Below are positions 1 through 64,000 of a stretch of DNA of 64,000 nucleotides, piece after piece. The translations under genes were made by a program, and so were the position numbers. Numbering within the stretch: the first letter of the stretch is position 1; every line of letters starts with the position of its first letter. The stretch spans positions 1,307 to 65,306 of the forward strand of contig CADCNQ010000009.1 of assembly GCA_902802815.1 (NCBI GenBank), read 5' to 3'. The notes under the pieces were generated by a model. It was not told where the DNA came from, searched no databases, and was given only the letters and a program-made list of their open reading frames with translations. The stretch is from an uncultured Bacteroidales bacterium. GTDB lineage: Bacteria; Bacteroidota; Bacteroidia; Bacteroidales; Bacteroidaceae.

Positions 1-1590
1 CGACTTTCGGGCTTCTTCTGAAACAGAGCTTTCGCATTCTGCACTTTTTCTATACCATTCTATGGCCTTTGACCGGTTCATCTCTGTCCCCAAGCCTTCT
101 TCATAAAGCTTTGCAAGTTCGAACATGGATACAATCTGTCCTTTTTCTGCTGACTGTTTAAAATAAGTGAATGCTTCTGGATATTCAAGATTAACCTTAC
201 AGATCATTCCATACTCATAGGATGCATTCTTGTCATTCATCAAAGCCCCTCTTTTAAAGAATTCATTGGCCTTTTCAGTATCCTGTCCCACTCCTAATCC
301 ATTTTTATACATATTACCAACCTCATAGCATGCCTCTCCATCATTATCTATCTTTTGACTATATATTTTGAATGCCTTCTGATAATATTTATCTGATTTT
401 ACTTTATCCTTGAATGGATAATACTTACTGATGAAGATTTCACCCATTTTAACAAATGCGTTTGTATAGCCTCTATCTGCAGCAGCCTTATAATAGGCGT
501 AAGCTTTTGGTAATGACACAAAACGTTTGTTAAGACCATTTTCATATTCGTAACCTATATTATAGATCTCTCTTGCAGAGGTCATCCCCATTAACATAGT
601 CTTATTAGCATCAACAAACTCTGTTTTACTTTCCACTGGTTCCTCAAGGCGCATTAACGCTAAACGTGCATCACAATCTAACTTTGTTGAATACTGAACT
701 GATTTTTTGTAGCTTTGAATTGCTTGAGTTATATTCTTAGTTGTCCCATGACCTTGTTCTTGCATTGTCCCGAGCATGTACAAGGCATTGGATTTATTTT
801 CATTTTCGTTAGTGGCACATTTCAAGAACATATTGTAGGCCTTCTCATAATCTTTTTCTGCATAATAATAGCTTGCCAACTTATACGCGCACCAATTATC
901 ACCTTCACTAATAGCCTTTTCATAATATTGAATCATCTTTTCTTTACTTAAAGCAACACCAGCTCCACGTTCATATGATTCACCCATATACCGATAAGAC
1001 GGAGCGTAGCCAACATTCGCAAGCAGATTGAAAACAGCAAAAGATTTGCTATAGTCCTCTTCCTTGTAAAACGCCTTTGCCCTCTCAAACATCTGCACTT
1101 TGTCCGTTGCGATATTTAAATCGCCAATTCCGGATTTCACAATATTAGCAACCTCTGCACGGGCATTCTTTATCTGACCAAGCATCAACTTAAATGTCCT
1201 CCTAAACGTATTGGCATTAGTACAAAACAGTTCGCTCTCATAAAAATATGATTTTTTTAGACAATACAACTTGACAGTTTTATGTTGACCGACAAGAGAG
1301 ATACAGTTTGTCACCACCGCTTCCGTAAACTCATCATTATACAAAAACTGATTATAGAGAGTTACTAAGAAAGGCTCTGTCCATCTGGAGTCCACTGAAA
1401 CATAATATGTGTCATCGTCATATGTAAATTTAATATCACCATCTGTATCAATGTCCGGATTAAAGCCTTCTATTCCTAGAGTGTTGAACAGTTCACGTCT
1501 AAACGCGCTTTGCTTCTCATTCAGTTCGTTTGCAGCGAAAGAAATAAACGATAGAAGGGAAAACAATATAGAGAGAGAGAATTTTTTCAT
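1..1590 (-). CDS. Secreted Sel1-like (SLR/TPR-type) repeat protein. The N-terminus is complete and the C-terminal end runs off the window (partial).
   Basis: Not in the supplied ORF track because there is no stop codon in the window. My own reverse-strand translation from ATG at 1588-1590 (MKKFSLSILFSLLSFISFAANELNEKQSAFRRELFNTLGIEGFNPDIDTDGDIKF...) stays open for 530 codons to nt 1. It has a hydrophobic signal-like N-terminus. Sel1-type units recur, e.g. YRYMGESYERGAGVALSKEKMIQYYEKAISEG, YEVGNMYKNGLGVGQDTEKANEFFKRGA and FELAKLYEEGLGTEMNRSKAIEWYRKSAE. Confidence 0.75.
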   Translation of the reverse strand, partial: MKKFSLSILFSLLSFISFAANELNEKQSAFRRELFNTLGIEGFNPDIDTDGDIKFTYDDDTYYVSVDSRWTEPFLVTLYNQFLYNDEFTEAVVTNCISLVGQHKTVKLYCLKKSYFYESELFCTNANTFRRTFKLMLGQIKNARAEVANIVKSGIGDLNIATDKVQMFERAKAFYKEEDYSKSFAVFNLLANVGYAPSYRYMGESYERGAGVALSKEKMIQYYEKAISEGDNWCAYKLASYYYAEKDYEKAYNMFLKCATNENENKSNALYMLGTMQEQGHGTTKNITQAIQSYKKSVQYSTKLDCDARLALMRLEEPVESKTEFVDANKTMLMGMTSAREIYNIGYEYENGLNKRFVSLPKAYAYYKAAADRGYTNAFVKMGEIFISKYYPFKDKVKSDKYYQKAFKIYSQKIDNDGEACYEVGNMYKNGLGVGQDTEKANEFFKRGALMNDKNASYEYGMICKVNLEYPEAFTYFKQSAEKGQIVSMFELAKLYEEGLGTEMNRSKAIEWYRKSAECESSVSEEARKS

Positions 1591-1594
1591 AATA

Positions 1595-2041
1595 TTATTG
1601 ATTTACAATTTGTTTATATGCCGCTTTCATTTGGCTTAATAATGTAGAAAACACATCTATAAAATCAGAAGATGACACTAAATACATCTCTGATGAAATT
1701 ACGACTCCGTTTTCTTTAGCACATACCTTTATCCCTAATTTTGCATTATATGAGTTAATGTTTTTAGCTATAGTCCCTTGCTTGATTGTATCCGAGTATT
1801 TGACGTAACGACATAAACGAAGATACATCGGACTCTTCTCATCCTTATCAATTTCAATGTAATAGTTTGAGCCTTCACTTTTAAATTTTAATCCGTCAGA
1901 CTGATTCTCCGGGTTTAGTCCTTGACGCGAGAGATAGGAACTTATATCACTACGCAGTTCTTCCTGAGCTTGAGTGTAGTTCTGTGCATACATAAAAACC
2001 GAGCACCAGAACAATACTAAAAATGCAAATTTCTTTTTCAT
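1595..2041 (-). CDS. Small secreted protein of unknown function, related to the N-terminal module of the adjacent Sel1-repeat protein.
   Basis: 148-aa ORF with a signal-like N-terminus (MKKKFAFLVLFWCSVFMYAQ). Residues ~20-85 align with residues ~21-85 of the 1..1590 product, sharing G[FL]NP, DG.[IL]KF and YY[VI].[VI]D. There is a 4-nt gap to the downstream gene and a 6-nt gap to the upstream gene. Confidence 0.6.
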   Translation of the reverse strand: MKKKFAFLVLFWCSVFMYAQNYTQAQEELRSDISSYLSRQGLNPENQSDGLKFKSEGSNYYIEIDKDEKSPMYLRLCRYVKYSDTIKQGTIAKNINSYNAKLGIKVCAKENGVVISSEMYLVSSSDFIDVFSTLLSQMKAAYKQIVNQ

Positions 2042-2047
2042 ATCATT

Positions 2048-4576
2048 TTATTTCTTATTTTTTTCAATCTTGTCTAACAATTCTCTAAGATATTTTATCC
2101 TTATACCATAGTTAAAACCCTGTGTTATACCAACCCCAGAGTTGTTAACGGCAACCAATTTGTGATTTTTATTGAGAACAGGAGAACCACTACTACCAGG
2201 CATGGTTTGAGCACTATACCCTATTCTATACTTTTCACTCGTATTAGAAATCTTTCCGTGCTGCGCCTGTGGTTTGATACCTTCTTGCAACGTCATATCC
2301 TGAAGTCCCATTCCTGCATTATAGCCCAAAACTGTAATTTCGTAATCATCAGGAATCTCCTTATCCAAAGGATCCTTTTCCGGCACCTCAAAAATATATG
2401 CATTCTCAGGAATATCTCTCGCCTTTGAGTTTAGTTGTATAATCGCCACATCGTTCTCCTTTACTGTACCCGGATCTCCACTTTTAAGTGTTGAACACTT
2501 GTGAAATCCAAAACCCTCCAAATCAAGTCCCTTATGAGCGGTTAAGAGGAGATCTTCTATGTCATCGACTCTTGAACCAGTAAATGCGACAGAAACCTTA
2601 CAACGCACCTGCACTTTAAAATCTCCGGTATTCAGTATTTTATCAAAAATTTTCTTTTGGTTTTGATAGTACCTCAGTCCTTCCCTAATGGTCAAATAGT
2701 CTTGATCTAATTTTCTCATACCCGCCCAAATTTTCAACTGATCATCAAAAATATCTATGTATTTTTGGCATGTATCCTTCCTGGCCTGATAGTATTCTCT
2801 CAGTAATCTGGAAACCTCTTCCGGAGCAATCGGATCTGCAATATGTCTATTTGTACCAATTAAACCATCTTCAGAAATTAAGAAACCAGTTCCTGTCGAC
2901 ACTCCCCAAACACGCTCATCAATGTCAAACGTTCCATTAGTAATAGTTCCTTCATTTGAATCATATGTAAAATAAAATGCTTTTAGAGGCTTTTCACCAT
3001 AATTAATATCCTTAACATTCAACTCTACAATATAGCTGGTTTGCGATATTGTCATAACAACTCCTCTCTCCATCTCTGCGATAGTGGGTGTATTGATATC
3101 TATATAACGTTTATAAATTTCATATCCGCCCCAACCGAGCAATAAGAGTAACGGTATCACAGACAACCATTTCCAATCAAACCTTTCTGGAATCACAACC
3201 TTGTCCTTAATTTGAATCGTGTACTCTGTTATATCAGAAGTAAATCGAAGGTTTGACTTTATTTTTCCCTTACCTTTTATGTTTAGAGTTACAGGAATAT
3301 CACTTTCAATAAACACATCGTATGGAAATTCTGCACGTCCATCATCGGAGGTTTGCTGTTGACATGGAGTATCTCCTATTTGTAAACTAACGGAAGCTTT
3401 CGGAATCGGTTTCCCGGTTTTATCTAACACGGTAATTCCGACGTTTGTCTTTTCGACAGTTTTTATGTGAAAATGATATGGTGTTTTCGCTTCTGCTTGA
3501 GTTACATTATACTCCTCTGTATTAGCATAGTTTGCGGTATCAATGACGACAAATTTCTGTCCTTCCTGCATTGTCGGTAGTTGGATCACTCCATCTATTC
3601 CTGAATTATAAACGGTATCTTGTCCCTTTATAACAACCTTCACACAGTAATCTTGAACCGCATTGCCATTTTGATCTTCAACAAATAAGACTGGAGAATA
3701 CTTTACTAATTTCTTTATGTAGGCTTCATACGTTTCTGTGCCAGAAACGACCTCAAAGTTTCTCTCAACATTTCCCGGTAAACTCGGAAAAGCTACAGAA
3801 AATGACTCCCCGTAAGCCAATTCACCCACATCTACTTTACCATCATCAGATGTCACCCCCGTTTTTTCCCCCAAAGAAGAACGAAGTATGATCTTTTCTC
3901 CTTTAACCTTTGCATTATTTTGATCCAAAACCAATACCGATACTTTCTGTTTCTTTATATCTTCTTTAGGCTCCTCAGGATGATCTGTGATTGGGTGAGG
4001 CACAACGGTGTCTGCCGCCGGCTTTCCTGAAACGTCCGCCGGCTTTACCGAAGTATCTGATGGCTTATCCACAATGTCACGCGGAGCTTCTGTTATTATC
4101 GGTTTTTTATTCTCCTCTACGTTTGGCTTACCTGATTCTCCTTTTATAATATGCTTATTAAAAATCTTTGTATCCGAGGTATTCGAATGGGTATACCTAC
4201 ATCCCCAGCCAGCCAAAATGAATTTATAACCATCTGCTGTGTTGCAATAGAATATAAATTCATCACCGGGAATTTCAAGGATATCTTCTACATATTTTGA
4301 CAATTCATCGTTCGCCTCTATCTCTTTGCGAACTTTTGAAACAATCTTATTTAGTGCGGCAGACAATGACTCCATTTCTGCCTTAGGTGCATCGGCAAGG
4401 CTTGTATATTCTGCATCGTCATCTGCATACCAAGTCCAATTAGATTTTGTCGATAGGTCGGCGAAAAATGAAGCCCTATTACCCAACAACATCTTTAATC
4501 TAGTATAGACATTGTTGTAGTTTAAGTTCAGCCTTAAACTTAGATCACTATTCTTTACTTTTATTAGTTGCTTCAT
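2048..4576 (-). CDS. Bitopic membrane protein. It has an N-terminal module shared with the S8 protease gene, a low-complexity P/K/D linker, three beta-sandwich (CarboxypepD_reg/prealbumin-like) repeats, one TM helix and a C-terminal trypsin-like (S1/PA-clan) serine peptidase domain.
   Basis: 842-aa ORF with no signal peptide. TM segment is WKWLSVIPLLLLLGWGGYEIY. Catalytic-triad contexts are GTGFLISEDGLIGTNRHIA (His), ENDVAIIQL (Asp) and MPGSSGSPVLN (Ser). Repeats resemble VLVLDQNNAKVKGEKIIL, VLFVEDQNGNAVQDYCVKV and ITVLDKTGKPIPKASVSL. Confidence 0.75.
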   Translation of the reverse strand: MKQLIKVKNSDLSLRLNLNYNNVYTRLKMLLGNRASFFADLSTKSNWTWYADDDAEYTSLADAPKAEMESLSAALNKIVSKVRKEIEANDELSKYVEDILEIPGDEFIFYCNTADGYKFILAGWGCRYTHSNTSDTKIFNKHIIKGESGKPNVEENKKPIITEAPRDIVDKPSDTSVKPADVSGKPAADTVVPHPITDHPEEPKEDIKKQKVSVLVLDQNNAKVKGEKIILRSSLGEKTGVTSDDGKVDVGELAYGESFSVAFPSLPGNVERNFEVVSGTETYEAYIKKLVKYSPVLFVEDQNGNAVQDYCVKVVIKGQDTVYNSGIDGVIQLPTMQEGQKFVVIDTANYANTEEYNVTQAEAKTPYHFHIKTVEKTNVGITVLDKTGKPIPKASVSLQIGDTPCQQQTSDDGRAEFPYDVFIESDIPVTLNIKGKGKIKSNLRFTSDITEYTIQIKDKVVIPERFDWKWLSVIPLLLLLGWGGYEIYKRYIDINTPTIAEMERGVVMTISQTSYIVELNVKDINYGEKPLKAFYFTYDSNEGTITNGTFDIDERVWGVSTGTGFLISEDGLIGTNRHIADPIAPEEVSRLLREYYQARKDTCQKYIDIFDDQLKIWAGMRKLDQDYLTIREGLRYYQNQKKIFDKILNTGDFKVQVRCKVSVAFTGSRVDDIEDLLLTAHKGLDLEGFGFHKCSTLKSGDPGTVKENDVAIIQLNSKARDIPENAYIFEVPEKDPLDKEIPDDYEITVLGYNAGMGLQDMTLQEGIKPQAQHGKISNTSEKYRIGYSAQTMPGSSGSPVLNKNHKLVAVNNSGVGITQGFNYGIRIKYLRELLDKIEKNKK

Positions 4577-4582
4577 AACGAT

Positions 4583-5599
4583 TTATTTTAGTGCTCCAGA
4601 AATTCTTTGTTTGATAGTCTGTCTCATGTTTTGGTCACCTTTAACAAAATTATCAAATTCTTCGCGTGTATAATTAAACTTATTTATATACTCTGTCTCT
4701 TTATTATCTTCTAAATACTTCTTTATTGCAGCCACCGGAATCTCCACTTCTTCTGCCCATTTGGCATCTTGTGCTCCAGCCCCCCCATAACCTATTGCGT
4801 TTTTTATCTGCGATGGTGGATTAGATACGATGTCTATTAGCCGTTGTAGTTCCATTGTAGCATATCTGTATTCTTTAACACGTTCTATTTCCGATTGCAA
4901 TTCTGCATAATGTGCAGAAGACAAATGGTCTTGAGGAATTTTAGATGTTTTCTGAAGAACATCCCTTACAAGATTTCGGTTGTAAATACTATATTGTATC
5001 TCTAGCAAGTCGAATATTGCTTCATATTCATCACGCAAAACGTAATCTCCTATATTCTCAAGTCTTTTTTTAACTTCTTTTCTTTTGGAATTCAACTCAT
5101 CTTTCGTAGAGAATCCTCTTAATGAAAAACTTGCCAAGAAGTTCTCTATATCATTACGTCTATTCGTTGGTTCTACAGGTCTCTCTACAGGCGGCTGCCT
5201 TTCCGAATTTCTGACATCGCGAATTCCTCCTACAGGAGGCTGTTCCGGCATCACTCTTTCCTCATTTTTAGGAGCTGTCTGCGGAGTTATGATTTGCATT
5301 GAATCCATTAACTCTTTTATCTTTCCATCAAGTTTTTGGGCTCCATCATATATTCTTGGGATTTGTGCATTTATCTGTTTCATTAGACTTATAATCTTTG
5401 CATTGTCTGATTTTTCAGATAAAATTGCAAAAGACTCTTGAATTGCCCTAATATGTTTTGATATACTGTCACACAACTTGCAATACTCGCTCAAGTTCGT
5501 ATTCAAATTGCCTCTCAATATCTCATTTTGCAGATTTTGAGCACTTACCGTATATATACCTACAATGGCAAAAAATGCTGATATTATAAACCTTTTCAT
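4583..5599 (-). CDS. Exported, mostly helical protein of unknown function with a central Pro/Arg-rich linker.
   Basis: The ORF track gives 4583..5614. The likelier start is the internal Met at 5599 (MKRFIISAFFAIVGIYTVSAQ, signal-peptide-like), which leaves a 1-nt gap to the upstream stop at 5601. I recognise no catalytic motif. Confidence 0.6.
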   Translation of the reverse strand: MKRFIISAFFAIVGIYTVSAQNLQNEILRGNLNTNLSEYCKLCDSISKHIRAIQESFAILSEKSDNAKIISLMKQINAQIPRIYDGAQKLDGKIKELMDSMQIITPQTAPKNEERVMPEQPPVGGIRDVRNSERQPPVERPVEPTNRRNDIENFLASFSLRGFSTKDELNSKRKEVKKRLENIGDYVLRDEYEAIFDLLEIQYSIYNRNLVRDVLQKTSKIPQDHLSSAHYAELQSEIERVKEYRYATMELQRLIDIVSNPPSQIKNAIGYGGAGAQDAKWAEEVEIPVAAIKKYLEDNKETEYINKFNYTREEFDNFVKGDQNMRQTIKQRISGALK

Positions 5600-5600
5600 A

Positions 5601-6434
5601 TTAATGGTTACCATTTATAAAGTTATTTAATTTTGATGTAGCAGTTGAATTGGTAGAAATCTCCTTAAATCTGTCAAAGTCTCTCTGAGCTTGCTCCAAA
5701 GCCTGCCATTTAGGAACTCCCTTCTTGATTTGGCTGTAATAATGTTCTTCCACACAATTTTCGAGATTTGTATAATACTCGGATTCTGCTTTTGCCAGGT
5801 TATATGATAGATTCTCTATCTTTGCTCGTATTTCCGGGTTTTTACTAAAATGCGATTTGTAGTACTTCATCCCTTGTATACGGCCTTTCATCGTTTCTGC
5901 CGTTCCTGCATTAAATGCCTTTAACGGGTCAGAATACTTGGCATTTGAACTGAACGAGCAACAGGCAATAACTGTTCTGTATTCATGAATCATATTAAGC
6001 CCCTGTGTAAGATTACTATTACTTCCAGCTTTAAGACTTTCCAGGAATTTCAAATTAGAGTCTAAAGAATTAACTTTATCTGACGGATAGGATGATTGGC
6101 TGAACAACTTGTCTGCATACTCAAACATTGCCTTACATGATTCTGTATAAAGGTACAAACTAAGAGAATTCTTTTCGCCAGGCTGGAGGTTCCCATCTTT
6201 AGCAAAAGTATTTATCTTATTTTGCAGATTTTTATATGCTTGCTGACTCCATTTCCATTCCTTCCCTCTCTCAATGACTTTACACAAATCATTTATTTCT
6301 GTTTCAAACTTTTTGGCGCAACTGGAAGTCACTCCAGCTTTGCTACCACTGTTACCGCCTTGTGTAATGAGAAGGAGCAAGGACACAGCTCCTACTAATA
6401 GGGCGGCTATTATCAATAATTTAATGTATTTCAT
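5601..6434 (-). CDS. Membrane-anchored or exported protein of unknown function.
   Basis: 277-aa ORF with an N-terminal hydrophobic segment (MKYIKLLIIAALLVGAVSLLLLITQGG). The rest is helical-looking and K/N/S-rich. It is tightly packed within the operon. Confidence 0.55.
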   Translation of the reverse strand: MKYIKLLIIAALLVGAVSLLLLITQGGNSGSKAGVTSSCAKKFETEINDLCKVIERGKEWKWSQQAYKNLQNKINTFAKDGNLQPGEKNSLSLYLYTESCKAMFEYADKLFSQSSYPSDKVNSLDSNLKFLESLKAGSNSNLTQGLNMIHEYRTVIACCSFSSNAKYSDPLKAFNAGTAETMKGRIQGMKYYKSHFSKNPEIRAKIENLSYNLAKAESEYYTNLENCVEEHYYSQIKKGVPKWQALEQAQRDFDRFKEISTNSTATSKLNNFINGNH

Positions 6435-6451
6435 TTTCTCTCTATGACTAT

Positions 6452-9001
6452 TTAATAACTACTATATATTTCGTCATATAACCCTTGCAAAGTATGATAT
6501 GTTATACGACCTTTAGAATCCTTGTAAATATCTCTTGTGTGGTCCGGCGGAATCCTATCAAAAATCTTGTTGTATACTTTCTTCTGTTCGTCCGAAAGTT
6601 TTAATTTCTCACTCGAACCTGAATAGGCAATTTTTCCAGGATATTTTTTATTTTCTCCAGTAATATCTCTCAACACGCTCTTCAGGGCATCAATACGCTG
6701 TTTAACAGTCACATTACCATCAATTATTTTATTTTCATCTCCTGTATAATTTCGCAATTCTGTAAGTGTAATGTCTGGAGATTTGAGCCGGTCGAAATCA
6801 GGTTGTTGTCCCGCCATACCTTTGTCGGGATACGTACTTGAACCGGATCCCATTTCCCTATAGTTCTTGTTTTCAACCAGACGCTCTAACTCTCTGGAAA
6901 AATCGCTATCCTCTAATTTATTAATTTTATTAATCCACGATTCCTTTTCATCTTTATTCTTAAACATTGTCATATTAACTAATTCTTCATACCATTTTAG
7001 TTGAGAACAAAGAATATTTAAATTTACTGATTGCGTGCCATGTGATGCAAGATTGTCATTAGATATTTCCTGGTCAACAATTTGGTAAAACTTTTTTCCG
7101 CATAAGAAGGATACTCTTATATAGAAGCGTTGGCTATTACAGCTTTCTTTTATTGTTAACTTATGACGGAGATATTGTTTTGAATTAGAACATGAGTCCT
7201 CGGTATCTTGAAGCAAGTAATCTTCATCTTGTTTTAGCGGTTCTTTATCTTCATCCAACAGCAGAAAGTTATAATTCATATAATTATTTGCTTTTCCTTC
7301 CTGACAAACTTCAATAAAATCCCGCATGCTTTCATTATCTGTATTATCATGATAGGTCAAATAGCACCAACGCTCTTCAGAGGTTTCTTCTGTTTCTTCA
7401 CCTCTGCCAGTAAGTTGTTGCTTAGTTTTCTGGGCATTTTGGAAAGCCCACCATCCCCCACCACCAAGGACTAACAAAAAGATTGGAATTATGGCCACAT
7501 ATCTATGCCATCTAAACTTCTGGTTTCTTCTATTACCAGATTCATTATTCCCATCTTGTACACCACCCAAACTTACCTTTGACGATGTGGGGAATTTGGG
7601 TTGAACCACGACAGTAGTTCCAACAGATTTAATTGGAACGACAGGCTTCCTTACATCAACTCTTCTTTGTTGTAGATTGTTAATAGTCCAAGTACCATTG
7701 CTATGAATAATTAAAGGTTGTTCCGGAGCCACATAATGTTCTGTGTCAACAAATACATTCCAATCTGCTACTCTGCCAGGCAAATGAATCATGCTTTGGT
7801 TTGAAAAGGGTAGAACTTGTCCTGTGCTTTTGTTTACAAATGAAATGGTAAGTCCCAACTGAGATGAATTGACTGGTAAACTGAATCCCTGTTGGACATA
7901 GATTTTATGTTCCTGACCATTACTCAATCGAGATAAATCCAGCCTTTCACTCCTTGAGCTTATGGAAAATGTCGGATTCTCCGCAATAACCTTTTTATCT
8001 TCATATATTTCTGAGCCACGGAACGTAAAGGTATCAGAGGAGATTGGTTGACGAGAACCGTCTGCAAAGACGATTGAAGGCAAGACCTGATCTAAATTTA
8101 CTGGAGTGCTGGTTGAGATATCAACAAACACGAACTTAACAGTCTTTTCTTCTTTCTCGAAATTATATTGGATTTCGAGAATTTCGCCAGGCATTATCCT
8201 GCCCGTTATACGAGGTTCTAAAAGGTGCTCAATAACATCGTTATAAGTACCATCTATCGGGAATTGTTTCTCACCAAGTCCTGCCAGGAACTTATAAAGA
8301 GGTGCCGATAGTTTCACGGGATTTGGCAATACCGCTCCCGTATTCAAGATTCTCACTTTATATAATACGACCTCTTCTGGTTCTTCATCAATACTGTTTG
8401 GTGCTCCCACAGGTGCGCTTGGTGCGAAGAATACAAGATTATAGTTCCCATCACCATAGCTCTTCCTATACGGAGAGTCGAGATAGCTTGGCATGTCCGC
8501 TTCTGACGCTCTTACATAACCCACCTTCTTCATTGGAGAAGGATCCTCATTTATTCTCCTGCAATCCGTCGGTTTGAGAGTATAGCCTTCAAGAATTTCA
8601 GAATAGTAATCCTGCCCTAATACAGCAAGATTTTGATTAATCATCCCATCCAGAAAATTCTTTTCAAAAAAACGATCACTTACCTTTGTAAGCAGAGAAT
8701 AGACAGCCCCTTTCGGAGAACCAGCATTGGGTACAATTGTATAATTTCGTGGGATTAACAGTGATACCACAAGCTTTCCCGGTCTCCTGAAAGAGTCAAG
8801 AATTTGCGTATATTGACTAATTGCAATAAACCTTTTTGCGAAAGTAATAGAATATGCTTTCTCTTCGTTCTCCAAGAACGGAAGGAAACTATGATTGTCA
8901 AAACTGATTTTTTCGTTTCCCAACAACTCTGAAGCTGCAGGAGAGGTATAAAACCTGCCAAATCCTGTCAAGTTTCCGGATATTAATAAACTTATATTCA
9001 T
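6452..9001 (-). CDS. Large bitopic protein of unknown function: a ~500-aa N-terminal predicted cytoplasmic region, one TM helix and a ~320-aa C-terminal region.
   Basis: 849-aa ORF with a single strong TM (YVAIIPIFLLVLGGGGWWAF) preceded by a basic cluster (RRNQKFRWHR), which fits N-in topology by the positive-inside rule. I recognise no enzymatic motif. Confidence 0.6.
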   Translation of the reverse strand: MNISLLISGNLTGFGRFYTSPAASELLGNEKISFDNHSFLPFLENEEKAYSITFAKRFIAISQYTQILDSFRRPGKLVVSLLIPRNYTIVPNAGSPKGAVYSLLTKVSDRFFEKNFLDGMINQNLAVLGQDYYSEILEGYTLKPTDCRRINEDPSPMKKVGYVRASEADMPSYLDSPYRKSYGDGNYNLVFFAPSAPVGAPNSIDEEPEEVVLYKVRILNTGAVLPNPVKLSAPLYKFLAGLGEKQFPIDGTYNDVIEHLLEPRITGRIMPGEILEIQYNFEKEEKTVKFVFVDISTSTPVNLDQVLPSIVFADGSRQPISSDTFTFRGSEIYEDKKVIAENPTFSISSRSERLDLSRLSNGQEHKIYVQQGFSLPVNSSQLGLTISFVNKSTGQVLPFSNQSMIHLPGRVADWNVFVDTEHYVAPEQPLIIHSNGTWTINNLQQRRVDVRKPVVPIKSVGTTVVVQPKFPTSSKVSLGGVQDGNNESGNRRNQKFRWHRYVAIIPIFLLVLGGGGWWAFQNAQKTKQQLTGRGEETEETSEERWCYLTYHDNTDNESMRDFIEVCQEGKANNYMNYNFLLLDEDKEPLKQDEDYLLQDTEDSCSNSKQYLRHKLTIKESCNSQRFYIRVSFLCGKKFYQIVDQEISNDNLASHGTQSVNLNILCSQLKWYEELVNMTMFKNKDEKESWINKINKLEDSDFSRELERLVENKNYREMGSGSSTYPDKGMAGQQPDFDRLKSPDITLTELRNYTGDENKIIDGNVTVKQRIDALKSVLRDITGENKKYPGKIAYSGSSEKLKLSDEQKKVYNKIFDRIPPDHTRDIYKDSKGRITYHTLQGLYDEIYSSY

Positions 9002-9013
9002 TGTCTTTTCTTT

Positions 9014-10849
9014 TTAGCTATTAAACCACTCCTTAAGTCTGTCACCCCATGTCTTTTGACGAAGAGACGTGGTGTTTGCCTGAATAACACGGAGGATTTT
9101 CAAAGAATCTGTTTCGTCAAATGTATATACATCTCCCGGCATGAATTTACCAACACAGAACGGGAAGAGTCCCACCTGAAAGCCTGTTGCTTTATTGATG
9201 TCATACGTTTCACATATTCTCTTGATTCGGTTCAAAACAGCTTGATATCCCTGCTGAACAAGGAGTTCCCTAATAACATTTTCATCAGCATAATCACCCA
9301 ACGTATCGCTCTTTGTAAGAATAATGTGGATTGCCGTCACTTTTCTCATAAGTTCTTTATTCTTTTCCAACAAAGAAGCGATACAATTCAGTACATTATC
9401 TTGCTTTACCAATTGTGTGCTGCCGTCATCCATTACTACATCTTTCTCATTGGTCGGATCTATCACAAAGAAAATCACCTTGTTATTATCATTTTGAAGG
9501 AGGCCGGCAGCTCCTGGTCCTAAATCATCAAGACTAGTTGCATTCTCAATAAAGGCAAAATCTCGTGTTTTTTCACCTGCCATTTCAATAATAGATATAT
9601 TGTGGCTGTTTCTCTCTTCATCGTCTATTAGACAATCAATGACTTGAATAAAAAAGTCGTCTGTCTTGGGTGGAAGCATACTTGAACGAGCATAGTTCTG
9701 CAATTCAACCGCATATCGGCCACCGCCACCCTCTCCTCTTGGATCAAAATCAAAGCCAAGTCTGCCACTAAGACTCAACAAACCGGCCAAAACGCACGTT
9801 TTACCAGAACCGGGAATGCCGAAGAAATATATGTCCGTATTACCTTCCGCACTATGTGGATTACTGAGATTGGACATAAGATTCTGAAGGTCGGTTCTTT
9901 GCTCATGCTTTAATGTTGGATATCTTAATATATGGTTATATCCCTTATCGGTAAGAATATAGCTTTTACTTACCAAATCATCGTAAGTAAGCGTTTTTGT
10001 ACTAATGTACTCATACATCGTATCTCTGTGATAATTGAAGGGGAAACGCTTAATATCTGTTAATAAATCACCCTTCAACTCCATTACTCTTGCATCTGCA
10101 TCTTCTCTAAAACGGCAAGATGGATGTTTACTTATAAATTCGACATAAACCTGAATCGTGTCCACTTCCTTTGCCTTAAACCAATCCTCTCTGGCGGCAA
10201 TATTTTCTTGAGTCCACGTCAATAACTCAGAAGCCTTGTTAATATAATCTTTCGCTGTCTCTGTCGTATTTCTTGCATATTTCTGAATAAAAGCATTGAT
10301 TTCCGACACACGCTTGTAATCGTCCTCTATCACCTTCAGACGGTTAAAATCCTCTATGATGGTTCCATTTGCAATTGCTTCTATTTTTTTACGAGCTTCA
10401 TCCAGTTCTGGACTTTCAAATGTACCACCCCTACGGGAAATGAAACTCTCAACTCCAAGCCATTTATCTACAAAATCATTGATAGTATTGACATCCGACG
10501 AAAGCGATATATTGGTCCATTCATTCTTAATTTCGTCCAACGCCAACTTTACAAGATTATCTTTTGCGGATTCAAGATAAGTATCAGGGAATAAACCTTG
10601 TTCTATCTTTTGGATATACTCCATTAAACTGTTTATCGAACCTTTGCTGGCTTCCCAAATTTTTTCTTTTGCCTGATCATTAAACCTCTGTTCCAGTTCA
10701 TTTATTTTTTTATAATTAACATCTCTCAAGCCTTCTATCGTAATTCCTGAATTCGGATTAAGACATAAGTCTAATAGTTGTTGCAAAGGCATTGCATTAC
10801 ACCTTTGATAAACAGCATCTATTTGTTTCTGAGTTAACTCTTCTCCCAT
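9014..10849 (-). CDS. P-loop GTPase: a Ras/TRAFAC-like C-terminal G domain with a ~330-aa helical N-terminal region.
   Basis: 611-aa ORF. G1/Walker A is FFGIPGSGKTCVL. A G3-like element is ISIIEMAGEKT. G4 (N/T)KxD is HIILTKSD. No TM segment is present. Confidence 0.7.
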   Translation of the reverse strand: MGEELTQKQIDAVYQRCNAMPLQQLLDLCLNPNSGITIEGLRDVNYKKINELEQRFNDQAKEKIWEASKGSINSLMEYIQKIEQGLFPDTYLESAKDNLVKLALDEIKNEWTNISLSSDVNTINDFVDKWLGVESFISRRGGTFESPELDEARKKIEAIANGTIIEDFNRLKVIEDDYKRVSEINAFIQKYARNTTETAKDYINKASELLTWTQENIAAREDWFKAKEVDTIQVYVEFISKHPSCRFREDADARVMELKGDLLTDIKRFPFNYHRDTMYEYISTKTLTYDDLVSKSYILTDKGYNHILRYPTLKHEQRTDLQNLMSNLSNPHSAEGNTDIYFFGIPGSGKTCVLAGLLSLSGRLGFDFDPRGEGGGGRYAVELQNYARSSMLPPKTDDFFIQVIDCLIDDEERNSHNISIIEMAGEKTRDFAFIENATSLDDLGPGAAGLLQNDNNKVIFFVIDPTNEKDVVMDDGSTQLVKQDNVLNCIASLLEKNKELMRKVTAIHIILTKSDTLGDYADENVIRELLVQQGYQAVLNRIKRICETYDINKATGFQVGLFPFCVGKFMPGDVYTFDETDSLKILRVIQANTTSLRQKTWGDRLKEWFNS

Positions 10850-10895
10850 AATATGCTAATTTTTATGATTTATTCCTTTATTTATATATGTATCT

Positions 10896-11849
10896 TTATT
10901 GTATATTCATACCACCCCACATATTAATATCTGAAGCCGCCCCGACACCGATTTCATTTACCGTAGGGCTTGGGGCGGTGAAAAATTTAACAAGACCTAA
11001 AACGCCTAAAAATAGTATTATAAGTATACCACCAAAAGAAAATCCCGGGAAAGATTTGAATATTTCCGCGATATTGTCATCTACTACATATTGAGACGCA
11101 TTGAACGAAGGTATATCCTTCTCTGAAGCAGTCTTGCTTTTCTCGTAAATATCTTGTAACTCCTTGGCAAATCTCTCTTGAACATTTCCCAAATCAGATG
11201 CATATTGGGAGACAGACATAATATTCCAATTATTGAAATTGTTAGCACACCCTTCGACTAAAGCATCTTTTTCTGATTCTAACGACTGGTAGTCTGCACT
11301 TTTTAGTTTAAACAAGAAACTCTCTACAGCCTGATCAACTGCGGTCTCATTCACATCATCAACACTTTTTAATCCGAGCATCCCAACGAGTTTCTGCCTT
11401 CCTTCTTGATGATTAAGAAGCGCTTTCAGTTGGTATCCGTAGGCATTGGCTCGAGCATCACAATTCTTATTATAACTATCAAACATTTTATTAATTGCAG
11501 TAACATTCACACCAACTTTCTTAACAAGATTATCCTGCCCTAACTGTATTTCACAAAATTTTGCAGAATAAATATAACATGGTATTAATGAAACCAAATA
11601 AAATCCGAGCATCGCATACTTAACCTTTGCCCAGTTGCTCTGATTCCGATTCTGTGACTTTGCAAATGCTGCAAAAAACACAAACACTGTCATTAATACC
11701 ACAAGTAACACCGCTACAATTACACTGGGAATCTTGTTTCCCAACGTCATGAAATTCATTCCGAAGAATACAACAATTCCCAAAAACGTAATAGAGATAA
11801 ATGAAATTACATCTCCAATAGGCAATTTGTCTGATTTTGTCTGTGACAT
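10896..11849 (-). CDS. Polytopic membrane protein of unknown function: three N-terminal TM helices, a ~170-aa helical soluble domain and a C-terminal TM helix.
   Basis: 317-aa ORF. Hydrophobic segments are VISFISITFLGIVVFFGMNF, SVIVAVLLVVLMTVFVFFAAF, AMLGFYLVSLIPCYIY and FSFGGILIILFLGVLGLVKFF. Confidence 0.6.
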   Translation of the reverse strand: MSQTKSDKLPIGDVISFISITFLGIVVFFGMNFMTLGNKIPSVIVAVLLVVLMTVFVFFAAFAKSQNRNQSNWAKVKYAMLGFYLVSLIPCYIYSAKFCEIQLGQDNLVKKVGVNVTAINKMFDSYNKNCDARANAYGYQLKALLNHQEGRQKLVGMLGLKSVDDVNETAVDQAVESFLFKLKSADYQSLESEKDALVEGCANNFNNWNIMSVSQYASDLGNVQERFAKELQDIYEKSKTASEKDIPSFNASQYVVDDNIAEIFKSFPGFSFGGILIILFLGVLGLVKFFTAPSPTVNEIGVGAASDINMWGGMNIQ

Positions 11850-11870
11850 AGTTTTAATATTTAATTGTTA

Positions 11871-14621
11871 TTATTTTACTCTTACCAAATTAAATGTTAA
11901 TGAATTTTCAACACTTACAGCCGTACAAACCAAATTCCCTTTTCTATCAGAAGAACATTCGTATTTATACGGAATAAAATCATCTGCTCCGTTGGTTGCC
12001 GGAGATTTCTGAACAATATATATATTTCCACTCTTAATGAAAGCTTCTAACGGGGCCGTATAACGTACATTATTCTTTACTATAATTAGAGTTCCTTTCT
12101 GTTTCTTAAACTGCATATATAATTCAATGGGGAGATTATCATTGGTTGAGACAAGACTTGTAGTTGATTTCCACAGGCCATCCAAACCATGTTTATTTTT
12201 TATTGCCTTACTATATTTCAACGTATCTGAAGGTGTATCAGAATCAGGACAAATTTTTGTCAAACTGTCAATTTTAGCTTTCAATCTTTTTACCTCTTCT
12301 ATAATCTCATCGCATCTATCAGGTGTTTTCTCGCCCATTGCCAATAATACTGCTCTATGAAGATTTACCATTGGTCCGATATTATCACCCACATTACGTC
12401 CCGACTGTTGAAGTATTGAAGTTATCTGACTGACGGTTAAACTTCTGTCAATACTTTTTAAAAGAGCAATAACACCAGAAACCACAGGTGCTGCCATACT
12501 TGTACCGTTCATGCTCATATAACTGTTGTGAGGAGCTGCACTGTAAATATCTACACCTGGGGCAGACACTGTAGAATAAAATCTATTAAGTTGAGGATAA
12601 ACTCCAAAATTACTAAAATGCGCCTTTGATAAATCTGTGTTTAATGCAGAGACACGAATGGTTTCTATACTACGTTTCTTAGGGTCAATTCCAGAAACGA
12701 CATTATCATTTCCTGCAGCGAATACAATGATGCTATTCTTTTGTTTGGCTTTCTCGAAGATTTTTGACCACATCAGTTCTTCCTGTTTCATAGAACTGCT
12801 AATATAATTAAGTTGCTGAGATTCTGACATAGTTTTCACAATGTCTGGAGTGTACATTCCCAACGAAATGTTTATGACATCTGCCCCTTGGGAAATAGCA
12901 TACATTACGCCTTCCATAATAGCCTGATTACTCATTGTTCCATCAGGATTGTCATTTCCCACTTGTACGGGAAGCAACTTACATTTAGGAGCGACACCTA
13001 ATAAGCCCGTGCCATTATTAGCATTTCCGACCGCAGTTGCTGCGACATGTGTTCCATGAGCATTTTCCCCATTTTTGGTTATAATAGGTTTTAATTTCGC
13101 ATTCTGTGTTAGTACATTGTATGGATGAATTACTTTTCCTTTAAATTCCGGATGAGTTAAATCAAATCCATTATCAACAATAGCAACCACAATATCTGAA
13201 TCTCCTTGTAGAATATTCCATGCATCATAAGCACCAATCTCTTTTAAATACCATGCATGAGACGGGGTTTTCAAATCCGGGTCGTCAAATGAAATTTCTT
13301 CCGAGCTGTAAACTGTTTCGTCAAATACGTCAAAAGAAAAATCGCTTAACTTATCCTTTATTTCTTTCTTCACCTGCTCCCGCATGTCTGACGGAACCTT
13401 TATTTGAAGATTACAGAACTCTTCATTATAGTAAAAAATTTGATACTCTTCTTCGGGATATGCCTTCTTGAAAGCTTTTGCCCATTCCAACATTGTGTTG
13501 TCGTCAGTCTTTTCCAAAAGGATATTGAGACGATCTTTTGCTATTTGGGTCATTCCGTCTGCACTCAGACCCACATCACCATCCTCAATTGGAAGTACAA
13601 CAGGTTCATCTGGCAATGGGTTGAAGAATGGGTTTATCAGACTTATCGGTCCCTGACATCCTTTACATAAAAACAAGATTGCAAATATAAGCGAAAGAAT
13701 CAATAGAATACGCCACAATTTACGCAGAATAAATATCAATCCTTTCCATAAACTACAGAAGAATACTTTCCATGTATATTCGTCATCTTTCTTGGGCCGT
13801 TTGTTTTGATTATTTTTACTCTCTGTTTGGGGTTTATCCGTGAGTTCTTTCTTTTCCTCGTTAATTTCCTGTGATACGTCTACGGTTATCTTTTTTGGGG
13901 AACGTACAAGTTCAGGCTTTGGTATATCTTGAATCTGTATCACTTCTTCTTGCTCATTAGGAACCTCTTGGGGAGGATTATCCTGAACTGGCGCTTCAGA
14001 TATATCAGTTTGAGGTTGTTGGGCAACTACGATCTCTGTATCATTTACAGAAACAAGTTCATCAATATCATCATCTGACTGATTTTGCACTTCAGATTTG
14101 ATTTTTGGCTCAACTATAATATCAGGATTCTTTTGTAGTTTATCCCAATTTGCCACAAATTTGCCACTCCTATAAATACTGCCAGAACCAAGGTCTGGTC
14201 TACGCGGGATAAGTCCCCAATTGACTACAACCACATTACCATTACCACAATATACAGAGCGCTCATCAATATATGAGACAGCCTTGGAGAGCAGTTCGCT
14301 TAAAGGTGCCCCACCCTCTTCTTCTTTTAGGATCTGTATTAATGACTCTATCGAATTGATACGCTCTTTCAGGGCATAAGCATACCTCTCCTTTAACACT
14401 CCATCAAGGTCAATTAACAATTTGGGCCTCTCAGTAAAAGAATCCGTTGCCCATGTTATCTCTGTTTGAGTACGTAATCTGGGATTTGCAAGAAAATCAT
14501 TATACGGAAATTCTTCTCTTGATCTCAATAACCCCTGAATACCCTCATAATAGTCTATCACAATGACAGACTTCACTTTGGGCATGATAAAGTCCTTAAT
14601 TGATGACCGATGTATGTCCAT
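11871..14621 (-). CDS. Bitopic membrane protein. It has an N-terminal module shared with the S1 protease gene, an acidic/Pro-rich linker, a TM region, a subtilisin-like (S8) serine peptidase domain and a C-terminal beta-rich domain.
   Basis: 916-aa ORF. S8 catalytic contexts are VAIVDNGFDLTHPEF (Asp), NAHGTHVAATAVGN (His), FAAGNDN (oxyanion Asn) and NGTSMAAPVVSGVIALL (Ser). The TM region LIFILRKLWRILLILSLIFAILFL is preceded by KRPKKDDEY, consistent with N-in topology. Confidence 0.8.
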   Translation of the reverse strand: MDIHRSSIKDFIMPKVKSVIVIDYYEGIQGLLRSREEFPYNDFLANPRLRTQTEITWATDSFTERPKLLIDLDGVLKERYAYALKERINSIESLIQILKEEEGGAPLSELLSKAVSYIDERSVYCGNGNVVVVNWGLIPRRPDLGSGSIYRSGKFVANWDKLQKNPDIIVEPKIKSEVQNQSDDDIDELVSVNDTEIVVAQQPQTDISEAPVQDNPPQEVPNEQEEVIQIQDIPKPELVRSPKKITVDVSQEINEEKKELTDKPQTESKNNQNKRPKKDDEYTWKVFFCSLWKGLIFILRKLWRILLILSLIFAILFLCKGCQGPISLINPFFNPLPDEPVVLPIEDGDVGLSADGMTQIAKDRLNILLEKTDDNTMLEWAKAFKKAYPEEEYQIFYYNEEFCNLQIKVPSDMREQVKKEIKDKLSDFSFDVFDETVYSSEEISFDDPDLKTPSHAWYLKEIGAYDAWNILQGDSDIVVAIVDNGFDLTHPEFKGKVIHPYNVLTQNAKLKPIITKNGENAHGTHVAATAVGNANNGTGLLGVAPKCKLLPVQVGNDNPDGTMSNQAIMEGVMYAISQGADVINISLGMYTPDIVKTMSESQQLNYISSSMKQEELMWSKIFEKAKQKNSIIVFAAGNDNVVSGIDPKKRSIETIRVSALNTDLSKAHFSNFGVYPQLNRFYSTVSAPGVDIYSAAPHNSYMSMNGTSMAAPVVSGVIALLKSIDRSLTVSQITSILQQSGRNVGDNIGPMVNLHRAVLLAMGEKTPDRCDEIIEEVKRLKAKIDSLTKICPDSDTPSDTLKYSKAIKNKHGLDGLWKSTTSLVSTNDNLPIELYMQFKKQKGTLIIVKNNVRYTAPLEAFIKSGNIYIVQKSPATNGADDFIPYKYECSSDRKGNLVCTAVSVENSLTFNLVRVK

Positions 14622-14622
14622 G

Positions 14623-17547
14623 TTACAAGGTAGCTAATTCCTTATATGATTGCAATAAAACACCAAGTTGTTTATTGGCTTCCACATCATAGTTGGGTAC
14701 ATCATAAGATGCGATAAAGGATATCAGAAGCAAATCTATCCACTTGTTGTAGTTAATAAATGATGGCAGAGATGTGAGCATGGCATTCTCTTCCGTTGGA
14801 CGAATATCATCAAACAAATCCGAAAGTTCTTCATTTGACATGGGAACCTTGTCGGTCATTCCATAATCAAAAGACAGATGAAGATTATTCTTTTCATTTA
14901 TCAACTTTAGGTCTGCTATCTTTTCATCTGAATAGTGGTTATATCCAAAAGTAACAACAAATTCATTTATAATCTCTGCTGTTGTATCTGCTATCATATC
15001 CAATATCTGATGAGGAACAGAAATGGCATCAACAAACGGACTAATGGTTTTTGCAATGAATGCGACCAACTTTGTCGTGTCTGCAACAGCTTTGATGTTC
15101 TCTATAAGATCGAGAACAATAAGAGTGTTGCAGCCCTCTGCTTCATAATATTTCAAGTTTTTCTGTGCCTTAATATCCTCAATCCATTTATTGACGATAC
15201 CTTCTGCTAACTGTTCTGAATTGCTCTTCTGCTTGAAGTTACATTCAAATAACTTCTCAAGAGAGATTCCTTTGACCCCCTCAAAGAATTCCTTACAGTC
15301 AAGAACCGTGGGATAATGATACTCCTGACGTAATATCTCCAAATTTTCTTCGAATGTATTAGTTGAAGATATACGACCATGACAACGAGACAGGATTAAG
15401 TCATATTCTTTCATATCTCTGTCAACAATCATCTTTGTGTTGTTCAAAGAATTATAATAGAAATCAAAAACGTAATCCTCACTAACCTGTAAGTTCTGTA
15501 TCATTCGGCCGAAGAAATAATTGTCCTTACCACAGACCACATCAAACTCTGCCACAATACACCCACTCCGCATAATAGCCTTCTGGAGGATGTTCTCGTC
15601 GTTATCATCATGATAATACTCTTGCATTAACTGATATGTCTGGGCATGAAGTCCTTTAACCTCTGACTGATACTTGTACAAACGACTTTCTTTTGCATTA
15701 GTCGCGACAATCCCAAGATTCTCAATTATGCGCGTGGCACCGTCGTTGTTCATCGTTGCTGCAGCATCCCATGCCAATTCGGGGTCTTCAAAGAATGTAG
15801 TAACATAAGGGCTTGTTATGAAACTTTTTCGTAATTCTTGATGGAACTGTATATCTATTTCCGATGTCTCCACACCTTGAGTGTCAAATCCCTCAAACAG
15901 ACGATTGCCATTGACACCAGACCACTTATAATCTCTCAACAAATAAGTATTGCGGAATCCACCTCTTTCTGTCCAATTACTAAACCAGCTCAAACTATCT
16001 GCTTGCAACACCTGATCATATAAAACTTTTTTATAACGGTCTTCCCACCTCTTTTCTATCTGATCATCGCCTCCGCTTTGTACAGAATGACTCATATCTA
16101 TGTTAAACTTGGTCGCAACCATAAATAATGGAGATACTATACTTTTATCTAAGTAAGTTGTACGTTCCTTAACTGTTGAGCCCATGTTTTGTTTCACCCA
16201 TTGTTCAACCAGCCCAGGCATAACAGTTGGACCATTCTGCATATGGTCGTGGCAAAGCATTAGAACATTTATCAATCGTTCATCACTATATTTATTAAAT
16301 AGGTAACGAACCTTACCACGGAGCATCATTTTATTGTTAAGTTCTATCTTTATTTGTTCTTCCTGCAATTCAAGTGCTGCACGCGCTCCGGGAAAGTCAA
16401 AAATATCAACCGTATTCAAGAACTGTTTGCTTACTTTCTTATTCCAACCTTTGGAGAGAAGACGCTGACGATTACCATCTTCTGTGATACCATCAAGATT
16501 ATATGTCAGTTCTTCATTTATCGTTTCTTCTGGAATCTGGAACACGACTTCAGCAGAAATAGCAGAAAGGACACTCTTGGAGAAACCCTCTACAATCTTC
16601 TTTTCTTCTGTAAGGAGGTCTGTCCCCATATCAGGATCTGTGTTTCCTGTCGTTGGAGAAGCAACATCTAGTTTTTGTAAGCAAAGAGAACTCATTAGTG
16701 TAGTTGTCGTATTCAATAACGCAGAAATGGGAACATATACTCGCTTCGAGAAAGCAAGTGTCTCATATCCTTGAAGCATTCTTACAAAAAGACTTGTTAT
16801 GTCAGAATTATCATACCATAATTTAGACATCAATTGAGGCCATTCGCGTGGTTGAACATAAGGAATAATGCGTGCCAGGACATCAAAGAAACGAGAATCA
16901 AGCAACTCCTTTGCTTTTGTTATACCAACATGACCTTCAACATATTCACGTACGTTCATTATGTCATCTTCGTCAAGAACATTTTGAACTTTTGGAACAC
17001 CTTTATAACGCCTTTCCTGAGCCAACATGAACTCATCAATATCTTCCCTGTCTATAACAGAATGTGACTTGACATCATTGTATGCAGTATCACATAATAT
17101 CTGAAGCATATCAGCTATGGACAAGACCTTAACCATGATTGGATAGTTCTCGTCAGGCACTTCATAACTACAAGTAAATCGCGTTGCCACACCTGTAGCC
17201 TCAGTATCACGGGTAATGGGGTTAAACTGCTCAACAAAATTATAAGACTCGCCGGTCTTAGGATCCTGTACCATAAATTGCTGGCCCTTTCGCGCAAGCA
17301 GAGAACTAATAACATAGCTCTTACCCTTCTGACTCTCCCCGAATGCTGCAATAGCAGGATTACTCTCCAACGAGAAGCGAAATCTTTTTAACTGTCTTCT
17401 TATATTCACCAATTTCTTGAAAGTCTCTTCACGGCGGCTCTCCTGTAAATGGTTGTCACCCCATTTGATGAAATTATTGATAGAATTGATTTGATCTGTT
17501 ACGTTTTTTATCAATTCACCATTTTGGGTCTCTATTATATCGTTCAT
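14623..17547 (-). CDS. Large P-loop NTPase (GTPase-like), SrfC-like.
   Basis: 974-aa ORF. Walker A is AAFGESQKGKSYVISSLL. A switch-I-like Thr sits in ITRDTEATGVATRF. A Walker B/DxxG-like element is VDIFDFPGARA. Its size and its position immediately downstream of an SrfB-like gene mirror the srfB-srfC pairing. The family assignment is from memory and has not been searched. Confidence 0.6.
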   Translation of the reverse strand: MNDIIETQNGELIKNVTDQINSINNFIKWGDNHLQESRREETFKKLVNIRRQLKRFRFSLESNPAIAAFGESQKGKSYVISSLLARKGQQFMVQDPKTGESYNFVEQFNPITRDTEATGVATRFTCSYEVPDENYPIMVKVLSIADMLQILCDTAYNDVKSHSVIDREDIDEFMLAQERRYKGVPKVQNVLDEDDIMNVREYVEGHVGITKAKELLDSRFFDVLARIIPYVQPREWPQLMSKLWYDNSDITSLFVRMLQGYETLAFSKRVYVPISALLNTTTTLMSSLCLQKLDVASPTTGNTDPDMGTDLLTEEKKIVEGFSKSVLSAISAEVVFQIPEETINEELTYNLDGITEDGNRQRLLSKGWNKKVSKQFLNTVDIFDFPGARAALELQEEQIKIELNNKMMLRGKVRYLFNKYSDERLINVLMLCHDHMQNGPTVMPGLVEQWVKQNMGSTVKERTTYLDKSIVSPLFMVATKFNIDMSHSVQSGGDDQIEKRWEDRYKKVLYDQVLQADSLSWFSNWTERGGFRNTYLLRDYKWSGVNGNRLFEGFDTQGVETSEIDIQFHQELRKSFITSPYVTTFFEDPELAWDAAATMNNDGATRIIENLGIVATNAKESRLYKYQSEVKGLHAQTYQLMQEYYHDDNDENILQKAIMRSGCIVAEFDVVCGKDNYFFGRMIQNLQVSEDYVFDFYYNSLNNTKMIVDRDMKEYDLILSRCHGRISSTNTFEENLEILRQEYHYPTVLDCKEFFEGVKGISLEKLFECNFKQKSNSEQLAEGIVNKWIEDIKAQKNLKYYEAEGCNTLIVLDLIENIKAVADTTKLVAFIAKTISPFVDAISVPHQILDMIADTTAEIINEFVVTFGYNHYSDEKIADLKLINEKNNLHLSFDYGMTDKVPMSNEELSDLFDDIRPTEENAMLTSLPSFINYNKWIDLLLISFIASYDVPNYDVEANKQLGVLLQSYKELATL

Positions 17548-17561
17548 AATCCTACTTGTTT

Positions 17562-20500
17562 TTAACCATTAATACTTAAAACGAACTCACCCTTATCAAG
17601 CCAGTAGGCACCGTCACTGGCAAGACTTTGAACCCCAAAACTCAGTTTCTGTTGAGAGAACGGCTTACCCATAGCATCAATTGCAGAAACTATTTTCAAC
17701 TCTTCCTTGTCCTGGGAATAATTTCTCACTACGGAAACCTTTAAAGGTAATGATACAGTATGCAAATCTACGCCTTCCGCTAAATTGAGCGCGAATATGG
17801 GACGCGCTTGATAAAACTGCGAGACCAGTTGCTTACAACCAATAAATAGAGGGAATCCATGAACTTCAAAAGTTGCTGTATTTTGATCTGGTGTAAGTAT
17901 GGCCTCGGATACTTTTTGATTGACCACATTATACAGTCCCATATAATTAGCCGTAGATACCATATCTTTCTTTAAATGGGTCATGTCCATGTGAAATCCG
18001 TTGATGCCGCCATTTGACGACATGTAACCTATCATGGCACCAATGGCAACCAAGGACTTCTGATCCTTGAAATATCCAAGTCCATCAGCGAAGGGGTACC
18101 ATTCACCAACACGGTAGTCGTTAAGACGGATAAGACGATTAGGAGAAGTTGGATAATACTTCAGGAACAAATCCGTAATTGCAGTTAACGATGTTGGTTT
18201 ACCGGCAAGTAAAACAATATCACAATTATATGTATTGAGCACTATGGCGAGCTGCTTCATCAAAGGCTCTATCTTGGTAATGATTATGTTTGAAAGGATA
18301 CTCTCATCAAAATTCCAAACAATCTTCTTGAAATCGAAATTGACATAAGACTTCCCGTTGGCTTCAATACTAAAATGCTTGTTAAAATGCTCTAAGATAA
18401 AACTTGCAGGCTGAAGTTCTCCAAAGAAATCCTCATATTTAAGCCTCATCGATTTACGTCCAAGACGCAACATGTCAAGCATCTTAAGCCCCATCGGAAC
18501 TGAGACCTGAACATTGAAATCCTGACGCATGATTCTGTCTTTATAGTCCATCAAAGCTTTGTCCTTTCCAAAGAAATTGTGAATACGCTCTGATGTCTCA
18601 CGTGATGCGTATGTGTATTTTATCTCTTGCTTCTCTGCATCTGATAAATTACTTAAATTTATCTTTCCTTTCAGATTTAGAGCTTCTACAAAATCATCAT
18701 CAGACAAAGCCATATAATTAGAACAAATCGCATTGAAGATAGGACCTTCATAAAGTTGACCAAGTCCTTTATTCTTACCTTCAATAATAACTGCTCTGAC
18801 AATTTCCTCAAGGATGTCGTCTCCAGCATAGTAGAAACTGTCCCAGAACAAAGGTTTGGGTGTAAGCTTACATACACCTTTCTCATCATATTTGTAGGCG
18901 CATATCATCAAGTCTGTTGTTCCTGCGCCAATGTCAACCGAACCAATTGTCAAAGAGTTCTTCTTATAATCATCTTCCAAGAACTCCTTACGCACATGAC
19001 CATATAGGTTAAAAAAGTCCTCACAATGATTGAGATAACGTTGTGCCACCTCCGCATACAGGTAAACCAATTGGCAACATGTGGCTTCATCATATCCCCA
19101 TTCTGTCTTGATGCGCTGTGTTGCGGGATTGTTCGGGTTTGTTGTCAGGTCTTTGACAGAAGGAATAATCTGAATCTTTCCTTGCCATTCCGCCGGGTCG
19201 TAAGGTTGATAATATAAATCCGGATCCTTACAACGAAGAAGGGATATATAAGCGTCCTCCGCACATTGACGAAGTATTACCTGTTCTTCCTTCGGCATTG
19301 CGGTGGGACAGGTAATAATGATGCTTCTCAATTTCCTCGGGATATTAATATCTCCATGTTTTTCCCGGAATCCCGGACTATTTATCTGACAATTGGCTTG
19401 CTGGAAAATCTCAATCATCACAAATGTCATTAACGACCTGCGAGAGAATGAGCTAAAGATTCCACCATTCTTGCTTCTACGCAATGTTCCGTCGCTATCG
19501 AATTGTTCTGATAGACCCTTAATGTTAATGTAATGATTCAGCGAAGAATTCTCATCTTCTTCCGTCGTAAGGAAGTCCCATTGCCCTTCAAATTGTTTAT
19601 TATCCCACAAATATCTCTTAGGGCTGGAATAGTTCGTCGTTTTTTGCGCTACTCCATTGGCTGGACGAGACTTATAAATCAATTTTATAGCTTCATCACC
19701 GATGCGTAAAAAGCTCTGCCAAGAAAACTGGTCGGGAACATCCATTTCACCAAATTTACAATGATGAAATGCTAAGCGCATATCAAAAGGCTTTTTGTAT
19801 ACTCTCCAAGGTTCTGACAAATCTTGAAGTTGAAGCATATCTACCTTTGTAAAATTTGCATCTTCAAACAATACCCCACACGTGCGAGAGTTGCCAATAT
19901 CAAGCACCAAGTCCACAGGTTTTGTCTCTTGATCATCCGTATAAAGTATAATTTCAGGAGTTAGCCCTATCTTTTGTATGTAAGACACAATTGTTATATA
20001 ATAAGCAATATAATGGAAATGCGAGATGTCACCCTCTGCAGACGTAAGTTCTGTATTCTCTTTGTTGCCATGTATAAGTGTTGCTATATATTCATCTACC
20101 CATTCACAGTCATAAGGTTTGGGAGAAAAGAAGTTAAACAACAATGAGATGTCTTTGCTGATTGAATAGTGTTTTTCTTCCTCACCATCATAGAAGAAAG
20201 GCTTATTCCCAGATATATCATTCTTAACTGATGTAGTGTCAAATGCCCAAACGACATGATAACGCCTTATGTTTTTTATTTTTGACGATGGAACAAGCTT
20301 CATGCGACACCATCCAGTCGGTCCAAACACGCTATTCCCCTGACTATCCTTTTCAAACATCGGCATTGGTAACCATTGGTTTTCTATCGCATCAAGAGGA
20401 CAGGTCCCCTTAGCTAAACGCTCTGTTATTGAGCCAGCAAAACAATAATCACTATAGCAATCTTTTTCATCTAGCACATCAAGCGTGGTAAAATCTATCT

Positions 20501-20813
20501 TACTTTCATCCACTATACGTTCATTACCATCAGAATCAAGGTATAGGTATGGAATCGGTTTATGATTCCTTAACTCATCAAGTCTAACTATCTGACCACC
20601 CGTAAAATTGACTGCCATCTCCAATGTCCACACGTCATCCATGATGTTGTAACTTTCATGGAACACCATAGGAACATCAAAGTCATTTTCGTCTTTGATG
20701 GTTAACGGACTCAAGAAGTTACCTTCTTTGTCAACAAAACTTTCTTCTGGTTTAATTTCAAAATCAGATGAAAAAAACTGAATGCCTGTGTTGGCAATTA
20801 GTGAAATGTTCAT
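17562..20813 (-). CDS. Very large Hsp70/actin-fold (ASKHA) ATPase, SrfB-like.
   Basis: The ORF track gives 17562..20873. The likelier start is ATG at 20811-20813 (MNISLIANTG...), 5 nt after the upstream stop. ASKHA motifs are phosphate-1 VDLVLDIGNSRTCGVLF, phosphate-2 GSVDIGAGTTDLMICAY and an adenosine-like CDIVLLAGKPTSL. Confidence 0.65.
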   Translation of the reverse strand: MNISLIANTGIQFFSSDFEIKPEESFVDKEGNFLSPLTIKDENDFDVPMVFHESYNIMDDVWTLEMAVNFTGGQIVRLDELRNHKPIPYLYLDSDGNERIVDESKIDFTTLDVLDEKDCYSDYCFAGSITERLAKGTCPLDAIENQWLPMPMFEKDSQGNSVFGPTGWCRMKLVPSSKIKNIRRYHVVWAFDTTSVKNDISGNKPFFYDGEEEKHYSISKDISLLFNFFSPKPYDCEWVDEYIATLIHGNKENTELTSAEGDISHFHYIAYYITIVSYIQKIGLTPEIILYTDDQETKPVDLVLDIGNSRTCGVLFEDANFTKVDMLQLQDLSEPWRVYKKPFDMRLAFHHCKFGEMDVPDQFSWQSFLRIGDEAIKLIYKSRPANGVAQKTTNYSSPKRYLWDNKQFEGQWDFLTTEEDENSSLNHYINIKGLSEQFDSDGTLRRSKNGGIFSSFSRRSLMTFVMIEIFQQANCQINSPGFREKHGDINIPRKLRSIIITCPTAMPKEEQVILRQCAEDAYISLLRCKDPDLYYQPYDPAEWQGKIQIIPSVKDLTTNPNNPATQRIKTEWGYDEATCCQLVYLYAEVAQRYLNHCEDFFNLYGHVRKEFLEDDYKKNSLTIGSVDIGAGTTDLMICAYKYDEKGVCKLTPKPLFWDSFYYAGDDILEEIVRAVIIEGKNKGLGQLYEGPIFNAICSNYMALSDDDFVEALNLKGKINLSNLSDAEKQEIKYTYASRETSERIHNFFGKDKALMDYKDRIMRQDFNVQVSVPMGLKMLDMLRLGRKSMRLKYEDFFGELQPASFILEHFNKHFSIEANGKSYVNFDFKKIVWNFDESILSNIIITKIEPLMKQLAIVLNTYNCDIVLLAGKPTSLTAITDLFLKYYPTSPNRLIRLNDYRVGEWYPFADGLGYFKDQKSLVAIGAMIGYMSSNGGINGFHMDMTHLKKDMVSTANYMGLYNVVNQKVSEAILTPDQNTATFEVHGFPLFIGCKQLVSQFYQARPIFALNLAEGVDLHTVSLPLKVSVVRNYSQDKEELKIVSAIDAMGKPFSQQKLSFGVQSLASDGAYWLDKGEFVLSING

Positions 20814-20818
20814 ATCTT

Positions 20819-21079
20819 TTATAATGTTATTATCAATAATAAAATATGTAATGTTAAAAACAACGGTATGCAAACCTGAAACATTTTATGATTAGTCTTA
20901 TGATGGAAACCATACATAGCCAACATCGCTCCCAATGAGCCTCCTCCTGCAGCGATTGCAAGAAGAACAGATTCTGATACGCGCCACTTATTTATGACTG
21001 CACAGTGCTTATCGTAACCATAAATTCCAAAAGAAATAATATTTAGTAGAAACACATAAACAATAATAATATACATCAT
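20819..21079 (-). CDS. DUF1294-family small membrane protein.
   Basis: 86-aa ORF with the motif pattern YDKHCAVINKWRVSESVLLAIAAGGGSLGAMLAMYGFHHKTNHKMF. This is characteristic of DUF1294 (YDK..A....WR[IV].E..L......GG..GA......F.HKT.K..F). Confidence 0.7.
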   Translation of the reverse strand: MMYIIIVYVFLLNIISFGIYGYDKHCAVINKWRVSESVLLAIAAGGGSLGAMLAMYGFHHKTNHKMFQVCIPLFLTLHILLLIITL

Positions 21080-21100
21080 GCCCTCTAACTTACTTTATCT

Positions 21101-21772
21101 TTACTTTATCACTTGTATAAAAGCTGTAGGTATATAAGCTGTTGAAATTAGCCCAACCTCGGTTATATTTACTATAACCCTCTGCTGACCTGACACTCTA
21201 GCAACCCTTCCTTCTACACCTTTAAATGCCCCGTCTGTTATCCTGACAATATCTCCGCTCTTGAAGTGGCACTGTGACTCGTCCACAAACTTTAAATGCT
21301 CACTGTTATTACAAGTGGCCATAATGAAGTTTTCCATTTCCTTGCGTGAAATTACCAAGGGTGGATTCTTTAGATTCTCATTATGTTGAAAATGATTATA
21401 ATAGTATGTAAGATAAGATATTGAGGGCGTATTTCTAACATACTCTTCTGCCTTCTCGCTAGTGGTATAAACAAAAAGAAGGTTCGGTATTAAGGACTCC
21501 AGAACCTTCTTTTGTTTACCATTTATCATCTTACGGGCATAACGCTTAGCAACATAAACAAATGTTCCGTCTGATATGATGTAATCCGATGCCTTATCTT
21601 CTCTTCCATATGAAGCACGAAACACATACCATTTCTTTGATGAGGTCGGCACATATCTTACCGACACCCCAGTCGCTGAACTTTTTGCTTCGGGGATGGT
21701 ATCAGAGATAAGTCTAACACAGGGAGGATTTGTCTCGCCTCCACAAGTAGCAACATTAGACAATGTGCTCAT
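21101..21772 (-). CDS. UpxY-family (NusG-like specialised paralog) transcription antiterminator.
   Basis: The ORF track gives 21101..21829. The likelier start is the internal Met at 21772 (MSTLSNV...). The NGN-like start is KKWYVFRASYGREDKASDYI. The C-terminal KOW motif is GDIVRITDGAFKGVEGRVARVSGQQRVIV. It is the first gene of the minus-strand block. Confidence 0.8.
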   Translation of the reverse strand: MSTLSNVATCGGETNPPCVRLISDTIPEAKSSATGVSVRYVPTSSKKWYVFRASYGREDKASDYIISDGTFVYVAKRYARKMINGKQKKVLESLIPNLLFVYTTSEKAEEYVRNTPSISYLTYYYNHFQHNENLKNPPLVISRKEMENFIMATCNNSEHLKFVDESQCHFKSGDIVRITDGAFKGVEGRVARVSGQQRVIVNITEVGLISTAYIPTAFIQVIK

Positions 21773-21831
21773 AATAGACCTTTTGTATCGGTCATAAATC
21801 GTATAAATGAAAAAGCGTGGAGACCACATCT

Positions 21832-22056
21832 GTTGCTCGCTCCACTCACCGAGGCCCTAGGATTGCCCATTACAGTCGAAACGAGCAACCCAGACCCCAC
21901 GCCGATATGCATTTAGTTTTTAACAACACACATTAGACTCAATAATAGAGCGAATGTATACGCAACCAACTGATTACATACCCATGGGCGTCTATCGTTG
22001 CTGAGTTCCTCGACTGTAATTGAGAGTTTCCTAGGCTTTCAGTGAGTCAAGAACAA
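21832..22056 (-). promoter_or_regulatory. Long imperfect rod-like RNA secondary structure in the leader upstream of the UpxY-like gene. It is either a candidate structured 5' leader or an independent ncRNA.
   Basis: I found these complementary segments by hand. 21869-21879 ATTACAGTCGA pairs with 22010-22020 TCGACTGTAAT (11 bp, perfect). 21856-21861 CCTAGG pairs with 22030-22035 CCTAGG. 21844-21849 ACTCAC pairs with 22042-22047 GTGAGT. 21884-21889 AGCAAC pairs with 21997-22002 GTTGCT. 21899-21903 ACGCC pairs with 21987-21991 GGCGT. An alternative, mutually exclusive 8-bp pairing joins 21832-21839 GTTGCTCG to 21882-21889 CGAGCAAC. Confidence 0.45.
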
Positions 22057-22166
22057 AGCGCATGATATACGCCTTTTCCATATATGGTATCCCACAAACA
22101 CCTCAAAGACACTTCCTTTCGGCTTTTCCCAGCGGTTTTTACACCACTTTCGGCGTGGAGATGTCA

Positions 22167-22174
22167 CAAAAGTA
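22167..22174 (-). promoter_or_regulatory. Candidate Bacteroidetes -7 promoter box (TAnnTTTG) for the UpxY-led operon.
   Basis: The minus-strand sequence TACTTTTG matches the Bacteroides sigma-A -7 consensus TAnnTTTG. It lies in a very AT-rich stretch about 390 nt upstream of the UpxY start. I found no clean -33 TTTG. Confidence 0.3.
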
Positions 22175-22335
22175 GAAAAATAAATCTAAAAAAGTATAGC
22201 TTCGGGCAAAAAAATATAAAAAATATTAAAAATTTAGCGAATTTGATGTTTTTGCATCCTGTTTTGAGATTATTTCTGAATTTATAAGACACCTTGAGGA
22301 CATCACCTTCGAGAAGGAAAAGGACTATACCTCAC

Positions 22336-22710
22336 CTAATCATAGTGTTCGAAGCACTCCATGAGCTCCCGGTAAATTTCACGCAGCTGTTCCGCAAAAG
22401 CCTCCGTCTGCATGGTGGCGACAATCTCATCCTTCGTACCCGAGGCCACATTACAGTCCGCCTTATATCTTCCCGACGGGATATAAGCCGCAGCCTCTAT
22501 GTAGCGCTTCCTGGGATCCGGCACTACATCTTTGGGCATCTTGTACACCTTCAGGCCGTATTTACCTACAAACTCGGTGGTCAACGGATCGGGATTGTCG
22601 AAAAACTCCATAATAGGGGTAAAATCCCCGTAGTCCGGCACATGGTCCACAACCTGCTGCACCATAACAGCAATGATTTTACGAATCTCTTCTTTCATCT
22701 TCTGATTCAT
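22336..22710 (-). CDS. Hypothetical protein (124 aa).
   Basis: The ORF has core-like (higher GC) composition. The overlapping plus-strand ORF 22294..22740 has an implausible R/H/L-rich translation. I recognise no motif. Confidence 0.55.
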   Translation of the reverse strand: MNQKMKEEIRKIIAVMVQQVVDHVPDYGDFTPIMEFFDNPDPLTTEFVGKYGLKVYKMPKDVVPDPRKRYIEAAAYIPSGRYKADCNVASGTKDEIVATMQTEAFAEQLREIYRELMECFEHYD

Positions 22711-22741
22711 CTGGCGTCACATAGTTTTATTAAGAGTTGAT

Positions 22742-23461
22742 TCATTTTAGCCCGCCATAGCTTTTGACGGCCTCTTCAAGCGCTTCTTCGGTAGTGAACT
22801 GCTCGTAGTACTTACAACGGGTGACGATGGACTGTGTTGAACAATTCTTACCCATCACACGCACCAGGGCCCAACCTTTCATCTCGTTGTCGAAGTCATT
22901 GTCCAACAATGCCAGACAGCCGTCCACAAGGGTAAATTCATCCCTTTTCACCTCTCGCATCTTGAAACTCACCCTGGGGCAGTCCTCACGGTGAAACTGC
23001 TGTTCTGCTGTGTAAAGCAAAAACACTTCATTAGGGCGGACTTCACCGGCGTTGCGGTCGGTGATTAACGCAGGAGTCCCGTCCACGTCTCCCAACCGTT
23101 GCTGTACAGGCAACAGACTGCCTTCGCTCACGGGGATGCCGGGCATCAGCAGCGAACCTTCAACCGAAGCCTTGTTTTTAGAAAGGAAAGCCACCGGCAA
23201 CTTGTTTGCCAACGACAGAAAACGATGGTAAGCGGTCTTGCCCTCTGTGAATAAGGGTGACCATGGTGACAGTTCCTTCCACAGAGCGATGCTGTGGCGC
23301 ATACGTTGGCGCTGGATGAACTGACTGCGGCTGTTGCTGCGACGGCCTTCCGAAGTGGATACCCGTGTTACGACTGTCCCGTTTCTAACGTATTTGGTCA
23401 CTCCAAGTGACGGAATCTTGCCGATAATCTCGACTCCAATAGATGGTTGTTTAATTTTCAT
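22742..23461 (-). CDS. Hypothetical protein (239 aa). Its N-terminus is reminiscent of Bacteroidetes DUF6266-type proteins (weak recollection).
   Basis: The ORF lies 31 nt upstream of the 124-aa gene on the same strand. The N-terminus is MKIKQPSIGVEIIGKIPSLGVTKYVRNGTVVTRV. There is no signal peptide or TM segment. Confidence 0.55.
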   Translation of the reverse strand: MKIKQPSIGVEIIGKIPSLGVTKYVRNGTVVTRVSTSEGRRSNSRSQFIQRQRMRHSIALWKELSPWSPLFTEGKTAYHRFLSLANKLPVAFLSKNKASVEGSLLMPGIPVSEGSLLPVQQRLGDVDGTPALITDRNAGEVRPNEVFLLYTAEQQFHREDCPRVSFKMREVKRDEFTLVDGCLALLDNDFDNEMKGWALVRVMGKNCSTQSIVTRCKYYEQFTTEEALEEAVKSYGGLK

Positions 23462-23643
23462 AACTATATCTTTTACATTTGCGCCGTACCAAGCAGGTAG
23501 CAGGCTTAATATTTGTTTGTTATTTCATCCTTACTTTTTCGTTATTTCTTCGATAAAAAATCGAACAACTAACGGAGAACTATCGAAGAACTAACGGAGA
23601 ACTGACAAAGAAGTATAGAATCTACGTACTCTTTGGTGGCTTA

Positions 23644-23727
23644 CTACTGCTTCACAACGAGCTTGTCGCCGGAGAGGTCAACTTCAAAGAGATGGGGGAT
23701 GCGGATGTAGCGGCCACGGACATTCCT
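23644..23727 (-). pseudogene. Relic of the 3' end (last ~27 codons plus stop) of a GH43 gene paralogous to 31908..32897.
   Basis: The translation RNVRGRYIRIPHLFEVDLSGDKLVVKQ* compares with the C-terminus of the 31908..32897 product, KNVNGRYIRIPTLFEVDLSGDKLVVRP*. By eye, nucleotide similarity is high over ~75 nt. The upstream part of track ORF 23644..23916 merely overlaps the real GH43 gene out of frame. Confidence 0.65.
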
Positions 23728-23738
23728 CAACTTTAACC

Positions 23739-25217
23739 CTACGTTGTACCCATAAGTTCTACCCATCCTTTGGATTTTGTATCGCGTGTGATGCTGAATA
23801 CCCCGTACTTCGCACCTATCCATTTGCCCGCGCGAGCTTGGAAAGGAATAGCAATCGGTGTAAACCGGCTGCTGTCCGTGCTGTAGGACAAGTGACAGAG
23901 AGCTCCCTTGTCGCACTGTATGCGAACGCTAAGGCGGCATTCATAATTGTTTTTTGCACCTGCATTGTAGGAACGCGCTTCGATACGCCCTATGACGGTG
24001 GACTCTTCTGTGCCATCCCGGTCTGCATCCCTGCAAGTGATATATTTCAGCACAAAGGCATCACCCTGCAGTTCAGCGGAAAGGCGGCAGTAGTCGCGCC
24101 CCATCACAACGAAGCCTGATTGCTGACTTTCGTCTGTTGCTGTGATAATCAGATGAAGAGTGTCGGTGAACGTCTCTCCCTCAAATTTCCTCAGATACAG
24201 ATTCGAAATTTCCCACAGGTTCCTAAAGTCGGATGTCACCGCGTGGCCATAGACGCGCACACCGTTATTCGTTTCAAACCCGAAATGGTCTTGGTAGTTG
24301 GCATGCCACTGGTATTGAAGTTTTATCGGTGATTTGTATTTATCACACTTCACTCCATTGCTTTTCGTTTCCTTCATCATAGGCCATCCGTTCTTCCATT
24401 CCACATCAAGCAGATGAAGTATGCGTCCATAAGGACCTTTATCCTGAAACGCGATGAACTTGTCTGCCACCCAACCGCCCTGATGAATGCCGTTCTTGTT
24501 GAACACAATCTGACTCTCATAAGGGCCATACACGTTACGGCTTCGCAACGCCACCTGCCAACCTCTCTCCACACCGCCCGCTGGAGCGAGGATATAATAC
24601 CAGCCGTCGCGCTTGCAGAATTTAGGTCCCTCTATTGTGTGATTACCTTTCACCTGTCCGTCATAAACAAGAACCGGTTTGCCGATGACCCGGCTACCGT
24701 CTGAAGACAATTCGCGCACCGTCAGCACGCTGTTGAAACCGCAGCGGCTGGCAGCCCATCCGTTCACAAGATAGCATCGTCCGTCATCATCCCACAGCGG
24801 ACAGGGGTCAATAACTCCCCTGCCCTCTACGACCAGCACCGGCTCGCTCCACCGTCCGCACGGATTATCACTCTTCACCATGAAGACACCGAAGTCCGGA
24901 TCGCCCCAATAGATGTAATAAATGTCATTGTGGCGACGGATGCTGGGAGCCCATACACCACAACCATGCTGCACGGAGTTGTAATGGCTCGCGGGCAACA
25001 GGCGTTCCACCGCATAATTCACCAGCTCCCAATGCACCAAGTCCGTACTGTGCAATAGAGGCAGTCCCGGTGTGCACTGGAAACTGCTGGCCGTCAGCCA
25101 ATAATCACCATGCGTACCCTCGCACACATCCGGGTCGCTGTAGTCGGCATAGATGATTTGAGCCTGTATAGTCAATGTGTGAAAAAGCAGAAGCAGTGCA
25201 ATAATCCCTTTCGTCAT
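23739..25217 (-). CDS. Glycoside hydrolase family 43 (beta-xylosidase/alpha-L-arabinofuranosidase type) with a C-terminal beta-sandwich domain.
   Basis: The ORF track gives 23739..25277. The likelier start is at 25217 (MTKGIIALLLLFHTLTIQAQ, a signal peptide). GH43 hallmarks are YADYSDPDV, GVWAPSIRRHNDIYYIYW, GVIDPCPLWDDDGRCYLV and HTIEGPKFCKRDGWYYILAPAGG. Confidence 0.85.
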   Translation of the reverse strand: MTKGIIALLLLFHTLTIQAQIIYADYSDPDVCEGTHGDYWLTASSFQCTPGLPLLHSTDLVHWELVNYAVERLLPASHYNSVQHGCGVWAPSIRRHNDIYYIYWGDPDFGVFMVKSDNPCGRWSEPVLVVEGRGVIDPCPLWDDDGRCYLVNGWAASRCGFNSVLTVRELSSDGSRVIGKPVLVYDGQVKGNHTIEGPKFCKRDGWYYILAPAGGVERGWQVALRSRNVYGPYESQIVFNKNGIHQGGWVADKFIAFQDKGPYGRILHLLDVEWKNGWPMMKETKSNGVKCDKYKSPIKLQYQWHANYQDHFGFETNNGVRVYGHAVTSDFRNLWEISNLYLRKFEGETFTDTLHLIITATDESQQSGFVVMGRDYCRLSAELQGDAFVLKYITCRDADRDGTEESTVIGRIEARSYNAGAKNNYECRLSVRIQCDKGALCHLSYSTDSSRFTPIAIPFQARAGKWIGAKYGVFSITRDTKSKGWVELMGTT

Positions 25218-25286
25218 GATGTAAAAACAGTTAATGTCCAAAATAAAGAAAGGCACCTTCACAGGCGCCCTTCTCACTACCGAAAG

Positions 25287-28200
25287 CTATTTGTACAAAA
25301 GCTTGCGCCCTCCCTTAATATAGATTTTGCCGGAACGAGGTTCGCTGACCCTGCGACCCATGAGATCGTAGAGCGTCTCGTCCTCTGTCATACGCGTACC
25401 CGGAAGACTTACCACATCGGAAGGATTGCTGCCGGTGTAAGTCAGCGTGAAATTATCCCACACAAGCCACGTGGTGCCGCTCGTGGGCTCCTTGATGCCG
25501 AACGACAATGTGCCGTCTGTCACCCTGACCTCCACTGACAGCAGACCGTAGGATGCATTTGCGGCCATTTTATCGCGCTCTGCATCGAAATTACTGCCGG
25601 CACAGCTCACCGTGACAATATCCTTCTCCGTGATGCCGCCGGATGTGGCGAAGAGATAACCCGTATTGGAACCCTCGCCGTTCACCATCTGGCAGGTCAC
25701 CGTGTAGTAGCCGTCGGGAAGGCCGTAGAGCCTCTGCGTGAAACTGAAGTTGGTGGAATGCCACACCTCCACAGCACCGTTGTAGCGCTGGTTGCCCCAC
25801 GTGCCGGCCATCGTCCAACCGAAACCGCTGCCTATGAACTGAGGATTGACCACCAACGGAGTAGCATCAACGGGATTGTCGGGAGTGGCATCGGCAAGAA
25901 CGCCGCTATGGAAACGCGACTTGGCAATGGCAAATATCTGCAGATGGCCGATATCGTCGCCCTTCTTGTTGCACGCTATCTCCTCTCCGTCGCGATAGCC
26001 GTTCTCAGGAGTCCAAAGACCAAACCAATTACCGGGATAAGTGCCGTTCTCCACTGTCCAGGCACCGCCCGTATGCGTCATCAGCAGGCGTGCCCAACTG
26101 CATGCGAAGGGCTGGTCGTGAGTGCGCAGATTGTGCGGCGCATTCATTTCCGTCTGCAACAGCAGACCGTCGTAGTCTATATTACGCAGACAGAAGCCTC
26201 CGTCGAAAGACTCTACGGTGAACACCTTGGACAAATCCGTGAGCGGATCCACCGGCGTTTCGTAGAAGAGCGCCTTATTGCCGTTGTGGGGTGCATCCCT
26301 GAGTCCGATGAGCAAGTCTGCCTCATCACAGGCAAGCACGAAATAGTGGTCGTCAGCCAACAGAGCCAAATCGTCCGCAGATGTCACCAGCTGATAACCG
26401 TTGTCTGCTGTCAACAGGCTGTAATAAGAATAAGGAGCCTCCTTCACCTGCAGATTATACACATAGGGCTGTCCCTGATACGTGGCCGTCACCTGTGTGG
26501 TCTCCTGCAGATTATCCACAACGAATGTCTTTCCCGTCTGCCCGCCGTCCCAGCTGATCTCCTCGGGATTGACATAAGACGGGATGTCAAGGCGCAGGGT
26601 CAGTCTGGTGCCGGAAAGCACTTCCGTCTCCGTTGCCGCTTCGCCGTTGATGAACTGCATGGCCGGCACCGCATTCAACTGGAATACGCTCTCACTGACG
26701 GCACCGCTTTGATTAGCATACTGACAGGTGTATGTGCGGCTGCTCGTCACAGCGGGTATCACCACGACGCTTGACTTCACACCGTTGTCCCAAAGATAAT
26801 CATCGGTCCACCCCGTTGTGGCACCGGCATAGAGTATCACATCTGTACCGCTGAGTACCGTCTTTTCCAATATGCGCTCTATCACGCCGTTCACGGTGAT
26901 TTCGTTGGTCATCACGTCGGGTGCGGCATCACCGCTGACAGCAATGGCGAACGACTGACGGCTCTGCATGCCGTTCTCTGCCGTATAGGTGACACGGTAT
27001 ATGTAGCTTTTGTCCGCTTTCACGGTGATTTCACGGGTTGTCTCACCTGTACTCCACTGCCAGAGTCCCGTGTCGGTAACGCCCTGCGGCAACACTGGAG
27101 ACAATGTTATCTCACTGTCGTCTGCCGGAATACCCTTTGAGGGGCACACCTCGTACTTGTACTTCAAACCGCCAAGATTGGTCTGATTCTTATACGTCAC
27201 ACCCTTGTAGACAATATTACCGGACAACGGCACAATAGCATCAGAAGCATCTATTGCAGGACGCCAGCTGGTCAGCGTGGAGAAGCCGAGATGGTCGAAA
27301 CCGCCGGAATTCTGGCTGTAGTTGCCGCCACCGCCGTCAGGGCAGACCTTGGCGCTTGCCTGCTCAGCATATTGCAACTTGACACCGCGCAGTCCCTCAT
27401 AGTAGCCGATAGCACGATCCCAATAAGGACGGTATTCCCCCGCTCCTCCTGTGTTAGGACCGGTCATTAGCCAACCGGCACCCATCGTGCCGCGACAATC
27501 GGCATAATTATAGTTAATCCACGGAAGAGACGTTGCATCCACACCTCCGAAATTCATTGCCGCAACAAACTCCGTACCGGCAGCGATGCGGTCGTCCATA
27601 TAGGCAAAGAGGTCGTCGCCCTGATTGAATCCCACCTGACAGATGTCAAGGGCAAGACCCAGAGCCATCAGCGAGTGTCCCTGGTCGCGGCCCGACTCCT
27701 GCATCTGTCCGAGATATCCCAGAGGCCCGCGTGAATCGGGAAGCACCACGGGAACGAGATTGCCGATGAATTCATCGCATCCGTCATTGAGGATGACGCT
27801 GTTCTTCGAGCGGTCCTTGTATGTGCCCACGTGGTCGTATTTATAGAAGGAAACACCCTGATTGTACATGTGCACGTCATCACAGAGTATGCCTATGGAC
27901 ATCACACAAAGAGCATTGCACAGCCCCCAGTTGGACCAGTAGTGTCCCGGACGCTGTCCCAGACTGGAATAACGGGCGTTGAGCCATGTGTCGTGACGGC
28001 GGCGGAGGAAGTCGATGGCAGGATTGTAGAACACTTTGATTATCCACTGCTTGAACTCCTCAAAATCCTCCGGCGACCATCCGTCATAGTCGCGCATCAG
28101 TTCTGCGGCATTGGCAAATTCGTGTCCGTAGATACCCGCAGCGAGGGATATGTTGGTGTCACCTCCCAGGCCTTTGCACTGGCGAGCCCACTGCATCATG

Positions 28201-29495
28201 ATACGCACCGCTCCGTCGGCATTGGCACGTGTGCCCGCTATCTTCCAGCGCAGCGCATTCTGGTATGCCATCGCTGCACCACGTGCACAGTTCATATAAT
28301 TCTGCCCGGAGCCGCCTCCACGAATCACCGTCTCCGTAGGCCACGTGGCAACATCGGCCTGCGAATACCCGTTGGCACAAAGTATGTTCCATGCCTGCTG
28401 CATACGCTCATTGCCATCCGCCAGCAACTGCTTGGCACGGTCGATATCCTCTTGCGACACAATACCGCCCGGATGTACGAAGCCATGGTCGCCCGTCACA
28501 GGGAACACCCTTTTTGCCTGATAACCGCTGGTAGCCTTAGCGGCAGATAACAGGGACTGCAGCGTAGAGACATAGTTATCTATCAGTTCCTGAGAAGCGC
28601 GTCCTGCCGCCAACTCCGACTTTGCTATTGCAAGATTGTCCTGCAGCTCCCTTACGGCATTGGGGGCATACCCCTCAGATGCGGAAGAAACAAATGCATC
28701 GCACGTCTCCACCATTGCACTCAACTGAGTGAAATCACCTGGCACACCGTAACGGTATGCAATCTCCAAATCCGTTGCCACTGCACACAATTCCGACACC
28801 TTCTCGTCGCTCACCGCCACATCATAAACGCGGAAGTCTGCCACAAGGGTTTTCTTCAGATAAGTATCATTGGAAAATGGAGGACGCCCAATCCAGTTGT
28901 AGATGGTGACATTGGTGAATATCTCACTGAGCACCGGCATGGAAGAGTTTACCTGCACGCGCACGCCGTCGAGGAAGAGTTCACCTTTCGGCCCCGTCTG
29001 ACGGTAGAGCATGTGTATCCAACGCCCTTTCTCCGAAGCGGTGCCAACCTGCATTCCCACCTCACTGCCCCAGCCTGCCGAGGCGGTGGCCATGCGCTGC
29101 GCATTCACCCTGTAGCCGGTGTAGAAAGACGATGTTTCCGTATTTGCCGAAAGTCTTGAAAAACACCAAAGGAAATTACCTGCAGCGGAAATGTCGGCAG
29201 ACTTGTCTACGCGATAGCATACCGACACGGTGAAATCCGAGAGAGCCTGAATAATACTACCGGTGTTTCTGGTCATATCCAGATAGCCGTTCGACTCTCC
29301 GAGATCCAACACGTGATAGGAACCAACTTCAACCACTTTTGCCTTGTTCTTCAGGACTGCAGATATACCCGACGCCTCATCGGTGACATTCGTTCCAGAG
29401 ACCTGCTCGAAGTTGTAGTGAACCTTCAGGTTGCTCTCCTGTGCCGCGGCCATCACAGAGGCAAGAGCCAACAGCAGCAATACTTTTTTACCCAT
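25287..29495 (-). CDS. Large secreted multidomain protein. It has an N-terminal LamG/concanavalin-like domain, an alginate-lyase/heparinase-type (alpha/alpha) toroid lyase-like domain, Ig-like and CBM-like domains, and a T9SS-type C-terminal sorting tail.
   Basis: 1402-aa ORF with signal peptide MGKKVLLLLALASVMAAAQ. The lyase-like region is HPGGIVSQEDIDRAKQLLADGNERMQQAW...WSNWGLCNA. The C-terminus ETLYDLMGRRVSEPRSGKIYIKGGRKLLYK resembles Por/T9SS CTDs. The precise CAZy family is not determinable by eye. Confidence 0.6.
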   Translation of the reverse strand: MGKKVLLLLALASVMAAAQESNLKVHYNFEQVSGTNVTDEASGISAVLKNKAKVVEVGSYHVLDLGESNGYLDMTRNTGSIIQALSDFTVSVCYRVDKSADISAAGNFLWCFSRLSANTETSSFYTGYRVNAQRMATASAGWGSEVGMQVGTASEKGRWIHMLYRQTGPKGELFLDGVRVQVNSSMPVLSEIFTNVTIYNWIGRPPFSNDTYLKKTLVADFRVYDVAVSDEKVSELCAVATDLEIAYRYGVPGDFTQLSAMVETCDAFVSSASEGYAPNAVRELQDNLAIAKSELAAGRASQELIDNYVSTLQSLLSAAKATSGYQAKRVFPVTGDHGFVHPGGIVSQEDIDRAKQLLADGNERMQQAWNILCANGYSQADVATWPTETVIRGGGSGQNYMNCARGAAMAYQNALRWKIAGTRANADGAVRIMMQWARQCKGLGGDTNISLAAGIYGHEFANAAELMRDYDGWSPEDFEEFKQWIIKVFYNPAIDFLRRRHDTWLNARYSSLGQRPGHYWSNWGLCNALCVMSIGILCDDVHMYNQGVSFYKYDHVGTYKDRSKNSVILNDGCDEFIGNLVPVVLPDSRGPLGYLGQMQESGRDQGHSLMALGLALDICQVGFNQGDDLFAYMDDRIAAGTEFVAAMNFGGVDATSLPWINYNYADCRGTMGAGWLMTGPNTGGAGEYRPYWDRAIGYYEGLRGVKLQYAEQASAKVCPDGGGGNYSQNSGGFDHLGFSTLTSWRPAIDASDAIVPLSGNIVYKGVTYKNQTNLGGLKYKYEVCPSKGIPADDSEITLSPVLPQGVTDTGLWQWSTGETTREITVKADKSYIYRVTYTAENGMQSRQSFAIAVSGDAAPDVMTNEITVNGVIERILEKTVLSGTDVILYAGATTGWTDDYLWDNGVKSSVVVIPAVTSSRTYTCQYANQSGAVSESVFQLNAVPAMQFINGEAATETEVLSGTRLTLRLDIPSYVNPEEISWDGGQTGKTFVVDNLQETTQVTATYQGQPYVYNLQVKEAPYSYYSLLTADNGYQLVTSADDLALLADDHYFVLACDEADLLIGLRDAPHNGNKALFYETPVDPLTDLSKVFTVESFDGGFCLRNIDYDGLLLQTEMNAPHNLRTHDQPFACSWARLLMTHTGGAWTVENGTYPGNWFGLWTPENGYRDGEEIACNKKGDDIGHLQIFAIAKSRFHSGVLADATPDNPVDATPLVVNPQFIGSGFGWTMAGTWGNQRYNGAVEVWHSTNFSFTQRLYGLPDGYYTVTCQMVNGEGSNTGYLFATSGGITEKDIVTVSCAGSNFDAERDKMAANASYGLLSVEVRVTDGTLSFGIKEPTSGTTWLVWDNFTLTYTGSNPSDVVSLPGTRMTEDETLYDLMGRRVSEPRSGKIYIKGGRKLLYK

Positions 29496-29699
29496 TTTTC
29501 CAAACGTTTTGCGTTACACATGTTATTTGTCGGTGCAAAAATACCTGTTACACACATAACAGCACGTATTCACCTGTCTAAAACTATGCGCTTTGATTGT
29601 CTATAATGAAAAAATAGACATTTCAAACATATCTTTTAGACAAATGGGCATCCGTATCACTGTATTTTCATAATTTTGCCTACGGATTTATCGTGAATA

Positions 29700-31889
29700 A
29701 TGTCGATGAAACGTCTATATAAGTTTCTCGTTCTGTGCCTGCTTATTTACTCCGAACACATATCAGGCCAGACGCACTGGACTGCCGCAGAAGGACTGCC
29801 CACAGGGGAAATCCAGCAAATCGTGGCACTGCCCAACGGACAGATGCTTGTCAACTGTGAGGGGGTGTTCTGCCTTTCAAACGGGCGTTCCTTCGACATC
29901 GTCGCATGCGACCAGAACCGCTGTCATACCTTCCGTAAATATGTCAACCAATACGGTCAGATGTGGCAGGGGGATTCGCTCCTGTGGCTACATGACTTCT
30001 ATCGGGCATATCTTTTTGACGTACGTTCACGTTCGTTCCGCTATGATATAGAATCGCGGCTCAACGAACCGGCTCTCGCCTCATTCCTGGCGTGCGAGAC
30101 TCCGACACCGCCGCCCACAGAACAGCAATGGGAAACAATCGGAGAGTACGGTATCCGTGATGTTACCCGCGCCACCTGCGACGGAAAAGGCGGGCTGTGG
30201 GTGGGCACACGTGCGAATGGAATATGGTATTGTCCGCCTATGCGGGTCAAGCCACAGATTATTACCACCGCCAATCCCCTCATCGAGCAGGCACGCAGCA
30301 CACATGACGGTTCGGGACGTATGTGGATGTGCAAACCGGACGGACTGACGTGTGAATATGAGGGGCAGACATCACATTACGACCGCAACAACGTCCCAAG
30401 CCTACCGCACAATCGCACCACATTCATCACCCAACTGTCCGAACAGCGCTATCTTCTCTGCGATTCACTGTGCCTTCTGGGTTATTTCATGCCGGAAAAG
30501 ATGGATTTCCATTTGCTCAACACAAGCATTCCTTCCCTTGCAAAATACCGTCACATCGCGGGAGCTTGCGTCATCGACGGGAAATGGACCGCAGTGTATA
30601 CTCAAAACGGAATTTTCCTGCTTGACACGGAAGCCGACACACTGGCTACGTTCCCCACAGCCCGCGAGATAGAGCAATACAGCAGTAAATACAACTGCAT
30701 GCTCAGAGACAACAACGGGGTGCTGTGGATTGGTACCCAGAACGGTTTGTTCCGCATCGCCGACGATAAGGCAGAACGCATCACCGACCTGAACAACCAT
30801 TGCATACGAAGCCTTGTCATGGACGCAGACGGAGATGTATGGGCAGGTACATCCTGCGGCATTTCGCGAGTCAGTCCCACAGTGGTAAACCTAGGAAAAA
30901 GCGACGGAATACCGCCGGTGACGATGATGGACCGCGCTGCCTGTATGACAGACGACAGTCTTTTGGTATTCGCCTTCGGCGGGTCGGAGGCTGTGGCTTT
31001 CCGTCCTAAGGATATTATTTATGAGGAAACACCGTCTTCCGTTGTGTTCACACGACTCACTGCCAACGGCACACCCGTCATCATCAAGCCGGAAGTATCG
31101 CTTGCGTATGATTCCTCCACCGTGAATCTTCAATTTTCCACTTTGGACTATATTTCGCCGTCACGAACACGCTATCGCTATCGTCTTGTCGGCCTGAGCG
31201 ACGACTGGGAAACCAACAGTGAAGGGCAAGGGCAAGTGTCCGTGACCTATACCATGCTGCCGCCCGGGAAATACATTTTTGAGGCACAAGCCACCACATC
31301 CGGAACATGGAGCACTGCCGCCTCCCTATGTATCACAATATTGCCGCCGCTATGGCTCACATGGTGGGCAAAACTGCTGTATTGCCTTATTGGTCTTGTG
31401 GGTCTTACAGGTCTTATCGCTCTTTATCTGAAGAAAAAGAAGGCGGCTCTTGTGCGGGAGAATGAGGCACGGGTCAACCTGCTCTTCGAGCTACGTGAAG
31501 AGGCTCGTCGTCAGTTTGCGGCTTCAACAAACATCACACCGCAAAATATCGCCGTCAATGCGGAGGAGGAACAGCTTGTTTCCATTATGTTGAAAGCCAT
31601 CGAAGAGCATCTGGCAGACGAAGACTACAATGCCGACAAACTCGCCCGCGATGTTGCCATGAGCCGTGCAAGCCTCTACAACAAGCTGAAGACAATGCTC
31701 GGCATCACACCTACGGACTTCATCCGCAACGTACGTTTGAAGCGAGCTGCACGTTTTTTGGAAGACACTAATCTGGGCGTGAATGAGATTGCTGCCCGCG
31801 TGGGATTTGTCACTGCAAGGAATTTCTCCTCCCAATTCAAGAAGATGTTCGGTCTCACACCATCCGAGTATCGTGAGGGCAAGAATTAG
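29700..31889 (+). CDS. Membrane-anchored sensor/regulator with a periplasmic beta-propeller plus Y_Y_Y domain, a TM helix and a C-terminal AraC-type HTH. It has no histidine-kinase or receiver domain.
   Basis: 729-aa ORF with signal/TM MSMKRLYKFLVLCLLIYS. Propeller-type repeats include LWVGTRANGIWY, LWIGTQNGLF and VWAGTSCGISRV. Y_Y_Y-like is RYRYRLVGLSDDWE. TM is LLYCLIGLVGLTGLIALYL. The AraC HTH tail is ARVGFVTARNFSSQFKKMFGLTPSEYR. Confidence 0.8.
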   Translation: MSMKRLYKFLVLCLLIYSEHISGQTHWTAAEGLPTGEIQQIVALPNGQMLVNCEGVFCLSNGRSFDIVACDQNRCHTFRKYVNQYGQMWQGDSLLWLHDFYRAYLFDVRSRSFRYDIESRLNEPALASFLACETPTPPPTEQQWETIGEYGIRDVTRATCDGKGGLWVGTRANGIWYCPPMRVKPQIITTANPLIEQARSTHDGSGRMWMCKPDGLTCEYEGQTSHYDRNNVPSLPHNRTTFITQLSEQRYLLCDSLCLLGYFMPEKMDFHLLNTSIPSLAKYRHIAGACVIDGKWTAVYTQNGIFLLDTEADTLATFPTAREIEQYSSKYNCMLRDNNGVLWIGTQNGLFRIADDKAERITDLNNHCIRSLVMDADGDVWAGTSCGISRVSPTVVNLGKSDGIPPVTMMDRAACMTDDSLLVFAFGGSEAVAFRPKDIIYEETPSSVVFTRLTANGTPVIIKPEVSLAYDSSTVNLQFSTLDYISPSRTRYRYRLVGLSDDWETNSEGQGQVSVTYTMLPPGKYIFEAQATTSGTWSTAASLCITILPPLWLTWWAKLLYCLIGLVGLTGLIALYLKKKKAALVRENEARVNLLFELREEARRQFAASTNITPQNIAVNAEEEQLVSIMLKAIEEHLADEDYNADKLARDVAMSRASLYNKLKTMLGITPTDFIRNVRLKRAARFLEDTNLGVNEIAARVGFVTARNFSSQFKKMFGLTPSEYREGKN

Positions 31890-31907
31890 GACAAACCAAA
31901 AGTCAGC

Positions 31908-32897
31908 CTACGGTCTCACGACGAGTTTGTCGCCGGAGAGGTCAACCTCGAAGAGTGTTGGAATGCGGATATAGCGGCCGTTAACATTCTTATGGCTGTG
32001 GACGGACATCATCCAACGGCCGTCGAGGGTCTTGAACAGCATGCTGTGACCATAGTTGGGAGGAGTGACGGGCTCCGGTTCCTGAATCCAGGGACCGTCC
32101 AGCGTGCCGCTCTCGGAATAGGCTACACCCTGAGTATAGACATCATACACCCAACTCGTCCAGAGCATGCCAAGACGACCGGTGCCGGTGCGGAAGAGCC
32201 AGGGACCGTCCGTAACCTTGTTGAATGTCTCCTTACCGTTCTCACGCTCCCTGCTCCAGGGACTGTCGCTAGCACGGAAGAGAACCTTCGGTTCGCCGAC
32301 AGAACCGCTGAGGTCGGGTTTGAGCTGCTGCTTCTCAATGGTGCCGTTCCAATTGGCCAGCCACTCGCCGCAGAAGACCATATAGGGATTGCCGTCGGTA
32401 TCAACCCAGAAGGTGCCGTCGAGCGTGGGACGGTCGGCAGGCAAGTAGATGCTGTCCTGCATGGGAACGTAAGGACCGTCGGGCCTGTCGCTCACCAAGA
32501 CATGACTGGCACGACGCTCTATCCGGTTGCCTCGCACGGTGCCGATAACCACGGCACGGTTGGTGAACGTGGCAAAATAATAGTAGCGACCCTTGTAGCG
32601 ATGCAGTTCGGCAGCCCATATCATGGGACGGGGACCCATCCACGAAGCCGTGTCGTGGCGAACCACATTATAAGGACCTGTCCACATCTTCAGGTCAGTA
32701 CTCTTCCAGAGCATACCACCGGTGCCCGTCATATAATAGGTCTGCGTGGCACTGTCGGCAAGAATGCAAGGATCGCTGAGGCGTATCTCACCAAGGGGTA
32801 CTGTGCGCACACCGCGACTGCCGCGCTGGGCAGAAAGGGGATACACGAGGGTAATCGCGAAAAGGATGAGCAGAGCTCGGAAGAAATGGCGGGGCAT
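31908..32897 (-). CDS. Glycoside hydrolase family 43 (single-domain five-bladed propeller type).
   Basis: 329-aa ORF with signal MPRHFFRALLILFAITLVYPLSAQ. GH43-like strands are LSDPCILADSATQTYYMTGTGG, IWAAELHRYKGRYYYFATF and LDGTFWVDTDGNPYMVF. Confidence 0.8.
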   Translation of the reverse strand: MPRHFFRALLILFAITLVYPLSAQRGSRGVRTVPLGEIRLSDPCILADSATQTYYMTGTGGMLWKSTDLKMWTGPYNVVRHDTASWMGPRPMIWAAELHRYKGRYYYFATFTNRAVVIGTVRGNRIERRASHVLVSDRPDGPYVPMQDSIYLPADRPTLDGTFWVDTDGNPYMVFCGEWLANWNGTIEKQQLKPDLSGSVGEPKVLFRASDSPWSRERENGKETFNKVTDGPWLFRTGTGRLGMLWTSWVYDVYTQGVAYSESGTLDGPWIQEPEPVTPPNYGHSMLFKTLDGRWMMSVHSHKNVNGRYIRIPTLFEVDLSGDKLVVRP

Positions 32898-32995
32898 GGT
32901 TAAGGGTTAAGGGTTCATGGTTAAGGGTTAAGGGTTCATGGTTAATGGTTAGAGGTTAGAGGTTAGAGGTTAGAGGTTAGTGGTTAGTGGTTAGA
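32898..32995. repeat. Tandem array of 14 heptanucleotide units (GGTTNNN: GGTTAAG x4, GGTTCAT x2, GGTTAAT x1, GGTTAGA x5, GGTTAGT x2), including a 21-nt higher-order duplication.
   Basis: Read directly from the sequence. The units run head to tail from the base after the GH43 start codon (ATG at 32895-32897 on the minus strand) to 5 nt before the stop of the upstream PL11-like gene at 33001. Confidence 0.95.
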
Positions 32996-33000
32996 GAAAA

Positions 33001-36000
33001 CTATTTTTGGGTCCTTCTTCCTGCGGTATCGTAAACGACACCGTTCTTCACGATGACCACGCGGTCGCCGACAAGATACTTGCCGTCCTTCTGCAAGGCA
33101 GCGTTTTCAGACGCTTTCAGCGCAGAAATACCCGTGGTAGTATTGTACATATTGCCCATGACATAAGAGTCGGCACCGGCCTGCGCCCTGCTGCCGAATA
33201 TGGCATAGACATGACCTCCGGGCGTAACCCACGTGCCGTCTGTCTTATAGAAACCGATGCCGCGGTCTCCGTTGCGGAACTCATAAACGAACTTATTGGA
33301 ACCGGTCACCTCAACATGACAGTCGGAATAAAAGCCCTTGGCATAGGTGGACGACGGAGTGGCATTGACTGCGCGCGCCGTGGGAACGAATACCGGATTC
33401 TGCACCTTTGAAACAAAGACTACGGGACTGTTGGCTGCCACCACCTTGCCGGCAACGATGGGTGACACCTTGAGTGTGTCGCCGCCGTCCGAACCGTTGT
33501 TGTAACCCGTGACAGAGAATGCCGTGACACCCTCAGGAACAATGACGGGATAGCTGACATAGACGGCACCCCAGTATTTACCGTAACCGAGATCATCACC
33601 GGCATCTATGGTCTCCACCTTCAGTTTCTTCGACTCACGGAGATTGTAACCAAGATGGGGAGGCTGATTGTAGCAGCAGTTCTGGGCAATGAGTTGTGCC
33701 CTGTAGTCGAAATCGTCCATAAGATGAGGCACTATATAGTCGGTGGAGTAGTTGGTGGCATTCACCACAAGCTGATATCCTGTGGAGCCGCCTTCCACCC
33801 ATCCTACCATCTCCTCACGCCAGTCGCCGAATATGTCGCCAAGGAGGGCGGCATTGTTCTTCGTGCTGTTGTTGAGGTTGCCGTAGGTATAGTTGCTGCC
33901 GTTGACACAACCTGTGAGACGGGAGAAATTCCTTGATACCGGGTCCCATGTCTCCAGCACTCCCTTGCCCCAGAAATCATCACCCAGAGTGCCTGTCCAG
34001 TAGATACGGTCCTGTGCCGCAGCACCGCCGCCCCAGGTCTTGGACTCAATCACGACGTTGCCGTCCTTGTCGAAGATGCTGCCCCATGCAGAAGCCTGCC
34101 ACAGGGCGTCGTCGCGCTCCGGGTCGAAATTAGCCATAAAGCCGCGACCCGTGTCACCGTCCGCAGTCTTGTGGAGCAGGAGTTCACCCGTTGTTCCGTC
34201 ACGGTAGTCGGCACCATAAGGGCTTTTCTCGTGCACCATAAAGGTTTCAAGTCCCGGATGCGAAGGATCGAAATCACTGATATGCAAAGCATCGCCATGA
34301 CCCAGACCCGTACGATAGAGCGTGGTACCGTCGGCCTTCAGGGCACCCGAACCGTATGTTATCTCCTGCTTGCCGTCGAGGTTGACATCCGCACAGGAGA
34401 ACCAGTGACAGCCCTCTCCTGCCACTGTCGTGGTGAGAGTCTTCTTGGTGTTGTCTGCATAGCGCACTTCCCCGCTGGATGCACTGAAGGCACGATGAAG
34501 CCAGCGCAGGGTGAGATTGGTGCCGTCCCAGTCGTAGGCACCGATGAACGCACCGCTGTAATAGCCGCGCGCAAAGATAGCACTGGGATTCTTGCCGTCG
34601 CCGTCAAGCCATGCAATACCGGCCAGATAGCGCTCGGAACGGTTCTGATTATTATCACCCCAATAGGATGCTCCGTCCGCATAGTTGGTGTGATAGTTGA
34701 TAGTCTTGAGTTCGGCACCGGTGATTCCGTCGAAGACAGTAATCCACTCCTCGCCCTCCACCTGCTTGCCGCGTGAGTTGAGATAGTTGCCAGTGGGGTT
34801 CTTGTCCACACTGAGATAATTGCCCTCACCGTCGATGGCACCATGACCTGTCTTGATCATAAATTCACCGAATCCATCGCCGTCCAGGTCCCAAGCCACG
34901 AAGGAAGATGTGTGGGCAGAGGAGAACATGTTGGGACCGCCGGTGAGTATCCAAAGACGGGTGCCGTCCATCTTGTAGCACGCAAAATACTCCGGAGACG
35001 TGGTACCTGTGGATGCAGCATCCTTCTCGTTGGAGGGGCTCCACTTCAGGATGAACTCATACTCTCCGTCGCCGTCCATGTCGCAGATGGAGGCGTCGTT
35101 GGGCGTATAGGTGGCGCCGCGTCCCCATATATCGGTGGGAGCCCCGCCCTCAAGGTCGATATACGTCACCTGGGAAGACCATGCCTTGCAGGTGTCGTTT
35201 TCCACGATTTCATCGTACTCGTTATACACCTCCACGCGATAGTATGACGAACCGCTGCCGCCTGTATCAAGGAAGTTTGTCCTGCCCATGATGAAGTCGC
35301 CGCCATTGAGTCTTGATGTTATTGTCTTGGCACTGGTGCCTCTGTAGAGTTTGAACTTATAGTTTCTGTTGTCCGTCTTGCGCGAACGCCATGAGACGAG
35401 ATTACCGACACCGCCTCCTGCAGACAGGTTGGCTGCCATCAGACCGCGCTTCAGCGGCATGGGCATTCCCTTAGGTTTACGGTTGGTCACCGTGAAATTC
35501 AAACTGAAGGTGAATACACGGTCCTCCCCTTCCTTCACATCGACATTAAGCGTGTGGGATGCCTCGTCATAACTGACAGAAGCGGTATGCCCCGTCAGAG
35601 CGGACTGCAAAGCCACAGAGAATTCGGAAGGGTCGCCATACATTAACTTACTGAAACGTGCGCCCTCACCGCTCTTCAGCGCTCTCACCTCGGAATAGAG
35701 GTCAACCTGGGAAACACCGCCGCCAAGATTGCCCTGACAGGTCAGGGAAGAAATATAGTGGGAGGCATCGTATATCTCACCGTCCACCTCACCCTTGATG
35801 ACAACATTGCGCAGGGCAAAGGCCTTGTCTGCTGCAACGTTGAGCACATAGAACAAGGCCAGGAAGGGAGTCTCGCTGTTGTAATCGTTGATATAGTACT
35901 CGTAGTGACTGTAAGCTGTGGAATTGCCATCGCCTATCTTGTTGCGCAGGGGAGTCAGCGTGGCAACGGTCTTTTCCGTGCCGCCGCTCAGTTTGGTGCA

Positions 36001-36384
36001 CAGGATGACACTGCCATTGTCCGTACCGCACTTGGCTGCATCGAAGGACAGTTTGACGGGTTTGAACTTGTGCCCTGCAGCAGGCGTAACCTGAAAAGCC
36101 ACCACATGGCCCGCATTGCGCGAGTAAACCCTGGCTGAAGGGCGGTATGTGGTGAACACAGGATCGTAAACAACAGGTTCATAACCCGCATCAGCATTGC
36201 TCGACGACATCGTGCCGATATTTGTGAGATTCCCGCCCAGCGCATAGGCAGTAGTGAGCAGAGAAGCATCCGCACCGCTGACGACGGCATCGGCATCAGC
36301 CAATTTCCACACCACCTCCGTCATGTTGGCACTGGCGGAGAATGAAACCAGGAGTGTGAGGCAACACAGAACAAATTTTTTCAT
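33001..36384 (-). CDS. Rhamnogalacturonan lyase-like protein (PL11/YesW-type beta-propeller with FG-GAP-like calcium-binding repeats) with an N-terminal extra domain.
   Basis: The ORF track gives 33001..36432. The likelier start is at 36384 (MKKFVLCCLTLLVSFSASA, signal). This also removes the overlap with the upstream gene. Motifs DMDGDGEYEFILKWSPSNEKD, WDLDGDGFGEFMIKT, AWLDGDGKNPSAIF and ADVNLDGKQEITYGS are typical of PL11 propellers. The family call is from memory. Confidence 0.65.
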   Translation of the reverse strand: MKKFVLCCLTLLVSFSASANMTEVVWKLADADAVVSGADASLLTTAYALGGNLTNIGTMSSSNADAGYEPVVYDPVFTTYRPSARVYSRNAGHVVAFQVTPAAGHKFKPVKLSFDAAKCGTDNGSVILCTKLSGGTEKTVATLTPLRNKIGDGNSTAYSHYEYYINDYNSETPFLALFYVLNVAADKAFALRNVVIKGEVDGEIYDASHYISSLTCQGNLGGGVSQVDLYSEVRALKSGEGARFSKLMYGDPSEFSVALQSALTGHTASVSYDEASHTLNVDVKEGEDRVFTFSLNFTVTNRKPKGMPMPLKRGLMAANLSAGGGVGNLVSWRSRKTDNRNYKFKLYRGTSAKTITSRLNGGDFIMGRTNFLDTGGSGSSYYRVEVYNEYDEIVENDTCKAWSSQVTYIDLEGGAPTDIWGRGATYTPNDASICDMDGDGEYEFILKWSPSNEKDAASTGTTSPEYFACYKMDGTRLWILTGGPNMFSSAHTSSFVAWDLDGDGFGEFMIKTGHGAIDGEGNYLSVDKNPTGNYLNSRGKQVEGEEWITVFDGITGAELKTINYHTNYADGASYWGDNNQNRSERYLAGIAWLDGDGKNPSAIFARGYYSGAFIGAYDWDGTNLTLRWLHRAFSASSGEVRYADNTKKTLTTTVAGEGCHWFSCADVNLDGKQEITYGSGALKADGTTLYRTGLGHGDALHISDFDPSHPGLETFMVHEKSPYGADYRDGTTGELLLHKTADGDTGRGFMANFDPERDDALWQASAWGSIFDKDGNVVIESKTWGGGAAAQDRIYWTGTLGDDFWGKGVLETWDPVSRNFSRLTGCVNGSNYTYGNLNNSTKNNAALLGDIFGDWREEMVGWVEGGSTGYQLVVNATNYSTDYIVPHLMDDFDYRAQLIAQNCCYNQPPHLGYNLRESKKLKVETIDAGDDLGYGKYWGAVYVSYPVIVPEGVTAFSVTGYNNGSDGGDTLKVSPIVAGKVVAANSPVVFVSKVQNPVFVPTARAVNATPSSTYAKGFYSDCHVEVTGSNKFVYEFRNGDRGIGFYKTDGTWVTPGGHVYAIFGSRAQAGADSYVMGNMYNTTTGISALKASENAALQKDGKYLVGDRVVIVKNGVVYDTAGRRTQK

Positions 36385-36401
36385 GGTATATATGTGTAAT
36401 C

Positions 36402-37409
36402 TTATTCTTTCTTCTTCAGGGAATCGCGCCACAGGAAATAGGTGGCGACAAGTGTGCCGGAGATACTATGATAGGCACACGACACAGCACAGGGCACCAC
36501 GGCAAGGGCTGCCATCGGATTAAGCGCTATGACTGCTGGATTGGCAAAGAAATTGCGGGAAAGCACAGTGGCCATACCGGCATTCTGCATACCCACCTCA
36601 ATGGACAGGGTACGTTTCTTGGACGTAGGGAAGCGATAGAGACAGGCTACGCCATAGCCCAGAAGATAACCGGAGAAATTATGGCACGTGACAACAGCCA
36701 GCGTGAGGGCAATAAGGCGCCAGCCCTGCTCCATAAGCTGGGGACGCACGGTGAAGATGACACCGCCCACGATGCACGCCAGGCACAGGACGCTCCACAC
36801 GGGGAGCATGGGACGGAGAATTTCCGTATTCCAGCGCTTGAGACTCTCCGTGCGGGAAAGCAGGAAATTGACCAACACACCCAGCGACACGGGAAGAAGC
36901 GTGACATAAAGGATGTTGAGGAACATGCCCATGGCATCCACATTTATCTCAGCACCGGCCAGTCTGAGCACCAACAACGGTGTGACAAAGGGAGAGAGCA
37001 GCGTAGAGGCCGTGGTCATACCCACGGAATATGCCACGTCGCCGCGACACAGGAAACTCATGATATTGCTCGACACACCGCCCGGGCAGCAACCCACAAG
37101 AATAAGTCCGACGGACATGAAGGGGTCGAGATGGAACATACGCGAGAGCGACCACGCCAAAAGGGGCATGATAGTGTATTGCGCCACGGCACCGATGAAG
37201 ATATCCATCGGGCGCGAGAACATGATACGGAAATCTTCGAGAGAAAGTGTCAGACCCATCGTGAGCATGATGAGACCGAGAATGACAGAGGCACGCTGTC
37301 CCTGCTGCACCCAACCGAAGAGGTCGGGGAAGAAATAGGCCACCACAGCCGTGAGAATGATGAAAAGGCTGGTGTAGCTGGTGAATATGGAAGATATTTT
37401 CTTAAGCAT
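36402..37409 (-). CDS. Bile acid:sodium symporter (BASS/SBF) family transporter.
   Basis: 335-aa polytopic ORF with the family motif LILVGCCPGGVSSNIMSFLCRGDVAYSVGMT. Confidence 0.85.
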   Translation of the reverse strand: MLKKISSIFTSYTSLFIILTAVVAYFFPDLFGWVQQGQRASVILGLIMLTMGLTLSLEDFRIMFSRPMDIFIGAVAQYTIMPLLAWSLSRMFHLDPFMSVGLILVGCCPGGVSSNIMSFLCRGDVAYSVGMTTASTLLSPFVTPLLVLRLAGAEINVDAMGMFLNILYVTLLPVSLGVLVNFLLSRTESLKRWNTEILRPMLPVWSVLCLACIVGGVIFTVRPQLMEQGWRLIALTLAVVTCHNFSGYLLGYGVACLYRFPTSKKRTLSIEVGMQNAGMATVLSRNFFANPAVIALNPMAALAVVPCAVSCAYHSISGTLVATYFLWRDSLKKKE

Positions 37410-38458
37410 TACAATAATGACTGATATAATTCATACATCTGACGTGTGAGCGTATCGGGATCGAAATGCTCACGGCAATAGGCAGCACCGTCGCGTGCCA
37501 GGCGTTCACGCAGAGCGGCATCGTCCACCAGCTGCTGCAGTTGGAAAGCCATCTCATCGGTGTTGGTGGGATTGCATAGCAATGCACCGGGACCTGCGGC
37601 CTCGGGCAGGGAACTGACCGTGGAGGTGAGCACCGGACATCCGGAAAGAAGGGCCTCCACCACAGGAAGTCCGAAACCCTCGTAGAAAGAAGGATAGAGC
37701 ATCGCCACAGCTCCCCGATAGATGGCATGCAACTGGTCTGTGGTGTTGATACTGCCAAGGAACTCCACATCGCGCTCAAGGCCGTGGTTTTTCACATATT
37801 GGCGACACTTCTGCTCGTAGTCCCTGCCACGTCCCACAACGAGCAGGCGGGGACGGTTTTCAGGCTTCAGACGGGCATAGGCCCTGAGTGTGCCCATGAG
37901 GTTCTTGCGGGAATTGATGCTGCCCACAGAAAGCAGATAAGGTGCGTCGCCCACACCCGACACCTTGGCAACGGACGGTTCCTCGTAGAACATACGCTGC
38001 ACGGGCTGGTATATCACCTTGACGCGGCTCTCGTCCACTCCGTAGAAGTTGATTATGTCGCGCTTGGTGGACTCGGAGATAGCCACCACGCAGTCGGCAT
38101 AGCGGGCCGCGTGACCGTATTTGAAGTCGTATATCTTGCGGTCCACACAATGGTACATATCCGGGAAGGTGCGCCACGCCGTGTCGTGAATCGTCACTAC
38201 GGTGCGGGGCCTGTGCATATCACCAGCACCCCGCAGGAGGTCGAAAGGAAGTTCGTTGCTGAGTCCGTGGAACAGCTGGCAACCGTCTTCACAGGCCTTG
38301 CGTCCCAGACGGAACGTGCGCGAGAACGATTTCTCGTCGTAGAGCCTGATGTCGAGTTCGGGATAGAGCCGCTTCAGGTCCTTCACCAGCGTGCGGCTGT
38401 AGTTGCCCAGCCCCGTGTGGTTGTGATAATATCTTTTTGCGTCAAATCCTATTCGCAT
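37409..38458 (-). CDS. Glycosyltransferase family 4 (GT-B, 'glycosyl transferases group 1').
   Basis: The ORF track gives 37409..38503. The likelier start is at 38458 (MRIGFDAKRY...). The C-terminal GT1/GT4 signature is LYPSFYEGFGLPVVEALLSGCPVLTS. Confidence 0.8.
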   Translation of the reverse strand: MRIGFDAKRYYHNHTGLGNYSRTLVKDLKRLYPELDIRLYDEKSFSRTFRLGRKACEDGCQLFHGLSNELPFDLLRGAGDMHRPRTVVTIHDTAWRTFPDMYHCVDRKIYDFKYGHAARYADCVVAISESTKRDIINFYGVDESRVKVIYQPVQRMFYEEPSVAKVSGVGDAPYLLSVGSINSRKNLMGTLRAYARLKPENRPRLLVVGRGRDYEQKCRQYVKNHGLERDVEFLGSINTTDQLHAIYRGAVAMLYPSFYEGFGLPVVEALLSGCPVLTSTVSSLPEAAGPGALLCNPTNTDEMAFQLQQLVDDAALRERLARDGAAYCREHFDPDTLTRQMYELYQSLL

Positions 38459-39447
38459 ATTCTGTTCACTATTTCCTCTACAGGTATGTCCATGCAGCGG
38501 CAATCACCGAACTTGCACGGTTTGGCTCCGTATATGCTGCACGGACGGCAATCGAGCTGACGCTGCACACAGCAGCTTTCGTCGCGTCCCCACGGCAGGA
38601 AACCGCCCTTGGGATGTGTGGCGCCCCATACGGACAAGAGTCGCGTTGGAGTGAGTGCGGCCAGATGCATATTGCTCGAATCCATCGCCAGAACGACATC
38701 GAGCGAAGCCATCAGTTCCATCTCTGCCGCCATATCAGGCAATGTGCCCACAACGCTCTCCACATTCTCATAGTGCGAAGCCCATGCGCGGGTGACAGCC
38801 TCTTCCCCTCCTCCGGCTCCGAAGAGATAGACCCTGACACCGCGCTGGCTCAGGAGACTCACCACCTGTTCCATCCTGTCGAGGGGATATATCTTAGTGG
38901 CATGCGCCGCAAAAGGGGCGATGCCGACACGCAGTCTTTCTTTACTCTCCGTCCTTTCCGTCTTCTGACACAGACGCATGGAGAAATCGAGTTTCACGGG
39001 GAAACCTGCACTCTCCAGGGCCTTGGCATAGCGCTCGAAGGATGTCTCCTGCTGAGTGAGCGGGCGCTGCCTTACGAATGCCTTGCGCGCCTTGCGGTCC
39101 TTAACGATATGGAATGTGGGAACACCCCGCAAGCGGAACATCGGGCGCATGATTTTCGTGCGAAGCACATCGTGCAGGTCGCACACATGCGTAGGATGCG
39201 TCTTCTCACAAAGTTCCCTGACAAGGCGCGAAAGACCCAGCACACCCTGATAGTTGTCCAACCTCACACCGATGAAGTTCACATTCGAGGGCAAGCGACG
39301 GAATATGCTGCCCACAAACGCACGAGAGACCACAGTGACTGTAGTCTCGGGATATTGCCGGGCGAGCGCATCCACGACGGGTACTGTCATGAGGATGTCG
39401 CCCAGCGCACTGAAGCGCAAAAGAAGGAGATGGTTATTTCTGGCCAT
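38449..39447 (-). CDS. Glycosyltransferase family 9 (heptosyltransferase-like).
   Basis: 332-aa ORF. The N-terminus LLLLRFSALGDILMTVPVVDAL is the typical GT9 start, and the rest is a GT-B-like layout. Confidence 0.8.
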   Translation of the reverse strand: MARNNHLLLLRFSALGDILMTVPVVDALARQYPETTVTVVSRAFVGSIFRRLPSNVNFIGVRLDNYQGVLGLSRLVRELCEKTHPTHVCDLHDVLRTKIMRPMFRLRGVPTFHIVKDRKARKAFVRQRPLTQQETSFERYAKALESAGFPVKLDFSMRLCQKTERTESKERLRVGIAPFAAHATKIYPLDRMEQVVSLLSQRGVRVYLFGAGGGEEAVTRAWASHYENVESVVGTLPDMAAEMELMASLDVVLAMDSSNMHLAALTPTRLLSVWGATHPKGGFLPWGRDESCCVQRQLDCRPCSIYGAKPCKFGDCRCMDIPVEEIVNRICE

Positions 39448-40066
39448 AGAGCACGGGGTTCGTGCTGGGGTCGTTATACATCTTCATCTGTCTGTAAACC
39501 TTCATGTACTTACGTCCCTCACGGATATCGTTGAGCAACTGGTCGATGGCAGTGGAGAGATCCACCTGCTGCTGGAGCAGGATATCGAGCTTTCCCTGAC
39601 AGAGTGTACGATGTTCGGGGGTGGCATCTTTTCTTACCACCTGTTCGTTCATGTGGTAAATCTTGAGTGCAAGGATTGAAAGGCGATCCACTGCCCATGC
39701 GGGCGACTCGGTGTTGATGGTGGCGTCGGGGAGCACCTGCACATCTGCATAGAGTGCGCGGAAATAAGAGTCGATAGCCTCCACCAGGTCGGTGCGCTCC
39801 TGATTGCTGGCATCAATGCGACGCTTGAGGGCAAGAGCCTCCACAGGGTCGATATGGGGATCGCGAATGATATCCTCCAGATGCCACTGCACTGTGTCTA
39901 TCCAGTTCTTGAGATAAAGGTCGTGCTCTATGGAACCCTCTTCGTAGGGATTCTGTATGGGCGCGTCCACATCGTCGGTGACATGGTAATCTTCGATGGA
40001 GCGAAGAAAGATGTCGTTGGCAAGTGTTGTAAACATAGTGTAAAAAAAAGAACGGTCGGCAGCCAC
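39434..40066 (-). CDS. DUF4254-like protein (often encoded next to GT9 genes in Bacteroidetes).
   Basis: 210-aa ORF whose 3' end overlaps the start of the downstream GT9 gene by 14 nt. The family call is a recollection of the conserved DUF4254-GT9 neighbourhood. The start may instead be the Met at 40036. Confidence 0.55.
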   Translation of the reverse strand: MAADRSFFYTMFTTLANDIFLRSIEDYHVTDDVDAPIQNPYEEGSIEHDLYLKNWIDTVQWHLEDIIRDPHIDPVEALALKRRIDASNQERTDLVEAIDSYFRALYADVQVLPDATINTESPAWAVDRLSILALKIYHMNEQVVRKDATPEHRTLCQGKLDILLQQQVDLSTAIDQLLNDIREGRKYMKVYRQMKMYNDPSTNPVLYGQK

Positions 40067-40098
40067 TTTTGGCCACCAACCGTTCCGGATTATTATTT

Positions 40099-41712
40099 TT
40101 AAAGCTTTGGACCAGCAGCAACGAGAGCCTTACCAGCCTCGTTACCCTCGTACTTCTTGAAGTTCTTGATGAAGCGGCCAGCGAGATCCTTAGCCTTCTC
40201 CTCCCACTCGCATGCGCAACCGTAGGTGTCGCGAGGATCGAGGATGGCGGGATTTACGTTGGGCAGAGATGTGGGAACCTCGAAGTCGAAGAAAGGAATC
40301 TTCTTTGTAGGAGCCTTCAGGATGCTGCCGTCGAGAATAGCGTCGATGATACCGCGTGTATCGGGAATAGAGATACGCTTGCCAGTGCCGTTCCAACCGG
40401 TGTTAACCAGATAAGCCTTGGCACCGCTCTTCTCCATCTTCTTCACGAGTTCCTCAGCATACTTTGTGGGGTGCAGCTCGAGGAATGCCTGACCGAAGCA
40501 AGCAGAGAAGGTGGGAGTGGGCTCTGTGATGCCGCGCTCTGTACCAGCCAGCTTAGCTGTGAAACCGGAGAGGAAGTAGTACTTCGTCTGCTCAGGAGTC
40601 AGGATAGAGACGGGAGGCAGCACACCGAATGCGTCAGCAGAGAGGAAGATAACGTTCTTGGCGTCGGGACCTGCACTCTTGCCGTTCACCTTCTGGGCAA
40701 TCTTCTCGATGTGGTCGATAGGATAGCTTACGCGGGTGTTCTCGGTAACACTCTTGTCAGCGAAGTCGATCTTGCCGTCAGCAGCAACTGTTACGTTCTC
40801 CAGAAGAGCGTTGCGCTTGATAGCACCGTAGATGTCGGGCTCGTTCTCCTTGCTCAGGTTGATAACCTTTGCATAGCAACCGCCCTCGAGGTTGAACACG
40901 CCCTCGTCGTCCCATCCGTGCTCGTCGTCACCAATCAGGAGACGCTTCGGGTCGGTAGACAGAGTGGTCTTACCTGTACCGGAGAGACCGAAGAAGATAG
41001 CGGTGTTCTTACCCTCCATGTCGGTGTTGGCAGAGCAGTGCATGGAAGCGATGCCCTGAAGAGGCAGGTAGTAGTTCTGCATAGAGAACATACCCTTCTT
41101 CATCTCGCCACCGTACCAGGTGTTGATGATAACCTGCTCGCGGCTGGTGGTATTGAAAGCAACACAGGTCTCTGAGTTCAGACCCAGCTCCTTGTAGTTT
41201 TCAACCTTTGCCTTGGAAGCGTTGTAGATAACGAAGTTAGGCTCAAACTTCTCGAGCTCCTCTGCTGTGGGCTGGATGAACATGTTCTTCACAAAGTGAG
41301 CCTGCCATGCAACCTCCACGATGAAGCGGACAGCAAGACGGGTAGCCTCGTTGGCACCGCAGAATGCGTCAACAACGTACAGCTCCTTGTTGCAGAGCTC
41401 CTTGACAGCGATTTCCTTCACCTTTGCCCATACGTCCTCAGACATGGGGTGGTTGTCGTTCTTATACTCCTCGGTGGTCCACCATACCTTGTCCTCGCTC
41501 TGTGCATCCTTCACGATGTACTTGTCCTTAGGAGAACGGCCGGTGTAGATACCGGTCATAACGTTTACTGCGTCCAGTTCTGTGTTCTGACCCTTGTCGA
41601 AACCTGTCAGGCCAGCCTTTGTCTCCTCTGCGAAGAGAGTCTCATACGATGGATTGTGAGCAATCACGGTAGAACCTGTGATGCCATACTTGGTCAAATC
41701 CAATTTTGCCAT
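40099..41712 (-). CDS. pckA: Phosphoenolpyruvate carboxykinase (ATP).
   Basis: 537-aa ORF with kinase-1a motif [13 protein letters not shown]. It also has IGDDEHGW and [12 protein letters not shown], and its length is typical of ATP-dependent PckA. Confidence 0.95.
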
Positions 41713-41756
41713 ATTCTTATAAACTTTTTATAGGGTTAAAATATTTATTGCGTGCA

Positions 41757-41764
41757 CAAAATTA
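41757..41764 (-). promoter_or_regulatory. Candidate -7 promoter box (TAATTTTG) for pckA.
   Basis: The minus-strand sequence TAATTTTG matches TAnnTTTG about 45 nt upstream of the pckA ATG. Confidence 0.4.
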
Positions 41765-41872
41765 GAGAAAAGTTATGAAATAACTACCCTCTTGGGCAAT
41801 TATTTATAAACTTTTCACACTTTTTGTGACAGAATGTGCCGGTTTCCGACTTGCGAGACAGCAGAATGAGCA

Positions 41873-43855
41873 CTATTTCTTCTTATTTTGCTTCTGTCGC
41901 TCGCGCTCTGCATTACGGCCGAGAACGAACTTTACTTTGTCAGCTTTCTGTTTGACAAGTTCCTTCGGTTTTTGCTGCAACAGAGGAATACCTCTGGGTT
42001 CCCAGTCCTGTTCGATATCCCACATGGCTCTCACCTTCAGCGGCTGGGGGAAATAGAACACCTGTTCGGGCTGACGGCATGCATCGTAGTCGCCAGTGTC
42101 CCACAGATTGTTACCGTTTACGTCAAGGAAGGCCCGCACGTAGTAGTTACCCGGAGTCAGGTAGAAGAAATCGGCATCTCCCTTCTCGTCGGAACGCGCG
42201 GTATAAATCACTTTGTCGTCCTTGTTGATGAGTTGCACGACAAAACCCGTATCGGGATCCTTGAGATGCATGAAGAGCGTGCCATACTCGTCGAGGCTGC
42301 GCACTCTCATTTCCGCAGAGGAGGGGCATGTGCGGTGTCCGAATATGCTGCGGCCGGCCAACGTATCTATGCTTACCTTGTATTCCTCTTTGGGCAGCCA
42401 TTCAGCAAAAAGTGTCCAGGCCATCGGGGTGTAGGGGTCAACCTGAAGAACGTACGGTTCGTCCTGCCAGATGCTGTCCTTCTGATTGAAGCGCTGGAAA
42501 CGGACGGCCTCCTCATTGAATTCGGCGAGGGGTTCGTCAATAGTGATGCGCACATTGCGGTTGGGGTCGAGAGAATGGGACGGTGTGATATTGAACTTCA
42601 GTTGCACAACATCCGGACGGGTGCGGGCGGATTCACGCAGTTTGCCTTGCTTCACACGCTTCTCCTGACGCTTTTCCCACTCTTCAATCTTGCGCTGCAT
42701 CTGTTTCTGCTTCTTGCTCCACGTGTTTTTGGGAATCAGTTCGAGAGTATCCGTTCTGGGAGAGAATCCTCCGAGTGTGTCGCTCTCCATGAATGTCAAC
42801 TCAATGCGCGCGGTATCCTGATGATGCACATAGGCTGTATCCGTGAACCAGTAGGTAATGGTATCGTTAGTGGGAACGGTGAGGACCACCAGCTTGCTTT
42901 CATCAAAATTCAGGCCACGCACTGTGGGCAGCGAATCGAGCGGTGCCGTGAAATAGAGTTTGAACCAGTCAGGCTCCGGTCTCTCGCTCTTGAGGAAATG
43001 GCGCTCCTGTCCGCTCTCCAGGAAAGTGCGCAGTATGATGTCGGAGGGGCCGTATTTAGGACGCGGCATGTAGAATATCGTATCTATATGCAGTGAATCG
43101 CGCCATATGGTGTCAGAATGGTTTTCGTAGTAAACGCTCGGCACAATTACAGTGGTGTCGAATGCTATCTCCTCCGACTTCTGGGAGAAGCGGAAGTTCC
43201 CGTCTCCGTCCTTCAGCGCAAAACAGCGGTAGCGACCGGGCTTCACGCCCTTGATGGTGAAGCGTCCGCTGCCGTTGGTGCGCCCCAGACGCAGGAGCGG
43301 AGTGGTGCGGAAGAGGCTGTCGTGCCAAGTGCTGTCGCAGGGAATCAGGCCCACGAGAGTGCCCTTCACCGGTTCCAGATTGGATGCCGCAACGACATTG
43401 CCTGACACCTCCATCGTGTCGATGACATCGCCCGTGGAGAACGAGAAGGTGTAGTTGCCCATCGGGTTGCCCTCGTTGTTGTCCTCAACGGCATCGGAGA
43501 AATCTATCGTGTAGGTGGTGTTGGCCTTCAGAGAGTCGTAGAGATCCACTCTTATCTGCTTTCCGTCGGCACGCACATTGGCCGGTTCGAGCTGAGCAGG
43601 TGATATAATCACTTTCTCCGAAGCGTTGTCCAGTTTGATATATTCGTTGAAATTGATACGTATTTTCTTCGTAGTCACTCCCGTGGCCCTGTCGTCCGGA
43701 TTGCTCTTCACCACGTAGGGAGGTTCCTCGTCGTAGCGTCCTCCGTCGGGAGTGCCGATAGTGGCACACGCTGCCAGGAGAAATGCCAGTACACCCATCA
43801 TCCCCTCTCTGATGGGGAGACGACGCCGTCCTTTATTATGGTTCAGCTTAATCAT
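41873..43855 (-). CDS. Ig-like (Big_5/SbsA-type) domain-containing lipoprotein.
   Basis: 660-aa ORF. It has a lipoprotein-like signal (LAFLLAACATIG). The Big_5-like N-terminal domain is VVKSNPDDRATGVTTKKIRINFNEYIKL...YTIDFSDAVEDNNEGNPM. The product ends in a basic tail. Confidence 0.7.
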   Translation of the reverse strand: MIKLNHNKGRRRLPIREGMMGVLAFLLAACATIGTPDGGRYDEEPPYVVKSNPDDRATGVTTKKIRINFNEYIKLDNASEKVIISPAQLEPANVRADGKQIRVDLYDSLKANTTYTIDFSDAVEDNNEGNPMGNYTFSFSTGDVIDTMEVSGNVVAASNLEPVKGTLVGLIPCDSTWHDSLFRTTPLLRLGRTNGSGRFTIKGVKPGRYRCFALKDGDGNFRFSQKSEEIAFDTTVIVPSVYYENHSDTIWRDSLHIDTIFYMPRPKYGPSDIILRTFLESGQERHFLKSERPEPDWFKLYFTAPLDSLPTVRGLNFDESKLVVLTVPTNDTITYWFTDTAYVHHQDTARIELTFMESDTLGGFSPRTDTLELIPKNTWSKKQKQMQRKIEEWEKRQEKRVKQGKLRESARTRPDVVQLKFNITPSHSLDPNRNVRITIDEPLAEFNEEAVRFQRFNQKDSIWQDEPYVLQVDPYTPMAWTLFAEWLPKEEYKVSIDTLAGRSIFGHRTCPSSAEMRVRSLDEYGTLFMHLKDPDTGFVVQLINKDDKVIYTARSDEKGDADFFYLTPGNYYVRAFLDVNGNNLWDTGDYDACRQPEQVFYFPQPLKVRAMWDIEQDWEPRGIPLLQQKPKELVKQKADKVKFVLGRNAERERQKQNKKK

Positions 43856-45360
43856 GCGTTCAGAGCCAATAGTTCCTCTATGTGTTGGCGACTGTTGGAG
43901 AGACGCGGCACTTTGTGCTGCCCTCCCAGACGTCCCTTACTGTCGAGCCAGTCGTGGAAAAGTCCCTTGCGTGCCTTCACCAGCTGCAGGGGTTGCAGTG
44001 TGATGTTCTTATAGCGCTTAGCTTCGTAGTCGCTGTTGATGCGCTGCAGCGCCTCGTCGAGAATCTGTGCAAACTGCTCCACATCAGCCGGTTCCCTCGT
44101 GAACTCCACCATCCACTGATGACGGCAATGCCCGGAGGCATCCATATATATCGGCGCCGCGGTATATTCCAGCACCTCAGCACCCGTCTTCAGACATGCC
44201 TCGTGGAGGGCTTTCTCCGCATTGTCCACGATGACCTCTTCACCAAAGGCGTTGATGAAACTTTTCGTGCGCCCCGTGATGACGAACTTATAGGGATTGC
44301 AACTCGTAAAACGCACGGTGTCACCGATGAGATAGCGCCACATACCGCTGGAGGTGGATATCACCATAGCGTAGTTACGGCCTGTCTCCACAGCCCACAG
44401 AGGCAGCACCCGAGGATTGTCCCTGTCCAGTTCGTCCAGAGGGATGAATTCGTAGAACACCCCGTAGTCTATCATCAGCGACATTGCCGGATCACCGGCA
44501 TCTGTCTGCACGCCGAAAAATCCTTCCGAAGCATTGTACGTCTCCATATAGTGCATATTATCCGAAGGGATGAGACGGCGATAGAGCTCCCTGTACGGAG
44601 TGAAAGCCACACCTCCGTGGAAGAACATCTCGAGATTGGGCCACACCTCCGTGAGATTGTCCTTGCCGGATATCTCCAGCACCCTGTTCATCACAGAGAG
44701 CATCCACGAGGGCACACCGCTGAGATTGCTCACATTCTTCCCTATTGCCTCACGTGCGATACGGTCGCGCTTCTCCTCAAAATCGGGCAGAAGAGCCGTA
44801 GATTTCCTGGGCACTCTGATGAGATTCACCAGAGGGCTTATGTTTTCTATCAGTATGGCAGACAGGTCGCCCACCATAGATTCCTTTGTGCTGTCGGCTG
44901 CAGAACGGCTGCCTCCCAGTATGAGAGCCCTGCCGTCGAGAATGCGGCTCCCGGGGTTCTGCCTCAGATAGCAGGCCACACAGTCCTGACCGCCACGATA
45001 ATGGGTGTCGCGGAGAGCATCTTTGGACACAGGCAGAAACTTGCTCCTGTCGGAGGTCGTACCGCTTGACTTCGCAAAATGCGTCACCCTGCCCCTCCAC
45101 AGGACATCGCTCTCGCCGTGCACCATACGTTCGACGTAACCCTTGAGGTCGTCGTAACTGTTTATGGGAGATGTGGCAGCAAAGTCTTCGTATGTTCTCA
45201 CACCAGCAAAACCGTGCGCTCTGCCCCACTCCGTCTGTGCGGCCTTAGCCGTGAGCCGGAGCATGACATCCGTCTGAAGCCTCTCAGCCTGTGTGCTGTA
45301 GAGGTCCAATTCACGCAGTCGCGAATTAAACAGCGGCCTTATTACACTGGTGATACTCAT
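43852..45360 (-). CDS. GH3 auxin-responsive-promoter family protein (adenylate-forming, acyl-acid amido synthetase-like).
   Basis: 502-aa ORF with the motif FAKSSGTTSDRSKFLPVS. Its length and overall pattern are typical of bacterial GH3-family proteins. Its 3' end overlaps the start of the downstream gene by 4 nt. Confidence 0.75.
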   Translation of the reverse strand: MSITSVIRPLFNSRLRELDLYSTQAERLQTDVMLRLTAKAAQTEWGRAHGFAGVRTYEDFAATSPINSYDDLKGYVERMVHGESDVLWRGRVTHFAKSSGTTSDRSKFLPVSKDALRDTHYRGGQDCVACYLRQNPGSRILDGRALILGGSRSAADSTKESMVGDLSAILIENISPLVNLIRVPRKSTALLPDFEEKRDRIAREAIGKNVSNLSGVPSWMLSVMNRVLEISGKDNLTEVWPNLEMFFHGGVAFTPYRELYRRLIPSDNMHYMETYNASEGFFGVQTDAGDPAMSLMIDYGVFYEFIPLDELDRDNPRVLPLWAVETGRNYAMVISTSSGMWRYLIGDTVRFTSCNPYKFVITGRTKSFINAFGEEVIVDNAEKALHEACLKTGAEVLEYTAAPIYMDASGHCRHQWMVEFTREPADVEQFAQILDEALQRINSDYEAKRYKNITLQPLQLVKARKGLFHDWLDSKGRLGGQHKVPRLSNSRQHIEELLALNA

Positions 45361-46021
45361 AGTTTCGCTTTCTTATTGCCTTGAGAGCCATCTTCGCAGC
45401 ATTCTGCTGGCTCTCCTTCTTACTGTAGCCTCTTCCCTCGCCCATCGCCTCTCCTCCTATTATGGCGGTAGCAACAAAGAGAGGAGAAGCATGTCCCTCT
45501 TCCTGCTGTGTCTCCACAACAAAGTCTATCTCCACATGGTGTTTCTGACTCCACTCCAGGAGTTTCGACTTGAAATTCATTTCCTCGAAGGCCAGCTTGT
45601 CCACATTGAGACAGCGACCCATCACTTTCTTCTCCCAGAAGATCTTGCAGGCCTTGTATCCCCTATCAAGATAGAGAGCACCCACGAGGGCCTCGAAAGT
45701 GTTGCCGCCCACATGACTGTGGTGCGACTGCTGTCTTATCTGCGGAGCGTTCACGAGCGACGTGATGCCCATCTCGTCAGCCACACGCCCCAGCATTTCG
45801 CGCTTCACGAGTTTGGAACGCGTATTCGTCAGGAAACCCTCTCTGCGCGTAGGAAAACGCTTGTAGACAACATCCGCCACAACAGCATCCAACACGGCAT
45901 CACCCAAAAACTCCAGGCGCTCATTCTGCACGTGAGTGAGCGCCTGGCGATAGAGTGATATCCTACGAGGCCAGAAACCGAGAATACGGTGAAGCCTTAG
46001 TATTTCTTGAAGATAGCGCAT
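45326..46021 (-). CDS. rnc: Ribonuclease III.
   Basis: The RNase III signature ERLEFLGDAVLD is present, along with a C-terminal dsRBD (GEGRGYSKKESQQNAAKMAL). It lies downstream of fabF as is usual. Confidence 0.9.
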   Translation of the reverse strand: MRYLQEILRLHRILGFWPRRISLYRQALTHVQNERLEFLGDAVLDAVVADVVYKRFPTRREGFLTNTRSKLVKREMLGRVADEMGITSLVNAPQIRQQSHHSHVGGNTFEALVGALYLDRGYKACKIFWEKKVMGRCLNVDKLAFEEMNFKSKLLEWSQKHHVEIDFVVETQQEEGHASPLFVATAIIGGEAMGEGRGYSKKESQQNAAKMALKAIRKRNYEYHQCNKAAV

Positions 46022-47259
46022 GCGTTATGTCCACCAAAACCGAACGTATTGGAAAGGGCGGCACGCACTGTGCGCTTCTGAGCCTTGTTGAACGTGAAGT
46101 TGAGCTTGTAGTCAATCTCCTCGTCCTCATCGCCCTCCTCGTGGTTGATTGTGGGAGGCACGATATCGTTCTGCACAGAGAGCACGCTCACCATTGCCTC
46201 GATAGCACCTGCGGCACCCAGGAGGTGTCCCGTCATAGACTTCGTGCTGGAGATATTCAGCTTGTAAGCCTGTTCGCCAAACACTTCCTTGATGGCCTTC
46301 ACCTCGGAGATGTCTCCCACATGCGTAGATGTGCCGTGCACATTGATGTAGTCGATGTCTTCGGGCTTCATTCCGGCATCCTCCAGAGCATTCTGCATCA
46401 CGAGCATTGCACCCAGTCCTTCGGGGTGAGAGGCTGTGATGTGGTGTGCGTCTGCACTCATGCCGGCACCAGCCATCTCCGCATAAATCTTCGCACCGCG
46501 GGCTTTGGCGTGCTCCAGTTCCTCGAGAACGAGAATCACACTGCCCTCAGCCATCACGAAACCGTCGCGCGAAGCGCTGAAGGGACGCGAAGCGCCCTCG
46601 GGATCGTCGTTGCGGGTGGAGAGTGCATGCATGGAGCAGAAACCTCCCACACCGGCCTGCGTGATAGCAGATTCGGCACCGCCGCTCACGATGACGTCAG
46701 CCTTACCCAGACGAATCAGGTTGAAGGCATCAGCCAGAGCGTTGGTGGAACTGGCGCATGCAGAGGCGGTAACATAGTTGGGACCGTGGAAGCCGTACTT
46801 GATACTGATGTGTCCGGCACAGATGTCAGCAATCATCTTGGGCACGAAGAAGGGATTGAACTTAGGTCCGATCTTATCCTTCGTGAGTGCATAGTTGATT
46901 ACTTCCTCTTCGTAGGTCGTCATACCTCCGATACCGACACCCATAATCACGCCTACGCGATTCTTGTCGATACCCTCAGCAGCCACACCGGCATCCTCCA
47001 CAGCCATCGAGGCAGCAGCAAGAGCGTACTGGCAGTACGGGTCAAGCTTGCGAACCTCCTTGCGGTCCATACCGAAATCTTCCGGATTGAAGTTCTTCAC
47101 CTCGCACGCAAACTGCGTCTTGAAACGCGAGGCATCAAAATGTGTGATGGGCGCAGCGCCGCTCTTACCAACGAGAAGATTCTGCCAAGTTTCCCCGACA
47201 GAATTTCCGAGCGGTGTGACAGCACCAAGGCCCGTCACAACGACACGCTTTAATTCCAT
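45997..47259 (-). CDS. fabF: Beta-ketoacyl-ACP synthase II.
   Basis: 420-aa ORF. The active-site Cys context is TASACASSTNAL. The His contexts are NVHGTSTHVGD and GHLLGAAG. It is adjacent to acpP. Confidence 0.95.
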   Translation of the reverse strand: MELKRVVVTGLGAVTPLGNSVGETWQNLLVGKSGAAPITHFDASRFKTQFACEVKNFNPEDFGMDRKEVRKLDPYCQYALAAASMAVEDAGVAAEGIDKNRVGVIMGVGIGGMTTYEEEVINYALTKDKIGPKFNPFFVPKMIADICAGHISIKYGFHGPNYVTASACASSTNALADAFNLIRLGKADVIVSGGAESAITQAGVGGFCSMHALSTRNDDPEGASRPFSASRDGFVMAEGSVILVLEELEHAKARGAKIYAEMAGAGMSADAHHITASHPEGLGAMLVMQNALEDAGMKPEDIDYINVHGTSTHVGDISEVKAIKEVFGEQAYKLNISSTKSMTGHLLGAAGAIEAMVSVLSVQNDIVPPTINHEEGDEDEEIDYKLNFTFNKAQKRTVRAALSNTFGFGGHNACAIFKKY

Positions 47260-47304
47260 GTTAAAAATAATGGATTTTTTAGTAGAATCTAAAGCGGCGG
47301 CCGT

Positions 47305-47538
47305 TTACTTATTTTCCTCAATATACTTGATGGCGTCGCCAACAGTAGAGATCTTCTCTGCCTTGTCGTCAGGGATAGTGATTTCGAAAGCCTTCTCGAA
47401 CTCAAGAATCAACTCAACGGTATCCAGAGAGTCAGCACCCAGGTCGTTAGTAAAGCTAGCTTCGGGAACGACGTTAGCCTCATCAACACCCAACTTGTCA
47501 ACAATAATCTCTTTTACTTTTGCTTCAATTTCAGACAT
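47305..47538 (-). CDS. acpP: Acyl carrier protein.
   Basis: 77-aa ORF with the phosphopantetheine attachment motif [12 protein letters not shown]. Confidence 0.95.
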
Positions 47539-47590
47539 AATCGTACAATTTAATAGATATACTTTTTATTCGTCATTTTCAAATTCGCCG

Positions 47591-47598
47591 CAAAGGTA
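47591..47598 (-). promoter_or_regulatory. Candidate -7 promoter box (TACCTTTG) for acpP-fabF-rnc.
   Basis: The minus-strand sequence TACCTTTG matches TAnnTTTG about 53 nt upstream of the acpP ATG. Confidence 0.4.
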
Positions 47599-47678
47599 CG
47601 ACGTTTATAGCACATAAGCAACATTTTTTTCACATTTTTTATTTAAAACTGCACATTTTGCGCCCGAGTGTGCAGAAA

Positions 47679-50303
47679 TCAGCGTGAAATGATGTGTACG
47701 TCGCGTTGCGGGAAGGGTATTTCGATACCATTTTCGTTCAGCGTGTTATAAATTGCCTCCTTGATACGGGCCGTGAGAGGTGCGCGCTCTTCCACCAGCA
47801 TCCATACCAGCACTTTAAGGTCGACGCTGCTGTCGCCGAAGTCGTCGAAACGCACCTGAACGGGCCGGCTGGTGTCGCTAAGCGGGAGTCCCGACTCCGT
47901 CTCCTCCCCGCAAATGGGTTCGACGGCCTTTATTATCATCTCACGCACCTTTTTCACATCTGTCCCGTAAGCCACACCGACAGGAACAGAAATGAGTTCG
48001 TAACTGTGGTTGCGCGTCATATTCTTGAAGTTCTTGCTGAAAAGGGCCTTGTTGAGGAAAGCTATGACACAACCGTCGCTCGTGATAATCTGCGTGCTCT
48101 GATAGGTGATGCTCTCCACCTTGCCTCTGATGCCGTCGCACTCGATGAAATCACCCACGCGAAGGCGTCCCGTCATGAGGGAGAGGCCGTAGAAGAAGTT
48201 CTCAATAAGATCCTGCATCGCAAAACCGAGACCTGTGGCCAGACCGGCCGTCACGATGGATATGCCGCTCTTGGGCACATGCAGTATGACGAGCGCGATG
48301 ATGAAGTAGATACCCCACATGAAGATAGCTATCACGTTGCGCGCCAGAGTGAGGTTGGGAGTCTCGTCGGATTCCGCCATAATTCGTCTGTAGTGCACAT
48401 AGAAACTGCGGACGGCATAGTTGAGATAACTGAATATGAACCACAGCGCAGCCACCTGGCACAGCTTGAAGAGCGACACCTGAATGAGGTCCTCCTGATT
48501 GATGAAATTGTAGAAGAATGCCTTCTGGCACATACTCGTCATCGCGAATATCTCAGCTGCCCAGTAGATGCTGACAAGTACGGAGAGAACGGCCAGAATG
48601 GGCACGAGGGTGCGGTTGAAGAGGTCATAGAGCCATGTGCTTGTGATGTATCTTCCCTGCCTTATATGCCTCAGCAGACGTTTCATATTCGGTTCCTCAT
48701 GACCCTCGTCGGATGTCACCCAGGCCTTCGACGATGTGACGCGACGGATGAGACTGTTGTTCTCATACATCTCCATTATGTCGTAGAGACAGGTGATTGT
48801 GGTGATTGCGGCGAGCTGGAACGTCCACCACACCATAATCTGCACAGCCATAAGCGTATAGCCCGACCACGCAGCTATTGTGGCTATCACCATCGTGACG
48901 GCTGTGACGTAGCTGTATATCACATCGAGCATCGGCAGGCCGTCCTGATGACGCTTCACCATCCTTATCTGCCAGAATGCGAAGGCAAGCAGTATGGGAG
49001 GGAAGATGAGATTGAGTATTCCGTTGGGGATGAGTACGATGCGGAACATGATGACTATCGCCGAGATAATCATCAGCGGAGTGTAGATGAGAGCCGCATG
49101 AATCATCTCCTTGCCCTTCAGGCGTATATATAAAGAAAGGAATATAGCCTCGAGGAGCCAGGCGATGTTGATAATAAGGCCCGTACCCATGTAGATGAAG
49201 TTGAACTTGACAAACGAGCGTATCGCCATCACGATGACGGCAAAGAGGGCCACACCCACCACCCACGTGAGTATGCGGCGCTTCGTCTCGTAGTCCTCCC
49301 CACGCCAGCGCCTGGGCATCAGCCAGCGGAGAGCCACGTAGGTGATTGCAAGTGCCACAGAGAGATAGAACAGCACGAAGATACTGATGAAAAGCACCGA
49401 CATACCTCTCCACTCGGAGAATGTGTGCTCGTGCTGCTTGAACGGCTTGTATTTCGTGACGGCAGCCCTCTGAGCTGAAGCGATATATCGGGGCAGATTG
49501 GCGAGGATGGTGAAATAGTTCGCACCGCCGCTCTTGAATATATTGTCCTGCAGCATCTTATATCGCATCTGCGCAAACCTGTTGAGATTGCTCACCTTGT
49601 CGCGCACGCTTTCATAGTAGGAACTCTCGGCTTCGAGGCTCTCGAGGAACATCTGCATATTGTCCCTCAGCGTCTGCGCGTATTCCAGACACTCCCTGCG
49701 GTCCACCAGTTGCTGTCCGCTGAGATAGAGCGGTTCGTGGTTTTCCTGCGCGTCATCGTCAAGCATCGGTGTCGGCAAGGCGGCTTTCTCGTCGGCATCC
49801 TCAGGTCCTATTGCAGCAGCCAGAGAGTCGATGGCCGACAGCAGAATGCTGTCGCTCTGGGTCAGCACCTCCCCGTCGCTCTCTGCTACGGGAGGCATAC
49901 TCTTGAGGGAAGCGATGAGCGCATCGTAGCGCTCTATCTCCGTCTTCATACGGGTGATTATTTTCTCGTAGGGAAGCGTATTTCCGCTCTTGGTGCTGAG
50001 CTGACGGTAGAGATCCACAGCCTGCTGACAGGCATAGGCCATATCGAAGGTGTTTTCCGTCGACTGCGAATAGAGCATCAGACCTATCTGCTCGCATTGG
50101 TTCATATACGACACCAACTGCTGATGCTGCGCAACTCCCTGCTGCTCATACATCTGCATGAACATCTGCTGCTTGTCGTAGTCGGCGGCCAGTTCTGCCC
50201 GCAGCACACCGAGCGTTCGCGCCAAGTCCCTCTCTTTCAGTACGGCTCGTCCAGGCAGCACCATCAGCAGCAAGGCGAGAACACAAAACAGTTTCAGTTT
50301 CAT
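47679..50303 (-). CDS. Mechanosensitive ion channel (MscS family, MscK/KefA-like large form).
   Basis: 874-aa ORF with a signal peptide, a long periplasmic helical region and about 10 TM helices. The C-terminal MscS domain is GLGFAMQDLIENFFYGLSLMTGRLRVGDFIECDGIRGKVESITYQSTQIITSDGCVIAFLN. Confidence 0.85.
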   Translation of the reverse strand: MKLKLFCVLALLLMVLPGRAVLKERDLARTLGVLRAELAADYDKQQMFMQMYEQQGVAQHQQLVSYMNQCEQIGLMLYSQSTENTFDMAYACQQAVDLYRQLSTKSGNTLPYEKIITRMKTEIERYDALIASLKSMPPVAESDGEVLTQSDSILLSAIDSLAAAIGPEDADEKAALPTPMLDDDAQENHEPLYLSGQQLVDRRECLEYAQTLRDNMQMFLESLEAESSYYESVRDKVSNLNRFAQMRYKMLQDNIFKSGGANYFTILANLPRYIASAQRAAVTKYKPFKQHEHTFSEWRGMSVLFISIFVLFYLSVALAITYVALRWLMPRRWRGEDYETKRRILTWVVGVALFAVIVMAIRSFVKFNFIYMGTGLIINIAWLLEAIFLSLYIRLKGKEMIHAALIYTPLMIISAIVIMFRIVLIPNGILNLIFPPILLAFAFWQIRMVKRHQDGLPMLDVIYSYVTAVTMVIATIAAWSGYTLMAVQIMVWWTFQLAAITTITCLYDIMEMYENNSLIRRVTSSKAWVTSDEGHEEPNMKRLLRHIRQGRYITSTWLYDLFNRTLVPILAVLSVLVSIYWAAEIFAMTSMCQKAFFYNFINQEDLIQVSLFKLCQVAALWFIFSYLNYAVRSFYVHYRRIMAESDETPNLTLARNVIAIFMWGIYFIIALVILHVPKSGISIVTAGLATGLGFAMQDLIENFFYGLSLMTGRLRVGDFIECDGIRGKVESITYQSTQIITSDGCVIAFLNKALFSKNFKNMTRNHSYELISVPVGVAYGTDVKKVREMIIKAVEPICGEETESGLPLSDTSRPVQVRFDDFGDSSVDLKVLVWMLVEERAPLTARIKEAIYNTLNENGIEIPFPQRDVHIISR

Positions 50304-50523
50304 AATCCGATGTCGTTTTAAGTGTCGTATTTTGTTTTTTCGCGTGCAAAGTTACAGTGTTTATCTCACATAATTATCTTTTTCCCCGCCTTTTTCATCC
50401 GTTGAAGGCATTTTTTTCATTTTCCGTCCGTTTGCCCACAATGTCGCGTCTCCTTTCTCCCCCTGTCTCCACCCTTATTCCGAGCCCTCTCAGAGTCCCT
50501 TCAGAGACTTACCAGAGTCCGCT

Positions 50524-50604
50524 CAGATAACGAGCAGTTAACGAGTGGTGTACGAGTGGACTACGAGTGGTGTACGAGAAAACTCGTTAACTGCTCGTTA
50601 TCTG
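50524..50604. repeat. Perfect 23-bp inverted repeat (CAGATAACGAGCAGTTAACGAGT / ACTCGTTAACTGCTCGTTATCTG) with a 35-nt loop that itself carries direct repeats.
   Basis: The arms are 50524-50546 and 50582-50604, checked base by base. The loop contains GTGGTGTACGAG twice (50545-50556 and 50567-50578). ACGAG occurs 5 times on the left half and CTCGT 4 times on the right half. Confidence 0.9.
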
Positions 50605-50698
50605 CTCGTACTCTGCTCGTATTCCAGTCAGGGGAAGAGAGGAGGCAGAGAGGAGGAACATCGGAAGGAGAACGGACATCTGGTACGCCCGAAAGCAC

Positions 50699-50729
50699 AA
50701 AAAAAAAGGAGAAACCGAAGTTCCTCCTT
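50699..50729 (-). terminator. Rho-independent terminator of the HU gene.
   Basis: The minus-strand RNA reads GGAGGAAC-UUCG-GUUUCUCC, an 8-bp stem with one G-U pair and a UUCG tetraloop. It is followed by U9 and lies 27 nt after the HU stop codon. Confidence 0.75.
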
Positions 50730-50755
50730 ACTATCTGTTCACAGAAAGATGCAGT

Positions 50756-51016
50756 TTATACGAGATCTGCAGCAGCCTTGAACTTAACCACCTTCTTGGC
50801 AGCGATAGTGATCTTCTGCTTTGTCAAGGGGTTAACACCTTCGCGAGCGGGACGCACGCTGGCAGAGAATGTACCGAAACCAACGAGCTGAACCTTCTCG
50901 TCCTTCTTCAAGGCGCCGGCAACAGCAGCGAGAGCAGCCTCAACAGCCTTCTTGGCATCAACTTTACTCAGAGCAGCGCTCTCAGCAACACTGTTAATCA
51001 AATCTGTCTTGTTCAT
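50756..51016 (-). CDS. hup: HU-family DNA-binding protein.
   Basis: 86-aa ORF, MNKTDLINSVAE...VQLVGFGTFSASVRPAREGVNPLTKQKITIAAKKVVKFKA, a canonical HU/IHF fold sequence. Confidence 0.95.
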   Translation of the reverse strand: MNKTDLINSVAESAALSKVDAKKAVEAALAAVAGALKKDEKVQLVGFGTFSASVRPAREGVNPLTKQKITIAAKKVVKFKAAADLV

Positions 51017-51082
51017 AACTAAGTAAATTAGATTTGGGGTTATTAATAAGTTAAATACACTGTTTTATCAAATTTTGCATCA

Positions 51083-51090
51083 CAAATATA
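51083..51090 (-). promoter_or_regulatory. Candidate -7 promoter box (TATATTTG) for the HU gene.
   Basis: The minus-strand sequence TATATTTG matches TAnnTTTG about 67 nt upstream of the HU ATG. Confidence 0.35.
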
Positions 51091-51217
51091 TGGAAAAAAC
51101 AAAGAGAAAAATGATTTTTTTCGAAAAAAAAGCAAAAAAAAGTGCAAAATGTGTGTATTATAGGCCTATTTTCTACGATTTGGCGTACCTTTGTCGCAAA
51201 TTTTACGCAAAAACACG

Positions 51218-51829
51218 ATGCTACAACTAACTCCTGTCGTTAAAAACCTGCTCATCATCAACATACTATGTTTTGCAGCGATGATGGTTGGGCGAATGTA
51301 CTATATCGACCTGAACGGATTTTTGGGCTTGCACTTCTTACTCGCACCCTCGTTCCATTTCTGGCAGCCGCTCACCTACATGTTCATGCACGGCAGTTGG
51401 GAGCACCTTTTCTTCAACATGTTCGCCCTCTGGATGTTCGGCAACATCCTGGAGCAGATGCTGGGTCAGAGGCACTTCATCGTCTACTATTTCGCCTGCG
51501 GACTCGGAGCCGCTTTCACACAGGAAGTGGCACAGTTCATACAGTCGATGCTGACGGGCGTCATCTACGATGTGAGCGTAGTGGGTGCATCGGGAGCCGT
51601 CTACGGCATACTTCTTGCCTTCGGTTATCTGCTGCCCAACGAGCGTATGTTCATATTCCCTCTGCCCGTGCCCATACGTGCGAAATATTTTGTGGTGGGA
51701 TATGCCATCATCGAACTCACCTCTGCCCTCACCCAGAGAGGCGACGGAGTGGCCCATTGCGCACATCTGGGCGGAATGCTCTTCGGATTCCTCCTGCTGC
51801 GTCACTGGCGCAAGATGAGAATACGCTGA
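51218..51829 (+). CDS. Rhomboid-family intramembrane serine protease.
   Basis: The ORF track starts at a TTG at 51191. ATG at 51218 (MLQLTPVVKN...) is the likelier start. Motifs are HGSWEHLFFNM, the catalytic GASGAVYGIL and the catalytic-His context AHLGGMLFG. Confidence 0.9.
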   Translation: MLQLTPVVKNLLIINILCFAAMMVGRMYYIDLNGFLGLHFLLAPSFHFWQPLTYMFMHGSWEHLFFNMFALWMFGNILEQMLGQRHFIVYYFACGLGAAFTQEVAQFIQSMLTGVIYDVSVVGASGAVYGILLAFGYLLPNERMFIFPLPVPIRAKYFVVGYAIIELTSALTQRGDGVAHCAHLGGMLFGFLLLRHWRKMRIR

Positions 51830-51851
51830 CGCATCATCTTCCAGAACTGTC

Positions 51852-52913
51852 GTGAAGAAACTGATTGTCACTCTCCTCGCAGGAGCAAACACCTGCACCA
51901 TACTGATACTGTGGGCGGTGTGCTTCTCCTCCTGGCTCAGTCCTGCACTGTATCCCCGACTGTCGCAGGCCGGACTGCTCATGCCAATAGCCCTCGGAGC
52001 GAATCTGGCATTCGTCTTCCTGTGGTTCGTCATCGACATCAAGGGCATCCTGCTCCCGCTCATAGGAATGCTTCCCACATACAACATCTGCCTGGATTAC
52101 TGTCCGTTGAACTTCTCCAGAGACGACATTCCCGACAGCACGCAGACAATCCGGGTGGCATCCTTCAACTGCGGAAGCTGGAGCGTCAGAGACAGCACGG
52201 ACGGCGAGTGGAACACACCCCAGCTCCTGCAAGAACTCGATGCCGACATCCTGTGTCTGCAGGAACAGGCCGGAATGAACGCAAACATCAGGAAAATGCT
52301 GGAGGATATGGGCTACAAACTGAAGTCGAACGCAGGAGTGGCCATCTGCAGCAAACTGCCCTTCATCGGCGAAAGCATTCCGCTGGGACAGAGCTGTCGC
52401 GATTTTGCTCTGGCCTGGAGAATAAAGAACGGAGAGGACACTCTGCTCGTCGTGAGCACACACCTCGAGAGCTCACACATCCCTTTGGAAGAACGCGTTG
52501 CACTGGGCGAACACATCCAGACACACAATCGGGACGAGATAAAGAAAAGCGGTCGGGTGATACTCGGATTCCTGAGCACATCTGCCGTCACGAGAGCCGG
52601 GCAGGTGAACATCCTGGACAGCCTTCTAATGACCCACAAGGGCGAGAGTATTGTGCTTTGCGGCGACTTCAACGACACACCTGTGTCAAATGCCTACCGG
52701 AAGACCAACCGGCATCTGAAAAACTGTTTCCGCGAGAGCGGCAGAGGGTTGGGACTGACGTATTCACGTCCCGGTTTCTGGGTGCGCATCGACCACATCT
52801 TCGCAAGCGACGACTGGGAGAGCTATCAGACGCGTGTTGTACGCAAATATCCGTCTTCCGACCACTTCCCCATCGTCACCACACTCTGCAGAAAGAGCAT
52901 TTCTGCTCTCTAA
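51852..52913 (+). CDS. Endonuclease/exonuclease/phosphatase (EEP) family protein with N-terminal TM helices.
   Basis: 353-aa ORF with a GTG start. EEP motifs are VASFNCG, ADILCLQE, LCGDFNDTP and the terminal SDHFPIV. Confidence 0.8.
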   Translation: MKKLIVTLLAGANTCTILILWAVCFSSWLSPALYPRLSQAGLLMPIALGANLAFVFLWFVIDIKGILLPLIGMLPTYNICLDYCPLNFSRDDIPDSTQTIRVASFNCGSWSVRDSTDGEWNTPQLLQELDADILCLQEQAGMNANIRKMLEDMGYKLKSNAGVAICSKLPFIGESIPLGQSCRDFALAWRIKNGEDTLLVVSTHLESSHIPLEERVALGEHIQTHNRDEIKKSGRVILGFLSTSAVTRAGQVNILDSLLMTHKGESIVLCGDFNDTPVSNAYRKTNRHLKNCFRESGRGLGLTYSRPGFWVRIDHIFASDDWESYQTRVVRKYPSSDHFPIVTTLCRKSISAL

Positions 52914-53011
52914 ATCAAATTTTTTAGGAGGGAAAATGACGTTTTTCATTTTTTCTTCATATCTTTGTGCCCGAATTTTATAAATAAAACTACAAAATTT
53001 TATAAACAACA

Positions 53012-56000
53012 ATGCAAAACAAAGGATTAGTTAAGTTCTTCGCGGTATTGCTGACGTTGGTATGTCTTTTCTATCTGAGCTTCTCCGTGGTGACAAGCCA
53101 CTTCGAGAGTAAGTACGAGGAGATGGTTGCCACGGAAGGCCAGGACGCTGCGGACCGCTACATGGATTCGCTCCAGAACAACAAGGTGTATCTGGGCATC
53201 TGGACGCTGAAGGACTGCCGCGAGATGGGTATCGGACTGGGTCTGGACCTCAAAGGCGGCATGAACGTTGTGCTCGAAGTGAGCGTGCCTGACGTTGTGA
53301 AGGCCCTCTCCGATCACAAGGAAGAGACGGATGAGACGTTCCGCAAGGCTGTTGAGCAGGCCACCAAGGAAGCCACTCTGAGCCAGAAGGACTTTATCAC
53401 ACTTTTCGTCAAGAACTACAAGGAGCTCGCTCCCGAGCGCTCTCTTGCTGAGCTGTTCGCCACTCAGCAGTTGCGCGACAAGGTGACCACCAAGAGCACC
53501 GACAAGGAAGTGGAGAACGTGCTGCGCAGCGAAGTGAAGAGTGCCATCGACAACTCCTACAACGTGCTGCGTACCCGTATCGACCGTTTCGGCGTGGTGC
53601 AGCCCAACATTCAGGCCCTCGAGGGTCAGGAAGGCCGCATCATGGTGGAAATGCCCGGTGTGAAAGAGCCCGAGCGCGTCCGCAAACTTTTGCAGGGTTC
53701 TGCCAACCTCGAATTCTGGGAGACCTACTCCACCAGCGAGATTGTCCCCTTCCTCGTACAGCTCGACCAGAAGCTGGGCGCAGCTGCCTCTGCAGGCGCA
53801 CTTGATGAGGCCAAGGCTGACACCGCTGCTGTAGCTCAGGAAGAAGAGGCTGCTGCCGACACCGTAAAGGCCGACCTCGCTGCCGCTATCGGCAAGAGCG
53901 CTTCTCAGGACACTCAGAGCACAATGAGCGAAAGCGAACTCGAAGCAGTCCGCAAGCAGCATCCTCTGCTCTCCCGTCTGCAGCTGATGCAGCAGGATAT
54001 GGGTTGCGTGGTAGGTTACGCCTCAAAGCGCGACATGGAGACCATCAGCGCTCTCTTCGAGACACCTGAAGCAAAGGAAGTACTGCCCTCCGACCTCAGC
54101 CTCAAATGGGGTGTGAAGGGTATGGGCGACGGCGCCGCAGCTGATATCTACGAGCTCTATGCCATCCGCATCACAGAGCGCAACGGACGTGCACCCCTGG
54201 AGGGCGACGTTGTGACCGATGCAAAGGATGAGTTCGACAACAACGGCCGTCCTTGCGTATCCATGAAGATGAATGTGGACGGTGCACGCCGCTGGGCTGC
54301 CCTGACAAAGGCCAACCTGCACAAGAGCGTAGCCATCGTACTGGACAACAACGTATACAGTGCTCCCACCGTGCAGAGCGAAATCACCGGTGGAAACAGC
54401 CAGATTACAGGTAACTTCACCGCTGAGGACACCCGCGACCTTGCCAATGTGCTGAAGAGCGGTAAGATGCCCGCTCCCGCAAAGATTGTGAGCGAGGAAA
54501 TCGTAGGTCCTACACTCGGTGCCGAATCCATCAGACTGGGTATCTGGAGCTGTGTCATCGCCTTCGTAGTGCTGATGTTCTACATGATGGCAATGTACGG
54601 CATCATCCCCGGCATGGTAGCAAACTGCGCCCTGCTGCTCAACCTCTTCTTCACCGTCGGCATCCTGACAAGTTTCCAGGCTGCACTGACGATGAGCGGT
54701 ATCGCAGGTATGGTGCTGACACTGGGTATGGCTGTGGATGCCAATGTGCTCATCTACGAGCGCACCAAGGAAGAACTGAGAGCCGGCAAGAAGGTACGTG
54801 AAGCACTGAAGGCCGGTTACGACAATGCCCTCTCAGCTATTCTCGACTCCAACCTCACCAGCCTTATCACCGGTATCATCCTCTACAAGTTCGGTACCGG
54901 TCCTATCCAGGGCTTCGCCACCACGCTGATTATCGGTATCATCGTGAGCTTCTTCACCGCTGTGTTCCTGACACGTCTGGTTTACACCACGATGATGGCA
55001 CGCGAAATGTGGCAGAACCTCACCTTCACCAGTCCTATCGGCAAGGCAGTAAGCTTCAAGAATCCCCAGTATAAGTTCATGAGTGCCTATAAGAAGAGCT
55101 TCACCATCTTCGTTGCAATCGGCATCATTGCCATTGCCGGCATCGTAACCCGCGGATTCTCCAAGAGTATTGACTTCACCGGTGGTCGCAACTTCGTGGT
55201 TCTCTTTGAGAATCAGGTGGAGCCCGAGCAGGTGCGCGGCGTATTGGCCGAAGCATTCCCCGAGAGCACTACCAGCGCCATCGCACTGGGTGCTGAAGGC
55301 AAGACCATCCGTGTCTCCACCAACTACCGTATCGACGAGGACGGTATTGAAGTGGACAGCGAGATAGAGCAGCGCCTGTTTGAGGCTCTGAAGAAGGGCG
55401 GTGTGCTCTCCGACAATCTGACACTGGAAGACTTCATCAACCGCGACGAGCGCGCCGGCGGCAGCATCATCTCTTCTCAGAAGGTGGGTCCCGCTGTGGC
55501 TGAAGATATTACACGCGGTGCTATCATCAGCATCATCCTGGCATTCATCGCCATCTTCATCTACATCCTGGCACGTTTCCGCAACGTAGCATTCTCCGTG
55601 GGTGCCATCGTGGCTCTCGGCTTCGACATCATCTTCATCCTGGGTGCGTACGCGCTCCTGTGGGGTATCATGCCGTTCTCAATGGAAATCGACCAGACGT
55701 TCATCGGAGCCATCCTGACGGCTATCGGTTACTCCATCAACGATAAGGTGGTGGTGTTCGACCGTATCCGTGAGAACATCAACCTGTTCCCCAACCGCGA
55801 CCGCCAGCAGCTCTTCAACGACTCTGTAAACAGCACTTTGAACCGTACCATCAACACCTCGGTATCTACCTTCATCGTGCTGGCCGTAATCTTCTTCATC
55901 GGTATCTTCGGTGGCGGTGCAGGCAGCATCATCAGCTTCTCCTTCGCCATGATACTCGGTGTGATATTCGGCACAATGAGCTCTATCTTCGTGGCTGTGC

Positions 56001-56041
56001 CCACAGCTTATGTAACAATGGGCAAGACCATCAAGGAATAA
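53012..56041 (+). CDS. secDF: Protein translocase subunit SecDF (fused).
   Basis: 1009-aa ORF. The N-terminus is MQNKGLVKFFAVLLTLVCLFYLSF. The SecD start is GLDLKGGMNVVLEV. There are two 6-TM blocks with GMAVDANVLIYER and GYSINDKVVVFDRIREN. Confidence 0.95.
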   Translation: MQNKGLVKFFAVLLTLVCLFYLSFSVVTSHFESKYEEMVATEGQDAADRYMDSLQNNKVYLGIWTLKDCREMGIGLGLDLKGGMNVVLEVSVPDVVKALSDHKEETDETFRKAVEQATKEATLSQKDFITLFVKNYKELAPERSLAELFATQQLRDKVTTKSTDKEVENVLRSEVKSAIDNSYNVLRTRIDRFGVVQPNIQALEGQEGRIMVEMPGVKEPERVRKLLQGSANLEFWETYSTSEIVPFLVQLDQKLGAAASAGALDEAKADTAAVAQEEEAAADTVKADLAAAIGKSASQDTQSTMSESELEAVRKQHPLLSRLQLMQQDMGCVVGYASKRDMETISALFETPEAKEVLPSDLSLKWGVKGMGDGAAADIYELYAIRITERNGRAPLEGDVVTDAKDEFDNNGRPCVSMKMNVDGARRWAALTKANLHKSVAIVLDNNVYSAPTVQSEITGGNSQITGNFTAEDTRDLANVLKSGKMPAPAKIVSEEIVGPTLGAESIRLGIWSCVIAFVVLMFYMMAMYGIIPGMVANCALLLNLFFTVGILTSFQAALTMSGIAGMVLTLGMAVDANVLIYERTKEELRAGKKVREALKAGYDNALSAILDSNLTSLITGIILYKFGTGPIQGFATTLIIGIIVSFFTAVFLTRLVYTTMMAREMWQNLTFTSPIGKAVSFKNPQYKFMSAYKKSFTIFVAIGIIAIAGIVTRGFSKSIDFTGGRNFVVLFENQVEPEQVRGVLAEAFPESTTSAIALGAEGKTIRVSTNYRIDEDGIEVDSEIEQRLFEALKKGGVLSDNLTLEDFINRDERAGGSIISSQKVGPAVAEDITRGAIISIILAFIAIFIYILARFRNVAFSVGAIVALGFDIIFILGAYALLWGIMPFSMEIDQTFIGAILTAIGYSINDKVVVFDRIRENINLFPNRDRQQLFNDSVNSTLNRTINTSVSTFIVLAVIFFIGIFGGGAGSIISFSFAMILGVIFGTMSSIFVAVPTAYVTMGKTIKE

Positions 56042-56055
56042 CATTTCGTCCCCTA

Positions 56056-56078
56056 CTCCCGGCGCATGCTGCCGGGAG
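56056..56078 (+). terminator. GC-rich hairpin after secDF. It could be a terminator or a processing structure and has no U-tract.
   Basis: CTCCCGGC-GCATGCT-GCCGGGAG forms a perfect 8-bp stem. It lies 15 nt after the secDF stop and 10 nt before tRNA-Arg. Confidence 0.3.
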
Positions 56079-56088
56079 AGGACGGGCT

Positions 56089-56160
56089 GCTCCTGTAGTT
56101 AAATGGATAGAACGGAGGTTTCCTAAACCTTTGATCCGGGTTCGATTCCCGGCGGGAGTA
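56089..56160 (+). tRNA. tRNA-Arg (anticodon CCT).
   Basis: Folded by hand. The acceptor stem is GCTCCTG/CGGGAGT. The D arm is GTTAAATGGATAGAAC. The anticodon stem GAGGT/ACCTT carries the loop TTCCTAA. The T arm is CCGGG-TTCGATT-CCCGG. The discriminator is A, and CCA is not encoded. Confidence 0.85.
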
Positions 56161-56207
56161 CACAGGCGCGCAAGCGCACACACACGAATAAATTTAGGTA
56201 TTCAGAT

Positions 56208-58085
56208 ATGGCAGAAAGTTTTGCACCACAGAAACAAGCAGAAGAGACCGAAGTGGTCGTTCGCTTCTCCGGAGACTCCGGAGACGGAATGCAGTTGGCC
56301 GGCAACATCCTCTCTACGGTGTCAGCCACTGTAGGTAACAGTATTTCGACATTCCCCGACTTCCCTGCTGACATCCGCGCCCCGCAAGGTTCACTGACGG
56401 GCGTAAGCGGATTCCAGGTACATATCGGCAGCAGCGAGGTGTTCACCCCCGGTGACCAGTGCGATGTGTTGGTGGCAATGAATGCCGCAGCTCTCAAGAC
56501 GCAACTGAAATACGCCAAAAAGAACGCGGCCATCATCATCGACACCGATGCCTTCGGTCCCAAAGACCTGGAGAAGGCACAGTTCAAGACGGAAGACTAT
56601 CTCGGTGAGATGGGTGTAGATCCCGATCGCGTGATAGCATGCTCCATCACACAGATGGTGAAGGACTGCCTTTCCAGCGAACCCGCTTTCATGGTGGACG
56701 GCAAGGTGGACATCAAGGGCATCATGAAGTGCCGCAACATGTTCGCTCTGGGTCTGGTGTGCTGGCTCTTCGATCGCGACCTCGATATAGTATCCAACTT
56801 CCTGCGCGAGAAATTCGCCAAGAAACCCGCTATCGCAGAGGCAAACATCAAAGTGGTGCAGGCCGGATACGACTTCGGACACAACACACACTCCTCTGTG
56901 GCCAACGTGCGTCACATCGAGACGAAGAACAAGGTGCCCGGACGCTATATGGACATCACCGGCAACAAGGCGACAGCGTACGGTTTCATCGCAGCTGCTG
57001 AGAAGGCCGGACTGAAACTCTATCTGGGTTCATACCCCATCACTCCCGCCACCGATGTGCTCCACGAGCTTTCCAAACACAAGTCACTCGGTGTCACCAC
57101 CGTGCAGTGTGAGGACGAGATTGCCGGCTGTGCATCCTCTCTGGGCGCAAGCTTTGCCGGCGCACTCGCAGTAACATCCACCTCCGGTCCCGGTATCTGC
57201 CTCAAGAGCGAGGCGATGAACCTGGCCGTCATCATGGAACTGCCTCTCGTAGTGCTTGACGTACAGCGCGGCGGTCCCGCCACCGGTCTTCCCACAAAGT
57301 CCGAGCAGACAGACCTCCTGCAGGCCCTCTTCGGACGTAACGGTGAAAGTCCCATGCCCGTGATGGCAGCAAAGAGTCCCACCGACTGCTTCAACGCTGC
57401 ATACGAGGCATCGAAGATTGCTCTCGAGCACATGACTCCCGTAGTGCTTCTCACCGATGCATACGTGGCAAACGGCAGCGGAGCCTTCCGTCTGCCTAAT
57501 CTGGCCGACTATCCCGCCATCAATCCTCCATACGTTCCCGAAGAGATGAAGGGCACATGGACACCTTATATGAGAGCAGAGAACGGCACACGCTATTGGG
57601 CTGTTCCCGGACGTGAGGGATTCACCCATATTCTCGGTGGATTGGAGAAAGATGACAAGACCGGCGCTATCTCTACAGCACCTGAGAACCACGACCTCAT
57701 GACACGCAAGCGTGCACAGAAGATTGCCAACATCCCCGTTCCCGACCTTGAAGTGGAAGGCTGCAAGGATGATGCCGAACTGCTCATCGTAGGCTTCGGA
57801 GGCACATACGGTCACCTGCGCGCTGCCACAGAGGAGATGATGCGCAGCGGTAAGAAAGTGGCTCTGGCACACTTCCGCTACATCAACCCCCTGCCTGCAA
57901 ACACGGCCGAGGTGATGAAGAAATATCCCAAGGTGGTGGTAGCAGAACAGAACATGGGCCAGCTCGCAGCATGGCTGCGTATGAAGGTGGACAATTTCGT
58001 ACCCATGCAGTTCAACCAGGTAAAGGGCCAGCCTTTCGTGGTAGAGGAGTTAGTCAACGCATTCACAGAAATCTATAACAAGTAA
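56208..58085 (+). CDS. korA: 2-oxoglutarate/2-oxoacid:ferredoxin oxidoreductase subunit alpha.
   Basis: 625-aa ORF. It has the typical KorA N-terminus (VVRFSGDSGDGMQLAG) and the pyrimidine-binding domain (ITGNKATAYGFIAA...YPITPATD). A beta subunit follows immediately. Confidence 0.9.
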   Translation: MAESFAPQKQAEETEVVVRFSGDSGDGMQLAGNILSTVSATVGNSISTFPDFPADIRAPQGSLTGVSGFQVHIGSSEVFTPGDQCDVLVAMNAAALKTQLKYAKKNAAIIIDTDAFGPKDLEKAQFKTEDYLGEMGVDPDRVIACSITQMVKDCLSSEPAFMVDGKVDIKGIMKCRNMFALGLVCWLFDRDLDIVSNFLREKFAKKPAIAEANIKVVQAGYDFGHNTHSSVANVRHIETKNKVPGRYMDITGNKATAYGFIAAAEKAGLKLYLGSYPITPATDVLHELSKHKSLGVTTVQCEDEIAGCASSLGASFAGALAVTSTSGPGICLKSEAMNLAVIMELPLVVLDVQRGGPATGLPTKSEQTDLLQALFGRNGESPMPVMAAKSPTDCFNAAYEASKIALEHMTPVVLLTDAYVANGSGAFRLPNLADYPAINPPYVPEEMKGTWTPYMRAENGTRYWAVPGREGFTHILGGLEKDDKTGAISTAPENHDLMTRKRAQKIANIPVPDLEVEGCKDDAELLIVGFGGTYGHLRAATEEMMRSGKKVALAHFRYINPLPANTAEVMKKYPKVVVAEQNMGQLAAWLRMKVDNFVPMQFNQVKGQPFVVEELVNAFTEIYNK

Positions 58086-58091
58086 GCAACT

Positions 58092-59099
58092 ATGTCACAA
58101 TATACATCTGCAGATTACAAGAAAGGCCAGCCACGTTGGTGCCCCGGATGTGGCGACCACTTCTTCCTGAGTAGCCTCCACAAGGCAATGGCAGAAATCG
58201 GTATCGCACCGCACGATATCGCAGTGATATCCGGTATCGGATGTTCCAGCCGTCTGCCCCACTACATGGCAACATACGGTATGAACACCATACACGGACG
58301 TGCTGCTGCTATTGCAACAGGATGCAAGGTGGCAAATCCCAAACTCACCGTATGGCAGGTGAGCGGTGACGGTGACGGTCTGGCAATCGGTGGCAACCAC
58401 TTCATTCATGCCAACCGCCGCAACATCGACATCAATATGATACTCTTGAACAACCGTATCTACGGTCTGACCAAGGGTCAATATTCGCCCACTTCACCGA
58501 GAGGTTTCGTGTCTAAGTCATCACCTTACGGCACTGTGGAAGACCCCTTCCGTCCCGCCGAACTCTGTTTCGGAGCACGCGGACATTTCTTCGCACGCGC
58601 CGTTGCAACCGATGCACCCGGCACTGTGGACATCCTGAAGGCTGCACAGGCTCACAAGGGTGCTGCCGTTTGTGAGATTCTGCAGAACTGCGTCATCTTC
58701 AACAACGGCACACACGATAGCGTATACACCAAAGAGGGACGCGCCAAGAATGCTATCTACGTTAAGCACGGAGAACCCCTCATCTTCGGTGAAAACCAGG
58801 AATTCGGTATCATGCAGGAAGGCTTCGGTCTGAAAGTTGTGAAGATTGGCGAGAACGGCATCACACGCGACGACATTCTCGTACACGATGCACACTGCCA
58901 GGATAACACCTTACAGCTCAAGCTCGCTCTCATGGGCGACGGAGACGGATTCCCCATTGCACTCGGTGTGATACGCGATGTGGAGGCTCCCACCTACAAC
59001 GATGCCGTAGAGGCTCAGATAGAAGAAGTGAAGGCAAAGAAGCCCTATCACTCTTTCGCCGAACTGCTTGAGACAAACGATATCTGGGAAGTAAAATAA
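58092..59099 (+). CDS. korB: 2-oxoglutarate/2-oxoacid:ferredoxin oxidoreductase subunit beta (TPP-binding).
   Basis: 335-aa ORF with WCPGCGDH at the N-terminus and the TPP motif [20 protein letters not shown]. Confidence 0.9.
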
Positions 59100-59118
59100 A
59101 CAACACGATAGTCATTCG

Positions 59119-60426
59119 ATGATTAAAAACTTTGTAGAAGAACTGAAGTGGCGTGGAATGCTGGCACAGATGATGCCAGGCACGGAAGAACTGCTCCAGA
59201 AAGAAATGGTGACAGCCTATCTAGGTACTGACCCAACAGCGGATTCACTGCACATTGGACATTTGTGCGGCATCATGATGCTGCGCCACCTCCAACGCTG
59301 CGGTCACAAACCCATCATTCTCGTGGGAGGTGCTACCGGTATGATTGGCGACCCTTCCGGCAAGAGCCAAGAACGAAACCTGCTGAACGATGAAACTCTG
59401 CGCCATAATCAGGAGTGCATCAAGGCTCAGGTGGCCAGGTTCCTCGACTTTGAAAGCAAGGAAGCCAATGCCGCCGTCATGGTGAACAACTATGACTGGA
59501 TGAAGGATTTCACATTCCTCGACTTCGCACGCCAAGTAGGTAAGCATATTACAGTGAACTATATGATGGCCAAGGAAAGCGTACAACAGCGCCTGAACGG
59601 CACAGCCAGAGACGGCCTCAGTTTCACAGAATTCACCTACCAGTTGCTTCAGGGCTACGACTTCCTCTACCTCTATCAGCACTATGGCGTCAAACTCCAG
59701 CTGGGAGGCAACGACCAATGGGGTAATATGACCACCGGTACTGAACTCATCCGCCGCACCCTTGGCAATGAAGTGGAGACATTCGCACTGACCTGTCCGC
59801 TCATAACAAAGAGCGACGGCAAGAAGTTCGGCAAGACCGAGCAGGGAAATATCTGGCTCGATCGCGAACGTACAACTCCCTACGCATTCTACCAGTTCTG
59901 GCTGAATGTGACAGACGAGGATGCCGCACGCTATATCAAGATTTTCACTTCTCTCGACAAGCCGACTATCGACGCTCTCATCGAAGAACACCAACAGGAT
60001 CCAGGTCGCCGCGTACTGCAGAAGAGACTTGCAGAGGAGGTCACAATAATGGTGCATGGCAAGGAGGACTTGGAAATGGCCCAGGAGGCTTCCAACATCC
60101 TTTTTGGAAAAGCTACTAAGGAAAGCCTCGTCAAACTCGATGAAAAGACCCTTTTGGACATCTTTGCAGGTGTGGATAAGTTTGAGATAAACCGCAGTCT
60201 TCTGGAAGGCGAAGGCATAAAAGCCGTTGATCTCCTCGCCGGCGAGACACAGTGCTTCTCCTCAAAAGGCGAGATGCGTAAAATGTGCCAGGGCGGCGGC
60301 GTTTCACTTAACAAAGAAAAGCTTCAGGCCTTCGATCAGATGATTACAACCGGCGATTTGCTGGATAATAAATATCTGCTTGCACAGCAAGGTAAAAAGA
60401 AGTACTTTTTACTCATCGTTAAGTAA
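59119..60426 (+). CDS. tyrS: Tyrosine--tRNA ligase.
   Basis: The class I HIGH motif is DSLHIGHL. The KMSKS-equivalent is KFGKT. A C-terminal S4-like domain is present, and the product is 435 aa. Confidence 0.95.
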
Positions 60427-60458
60427 AAAAGATACTATTAGGCAATAAAAACAGACGT

Positions 60459-60480
60459 TTTCTTGCAAACAGGCAAGAAA
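60459..60480 (+). terminator. Possible terminator hairpin after tyrS.
   Basis: TTTCTTGC-AAACAG-GCAAGAAA forms an 8-bp stem about 33 nt after the tyrS stop. The U-tract is weak. Confidence 0.3.
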
Positions 60481-60485
60481 TGTTG

Positions 60486-60493
60486 TATCTTTG
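60486..60493 (+). promoter_or_regulatory. Candidate -7 promoter box (TATCTTTG) for tRNA-Gln.
   Basis: The sequence matches TAnnTTTG and lies 45 nt upstream of the tRNA 5' end. Confidence 0.4.
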
Positions 60494-60537
60494 CACTCGC
60501 AAATGTATGCCGCTACGGTAATGATTTGCATTTGGAT

Positions 60538-60608
60538 TGGGCTATGGTGTAATGGTAGCACAAGACATTTTGGTCGTCTTAGTTCTGGTTCGAAACCGGA
60601 TAGCCCAA
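60538..60608 (+). tRNA. tRNA-Gln (anticodon TTG).
   Basis: Folded by hand. The acceptor stem is TGGGCTA/TAGCCCA, with the U1-A72 pair typical of bacterial tRNA-Gln. The D arm is GTGT-AATGGTA-GCAC. The anticodon loop is TTTTGGT. The T arm is TCTGG-TTCGAAA-CCGGA, and the discriminator is A. Confidence 0.85.
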
Positions 60609-60657
60609 CTCTCTTTGTAACAACAGAAAAAGTCTGTAACCTTAAACTTCTTTAATA

Positions 60658-61458
60658 ATGAACATGTTTTCTCTTGAAGGTAAGAACGCTTGGATAACCG
60701 GTGCTTCTTACGGTATTGGTTTTAACATTGCCAAGGCATTTGTGGCAGCAGGTGTTAAGAACATCGTTTTCAACGACATCAACGAAGCCGCTCTGCAGCG
60801 CGGTTTGGACAACTATAAGGAAGCCGGTATCACCAACGTTAAAGGTTACGTGTGCGATGTGACCGACGAGAAAGGTGTGAAAGCTCTTGTTGAGAAGATT
60901 CACGAGGAAGTGGGGCAGATTGACATTCTGGTAAACAACGCCGGTATTATCAAGCGTATCCCCATGCATGAGATGAAACGCGAAGAGTTCCAGCAGGTCA
61001 TCGATATCGACCTCGTTGCTCCCTATATCGTGAGCGCTGCAGTAATTCCCGAGATGATGGAGCGCCGCGAGGGTAAAATCATCAACATCTGCTCTATGAT
61101 GTCTGAGCTGGGACGTGAGACGGTAAGCGCATATGCCGCTGCCAAGGGCGGCCTGAAGATGCTGACCCGCAACATCTGCTCGGAATACGGCGAATACAAC
61201 ATACAGTGCAACGGCATTGGCCCCGGTTATATTGCAACTCCTCAGACAGCTCCTCTGCGTGAGCGTCAACCCGACGGCAGCCGTCATCCTTTTGACAGCT
61301 TCATCTGCGCGAAGACACCTGCCGGCCGCTGGCTTGATCCCAGTGAACTGGGCGGTCCCGCTGTATTCCTGGCTTCTCACGCATCTGATGCAGTGAACGG
61401 TCACGTGCTATACGTAGACGGCGGTATTCTTGCATACATCGGTAAGCAGCCCAGCTAA
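60658..61458 (+). CDS. SDR-family oxidoreductase (gluconate 5-dehydrogenase / KduD-like).
   Basis: 266-aa ORF. The cofactor motif is TGASYGIGFNIAKAF. NNAG is present. The catalytic YxxxK is YAAAKGGLKMLT. Confidence 0.8.
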   Translation: MNMFSLEGKNAWITGASYGIGFNIAKAFVAAGVKNIVFNDINEAALQRGLDNYKEAGITNVKGYVCDVTDEKGVKALVEKIHEEVGQIDILVNNAGIIKRIPMHEMKREEFQQVIDIDLVAPYIVSAAVIPEMMERREGKIINICSMMSELGRETVSAYAAAKGGLKMLTRNICSEYGEYNIQCNGIGPGYIATPQTAPLRERQPDGSRHPFDSFICAKTPAGRWLDPSELGGPAVFLASHASDAVNGHVLYVDGGILAYIGKQPS

Positions 61459-61498
61459 GGCTCGGTTAATCATACACACATAACTCGTCATATAAGTA

Positions 61499-62803
61499 TT
61501 GAAGAAACTCTTCATTGAGACCTACGGATGTCAGATGAATGTCGCCGACAGCGAAGTGGTGGCAAGTATCATGGGGCAGGCCGGGTATGAAACAACAGAT
61601 ATTCAGGAGGAAGCGGACGCTATCCTCCTGAACACGTGTTCTGTGCGAGACAACGCAGAGCAGAAAATCTACGCCCGACTGGAATTCCTCCAGAGCGTAA
61701 AACGCAAGAAAAAAATCATTGTCGGAGTTCTCGGATGTATGGCTGAACGAGTAAAAGACGAACTCCTAGAGCATCACGGTGCAGACCTTGTTTGCGGCCC
61801 GGACAGTTATCTCTCCCTGCCAGACCTGTTCGCCCAGGCAGAACTCGGCTACAAGGCCATCAACGTGGAACTCTCGCTTTCGGAGACATACAAAGACATT
61901 GTTCCGCAAAGACTTCACGGAGCACGTATCGGAGGTTTTGTCAGCATCATGAGAGGATGTAACAATTTCTGCCACTATTGCATTGTGCCCTACACAAGAG
62001 GTCGTGAACGAAGCAGAGATGTGGAAAGCATCCTTCGCGAGTGCCGTGACCTGGAACTGAAAGGCTACAAGGAAGTAACACTCCTGGGACAGAATGTGAA
62101 TTCCTACCACTGCGGCGATGTAGACTTTCCAACGCTACTGAAAGAGGTGGCACACACAGTACCCTCAATGAGAGTGCGTTTCACCACGAGTCATCCAAAA
62201 GACATGAGTGATGCCACTCTGCATGTCATCGCGGAAGAACCGAACGTATGCAAGCATATACATCTGCCTGTACAGAGCGGTTCGAATGACGTCCTGAAAC
62301 GCATGAATCGCAAATACACCAGGGAATGGTATCTCGAACGTGTGGATGCAATAAGACGTATCATCCCCGATTGCGGACTCTCAACAGATATTTTCTCCGG
62401 TTATCCCGGAGAGACCGAGGAAGATCATCAAATGTCACTCTCCCTTATGAGAACATGCGCTTATGACTCTGCGTTCATGTTTAAATACAGTGAACGGCCC
62501 GGAACATATGCATCGAAACATTTCCCGGACGATATTCCCGATGAAGTCAAAACACGGCGTCTGAACGAACTGATTGCACTGCAAAACGAACTTTCCGCTA
62601 CTGCCAACGCACATTGTGTCGGCAAGACGTTCGAGGTGCTTATTGAGGGAACCAGCAAACGCAGTCGCGAGCAACTGTTCGGACGTACGGAGCAAAACAA
62701 GGTCGTCGTTGTAGACAGAGGTTCCCTCCGCATCGGAGACAAAGTAATGGTACGTATCACAGAAAGTACATCAGCCACATTAAAGGGCATTCAAGAACAA
62801 TAG
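61499..62803 (+). CDS. miaB: tRNA (N6-isopentenyl adenosine(37)-C2)-methylthiotransferase.
   Basis: 434-aa ORF with a TTG start. The UPF0004 N-domain is ETYGCQMN. The radical-SAM motif is GCNNFCHYCIVP. A C-terminal TRAM domain is present. Confidence 0.9.
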   Translation: MKKLFIETYGCQMNVADSEVVASIMGQAGYETTDIQEEADAILLNTCSVRDNAEQKIYARLEFLQSVKRKKKIIVGVLGCMAERVKDELLEHHGADLVCGPDSYLSLPDLFAQAELGYKAINVELSLSETYKDIVPQRLHGARIGGFVSIMRGCNNFCHYCIVPYTRGRERSRDVESILRECRDLELKGYKEVTLLGQNVNSYHCGDVDFPTLLKEVAHTVPSMRVRFTTSHPKDMSDATLHVIAEEPNVCKHIHLPVQSGSNDVLKRMNRKYTREWYLERVDAIRRIIPDCGLSTDIFSGYPGETEEDHQMSLSLMRTCAYDSAFMFKYSERPGTYASKHFPDDIPDEVKTRRLNELIALQNELSATANAHCVGKTFEVLIEGTSKRSREQLFGRTEQNKVVVVDRGSLRIGDKVMVRITESTSATLKGIQEQ

Positions 62804-62807
62804 AGAG

Positions 62808-63686
62808 ATGCGAAAGATAATGAAAAAAAGGAAACAGGATTTATTTCGTTGGCAAGCTCTGACGAGTACGATAAGCACCACGATGGTGCTCATCCTGTTA
62901 GGCATTCTGGTACTGTTTGTCTTGACCGCAAAACAACTACGCGACGAAGTGAGAGAGGATCTTGCTGTCACGGTTGTACTGAAAGATGGCATCGACAACC
63001 AGAAAGCGCTGGCTATTAAAGAGCGGTGGGAGCATCTCCCATACATCAAACGGCTCGACTATATAAGCCGCGAACAGTCACTCAAAGAACAAGTGGAGAC
63101 AATGGGACTGGACCCCACAGAATTCCTCGGTGCCAATCCATTCTCCATCTCGATGGAACTGCATCTTGTCGCCGATTATGCATGCAGTGACTCTCTGGAA
63201 TGGATTACCAAGGAACTGAGACTGGAAAGGAACGTTTCAGAGATAATGTACCAGAAGGATATGGTGGAAACGCTCAACAGCAATCTGCAGCACATCACCG
63301 TAGTATTGCTCGTTGTCACCGCATTGCTTTGTATCATCTCATTGAGTCTGATTAACAACACTGTACGTCTGAGTGTCTACTCACGCAGATTCATCATCCA
63401 CAACATGAAACTAGTAGGAGCCCGCTGGAGCTTCATCCGCAGGCCATTCCTTCTGAGAAGTCTTTGGTTCGGACTGCTTGCATCCGCTCTCGCCGTACTC
63501 ATACTCGCAGCCGGAGTGAACTGGTTGCGTACTTACGAGATTGACCTTGAGAACTTCCTTACTTGGAATAATGTAGGTATTGCTGTCGTCGCAGTCGTAA
63601 GTTTCGGACTTGCAATAACGCTTATCTGCACTTATGTAAGCGTGACACACTACCTAAGAATGCGCGAATCCAATCTGTATAAATAA
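62808..63686 (+). CDS. ftsX: Cell division protein FtsX-like permease.
   Basis: 292-aa ORF with one TM helix, a periplasmic domain and three C-terminal TM helices. It sits in the conserved Bacteroidetes ftsX-DUF3098-uppP context. Confidence 0.8.
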   Translation: MRKIMKKRKQDLFRWQALTSTISTTMVLILLGILVLFVLTAKQLRDEVREDLAVTVVLKDGIDNQKALAIKERWEHLPYIKRLDYISREQSLKEQVETMGLDPTEFLGANPFSISMELHLVADYACSDSLEWITKELRLERNVSEIMYQKDMVETLNSNLQHITVVLLVVTALLCIISLSLINNTVRLSVYSRRFIIHNMKLVGARWSFIRRPFLLRSLWFGLLASALAVLILAAGVNWLRTYEIDLENFLTWNNVGIAVVAVVSFGLAITLICTYVSVTHYLRMRESNLYK

Positions 63687-63718
63687 TAGCACATTGTCGC
63701 ATCATAACATTAAAACAA

Positions 63719-63940
63719 ATGACATTTAATAAGATCAACTACATCATACTTGCCGTTTCCATGACTGTTATTGTCATCGGATTCATCCTCATGGCTGGCA
63801 GCGGTAGCACAGAGACCTCTTTTAATGAGGACATCTTCTCTCCCACCCGAATCAAAGTGGCACCTGTTGTATGTTTCATCGGATTCATCGGCATTATTTT
63901 CGGTATAATGTATAAAACAAAAGACAAACGTCCATCATGA
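63719..63940 (+). CDS. DUF3098-like small membrane protein.
   Basis: 73-aa ORF with two TM helices (YIILAVSMTVIVIGFILMA and VCFIGFIGIIFGIMY). It lies between ftsX and uppP. Confidence 0.65.
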   Translation: MTFNKINYIILAVSMTVIVIGFILMAGSGSTETSFNEDIFSPTRIKVAPVVCFIGFIGIIFGIMYKTKDKRPS

Positions 63941-64000
63941 GCGAACTGCAAGCACTTATTATGGGTCTCATACAGGGACTCACCGAATATCTACCCGTTT
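63937..64000 (+). CDS. uppP: Undecaprenyl-diphosphatase, N-terminal fragment that runs off the window.
   Basis: ATG at 63937 overlaps the preceding stop codon (ATGA). The translation MSELQALIMGLIQGLTEYLPV matches the conserved UppP/BacA N-terminus (..G..QG.TE[FY]LPVSS). Confidence 0.7.
   Translation, partial: MSELQALIMGLIQGLTEYLPV

Follow-up and report, generated by a model that had tools for sequence, protein, structure and literature searches.

A mobile SrfABC-type gene cassette of Bacteroidales encoding two predicted envelope-facing proteases and a GTPase module

Organization of the locus

We analyzed a stretch of 64,000 nucleotides from an uncultured Bacteroidales bacterium (GCA_902802815.1 CADCNQ010000009.1:1307-65306), referred to below as the window. 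The initial annotation had described 13 packed genes at positions 1-21829, and all 13 open reading frames were found there on the minus strand (Table 1), separated by 1 to 46 nt or overlapping briefly. Profile searches also upheld the proposed families (NusG N-terminal and KOW domains, DUF1294, SrfB, SrfC/Virul_Fac, Peptidase_S8, Trypsin_2, and Sel1). The spacer between the UpxY and DUF1294 genes measured 21 nt, and the next one, up to SrfB, 5 nt if SrfB starts at ATG 20813. This is most likely the true start, rather than an upstream TTG, and it agrees with the orthologs and with gene calls on other contigs. The six junctions from SrfB to p277 were, in order, of 14, 1, 21, 46, 12, and 17 nt; p277 and p343 overlapped by 14 nt, and the final three junctions, after p343, were of 6, 6, and 4 nt. 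Terminator-like sites were rarer than in shuffled sequence (7 found versus 12.4 expected). The Bacteroides -7 promoter consensus is TAnnTTTG, and a candidate box of this kind was read upstream of the first gene. The 5' leader hairpin had a computed RNA folding energy of -97.9 kcal/mol (z = -8.1 versus 200 shuffles); it matched no Rfam family and was not found in the two other leaders checked, those of loci L026 and L029.

Table 1. Features of the cassette and of its 5' region, in transcription order
Feature	Coordinates	Strand	Evidence and remarks
Candidate Bacteroidota -7 promoter box TACTTTTG	22167..22174	-	Direct sequence reading; ~340 nt 5' of first gene
5' leader, long imperfect hairpin	21835..22047	-	Inverted repeats I1 and I3; ends immediately 5' of UpxY-like start codon
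NusG paralog, UpxY-like, operon head	21101..21829	-	Pfam NusG E 8e-9, KOW E 1.5e-5
DUF1294 small membrane protein, 3 predicted TM segments	20819..21079	-	PF06961 E 1.4e-21; TM scan
SrfB, 1083 aa, cytoplasmic	17562..20813	-	PF07520 E 1e-185; ATG 20813 start
SrfC, 974 aa, cytoplasmic P-loop NTPase, long helical C-terminal part	14623..17547	-	PF10139 (Virul_Fac) E 2e-102
SrfA homolog with inserted subtilase (S8/SrfA), 916 aa	11871..14621	-	Peptidase_S8 E 1e-48
Polytopic membrane protein (4-TM), 317 aa	10896..11849	-	3 N-terminal TM, ~170-aa helical loop domain, C-terminal TM
GTPase, 611 aa	9014..10849	-	~330-aa all-helical N-terminal repeat region, then TRAFAC-type G domain
p849, bitopic protein beside GTPase, 849 aa	6452..9001	-	AF2 model of aa 1-500, pLDDT 80
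p277, 277-aa helical protein, N-terminal signal anchor	5601..6434	-	TM aa 6-24
p343, 343-aa exported helical protein	4583..5614	-	Signal peptide read from sequence, predicted cleavage VSA|QN
Second SrfA-N-type bitopic protein (S1 protease), 842 aa	2048..4576	-	Trypsin_2 E 7e-12; Big_1/MG4/CarboxypepD_reg repeats
p148, small secreted protein	1595..2041	-	Signal peptide read from sequence; BLASTP versus Sel1 protein aa 1-149, E 1e-11
Secreted protein, p148-like domain then Sel1 repeats	1..1590	-	Sel1 E 3e-30; cut by window edge

Module 1 and its relation to srfABC

The NusG and DUF1294 genes also head the cassette in loci L026/L027 and L029/L030. DUF1294 keeps its position in other Bacteroidales loci, and no DUF1294 gene is annotated at the equivalent position of the Runella locus. 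SrfB was the most conserved protein of the cassette (78-94% identity), and its motifs VDLxLDxGNxxTCG, SxDIGxGTTD, and LxxGxP were invariant from Bacteroidales to Enterobacteria; such motifs, typical of the actin/Hsp70 fold, suggest an ATPase. SrfC could be classed as an NTPase from its invariant motifs GxSQxGKS (Walker A) and DIxDxPGxR, and it matched neither Dynamin_N nor any other P-loop family of Pfam. Both proteins covered most of their Pfam models, each in two stretches, and neither had a sequence match in the PDB.

The gene after SrfC had been described as encoding a bitopic subtilase, which proved correct but incomplete, since the protein also carries the two terminal domains of SrfA. 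From the N-terminus it comprises an SrfA-N domain (aa ~1-150), a disordered linker, a transmembrane segment (~305-323), the S8 domain (475-744), and an SrfA-C domain (~813-905). The N-domain aligned with proteobacterial SrfA-N at E 4.5e-9 (hhalign), and the C-terminus matched the NCBIfam SrfA_fam model at E 1.4e-10. The resemblance to SrfA thus extends over the N-domain, the single transmembrane segment, and a lipocalin-like domain at the C-terminus that bears a GLW motif, and the C-terminal region has four cysteines, as in SrfA.

Judged from these proteins, module 1 is a rearranged srfABC locus, a match that the initial annotation had half-suspected; its statement that no named system fits the gene set is not supported in that form. 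The srfABC operon is known as an SsrB-regulated operon in Salmonella and as the 'SrfABC toxin' in Xenorhabdus, and homologs of all three of its proteins are present here. The genes run B-C-A here instead of A-B-C, the cassette SrfA has a predicted subtilase of ~270 aa inserted between its transmembrane segment and SrfA-C, and the cassette adds another protein of the SrfA-N type, which bears a trypsin domain, as well as the GTPase module and the NusG/DUF1294 head. Conversely, the Lol-like ABC, vWA, and FGE neighbors of proteobacterial srfABC loci are absent from the cassette. We found no report of an srfABC-type locus in Bacteroidota in the literature. The cassette is thus an undescribed form of the named, mechanistically uncharacterized SrfABC family.

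Two bitopic proteases

The S1 protease also carries an SrfA-N-type domain. It consists of an N-domain (aa 1-135), a linker, three beta-sandwich repeats, a transmembrane segment (~470-488), and a trypsin/HtrA-like protease (~561-842). Its N-domain aligned with proteobacterial SrfA-N at E 9e-6 and with the N-domain of the S8 protein at E 1.6e-7 (hhalign). A phmmer search with this domain found 81 representatives, and 2 of the 80 scanned matched the NCBIfam SrfA family. Domains of this type were fused to diverse partners (trypsin, DUF805, ADP-ribosylglycohydrolase, CD225, and RDD). The catalytic residues of the S8 domain (D483/H522/N638/S708) and the S1 triad (H578/D709/S796) were intact and kept in all orthologs examined, and on this ground both proteases are predicted to be active. 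The protease domains were not themselves hypervariable.

A TM scan gave one transmembrane segment each for the S8, p849, and S1 proteins, and no N-terminal signal peptide was found in any of them, in agreement with the initial description. The N-in topology previously read from the flanking charges of the S8 protein and p849 was reinforced by the K/R bias across orthologs. For the S1 protein, whose orientation had been assumed by analogy, the same bias favored N-in modestly. With this orientation, the S1 protein and p849 would carry Ig-like repeats on the cytoplasmic side, which is unusual.

Module 2

The polytopic protein matched no family. Its first two transmembrane segments and the C-terminal one came from the TM scan, the third N-terminal one (aa ~75-95) being our reading of the sequence; an ortholog in Runella aligned over 250 columns (E 3.7e-6, hhalign). 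An alignment of the GTPase orthologs revealed the G motifs GxPGSGKT, IEMxGE (with a Walker-B glutamate), and TKSD. Similarity to DO-GTPase2 was weak and below threshold (E 2e-3 to 3e-4), the scores against DO-GTPase1 and DO-GTPase2 (PF19993/PF19975) being 16-21 bits for a Pfam cut-off of 27. Foldseek searches with an AF2 model (pLDDT 79) returned generic GTPases (EF-Tu, Rab8, G-alpha, EHD, septin, and SR-beta). The protein is a sub-threshold relative of the DO-GTPases with a predicted generic TRAFAC fold.

The neighboring p849 is made up of an alpha/beta N-domain (aa 1-~200), two beta-sandwich domains, a transmembrane segment (502-520), and a hypervariable outer helical C-terminus. Identity to orthologs was 40-70% in the N-domain and 9-25% in the outer C-terminus. 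None of six orthologs had a Pfam or NCBIfam match. The predicted topology of the N-domain was beta-beta-alpha-beta-beta-beta-alpha (AF2), and Foldseek matched it to three structures of TagF, a post-translational regulator of type VI secretion (6iz8, 2qnu, and 9t0n; probability 0.87-0.94, E about 1e-2). The TM-score normalized to the target was about 0.33, a modest value that indicates likeness at the fold level. The domain is thus predicted to be TagF/longin-like. Unlike TagF, p849 is bitopic and of 849 aa; no sequence similarity between the two and no T6SS genes nearby were found. Proteobacterial srfABC loci also adjoin Lol-like ABC and FGE genes, which we liken to TagS/T/R. They are reported to adjoin genes of T6SS post-translational control as well (PMC6950479).

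Among the exported proteins, p277 had no family match and had orthologs in every full locus (36-70% identity). The fastest-evolving gene of the set was p343: identity did not exceed 35% in the nearest loci, and L004, L005, L007, and L008 have two smaller genes in its place. The Sel1-repeat protein is complete in L001 and L009 (541 aa in the latter). It shares its N-terminal domain with p148, and this domain was weakly TY-Chap1/YbjN-like (E 0.0075).

Distribution and mobility

The order of the cassette genes was the same in at least seven Bacteroidales loci, of 37-61% GC, and a Runella plasmid carries the core (SrfB-SrfC-S8/SrfA-4TM-GTPase-bitopic...bitopic), this copy lying directly after BREX-1 genes. 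From Prevotellaceae as far as Runella (class Cytophagia), both order and tight spacing were preserved. Because independent genomes share these genes and their order, the arrangement is far beyond chance, and the gene set thus co-occurs outside the genome in which it was first delineated.

The foreign composition noted at the outset held up: GC was 0.35-0.40 over positions 1-22000, rose to 0.47 between 22 and 24 kb, and was about 0.47-0.56 further right. The block, of 36-40% GC, adjoins a host region of 50-55%; the cassette is 37% GC and the host 53%. Three different upstream flanks were seen among genomes, so insertion sites differ, and most genomes were without the cassette. Between L026 and the window, SrfB and SrfC were 93-94% identical and the module 2 proteins 35-54%, indicating incongruent modules; at 90% identity, the SrfB cluster had 289 members, that of p849 2, and that of the GTPase 1. 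In Proteobacteria, and on one IMG/VR contig, SrfB and SrfC were seen with no module 2 beside them, and viral contigs yielded no copy of the GTPase module. The S8/SrfA gene was split in the cultured Xylanibacter muris genome, where it is apparently dispensable. We conclude that the cassette was horizontally acquired, is conserved as a unit, and moves between genomes while its modules recombine.

The block had been thought to extend past the left window edge. On an 87-kb contig encoding identical proteins it does so for at least 8.4 kb, with at least eight more same-strand genes of 35-39% GC beyond the Sel1 gene. Products of the island and its neighborhood include a BspA-type LRR protein, a GH25 lysozyme with MORN repeats, a C10 peptidase, and an M12 peptidase, and the neighbors comprise polymorphic secreted paralogs with swapped C-termini. 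The exported island proteins were variable, with a lysozyme in this genome and cysteine or metallo-peptidases in related loci.

Possible function of the cassette

Our best reading, held tentatively and with a confidence a little short of even, is that of a mobile, two-module, envelope-spanning SrfABC-type system in which NTPases gate periplasm-facing proteases, probably in envelope conflict. The earlier proposal that NTPases act on envelope proteases through bitopic adaptors stands as far as architecture goes (three cytoplasmic NTPases and three N-in bitopic proteins, two of them with outward serine proteases), and the homology of both protease N-domains to SrfA-N gives the adaptor idea a concrete basis; the inside-out direction of control and the conflict role are what we infer. 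A conflict role at the cell envelope, rather than housekeeping, is suggested by how fast the outer domains evolve and how variable the exported proteins of the island are. The replacement of p343, the contrast in cluster sizes, the diverse fusion partners of the SrfA-N-type domain, the GH25, C10, and M12 enzymes and polymorphic paralogs nearby, and the position of the Runella copy beside BREX speak for it too. In Xenorhabdus, SrfA, SrfB, and SrfC form a heteromeric complex, as found by pairwise co-immunoprecipitation (PMC6950479). An AF3 model proposes SrfA-N as a platform binding SrfB, then SrfC (2026 preprint); for SrfA, a bitopic topology is predicted that puts its disulfide-bearing C-domain in the periplasm (2026 preprint). 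By our reading, SrfB (predicted actin-fold ATPase) and SrfC (P-loop NTPase) would assemble on the cytoplasmic SrfA-N-type domains of both bitopic proteases, while the GTPase would be a switch acting on its longin-like bitopic partner p849. NTP binding or hydrolysis, relayed across the inner membrane, would cause the periplasm-facing proteases to cluster or become activated, and these might then cleave envelope proteins, whether foreign or the cell's own, or else exported proteins that the cassette itself encodes. Against this reading weigh the unusual cytoplasmic Ig-like repeats, the lack of hypervariability in the protease domains, the modest, fold-level likeness of p849 to TagF, and the PADLOC scan, which matched no defense-system model beyond generic proteases.

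There are precedents for such a logic. In FtsEX-EnvC/PcsB, a cytoplasmic NTPase drives, via membrane proteins, hydrolases that lie outside the inner membrane, where NTP is absent. The likeness would be one of mechanistic logic, not homology; the cassette hydrolases are themselves bitopic and the NTPase folds differ. MycP is a membrane-tethered, outward-facing subtilase belonging to the NTPase-driven membrane complex of type VII secretion. Among NCBIfam models, the S8 domain indeed matched mycosin best (E 3e-35), with 122 bits, far under the 279-bit cut-off, and the cassette S8 protein is likewise a predicted membrane-anchored, outward-facing subtilase. Its anchor is N-terminal to the protease, not C-terminal as in MycP, and the other T7SS components are absent from the cassette. 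The named but poorly understood 'virulence factor' trio SrfA/SrfB/SrfC, here enlarged with two proteases and a GTPase module, may thus belong to energy-coupled machines controlling enzymes at the outer face of the inner membrane, and not be a simple toxin.

Toxin delivery is nonetheless an alternative, though an unlikely one. On this view the cell would release the SrfABC core together with the proteases, e.g. by way of outer-membrane or outer-inner-membrane vesicles, or else these would load secreted proteins of the cassette to be exported; host or competitor cells would be the targets, with the NTPases serving assembly or vesicle formation. Cytotoxicity to eukaryotic cells is the sole published activity of SrfABC (PMC6950479), and protease gating leaves it unexplained, which counts against our reading. 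The Xenorhabdus complex was cytotoxic and insecticidal, all three parts being required for full activity, but the cytotoxicity was observed with lysates and transfection, not natural delivery (PMC6950479). Vesicle-mediated export of membrane-anchored SrfA has been argued (2026 preprint), and the extended island encodes many proteins with signal peptides, of the kind typical of factors aimed at hosts or competitors. Yet these exported proteins have ordinary Sec signals, so the cytoplasmic NTPases would not be needed for crossing the inner membrane; SrfB, SrfC, and the GTPase lack signal peptides and are the most conserved, not the most variable, parts; and profile searches detected no outer-membrane channel or known secretion-system component.

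We consider anti-phage abortive infection somewhat less probable still. Here the NTPases would sense an invader in the cytoplasm, set a threshold, and fire the proteases as envelope-destroying suicide effectors, following the logic of Kaur, Burroughs, Iyer, and Aravind (eLife 2020). The link to those conflict systems, suggested earlier, held in part. The cassette is patchily distributed. As in DO-GTPase/GAP1 systems, it is mobile and equipped with variable accessory genes; it has a TRAFAC GTPase with a Walker B glutamate, a large partner gene directly downstream whose product has a C-terminal transmembrane segment, beta-sandwich repeat proteins, membrane proximity, and an actin/Hsp70-fold ATPase nearby. 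GAP1-N2 systems also have beta-sandwich repeat proteins and trypsin partners, and the BREX-1 genes preceding the Runella cassette fit a defense role. However, the GTPase falls below both Pfam thresholds, the defining GAP1 partner (GAP1-N/M/C), zinc ribbons, and paired GTPases are absent from the window, and no GAP1 domain was detectable in six p849 orthologs. The cassette ATPase is SrfB, not an Hsp70 with GrpE or DnaJ, and neither SrfB, Virul_Fac, nor DUF1294 is mentioned by Kaur et al. PADLOC gave generic protease matches alone and no defense-system model. The hypervariable parts face outward, whereas sensing of phage components would take place in the cytoplasm; an abortive-infection system hardly accounts for so many secreted accessory proteins, and no viral contig was found to carry the GTPase module.

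Even less probable is a machinery for envelope maintenance or surface-protein maturation without a conflict role, for instance one that processes a surface structure specific to the lineage or performs its quality control. Maturation or degradation of envelope proteins is a common task of HtrA-like and subtilase proteases, the usual place of UpxY-type antiterminators is at the head of surface-polysaccharide operons, and Sel1 and chaperone-like proteins have adaptor roles. Against this stand the foreign composition, the differing insertion sites, the absence from most genomes, the exchange of modules between lineages, and the split S8/SrfA gene of Xylanibacter muris. Finally, the idea of several unrelated operons side by side, which could draw on the different similarity patterns of the two modules and on the occurrence of SrfB and SrfC without module 2, is close to refuted by the order and tight spacing kept as far as Runella and by the SrfA-N-type domain, through which the final protease of module 2 is tied to module 1.

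The cassette core is a rearranged srfABC set

Pfam matched DUF1294, SrfB, SrfC/Virul_Fac, Peptidase_S8 and Trypsin_2, which the initial annotation had named for profile searches of the cassette, as well as NusG with KOW and Sel1. SrfB matched PF07520 with an E-value of 1.1e-185 (620 bits, cut-off 27) and SrfC matched PF10139, Virul_Fac, with an E-value of 1.9e-102 (344 bits, cut-off 28). The 916-aa S8 protein, previously described as a protease, was found to be more than that. Its last ~95 residues match positions 332-427 of NF040486, the NCBIfam SrfA family (E 1.4e-10); over its whole length it scores 41 bits, under the 150-bit cut-off, because a subtilase is inserted and the N-terminal domain is divergent. 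[quoted passage not shown] The S8 protein, with SrfA-N, a single transmembrane segment with an N-in bias and SrfA-C, has exactly this layout, plus the subtilase inserted after the transmembrane segment.

The N-terminal domains were compared by hhalign with proteobacterial SrfA sequences from Salmonella, Klebsiella and Rahnella plasmids. SrfA-N of these proteins aligned with the N-domain of the Bacteroidota S8 protein (E 4.5e-9, probability 96%) and with that of the trypsin-like 842-aa S1 protease (E 9e-6, probability 83%), and the two Bacteroidota domains aligned with each other (E 1.6e-7, probability 94%). The SrfA-C match and the SrfA-N homology indicate therefore that the cassette contains a complete, rearranged srfABC set and a second SrfA-N-type bitopic protein. 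The earlier statement that it matches no named system has to be withdrawn, as its core is the known, named SrfABC family (Pfam, NCBIfam, hhalign). All three homologs are present, but their order is B-C-A within a unit of at least 13 genes, unlike a three-gene srfA-srfB-srfC operon; proteobacterial loci retain A-B-C. SrfABC has been labelled a "virulence factor" from 2000 onward, and a mechanism was never supplied. A heteromeric SrfA-B-C complex and cytotoxicity are on record for Xenorhabdus only (PMC6950479).

Searches of the PDB with single sequences and profiles gave nothing useful as solved relatives of SrfB, SrfC, the GTPase or its partner p849. The G1, switch-I-like and DxPG motifs of SrfC look like those of dynamin. 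Pfam, however, returned neither Dynamin_N nor another P-loop family for it even at E-values up to 10, and a homolog search with SrfC yielded nothing but sequences at least 81% identical. A dynamin-like SrfC is therefore a weak lead.

SrfA-N behaves as a portable module on membrane-anchored proteins

The S1 protein combines Trypsin_2 with Big_1/MG4/CarboxypepD_reg repeats (Pfam). An exhaustive phmmer search with its N-domain retrieved 81 representative proteins, in nearly all of which (few exceptions) the domain sits at the extreme N-terminus. Its partners in the 80 proteins scanned were MG/Ig-like repeats (37), trypsin domains (14), DUF805 (4) and an SrfA-family match (2), with single cases of ADP-ribosylglycohydrolase, CD225 and RDD. 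Given this N-terminal position and the varied fusion partners, SrfA-N behaves as a portable adaptor module.

The S8, p849 and S1 proteins each have one transmembrane segment and no signal peptide. K/R counts over orthologs clearly favor the N-in topology that had been predicted for S8 and p849, and modestly favor it for S1, where it had been assumed by analogy. The catalytic triads of both proteases are invariant across all orthologs examined. In the cultured Xylanibacter muris genome the S8/SrfA gene is split into ORFs of ~770 and 130 aa, reflecting either a frameshift or a pseudogene.

The GTPase and its partner p849

The 611-aa GTPase, encoded by the single GTPase gene in the window, has a helical repeat region of ~330 aa followed by a G domain with GxPGSGKT, IEMxGE and TKSD motifs; IEMxGE, which holds the Walker-B glutamate, is invariant in 15 sequences. 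This glutamate defines the DO-GTPases of Kaur et al. (eLife 2020). The scores with PF19993 (DO-GTPase2; 18.1 bits for the window GTPase and 20.8 bits for that of locus L005) and with PF19975 (DO-GTPase1; 16.4 bits for the Runella GTPase) were all below the cut-off of 27, and some relatives carry a precomputed PF19993 match. An AF2 model (pLDDT 79) gave generic Foldseek matches (EF-Tu, Rab8, G-alpha, EHD, septin and SR-beta). The N-terminus is all-helical and devoid of cysteine clusters, and the cassette shows neither the paired GTPases nor the N-terminal zinc ribbons of DO-GTPase/GAP1 conflict systems. Thus, the initially proposed likeness to the systems of Kaur et al. is retained for the Walker-B glutamate, but not for the Pfam thresholds, GAP1, or paired GTPases and zinc ribbons. 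SrfB, Virul_Fac and DUF1294 are unmentioned in that paper. The N-terminal region of the GTPase is built of ~45-residue repeats with the pattern FIxK...G.Y....L..A, whose number varies among orthologs (608 to 655 aa and more), and has a weak YfiO/BamD-like TPR match.

The bitopic 849-aa protein p849 is encoded downstream of the GTPase, and is analogous by position only to the downstream GAP1 protein of DO-GTPase/GAP1 systems. Six p849 orthologs gave no family match, and no GAP1 match even at E-values up to 5; p849 is therefore not a detectable GAP1. Its N-domain was also rejected as a third SrfA-N (hhalign E 0.3-0.4). The AF2 model of residues 1-500 (pLDDT 80) comprises an alpha/beta domain, in the order beta-beta-alpha-beta-beta-beta-alpha, followed by two beta-sandwiches, which Foldseek matched to Ig-like adhesins. 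The same search returned TagF (6iz8, 2qnu and 9t0n; probability 0.87-0.94, E about 1e-2), in alignments of ~170 columns that, by our reading, would cover the N-domain, as well as a weak match to the longin domain of Lst4. From its predicted topology we read this domain as longin-like. TagF was absent from the PDB profile search with p849, and no T6SS genes were found among the window genes examined; the likeness to this T6SS regulator is thus one of predicted fold, not of sequence membership or of T6SS context.

L026, a related Bacteroidales locus, and the Runella plasmid each encode a small signal-peptide protein that repeats, in untethered form, the C-terminal ~110 residues of the bitopic GTPase partner encoded just before it (69% identity in L026). 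These two loci have in this way tethered and free forms of one outer domain, whereas the window lacks a gene of this kind.

Operon head and leader

The earlier description of the block as 13 consecutive minus-strand genes in AT-rich DNA proved right, given the ORF calls and the GC profile (0.35-0.40 up to ~22 kb, climbing to ~0.47-0.56 rightward of that). It is amended in three respects, namely the nature of the S8 protein, the start of SrfB, which is probably the downstream ATG that would give 1083 aa, in line with the orthologs, and the continuation of the unit beyond the left window edge. Intergenic gaps are 1-46 nt with a single 14-nt overlap, and there are fewer terminator-like sites than expected (7, against 12.4 in shuffled sequence).

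The first gene encodes a NusG N-terminal domain with KOW (Pfam) behind a long 5' leader, as in UpxY-led Bacteroidales operons; by these domains and its leading position it is a putative UpxY-type gene. The leader, as read from the sequence, measures ~340 nt from the candidate promoter box to this gene, and one imperfect hairpin of ~215 nt (dG -97.9 kcal/mol, z -8.1) lies in between. The hairpin matched no Rfam family, and no structured RNA family was found in positions 1-23000 of the window. It was not found in the L026 and L029 (X. muris) leaders, though other hairpins occur there. An invertible promoter upstream of the NusG gene is unsupported, since the candidate promoter precedes the inverted repeats, these pair into a single long hairpin, and there is no invertase nearby.

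Coordinates of features in the window and in compared loci
Feature	Sequence	Position (strand)
13-gene cassette	Window	1-21829 (-)
GTPase N-terminal repeat region	Window	9847-10849
Probable SrfB start (ATG)	Window	20813
Leader hairpin	Window	21835-22047 (-)
Candidate promoter box TACTTTTG	Window	22167..22174 (-)
ORFs of 124 and 239 aa	Window	22336-23461 (-)
Island continuation to the left	L009	12370-20447
Free copy of outer domain	L026	21226-21648
Free copy of outer domain	L021 (Runella)	20667-21140
Split S8/SrfA gene	L002	6179-8965
Split S8/SrfA gene	L029/L030	12924-15698
BREX-1 region beside the cassette	L021 (Runella)	1-6121
srfABC and flanking genes	L024 (pPM48_140)	3785-18814
SrfB and SrfC	L031 (IMG/VR)	432-5893
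SrfA-N-type/DUF805 fusion and short GTPase	L013	17384-19484

Conservation and mosaic history

A scan of species-representative genomes yielded seven loci, including Xylanibacter muris, Bacteroides sp. OF04-15BH, and Prevotella, Alloprevotella and other MAGs (GC 0.37 to 0.61). Wherever the contig extends far enough, the same genes occur in the same order; the co-occurrence check thus came out in favor of the gene set, which is kept in seven independent loci. The NusG and DUF1294 head is kept in other loci too. The upstream neighbors vary between genomes: this window has PUL genes, L026 a VapE-type primase with DUF3791/DUF3990, and X. muris BlaR/BlaI together with an M20 peptidase.

Identity to the window drops progressively along the operon, from SrfB (78-94%) and SrfC (63-93%) to the GTPase (48-78%), p849 (30-47%) and the exported protein p343 (at most 35%, or other genes in its place). 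p849 is itself uneven, with 40-70% identity in its cytoplasmic head and 9-25% in its outer tail. SrfB and SrfC of L026 are 93-94% identical to those of the window, and its module 2 proteins (4TM protein, GTPase, p849 and the exported p277) 35-54%; X. muris shows the reverse pattern, with 88-89% for SrfB and SrfC and 70-78% for module 2. These mosaic similarities imply that the two modules have recombined close to the S8/SrfA gene. At 90% identity, the SrfB cluster has 289 members, the GTPase cluster 1 and the p849 cluster 2, in line with the identity values and the incongruent module histories.

A related arrangement is found in another class, Cytophagia, on plasmid pSP2_1 of Runella sp. SP2, directly after BREX-1 genes. 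The order is SrfB, SrfC, S8/SrfA, 4TM protein, GTPase, a bitopic 784-aa protein, small exported proteins and, last, a bitopic protein of 1101 aa that has an SrfA-N-type head but lacks a protease. The 784-aa protein is only marginal as a sequence homolog of p849 (E 0.025), and we therefore take it as a positional and architectural equivalent. The BREX-1 cluster comprises PglZ, BrxL, a restriction endonuclease and an AAA ATPase; the cassette starts 1.3 kb later and is followed by a DDE transposase gene.

The island beyond the window and its flanks

The AT-rich same-strand island extends at least 8.4 kb to the left of window position 1, as seen in L009, an 87-kb contig with proteins identical to those of the window. 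This continuation has 35-39% GC throughout and encodes, on the same strand, a secreted protein of 288 aa and two secreted paralogs of 507 and 515 aa, which share ~91% identity over the first ~375 residues but end in unrelated C-termini. A multi-TM protein, a coiled-coil lipoprotein, a MORN-GH25 lysozyme and a BspA-type LRR protein are encoded there as well. Several of these genes are found again in metagenomic loci, likewise downstream of the cassette; one such locus (L013) adds a C10 peptidase, a fusion of an SrfA-N-type head with DUF805 (301 aa) and, directly after it, a 375-aa GTPase paralog devoid of the helical N-terminal region. The latter two look like a second, minimal adaptor-GTPase pair within the same island.

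The right flank is ordinary Bacteroidales chromosome, with GH43 enzymes, a rhamnogalacturonan lyase, a hybrid two-component regulator and PEP carboxykinase. Two minus-strand ORFs of 124 and 239 aa (no family match, intermediate GC of 0.47) separate the island from the GH43 gene and may be where the island ends.

Proposed mechanism and alternatives

What is observed is a conserved set of parts in a mobile cassette, with homologous adaptor domains and intact active sites; on that basis we propose how the parts may work together. As there is no NTP in the periplasm, a cytoplasmic energy source coupled across the membrane by bitopic proteins is a familiar solution, exemplified by FtsEX-EnvC and by mycosin in T7SS. 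SrfB and SrfC would dock on the SrfA-N-type heads of the bitopic proteins, a step suggested by co-immunoprecipitation in Xenorhabdus (PMC6950479) and the AF3 model (10.64898/2026.09.18.752743). The GTPase and its longin/TagF-like partner p849 would work as a switch, and the state of the NTPases would be passed across the membrane to the outward-facing proteases. That the outer domains are hypervariable and the secreted enzymes differ between loci argues for a role in conflict at the envelope. Taken jointly, an NTPase-gated, outward-facing protease system in envelope conflict is a tentative reading that could well be right.

Vesicle or toxin export, in place of envelope conflict, is unlikely, and abortive infection triggered by sensing in the cytoplasm is less likely again. 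The PADLOC check that had been advised (PADLOC-DB 2.0) matched no system-specific component model, only generic protease models (subtilase, IetS with E 4e-4, and RT-Protease). The S8 domain scores 122 bits with the type VII secretion mycosin equivalog TIGR03921, against a cut-off of 278.75. A further, rather doubtful reading is a bacterial membrane-remodelling machine of eukaryote-like logic, composed of actin-fold SrfB, dynamin-like SrfC, a small-GTPase-type switch with its longin-like regulator, and SrfA-N-type tethers. Tethered to the inner membrane, these parts would deform the membrane locally or release vesicles, and so turn the anchored proteases and the effectors encoded with them on competitors, phage or host. 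If this were true, proteobacterial SrfABC loci would be the minimal form of that machine. A housekeeping envelope function is improbable for this cassette with its changing neighbors and outer domains, and chance adjacency of genes that keep their order in seven loci is hardly credible.

The Bacteroidota form makes the logic of SrfABC more readable, the periplasmic part of SrfA being here an enzyme with an obvious activity. The fusion of portable SrfA-N to many membrane-anchored partners argues that SrfB and SrfC work from the cytoplasm on clients anchored in the membrane, and are not toxins themselves. Four features appear undescribed so far, namely the inserted protease, the second SrfA-N protein, the GTPase module and the antiterminator at the head, and no paper describing SrfB loci in Bacteroidota was found in the literature searched. 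The cassette points to a large, mobile, fast-diversifying system of gut and rumen Bacteroidales, absent from the defence and secretion models and the literature searched, and it may link SrfABC to GTPase-centred conflict systems.

srfABC genes on plasmids and on one contig classed as viral

A prophage or phage origin was rejected, as the search of IMG/VR found no relative of the GTPase and only one contig with SrfB and SrfC. This contig (L031, classed as viral) carries both genes at its end, ~31-33% identical to the window proteins, and lacks S8, GTPase and protease genes. SrfABC is widespread, and plasmid-borne in Klebsiella; of the 144 plasmid records that matched SrfB, 114 belong to this genus. 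On the Klebsiella plasmid pPM48_140, the genes flanking srfABC are of the glycine-zipper, vWA, Lol-like ABC and SUMF1/FGE types, which by our own comparison resemble a TagQRST-type T6SS signalling module; such neighbors are of note beside the TagF-like fold predicted for p849.

Follow-up and report, generated by a model that had tools for sequence, protein, structure and literature searches.

A protease-carrying version of SrfABC in Bacteroidota: S1 and S8 proteases share the SrfA-N domain

Introduction

SrfABC systems are widespread and have been labelled “virulence factor” as well as “toxin.” Elsewhere in the bacterial cell envelope, EssB/YukC of type VII secretion presents a cytoplasmic pseudokinase domain acting as a scaffold, followed by one helix and an extracytoplasmic domain. 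Canonical SrfA (NF040486), known from the Proteobacteria, e.g., Salmonella, Xenorhabdus, and Haemophilus, is the membrane component of SrfABC and is composed of an N-terminal domain (SrfA-N), a disordered linker, a helix and a periplasmic part, its gene being the first in the order srfA-B-C. The domains SrfA-N and SrfA-C were both defined in a preprint (bioRxiv 10.64898/2026.09.18.752743), where SrfA-C is described as lipocalin-like with a FLNGxW motif and four cysteines, while SrfA-N lacks kinase motifs and is not predicted to bind ATP; in the AlphaFold3 model of the SrfABC complex given there, SrfA-N is the platform. In Xenorhabdus, SrfA co-immunoprecipitates with SrfB and also with SrfC (PMC6950479).

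Two further types of systems are relevant for comparison, namely (i) effector-associated domains (EADs), i.e., non-catalytic N-terminal modules carried by interchangeable effectors in NTPase-based operons (Kaur et al., eLife 2020, PMC7159879), and (ii) DO-GTPase systems (PF19993; Kaur et al., 2020), where the GTPase is found amid membrane proteins and variable effectors. The present work considers a window, i.e., the whole stretch of 64,000 nucleotides that was analysed, from an uncultured bacterium of the Bacteroidota, for which the original prediction was that an S1 and an S8 protease share a homologous N-terminal module, possibly a cytoplasmic docking or adaptor domain analogous to homotypic EADs and through which the NTPases of the operon could recruit or regulate both enzymes.

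Organisation of the locus

Besides the two protease genes, the operon comprises the following genes:

21101..21829, minus strand: NusG/KOW (UpxY-like) gene at the operon head (Pfam NusG, E 8e-9; KOW)
17562..20873, minus strand: SrfB (Pfam PF07520, E 1e-185)
14623..17547, minus strand: SrfC (Virul_Fac), with Walker A motif GESQKGKS (Pfam PF10139, E 2e-102)
10896..11849, minus strand: 317-aa multi-pass membrane protein, downstream of the gene of the S8 protease (hydropathy)
9014..10849, minus strand: 611-aa P-loop GTPase, with GIPGSGKT and TKSD motifs (weak Pfam DO-GTPase2, E 0.0023)
6452..9001, minus strand: 849-aa single-pass membrane protein (hydropathy, gene order in related loci)

SrfB carries actin/Hsp70-type motifs, and its translation probably begins at the ATG at nt 20813. 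The gene order of this Bacteroidota-type operon, namely NusG-like, srfB, srfC, srfA-like, membrane protein, GTPase and more genes, differs from the canonical one in that srfA follows srfB and srfC and is itself followed by a conserved membrane-protein and GTPase cassette. Among 57 related loci, the 317-aa membrane protein has a counterpart in 48 and the GTPase in 56. In related loci, the position of the 849-aa protein is occupied by a gene of 700-940 aa. As in DO-GTPase systems, the 611-aa P-loop GTPase lies amid membrane proteins and variable effectors, but no GAP1-like partner was identified, its DO-GTPase2 score of 18.1 bits is under the Pfam cut-off of 27 and PADLOC recognised neither SrfB nor SrfC nor the GTPase, its only matches being generic ones to proteases. 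No relatives of SrfB or SrfC were present among PDB sequences, and the search of the operon identified no secretion signal and no genes dedicated to export. The locus forms a low-GC island.

Domain organisation of the two proteases

The 842-aa protein is made up of the following parts:

4184..4576, minus strand: SrfA-N domain, aa 1-131 (hhalign, AlphaFold2)
3950..4183, minus strand: K/P/D-rich linker, aa 132-209 (composition)
3182..3949, minus strand: Ig-like beta-sandwich repeats, aa 210-465 (sub-threshold Pfam matches to Big_1, MG4, and CarboxypepD_reg)
3113..3169, minus strand: membrane helix, aa 470-488, WLSVIPLLLLLGWGGYEIY (sole hydrophobic segment of the protein)
2072..2959, minus strand: trypsin-like S1 domain, aa ~540-835, H578/D709/S796 (Pfam, motifs)

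The 916-aa protein is made up of the following parts:

14172..14621, minus strand: SrfA-N domain, aa 1-150 (hhalign, SrfA_fam, AlphaFold2)
13770..14171, minus strand: low-complexity linker, aa 151-284, E/K/D/Q/P-rich with a net charge of -12 (composition)
13653..13766, minus strand: hydrophobic region, aa 286-323 (hydropathy)
13302..13649, minus strand: conserved domain before S8, predicted periplasmic, aa 325-440 (co-occurrence with S8)
12390..13199, minus strand: Peptidase S8 domain, aa 475-744, D483/H522/N638/S708 (Pfam PF00082, E 1.2e-48; motifs)
11874..12254, minus strand: SrfA-C-like domain, aa 790-916 (SrfA_fam)

The catalytic domains are unrelated and, as originally proposed, each is complete in its catalytic residues, the S1 domain being matched by the Pfam families Trypsin_2 (E 7e-12) and Trypsin (E 1.2e-8). 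The expectation of one and the same architecture held for the succession of module, linker, single transmembrane segment and protease, but the two proteins are alike rather than identical, since some 250 aa of Ig-like repeats precede the helix of the 842-aa protein. All 13 representatives of 842-type proteins keep these repeats, which lie on the same membrane side as SrfA-N. Positively charged residues (K/R) are more numerous before than after the helix in the 842-aa protein (4 vs 2) as well as in the 916-aa protein (4 vs 0), where the helix spans ~aa 305-323. The domain preceding S8 occurs together with S8 in 64 family representatives.

Homology of the N-terminal modules

That the modules of both proteins are homologous is confirmed, although the similarity is visible by profile methods only. 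By hhalign, aa 19-133 of the shorter protein (842 aa) pair with aa 24-144 of the longer one (916 aa) at a probability of 98.0% (E 2.8e-13, 111 columns), the inputs being independently classified sets of 22 sequences of the 842 type and 105 of the 916 type; with the 916 side restricted to close relatives, the match is kept (95.1%, E 3.3e-8). The pairwise profile comparison suggested in the original prediction thus proved significant. An HMM built from 916-type sequences alone also retrieved the 842-aa protein (E 7e-6, among 622 ORFs). AlphaFold2 models obtained separately, with the alignment limited to 842-type sequences in the case of the 842-aa protein, exhibit the same order of secondary structure elements, namely beta-beta-alpha-beta-beta-long alpha-alpha-beta-beta-beta, with a pLDDT of 93.5 for the 916-aa and 85.2 for the 842-aa module.

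With single sequences, BLASTP of the two N-termini gave no alignment within the claimed region, and Smith-Waterman scores of the module pair were marginal, i.e., 47 against 29 +/- 5 for shuffles with BLOSUM62 (reached by 20/2000) and 71 against 39 +/- 7 with BLOSUM45 (reached by 2/2000). With shallow alignments of 3 and 5 sequences, hhalign was negative (probability 0.2%).

Identity of the module with SrfA-N

The shared module is SrfA-N, the cytoplasmic, non-catalytic N-terminal domain of SrfA. Against a validated reference of six N-termini matching NCBIfam SrfA_fam, hhalign gave 99.3% (E 9.6e-21) for the 916-type module and 97.6% (E 3e-12) for the 842-type module. Within the module family, one protein (P0124) reaches 191.9 bits over its full length on SrfA_fam (cut-off 150), and SrfA_fam matches were found in 26 of the 40 module proteins devoid of a protease. 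In direct comparison, SrfA_fam matched the 916-aa module at aa 107-139 (E 0.0057, 16.1 bits) and did not match the 842-aa module. The C-terminus of the 916-aa protein corresponds to SrfA_fam positions 332-427 (E 1.4e-10), carries GLDGLW at aa 812 in place of the FLNGxW of SrfA-C, and has Cys 770, 791, 889, and 899, in keeping with the four cysteines of canonical SrfA-C.

As the N-terminus is SrfA-N and the C-terminus SrfA-C, the 916-aa protein is a SrfA into whose periplasmic part an S8 protease has been inserted, whereas the 842-aa protein, which lacks SrfA-C and ends with the S1 domain, is a second SrfA-N paralogue with Ig-like repeats and an S1 protease. The order SrfA-N, disordered linker, single helix and periplasmic part, along with the linkage to srfB and srfC, is shared with canonical SrfABC. 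The insertion of the conserved domain plus S8 ahead of SrfA-C and the additional S1-bearing paralogue set the window apart, and whole-protein scores remain under the NCBIfam cut-off, the 41.2 bits of the 916-aa protein (cut-off 150; NF040486) coming from its C-terminal domain only. Because the module is SrfA-N, the locus is a protease-carrying version of SrfABC rather than a novel type of adaptor. The SrfA-N domain and SrfABC were already named; no description of the S8-carrying form was found in the literature searched.

Invariant or nearly invariant positions of the module are limited to two Trp, a Gly, and an Ala, and kinase catalytic motifs were seen nowhere in the module family. The conserved Trp and Trp-Gly are W57 and W135-G136 in the 916-aa protein and W49 and W124-G125 in the 842-aa protein. 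In Foldseek searches, the top matches of both module models were mostly protein-kinase-like but not significant (best E 0.13 and 0.07, TM-score at most 0.45), and no significant match was obtained against PDB and viral structures; the retrieval of kinase-like folds is in keeping with how SrfA-N is described in the preprint (10.64898/2026.09.18.752743). Like EssB/YukC, SrfA-N proteins would combine a kinase-like, non-catalytic cytoplasmic domain with a helix and an outer domain, although the partners and the system differ; EssB/YukC has no significant structural or sequence match to the module, PDB 4ann ranking only 21st (Foldseek E 1.6).

Distribution, synteny and topology

An exhaustive HMMER search found the module in 189 representative proteins, always at the N-terminus, joined to S8, S1, papain-like C1, OmpA, vWA, or IgGFc-binding domains. 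The module thus bears interchangeable C-terminal domains, as EADs do, in agreement with the original view of one non-catalytic module on two different periplasmic proteases. Word-indexed homologue searches gave 2, 5, and 15 matches, mostly fragments that carried no domain information. From metagenomes, 79 loci were fetched via two motifs of one clade (10-sequence clade alignment), the S8-carrying form being dominant (64/79). As in the window, SrfB and SrfC lie immediately upstream in all 49 loci whose upstream flank reaches 6.3 kb or more, and SrfC is upstream in all 72 with at least 1 kb; since both motifs derive from one clade, the 49/49 count is valid for that clade. The predicted tie of the module to NTPase genes was accordingly recovered there. 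Canonical-like SrfA genes on three short contigs had neither SrfB nor SrfC within 4-9 kb, so the link may not be universal, and the gene following P0124 is not srfB. A search of the 3' ends in the 79 loci gave no second SrfA-N copy, the matches being truncated primary copies. Within 10 kb, most related loci show just one module protein; two or three occur in some loci.

Respective to topology, the modules are predicted to be cytoplasmic and the proteases periplasmic. Among 102 single-helix family members, the K+R means of the helix flanks were 3.77 on the N-terminal side and 1.98 on the C-terminal side (Wilcoxon p 1.4e-13), in line with the cytoplasmic placement originally suggested, and a periplasmic C-terminal side fits the OmpA partners and the four-cysteine SrfA-C-like domain. 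The Ig-like and Listeria-Bacteroides repeats, usually extracellular, are oddly placed on the predicted cytoplasmic side. That the module might act as a prodomain or as an inhibitor was rejected, as the membrane separates it from the proteases and non-protease partners exist too.

Docking on SrfA-N and alternative explanations

The explanation we favour is that the module is SrfA-N, that the two proteins are of SrfA nature and that docking of SrfB and SrfC controls the proteases; taken as a whole, it is given a probability of about 0.65. Homology, domain order, near-invariant synteny and the predicted topology are established here. From canonical SrfABC, where co-immunoprecipitation and an AlphaFold3 model have been published, it is plausible by analogy that SrfA-N is a docking domain. 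Cytoplasmic SrfA-N would then offer a docking site to cytoplasmic SrfB, with its actin/Hsp70-type motifs, to SrfC, a P-loop NTPase, and possibly also to the conserved 611-aa GTPase. By way of SrfA-N, this nucleotide-driven assembly would position, cluster or switch the periplasmic effector domains across the inner membrane, and SrfB and SrfC would in this way regulate both proteases.

A broader proposal, which we put forward tentatively and consider less probable than not, is that SrfB, SrfC, and the GTPase constitute a nucleotide-driven engine steering S8, S1, C1, OmpA, and vWA effectors via SrfA-N, i.e., an unrecognised trans-envelope conflict or remodelling system widespread in Bacteroidota. 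If true, the label of SrfABC as a toxin or virulence factor would misdescribe the basic function of the family.

As has been proposed for the SrfABC proteins found in Xenorhabdus and Haemophilus, the complex could instead be a toxin exported by release in membrane vesicles, with SrfA-N serving assembly only and the proteases being the payload against other cells. Cytotoxicity and complex formation are published for Xenorhabdus SrfABC (PMC6950479), vesicle export is hypothesised in the preprint (10.64898/2026.09.18.752743), immunity-like genes are found near some SrfA-like genes and the locus is a low-GC island; the operon nonetheless has no identified secretion signal or export genes, and the OmpA and vWA partners point to the envelope of the producer itself. 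Export appears unlikely and, being compatible with docking on SrfA-N, would not replace it.

SrfA-N could also be an autonomous sensor, in which case this degenerate kinase-like domain would bind a cytoplasmic ligand or undergo modification and itself pass a signal across the membrane to the protease, with SrfB and SrfC acting elsewhere. The kinase-like folds topping the non-significant matches of both models and the few SrfA-like genes without SrfB/SrfC on short contigs would be consistent with this. Such a role is nevertheless improbable considering that kinase motifs are lacking, the invariant residues being two Trp and a Gly, that ATP binding is not predicted (preprint 10.64898/2026.09.18.752743) and that SrfB and SrfC adjoin in every testable locus of the sampled clade.

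A homotypic adaptor, in which the module pairs with its own copy on an NTPase or adaptor protein, would suit an N-terminal non-catalytic module with varied effectors in an NTPase-rich operon, and contacts between modules of different effectors are possible since some loci hold two or three such proteins. The module was however absent from SrfB, SrfC, and the 611-, 849-, 317-, 343-, 277-, and 148-aa proteins (HMM; hhalign at most 0.3%), most related loci have one module protein, and the NTPase-side partner domain that defines EAD pairing (Kaur et al., 2020, PMC7159879) is thus missing. As no NTPase of the operon bears the module, the homotypic analogy drawn in the original prediction fails; such pairing is highly improbable and any docking on SrfA-N would be heterotypic. 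SrfA-N further differs from EADs in its alpha/beta fold of ~130-150 aa and in having the effector domains across the membrane.

Finally, an inverted topology, with modules outside and proteases in the cytoplasm, or a chance resemblance due to composition is scarcely credible, since the usually extracellular repeats beside the module and the negative BLASTP are countered, respectively, by the absence of a signal peptide, the positive-inside bias and the OmpA or cysteine-bearing SrfA-C-like domain on the C-terminal side, and by profile-profile E-values of 1e-8 to 1e-21.

Returning to docking on SrfA-N, the domain is a portable N-terminal anchor that is joined to proteases of three clans, to peptidoglycan-binding OmpA, and to vWA. 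Because SrfA-N, linked to srfB/srfC in the sampled clade, bears such varied periplasmic domains, cytoplasmic control over envelope effectors is suggested as the core logic of the system. The variable periplasmic part offers experimental handles, namely protease activity, substrates and catalytic-site mutants. Querying the genome collection with the 611-aa GTPase gave two loci only, in Xylanibacter muris and in a metagenome-assembled Prevotellaceae genome.

Operon organisation

Window positions 1-22,000 are occupied by a single long string of genes on the minus strand, with a G+C content of 35-40% compared with 47-56% in the remainder (22,000-64,000). As this block is low in G+C relative to the rest of the window, a horizontal acquisition of the operon is suggested; related loci from other sources also show a G+C content of 36-44%.

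Genes of the operon (window positions)
21101-21829, minus: NusG/KOW (UpxY-like) gene, operon head
20819-21079, minus: small DUF1294 gene, operon head, beside the NusG/KOW gene
17562-20873, minus: SrfB (PF07520, E 1e-185)
14623-17547, minus: SrfC (PF10139, E 2e-102)
11871-14621, minus: 916-aa protein
10896-11849, minus: 317-aa multi-pass membrane protein
9014-10849, minus: 611-aa P-loop GTPase (sub-threshold DO-GTPase2 match)
6452-9001, minus: 849-aa single-pass membrane protein
5601-6434, minus: 277-aa protein, hydrophobic segment at N-terminus
4583-5614, minus: 343-aa protein, hydrophobic segment at N-terminus
2048-4576, minus: 842-aa protein
1595-2041, minus: 148-aa protein
1-1590, minus: Sel1-repeat protein, cut by the left window edge

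The listed TTG start of SrfB (20873) runs into the DUF1294 gene, and translation more probably begins at the ATG of residue 21 (nt 20813). The 148-aa protein is paralogous to the N-terminus of the Sel1-repeat protein (BLASTP E 9e-12); both present signal-like N-termini, and the Sel1-repeat protein has a weak match to the chaperone-like TY-Chap1. On visual inspection, the membrane helix of the 842-aa protein (WLSVIPLLLLLGWGG, 3113-3169, minus) resembles that of the 849-aa protein (VAIIPIFLLVLGGGGWW, ~7440-7500, minus).

A module common to two proteases

The original prediction held that the 842-aa protein (S1 protease) and the 916-aa protein (S8 protease) share an N-terminal module. When the two N-termini were compared with each other, BLASTP returned no alignment in the claimed region and Smith-Waterman scores were marginally above those of shuffled sequences, the observed score being reached by 20/2000 and 2/2000 shuffles. 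A profile combining the two module types, run exhaustively with HMMER against 1.84 billion representative proteins (E <= 1e-3), yielded 189 module proteins, with the match N-terminal in every one; seed-only HMMs sort them into 842-type and 916-type groups, named after the two window proteins, with a few matching both. While hhalign was negative with shallow alignments, separate deep alignments of 22 sequences (842 type) and 105 sequences (916 type, any with 842-type affinity being left out) gave a significant match (probability 98.0%, E 2.8e-13, 111 columns), which pairs residues 19-133 of the 842-aa protein with residues 24-144 of the 916-aa protein, i.e., the very stretches originally proposed. 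With the 916 side limited to close relatives, the match persisted (95.1%, E 3.3e-8), and an HMM of 916-type sequences only matched the 842-aa protein among 622 ORFs (E 7e-6). AlphaFold2 models of the 916 module (mixed alignment; pLDDT 93.5, pTM 0.88) and of the 842 module (842-type sequences only; pLDDT 85.2, pTM 0.78) display a common order of elements, namely beta-beta-alpha-beta-beta-long alpha-alpha-beta-beta-beta. The presence of a common module is thereby confirmed. The further claim of an identical architecture is borne out for the linker, the single membrane helix and the protease, but the 842-aa protein has in addition ~250 aa of Ig-like repeats between linker and helix.

Identity of the module

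Profile comparison identifies the module as SrfA-N, the domain at the N-terminus of SrfA. The NCBIfam SrfA model (NF040486) matches the C-terminal residues 813-905 of the 916-aa protein (E 1.4e-10) as well as several module-family members over the N-terminus or full length, among them the representative P0124 (191.9 bits; cut-off 150), and is matched by 26/40 module proteins devoid of a protease. Against a validated reference made of six N-termini of module proteins matching NF040486, hhalign gave 99.3% (E 9.6e-21) for the 916 type and 97.6% (E 3e-12) for the 842 type. According to a preprint, SrfA-N is followed in SrfA by a disordered stretch, a membrane helix, a novel domain and the lipocalin-like SrfA-C, the latter with a FLNGxW motif and four cysteines (10.64898/2026.09.18.752743). 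Comparably, the SrfA-C-like region of the 916-aa protein contains four cysteines and the motif GLDGLW (residue 812). SrfA-N is reported to adopt a kinase-like fold without catalytic motifs (10.64898/2026.09.18.752743); with both module models, Foldseek retrieved mostly protein-kinase-like structures, with no match reaching significance (lowest E 0.13 and 0.07; TM-score <= 0.45), which is consistent with such a fold of the module but does not confirm it.

Of note, the Foldseek list of the 842 module contains an EssB pseudokinase fragment (4ann, E 1.6) and the best NCBIfam match of the S8 domain (12390-13199, minus) is a type VII secretion mycosin, below cut-off, two resemblances to components of type VII secretion that do not reach significance.

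Among the 150 best representatives of the module family, S8 occurs in 66 and Ig-like repeats with S1 in 13; further partners are papain-like C1 peptidase, OmpA, vWA and IgGFc-binding domains, and Listeria-Bacteroides repeats are frequent ahead of the membrane helix. One representative (P0141, 1432 aa) carries two tandem units of conserved domain plus S8 downstream of SrfA-N.

Topology

Neither protease has a signal peptide. Lysines and arginines flanking the helix number four before and none after it in the 916-aa protein, and four before and two after in the 842-aa protein; in 102 family members with a single helix, the count averages 3.77 (N-side) and 1.98 (C-side), with the N-side higher in 80 and lower in 7 (Wilcoxon p 1.4e-13). 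The C-terminal side carries OmpA (in relatives) and the four-cysteine SrfA-C-like domain, which fits the periplasm. On these grounds, the module is predicted to lie inside the cell and the proteases outside, in agreement with the placement first put forward. This places the Ig-like repeats of the 842-aa protein (3182-3949, minus) and the Listeria-Bacteroides repeats found between SrfA-N and helix in P0047, P0057, P0078 and others on the side predicted to be cytoplasmic, an uncommon location for domains of these kinds.

A probable docking site for SrfB and SrfC

SrfB displays the motifs DIGNSRT and DIGAGTTD, which we take to be actin/Hsp70-type phosphate motifs, and SrfC a Walker A motif (GESQKGKS). 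In Xenorhabdus, SrfA-SrfB, SrfA-SrfC and SrfB-SrfC contacts were found by native PAGE and co-immunoprecipitation (PMC6950479), and in an AlphaFold3 model SrfA is a platform binding SrfB first and SrfC second, SrfA-N being named as that platform in the abstract (10.64898/2026.09.18.752743). As no other globular domain is conserved in the cytoplasmic part, SrfA-N is the natural contact point and most likely the docking site of SrfB and SrfC, through which the NTPase assembly may position, cluster or switch periplasmic effectors. The proposed analogy with homotypic effector-associated domains does not hold, because the hallmark of these is a second domain copy on the NTPase-side component (Kaur et al. 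2020) and none of the other operon proteins has the module.

Compared with canonical SrfA, the 916-aa protein has an inserted S8 domain and the 842-aa protein is a second paralogue with S1. The SrfA-N domain and the SrfABC triad are already known; in the searchable literature, no description was found of S8 inserted in SrfA, of a second SrfA paralogue with S1, of the wider periplasmic partner set or of the conserved membrane-protein and GTPase cassette. SrfA is here recast as a modular anchor of envelope effectors, and its protease-bearing forms are testable handles on SrfABC function.

Related loci

The order SrfB, SrfC, SrfA-N protein, relative of the 317-aa membrane protein, relative of the 611-aa GTPase, then a 700-940 aa gene is kept in related loci. 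An alignment-based metagenome scan of one clade gave 79 loci (59 clusters at 80% identity), where SrfC lies upstream in 72/72 loci with at least 1 kb of flank and SrfB plus SrfC in 49/49 with at least 6.3 kb of upstream flank; downstream of the SrfA-N gene, the GTPase is found in 56/57 loci and the 317-like protein in 48/57. The first SrfA-N protein carries S8 in 64/79 loci. On three short contigs, SrfB and SrfC are absent within 4-9 kb of canonical-like SrfA genes, and a separate trypsin-like gene sits directly upstream on two of them. The stand-alone Trypsin_2 gene preceding canonical-like SrfA on the P0138 and P0151 contigs is a fission counterpart of the SrfA-N::S1 fusion; immunity-like genes (Colicin_immun, Imm_superinfect) lie close by, and the arrangement hints at a conflict setting.

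Two metagenome assemblies, L002 (4418-6965) and L003 (1809-4356), have the 842-type gene in two pieces, a 219-aa ORF (SrfA-N alone) and a 637-aa ORF (Ig repeats, helix and S1). The 916 homologue of Xylanibacter muris (L004, 6179-8965) is interrupted by an in-frame stop that separates S8 from SrfA-C. These cases may reflect either genuine splits or mistakes in sequencing or assembly. Not all loci have a second or third SrfA-N protein; such additional copies are present in the window, X. muris, L007/L008, L010, L012, L038 (three consecutive SrfA-N ORFs) and L041. An additional small 611-like GTPase (340-400 aa) stands between SrfC and the SrfA-N gene in L015, L036 and L041.

Follow-up and report, generated by a model that had tools for sequence, protein, structure and literature searches.

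A complete, re-ordered Srf system joined to predicted exported proteases in a Bacteroidales operon

The srfABC loci of Salmonella, Xenorhabdus, Klebsiella and other Proteobacteria, whose products are known as SsrB-regulated factors and as the 'SrfABC toxin', consist of adjacent, co-oriented genes in the order A-B-C, are accompanied by accessory genes for vWA, ABC transporter and SUMF1 proteins, and are horizontally mobile, being found on plasmids in Klebsiella. SrfA, SrfB and SrfC co-purify (PMC6950479), SrfA is a bitopic protein whose C-domain lies in the periplasm, and in an AF3 model from another species (ipTM 0.66) the SrfA-N domain is the platform for SrfB and then SrfC (bioRxiv 10.64898/2026.09.18.752743). 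Salmonella srf mutants have a cell-surface phenotype, affecting swarming and surfactant (PMC4219756; PMC11370582). The pair SrfB/SrfC is already known in Bacteroidales from NCBI annotation, where the homologs are named 'virulence factor SrfB' and 'SrfC family protein'. A second point of reference is provided by the predicted GTPase-centric systems, which are built on DO-GTPase/GAP1 and may also include Hsp70 or tubulin (Kaur, Burroughs, Iyer & Aravind, eLife 2020; PMC7159879); SrfB and SrfC lie outside the systems described there, and the name SrfB has zero occurrences in that paper.

The window analysed here is a stretch of 64,000 nucleotides from an uncultured Bacteroidales bacterium, an origin that fits both the relatives of the locus (Xylanibacter, Paraprevotella, Prevotella) and the polysaccharide-utilisation genes flanking it. 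Two neighbouring minus-strand open reading frames, 17562-20873 and 14623-17547, had been described in an earlier note as a distant SrfB/SrfC-like pair, with no obvious SrfA, joined to proteases and a third GTPase. The family assignment stands and the distance does not, as both products are clear members far above the Pfam gathering scores:

17562..20813, minus strand: SrfB, 1083 aa; Pfam SrfB PF07520, 619.6 bits, E=1.5e-185
14623..17547, minus strand: SrfC, 974 aa; Pfam Virul_Fac PF10139, 344.5 bits, E=1.9e-102

These matches exclude chance. That the two are merely unrelated ASKHA and P-loop neighbours has a negligible probability: the Pfam scores are more than ten times the gathering cut-offs, the alignments to the Klebsiella proteins are full-length, the pairing is kept in 83 fetched loci (median gap 18 nt), and nothing was found in favour of this null. 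Judged by sequence, SrfB and SrfC are the core of a complete, re-ordered Srf system, and the best explanation of the operon, which we advance tentatively at a little under an even chance, is that its cytoplasmic NTPases control exported proteases across the membrane.

SrfB is by sequence and fold prediction a genuine SrfB-family Hsp70-like ATPase, with ATPase activity predicted. Its true start is almost certainly the ATG at 20813, because the resulting 1083 aa is the length of nearly all close homologs; a start at TTG 20873 was rejected on account of overlap with the upstream DUF1294 gene. The N-terminal extension, put earlier at some 320 aa, comes to about 300 aa before the first ASKHA motif. 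This beta-rich region, which includes about 140 more N-terminal residues than are matched in Klebsiella SrfB, is followed by a nucleotide-binding domain with large insertions and a C-terminal beta domain. The three ASKHA motifs that had been pointed out are all present, LDIGNSRTCG at aa 304, VDIGAGTTDL at aa 626 and VLLAGKPTSL at aa 867, with D305, G307-G313, D627, G629-D634, G871 and P873 invariant in 14 homologs of 42-72% identity, and they are also found in Runella SrfB and, identically, in SrfB of Klebsiella and the proteobacterial loci. When its AF2 model (pLDDT 72.9) was searched with Foldseek, the top 50 matches all belonged to the Hsp70 family (E~1e-11, probability 1.0). SrfB and the Hsp70 chaperones (DnaK, BiP, Ssb, Hsp110) are thus alike in the nucleotide-binding fold and in all three phosphate and adenosine motifs, whereas sequence identity is just 10-12%, the N-terminal extension and the insertions are peculiar to SrfB, any counterpart of the substrate-binding domain is at best putative, and the operon, unlike Hsp70 chaperone systems, has no J-protein or GrpE gene.

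SrfC is, on the same kind of evidence, a genuine SrfC-family large GTPase whose activity is predicted from its P-loop motifs: G1 at aa 70-77, T118, G3 DFPG at 384-387 and TKFN at 479-482. The Walker A sequence GESQKGKSY, switch-I-like Thr and DFPG that had been noticed earlier are all confirmed, GESQKGKS (aa 70), EATG (aa 116, containing T118) and DFPG (aa 384) being invariant in 22 sequences with identities down to 21% and the same in proteobacterial SrfC; the Klebsiella protein aligns over its full length at 21% identity (E=7e-45). The C-terminal half is all-helical, and the structural neighbours that Foldseek places nearest to the AF2 model (pLDDT 72.6), though the similarity is weak, are BDLP, DLP and mitofusins (E>=0.015, TM<=0.25), so that SrfC is probably dynamin-like. 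With the bacterial dynamin-like proteins (Nostoc BDLP, Campylobacter DLP1/2, B. subtilis DynA, E. coli LeoABC) and mitofusins it shares the large size and the combination of a helical element at the N-terminus, a GTPase domain and long helical bundles, and, as a further likeness, it would act with membrane partners. Unlike them, it carries an insertion of about 260 aa between G2 and G3, lacks a paddle or TM region, and has no sequence match to Pfam Dynamin_N, PADLOC LeoA or PDB profiles.

The view that SrfA is missing has to be given up. The gene directly 3' of srfC encodes, by sequence comparison, an SrfA with an S8 protease inserted, a single-pass membrane protein by hydropathy, and another SrfA-N domain stands at the N-terminus of the trypsin-like protein further downstream:

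11871..14621, minus strand: SrfA homolog with inserted subtilase, 916 aa; SrfA-N, low-complexity linker, TM helix, S8 peptidase, SrfA-C
14178..14621, minus strand: SrfA-N domain, aa 1-148, predicted cytoplasmic; BLASTP to Klebsiella SrfA 64-152, E=2e-4
13653..13709, minus strand: single TM helix of SrfA, aa 305-323; hydropathy peak 2.35
12390..13199, minus strand: Peptidase_S8 domain, aa 475-744; Pfam E=1.2e-48
11907..12185, minus strand: SrfA-C beta-barrel domain, aa 813-905; LDGLW version of the FLNGxW motif
2048..4576, minus strand: second SrfA-N protein, 842 aa; Pfam Trypsin_2 E=7e-12, Big_1, MG4, CarboxypepD_reg

The SrfA-N profile of Bacteroidota sequences alone recovered Klebsiella SrfA (E=9.7e-21 after iteration), and the Bacteroidota SrfA-C profile matched Klebsiella SrfA 373-477 at E=5.9e-20. 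SrfA-C also covers positions 332-427 of 438 of the NCBIfam SrfA_fam model (E=1.4e-10) and matches Klebsiella SrfA 375-463 by BLASTP (E=9e-5), collinear with the SrfA-N match, and the TM helix sits at the position of the canonical one (bioRxiv 10.64898/2026.09.18.752743). The order SrfA-N, linker, TM and SrfA-C is thus that of proteobacterial SrfA, from which the window protein differs in the subtilase of about 270 aa between TM helix and SrfA-C, where the proteobacterial protein has no protease, and in two retained SrfA-C cysteines instead of four. The subtilase lies in what is predicted to be the extracytoplasmic part, followed by SrfA-C, and the enzyme looks active, its catalytic motifs being complete: Asp (VDNGFD), His (HGTHVA), Asn (GNDN) and Ser (GTSMAAP). 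Topology throughout the operon was assigned from hydropathy and the absence of signal peptides alone.

The 842-aa protein, a further difference from proteobacterial srfABC, comprises SrfA-N (aa ~20-131), Ig-like repeats, a TM helix (~aa 462-482) and a trypsin-like serine protease with intact catalytic residues (His in TNRH, Asp in NDVA, Ser in GSSGSP). Its SrfA-N was found at E=3.2e-5 by a profile that never included the protein itself and by hhalign at 96% (E=4.2e-9). The Ig-like repeats are unusual on the predicted cytoplasmic side, and the topology could be misjudged. In other clades a tail-anchored SrfA-N/Ig protein and a trypsin-like lipoprotein are encoded apart, and in the clade whose S8 protein has no SrfA-N both occur as separate proteins in 33 of 36 full-flank metagenome loci, SrfA-N not being found in the other three; from these sequences, the window protein is a fusion of the two. 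SrfA-N, always N-terminal, is fused to S8 in 35 of 53 cases, to InlB-type repeats in 9 of 53, and also to papain-like, vWA and other domains, from which we infer that it is an adaptor domain.

The two proteins with SrfA-N belong to one operon of at least 13 genes, with a NusG-like antiterminator first, on a low-GC island; operon and island extend past the left window edge. Its remaining members and candidate promoter are:

22167..22174, minus strand: candidate Bacteroidetes-type -7 promoter element, TACTTTTG, fitting the consensus TAnnTTTG, ~340 nt upstream of the first gene
21101..21829, minus strand: NusG-like (UpxY-type) specialised antiterminator, first gene; Pfam NusG E=8e-9, KOW E=1.5e-5
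20819..21079, minus strand: DUF1294 small membrane protein; Pfam PF06961 E=1.4e-21, 3 hydrophobic segments
10896..11849, minus strand: polytopic membrane protein, a conserved operon member, 317 aa; 3-4 hydrophobic segments
9014..10849, minus strand: third NTPase, 611 aa; helical N-terminal half and TRAFAC-type GTPase, distantly like DO-GTPases
6452..9001, minus strand: bitopic partner of the third GTPase, 849 aa; TM helix 502-520
4583..6434, minus strand: two small variable genes, 277 aa with N-terminal anchor and 343 aa with signal-like N-terminus
1595..2041, minus strand: exported or lipoprotein-like protein, 148 aa, conserved, after the trypsin-like gene
1..1590, minus strand: Sel1-repeat protein gene, cut by the left window edge; Pfam Sel1 E=3.7e-30

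The order of the core genes is B-C-A, in contrast to the proteobacterial A-B-C, and the polytopic membrane protein, third GTPase, bitopic partner, Sel1 protein and antiterminator take the place of the accessory genes found there. Like the UpxY (NusG-SP) operons of Bacteroides, the operon begins with a NusG/KOW paralog behind a long leader and is long and tightly packed; known UpxY loci are capsular polysaccharide operons, whereas this one encodes a protein machine. Antiterminator homologs precede srfB in L003, L004, L006, L007 and other loci, and the DUF1294 gene does so in L087 as well. In locus L085, whose proteins are identical to those of the window, a 541-aa Sel1 gene directly follows the 148-aa gene; the latter has an ortholog 55% identical in L086 and keeps its position in L085-L087, L086 and L087 retaining the whole operon, while other small genes stand in relatives in place of the 277-aa and 343-aa genes.

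About 70 Bacteroidota genomes share SrfB, SrfC, a membrane S8 protease, the polytopic membrane protein (a family of 72 loci after iteration), the third GTPase and the bitopic partner, the block SrfB-SrfC-S8-(membrane protein)-GTPase recurring in about 70 of 82 genome loci and the third GTPase in 70 of the 82. A second membrane-anchored SrfA-N protein and small exported proteins are inherited along with this set. The proteases and third GTPase of the earlier note are real, as the Pfam matches above and the P-loop motifs GIPGSGKT (344), EMAGE (422) and TKSD (512) attest, and, because they are conserved partners, the suggestion that they give the pair a functional context is supported. The N-terminal family of the 849-aa protein, which has neither a Pfam nor a GAP1 match, is encoded directly 3' of the third GTPase in at least 48 loci; its predicted cytoplasmic N-terminal ~500 aa are conserved, and its predicted extracytoplasmic C-terminal part is hypervariable and unique to the window.

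The proteins diverge at very different rates. Relative to the close relative L086, identity is 94% for SrfB, 93% for SrfC and 84-96% for SrfA-N, as against 22-48% for the SrfA linker, 54% for the third GTPase and 14-28% for the outer part of the 849-aa partner, along which it drops from 58% to 14%; extracytoplasmic parts fall to about 20%, and the block of DNA similarity stops exactly where SrfA-N ends. Purifying selection on SrfB and SrfC, which have neither signal peptides nor TM segments, is very strong (94% protein versus 80% DNA identity), whereas the outer domains show extreme divergence and domain swapping. A constant cytoplasmic engine with fast-evolving outer domains suggests, from sequence, targets or signals that are outside the cell and variable, such as competitors, host factors or phage.

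A constant core with diversifying partners would also suit an anti-phage or other intracellular conflict system, in which SrfB, SrfC and the third GTPase form an NTP-dependent threshold switch, the variable proteins recognise an invader, and the proteases bring about the death or shutdown of the infected cell; we regard this as unlikely. The operon does share with the GTPase-centric systems a TRAFAC GTPase with the characteristic Walker B Glu (PMC7159879) next to an Hsp70-family ATPase, a GTPase gene followed by a large, GAP1-like partner with constant and variable parts, and many membrane-associated components with variable effectors including peptidases. It lies on a horizontally acquired low-GC island, directly adjoins BREX in a Runella plasmid, and the vWA and SUMF1/FGE-type genes of the proteobacterial loci are common in such predicted systems. 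Many homologs of the third GTPase have a precomputed PF19993 match, but its own match to Pfam DO-GTPase2 (E=2.3e-3) is below the cut-off (18 vs 27 bits), the operon has no GAP1-N, -M or -C domain and none of the published kinds of effector-associated domains, and GAP1 domains were absent from 10 diverse GTPase partners. PADLOC models did not match SrfB, SrfC, the third GTPase or its partner, and matched 7 of 123 upstream neighbours (18 loci), most of them generic, while Pfam found mainly housekeeping genes, so that there is no general defence-island context. Predicted extracytoplasmic effectors would be oddly placed against intracellular phage, and a single SrfB relative in 2.9 million viral contigs lends no support.

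Fast evolution of the outer domains, like the proteases, Sel1-repeat proteins and small exported proteins, would also fit an exported tripartite toxin or virulence factor, whose Srf proteins or carried proteases leave the cell and damage host or competitors, for example in outer-membrane vesicles formed by a dynamin-like SrfC, as claimed for Xenorhabdus SrfABC. Lysates containing Xenorhabdus SrfABC have cytotoxic and insecticidal effects (PMC6950479), a 2026 preprint argues for vesicle export (bioRxiv 10.64898/2026.09.18.752743), and the fold of SrfC is weakly dynamin-like. We nevertheless think this improbable: cytotoxicity was recorded with lysates in which the proteins were over-expressed, the operon has no vesicle or secretion gene, the Salmonella operon is FlhDC-controlled with a cell-intrinsic swarming defect in its mutants (PMC4219756), and the soluble, strongly constrained SrfB and SrfC are typical of an intracellular engine. 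The window system does not look like a soluble secreted 'toxin'.

The system might instead serve envelope maintenance, a mobile but housekeeping-type function in which an Hsp70 chaperone-like and dynamin-like membrane-remodelling module uses membrane-anchored proteases for quality control or for processing surface proteins or wetting agents. The Hsp70 fold of SrfB, the surfactant and swarming phenotypes of Salmonella srfB and srfC mutants (PMC4219756; PMC11370582), the housekeeping neighbours, and the resemblance of the proteases to membrane-anchored processing subtilases such as mycosins (a sub-threshold NCBIfam match, E=3e-35) speak for it, and yet we hold it to be comparably improbable: distribution is patchy, the operon lies on an island with differing insertion sites in close relatives, divergence and domain swapping of the outer domains are unexpected for quality-control machinery, and the dedicated antiterminator suggests conditional expression.

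Under the explanation that we prefer, in which cytoplasmic NTPases control proteases across the membrane, SrfA-N domains on the inner side of the cytoplasmic membrane would be the assembly site for SrfB and SrfC, a docking inferred here from the other species' AF3 model and from co-conservation in relatives of the window. The ATP and GTP cycles of SrfB/SrfC would make the single-pass SrfA-type proteins change their conformation or oligomeric state and, through them, control whether the serine proteases beyond the membrane become active, cluster or are released, with the third GTPase and its variable bitopic partner supplying a specificity or sensing input; in this system NTPases would gate, through the membrane, proteases that act on the envelope or outside the cell. 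Signalling could run inside-out or outside-in. Because some S8 proteins have neither SrfA-N nor SrfA-C, the coupling may instead pass through the TM segment or through the 317-aa membrane protein, and, proteobacterial SrfA having no protease, protease control cannot be what every Srf system does. The protease-bearing SrfA and the architecture of the operon appear to be undescribed so far; with a whole Srf system joined to predicted exported proteases, an orphan "virulence factor" family gains a testable mechanism.

The two large adjacent genes at the heart of the locus encode clear members of the SrfB and SrfC families, rather than distant look-alikes of them, and they are accompanied by the genes and signals listed here.

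Main features of the srf operon (window positions)
22174-22167, minus strand: TAnnTTTG-type element TACTTTTG, ~340 nt upstream of the NusG-like gene
head of the operon, minus strand: NusG/KOW (UpxY-type) gene, then DUF1294 gene (Pfam)
17562-20873, minus strand: SrfB ORF, best start ATG 20813, giving 1083 aa (ORF call and homolog lengths)
14623-17547, minus strand: SrfC, 974 aa
11871-14621, minus strand: SrfA with a subtilase (Peptidase_S8, here S8) domain, 916 aa
2048-4576, minus strand: trypsin-like protein, 842 aa

For SrfB, the start at ATG 20813 is preferred because the resulting 1083 aa match nearly all close homologs and because TTG 20873 would overlap the upstream DUF1294 gene. Both proteins match their Pfam families over the full length and match no other Pfam family, SrfB with 619.6 bits against PF07520 (cut-off 27.1; E=1.5e-185) and SrfC with 344.5 bits against PF10139, Virul_Fac (cut-off 28.1; E=1.9e-102). 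On annotated plasmids, tblastn with SrfB recovers genes named 'virulence factor SrfB' in Klebsiella, Rahnella, Leclercia, and one Runella plasmid (E=7e-80 to 0 for the annotated Klebsiella and Runella SrfB), and in BLASTP the SrfC of the window aligns end to end with that of Klebsiella (960 columns, E=7e-45). The two genes are adjacent in every non-truncated locus (83 loci, others than Bacteroidota included), with a median gap of 18 nt, and in Bacteroidales the pair is already recognised by NCBI automatic annotation under the SrfB/SrfC names. An earlier note on this DNA had proposed a "distant SrfB/SrfC-like pair"; the family identity of each protein and the pairing are borne out, but the word "distant" is not, since the Pfam scores lie far above the gathering cut-offs.

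The nucleotide-binding motifs that the note had quoted are all present. SrfB carries the ASKHA motifs LDIGNSRTCG (phosphate-1, aa 304), VDIGAGTTDL (phosphate-2, aa 626), and VLLAGKPTSL (adenosine, aa 867), which recur in Klebsiella SrfB and whose key residues are invariant across diverse homologs, and SrfC carries the Walker A motif GESQKGKS (aa 70), the switch-I Thr (T118), and DFPG (aa 384), invariant in 22 sequences and found in Klebsiella SrfC as well. Compared by sequence with PDB chains, neither protein gave a real match, and a diverse 22-sequence SrfC profile retrieved designed repeats and nanobodies only. The structural comparison suggested in the note gave a clear outcome for SrfB: all of the top 50 PDB neighbours found by Foldseek with an AlphaFold2 model of moderate confidence (pLDDT 72.9, pTM 0.61) belong to the Hsp70 family (Ssb, BiP, DnaK, Hsp110, and mortalin; E~1e-11, probability 1.0), which, at the level of a predicted model, confirms a fold of the Hsp70 type and not of the actin or ParM type. 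The alignment behind the AlphaFold model of SrfC (pLDDT 72.6) was shallow, with close homologs and three sequences of ~35% identity. In this model, a helical hairpin at the N-terminus precedes a GTPase domain into which ~260 aa are inserted, and the C-terminal half is all-helical. The nearest Foldseek neighbours, BDLP, DLP, and mitofusin, are weak (E=0.015-1, probability <=0.8, TM <=0.25), and no recognisable dynamin-type GTPase domain was found in SrfC by sequence (Pfam, PDB profile search). We therefore treat "dynamin-like" as a lead only for the modelled protein.

Taken as a whole, the observations of the earlier note stand, as does the core of its interpretation (an SrfB/SrfC pair in a Bacteroidales protease operon), but it was wrong in seeing "no obvious SrfA" here: the gene directly 3' of srfC (11871-14621) encodes N- and C-terminal domains, SrfA-N and SrfA-C, homologous to those of Klebsiella SrfA, together with an S8 domain at aa 475-744 (Pfam). 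Against the NCBIfam SrfA model NF040486 the 916-aa protein scores 41.2 bits, below the curated cut-off of 150 bits, and the match is confined to the C-terminal ~95 residues of the model (aa 813-905 of the protein, E=1.4e-10), because the S8 insertion and divergence break a full-length match. When a reference srfA-srfB-srfC locus was taken from a Klebsiella plasmid for comparison, BLASTP gave two collinear matches, of Klebsiella SrfA 64-152 with aa 59-138 (E=2e-4) and of 375-463 with aa 813-899 (E=9e-5). Local profile searches, whose E-values relate to small sets (a few thousand ORFs), recover the Klebsiella SrfA N-domain with a profile from 34 Bacteroidota N-domains only (E=9.7e-21 after iteration) and match the Bacteroidota SrfA-C profile to Klebsiella SrfA 373-477 (E=5.9e-20). 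The end domains are separated in both proteins by a low-complexity linker and a single TM helix, which in the window protein lie at aa ~170-290 and aa 305-323 (hydropathy), respectively. A preprint describes SrfA as consisting of SrfA-N, a disordered region, a TM helix, a 'novel domain', and a lipocalin-like SrfA-C with an FLNGxW motif (bioRxiv 10.64898/2026.09.18.752743). The window protein, which reads LDGLW at the position of that motif, shares the canonical order of SrfA-N, disordered linker, single TM helix, and SrfA-C, with the S8 domain as an extra, and by homology it is an SrfA into whose predicted extracytoplasmic part a subtilase has been inserted.

With SrfA present after srfC, the locus is a complete srf system; like canonical srfABC, it has three adjacent and co-oriented genes, whereas their order is B-C-A in the window and A-B-C in Klebsiella. 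Protease-bearing or Bacteroidota forms of SrfA are not mentioned in the preprint, and we found no other paper on them. In Xylanibacter muris, the closest cultured relative, the SrfA/S8 gene is apparently split (16180-18507 and 18574-18966 of the fetched locus) into a 775-aa N-S8 ORF and a separate 130-aa ORF matching SrfA-C, which may be genuine or the result of a frameshift or sequencing error. On the Klebsiella plasmid pPM48_140 (4785-7245 and 14537-20814 of the fetched locus), the canonical srfABC forms part of a larger conserved set: a gene for a glycine-zipper protein and two for hypothetical proteins precede it, and genes for a hypothetical protein, vWA, ABC ATPase, permease, and SUMF1 follow it; this type of set occurs on 114 Klebsiella plasmids, mostly non-mobilisable and of IncFIB type.

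A second protein of the operon bears the same N-terminal domain. The N-terminus of the 842-aa trypsin-like protein matches an SrfA-N profile that never contained it (E=3.2e-5), and in a profile-profile comparison the two agree over 107 columns with 96% probability (E=4.2e-9); the N-termini of the SrfA/S8 and trypsin-like proteins do not match in BLASTP, so the kinship is visible by profiles only. In the alignment of the two SrfA-N paralogs, W57, P66, Y80, C125, and W135-G136 are conserved. SrfA-N is followed by Ig-like repeats (Big_1, MG4, CarboxypepD_reg), a hydrophobic helix at ~aa 462-482, and the trypsin-like domain, and the catalytic residues are intact in both the S8 and the trypsin-like protease. 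Across the genome loci, SrfA-related genes occur as N-S8 (29), S8-C (24), the N-S8-C type of the window (11), N with other domains (10), and S8 only (6). An exhaustive search of 1.84 billion representatives returned 72 proteins with SrfA-N, N-terminal in all; among the 53 long ones, 35 have S8, 9 have InlB-type repeats, and one each has a papain-like protease, a vWA domain, or an IgGFc-binding domain. The idea that SrfA-N is missing in 30/73 loci was rejected as an artefact of 10-kb flanks, as metagenome loci re-centred on the GTPase have it further downstream. One GTPase sequence used alone as query retrieved no metagenome loci; an alignment-based scan yielded 80 loci centred on the GTPase of the clade seemingly without SrfA-N, and in 33 of the 36 with full flanks the domain is carried by a 490-621-aa protein in which SrfA-N and Ig-like repeats are followed by a TM anchor at the C-terminus. 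A separate gene for a 372-aa trypsin-like lipoprotein lies just upstream of srfB in the same clade, and the 842-aa protein of the window is a fusion of these two products, one that ties the cytoplasmic adaptor to the exported protease. In two loci (L042 and L053), SrfA-N paralogs occur as a tandem pair, and there are additional trypsin-like genes.

An alignment-based scan of reference genomes, with simple ORF calls in the fetched loci, recovered 80 Bacteroidota loci that span Bacteroidales, Chitinophagales, Saprospiraceae, Flavobacteriales, and Cytophagales, X. muris being the nearest, with an SrfB 89% identical in X. muris PMUR. The block of SrfB, SrfC, S8 protein, (317-aa membrane protein), and 611-aa GTPase is found in about 70 loci, and the proteases and third GTPase that the note had offered as the context of the pair have thus turned out to be conserved partners. 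The family of the 317-aa membrane protein is present in 72 loci (after iteration). For the 849-aa protein, the first 500 aa, which are cytoplasmic, have homologs encoded immediately 3' of the GTPase gene in at least 48 loci, and its C-terminal part matches only itself in the local search. The GTPase-centred loci L086/L087, from a close relative, keep the whole operon, in the order DUF1294, SrfB, SrfC, S8, ~315 aa, GTPase, ~850 aa, variable small genes, trypsin-like ~840 aa, ~147 aa, and Sel1. In an Alistipes MAG (L022:20629-22827), the 849-aa-family protein after the GTPase has several eukaryote-type C2H2 zinc fingers at its C-terminus (Pfam zf-C2H2, E=3.5e-10), which is unusual in a membrane-associated protein of a bacterium. 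In the distant loci L042, L046, L052, L054, L071, and L072, 8-10 tightly packed same-strand genes occupy the 10 kb upstream of srfB, and there the operon probably extends in that direction.

Comparison with L086 separates a constant core from a variable periphery.

Identity of the window proteins to their counterparts in L086
SrfB: 94%
SrfC: 93%
SrfA/S8 (overall): 66%
317-aa membrane protein: 44%
611-aa GTPase: 54%
849-aa protein: 39%
Trypsin-like protein: 53%

Within SrfA/S8, identity is 84-96% in SrfA-N, 22-48% in the linker, and 44-88% in the rest, and along the 849-aa protein it drops from 58% to 14%. The conserved DNA block (80% identity to L086, 76% to the X. muris locus) stops at window position ~14,115-14,144, which is the end of SrfA-N. 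Because the proteins are 94% identical where the DNA is only 80% identical, these comparisons indicate that strong purifying selection acts on SrfB, SrfC, and SrfA-N together, and recent recombination seems a less likely cause of the block. Such co-conservation fits both the AF3 model of the Haemophilus proteins in the preprint, where SrfA-N serves as platform first for SrfB and next for SrfC (bioRxiv 10.64898/2026.09.18.752743), and the co-immunoprecipitation of SrfA, SrfB, and SrfC in Xenorhabdus (PMC6950479), and we infer from it that a physical SrfA-SrfB-SrfC complex would also form in the window system. The Xenorhabdus work and the vesicle hypothesis of the preprint speak for a different role, that of an exported toxin, but SrfB and SrfC lack export signals and are extremely conserved, and Salmonella mutants have swarming and surfactant phenotypes that are cell-intrinsic (PMC4219756, PMC11370582).

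Instead, we favour control of proteases across the membrane. The operon encodes, as predicted from its sequence, a cytoplasmic Hsp70-like ATPase and two GTPases, along with three single-pass proteins whose large N-terminal parts lack signal peptides and whose C-terminal parts follow the TM helix, their topology being taken from hydropathy only. In two of the three, the C-terminal part is a serine protease of a kind normally acting outside the cytoplasm, and the trypsin-like protease is a lipoprotein where it is separately encoded. SrfB and SrfC would dock on SrfA-N, their nucleotide cycles would control the proteases across the membrane, and the second GTPase with its hypervariable partner would supply specificity. 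As a whole, this reading of identities and trans-membrane protease control falls, in our judgement, a little short of an even chance; the protein identities within it are a near certainty, and the mechanism is a tentative proposal, distinctly more apt to fail than to hold.

The 611-aa GTPase raises the prospect of an anti-phage or conflict system instead. It scores 18.1 bits against DO-GTPase2 (Pfam), below the cut-off of 27, about a fifth of its listed homologs have a precomputed PF19993 match, its Walker B motif EMAGE contains the Glu, and it has no real match among PDB chains by sequence; its kinship with SrfC as a distant paralog (a 'double GTPase') was considered and rejected, the hhalign alignment covering the P-loop only (E=0.04). 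To this weak DO-GTPase link can be added the analogy with the systems of Kaur et al. 2020 (PMC7159879) and a neighbour in Runella sp. SP2, whose 93-kb plasmid pSP2_1 has a complete BREX type 1 system (brxC, methylase, pglZ, brxL) directly upstream of the SrfB-SrfC-S8 operon (1-12730 and 14001-31165 of the fetched locus), the sole defence-system neighbour seen and an anecdotal one. However, the DO-GTPase/GAP1 systems have a GAP1 protein beside the GTPase, and for the window-type loci this identity was rejected, as 10 diverse proteins directly after the GTPase gave no GAP1 Pfam match at E<=1. PADLOC 2.0 left SrfB, SrfC, the GTPase, and its partner unmatched and returned generic protease-domain matches only for the operon, while among 123 upstream neighbours in 18 loci, mainly housekeeping genes, it gave 7 matches, most of them generic. 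The lack of a defence-island context and the placement of the effectors outside the cytoplasm likewise argue against this role. A scan of viral contigs found a single SrfB relative, which implies that the system is not phage-borne; this gene (IMG/VR UViG_3300045988_173203, 56.5 kb; 444-3494, 33% identity) lies near one contig end and may be host DNA flanking a prophage.

The whole srf operon sits on a low-GC island, with a sharp shift from ~37% GC in positions 1 to ~22,000 to ~54% in the remainder of the window (22000-64000). The low-GC part is a single minus-strand gene array with intergenic gaps of -14 to +46 nt; the left end of the island is beyond the window, whose left edge truncates the Sel1 gene of the operon. 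We take TACTTTTG at 22174-22167, on the TAnnTTTG consensus, to be a candidate promoter element, and the leader of ~340 nt between it and the NusG-like gene (21830-22174, minus strand) may carry a recognition element for a specialised antiterminator.

Features to the right of the operon
22336-22710, minus strand: ORF, 124 aa, no Pfam match; transition zone, GC ~47%
22742-23461, minus strand: ORF, 239 aa, no Pfam match; transition zone, GC ~47%
23739-31889: polysaccharide-utilisation-type neighbourhood, right flank of the island (Pfam)
56089-56161: tRNA-Arg(CCT), far from the island
60538-60609: tRNA-Gln(TTG), far from the island

The two ORFs lie between the island and the GH43 xylosidase/arabinanase-like gene of the flanking neighbourhood, where a lyase-like/LamG protein of 1402 aa and a hybrid two-component-like regulator with AraC output are also encoded. 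The visible right boundary of the island shows no tRNA, integrase, or repeat, and the insertion sites of the operon are not the same among relatives. Envelope maintenance is a possible role of the system, but it fits poorly with the island location and with the hypervariable outer domains.

In a wider scheme, which we consider unlikely on present evidence, Srf systems would be widespread, unrecognised trans-envelope machines and not toxins. An Hsp70-like ATPase and a putative dynamin-like GTPase would dock on SrfA-N, the dedicated adaptor domain of single-pass membrane proteins, and through nucleotide-driven remodelling would bring into action exchangeable effectors on the extracytoplasmic side (S8, trypsin-like, and papain-like proteases, binding repeats, and lipocalin-like barrels), to which the second GTPase and hypervariable sensor partner of Bacteroidota would add specificity. 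The whole would be a conflict or immunity system of the envelope, its engine constant and its outputs exchangeable. The literature, as far as we found, describes neither an SrfA that carries a protease nor the second SrfA-N protein, and it has no account of the six-gene core or of a constant engine surrounded by a variable periphery.

SrfA, SrfB, and SrfC have been labelled 'virulence factors' for 25 years without an accepted mechanism, although they are encoded in hundreds of genomes, those of pathogens and Klebsiella plasmids included, and SrfB in more than 590 reference genomes. The Bacteroidota version reveals a conserved six-gene core and places two serine proteases, with their catalytic residues intact, on the extracytoplasmic side of proteins bearing the SrfB/SrfC-associated adaptor domain, and it puts in question the 'secreted toxin' label propagated by database annotation. 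It turns a vague label into testable hypotheses, namely that SrfA-N is a docking module, that the output lies outside the membrane, and that the engine is constant while the outputs vary, and these findings give a first concrete mechanistic handle on the orphan Srf system.
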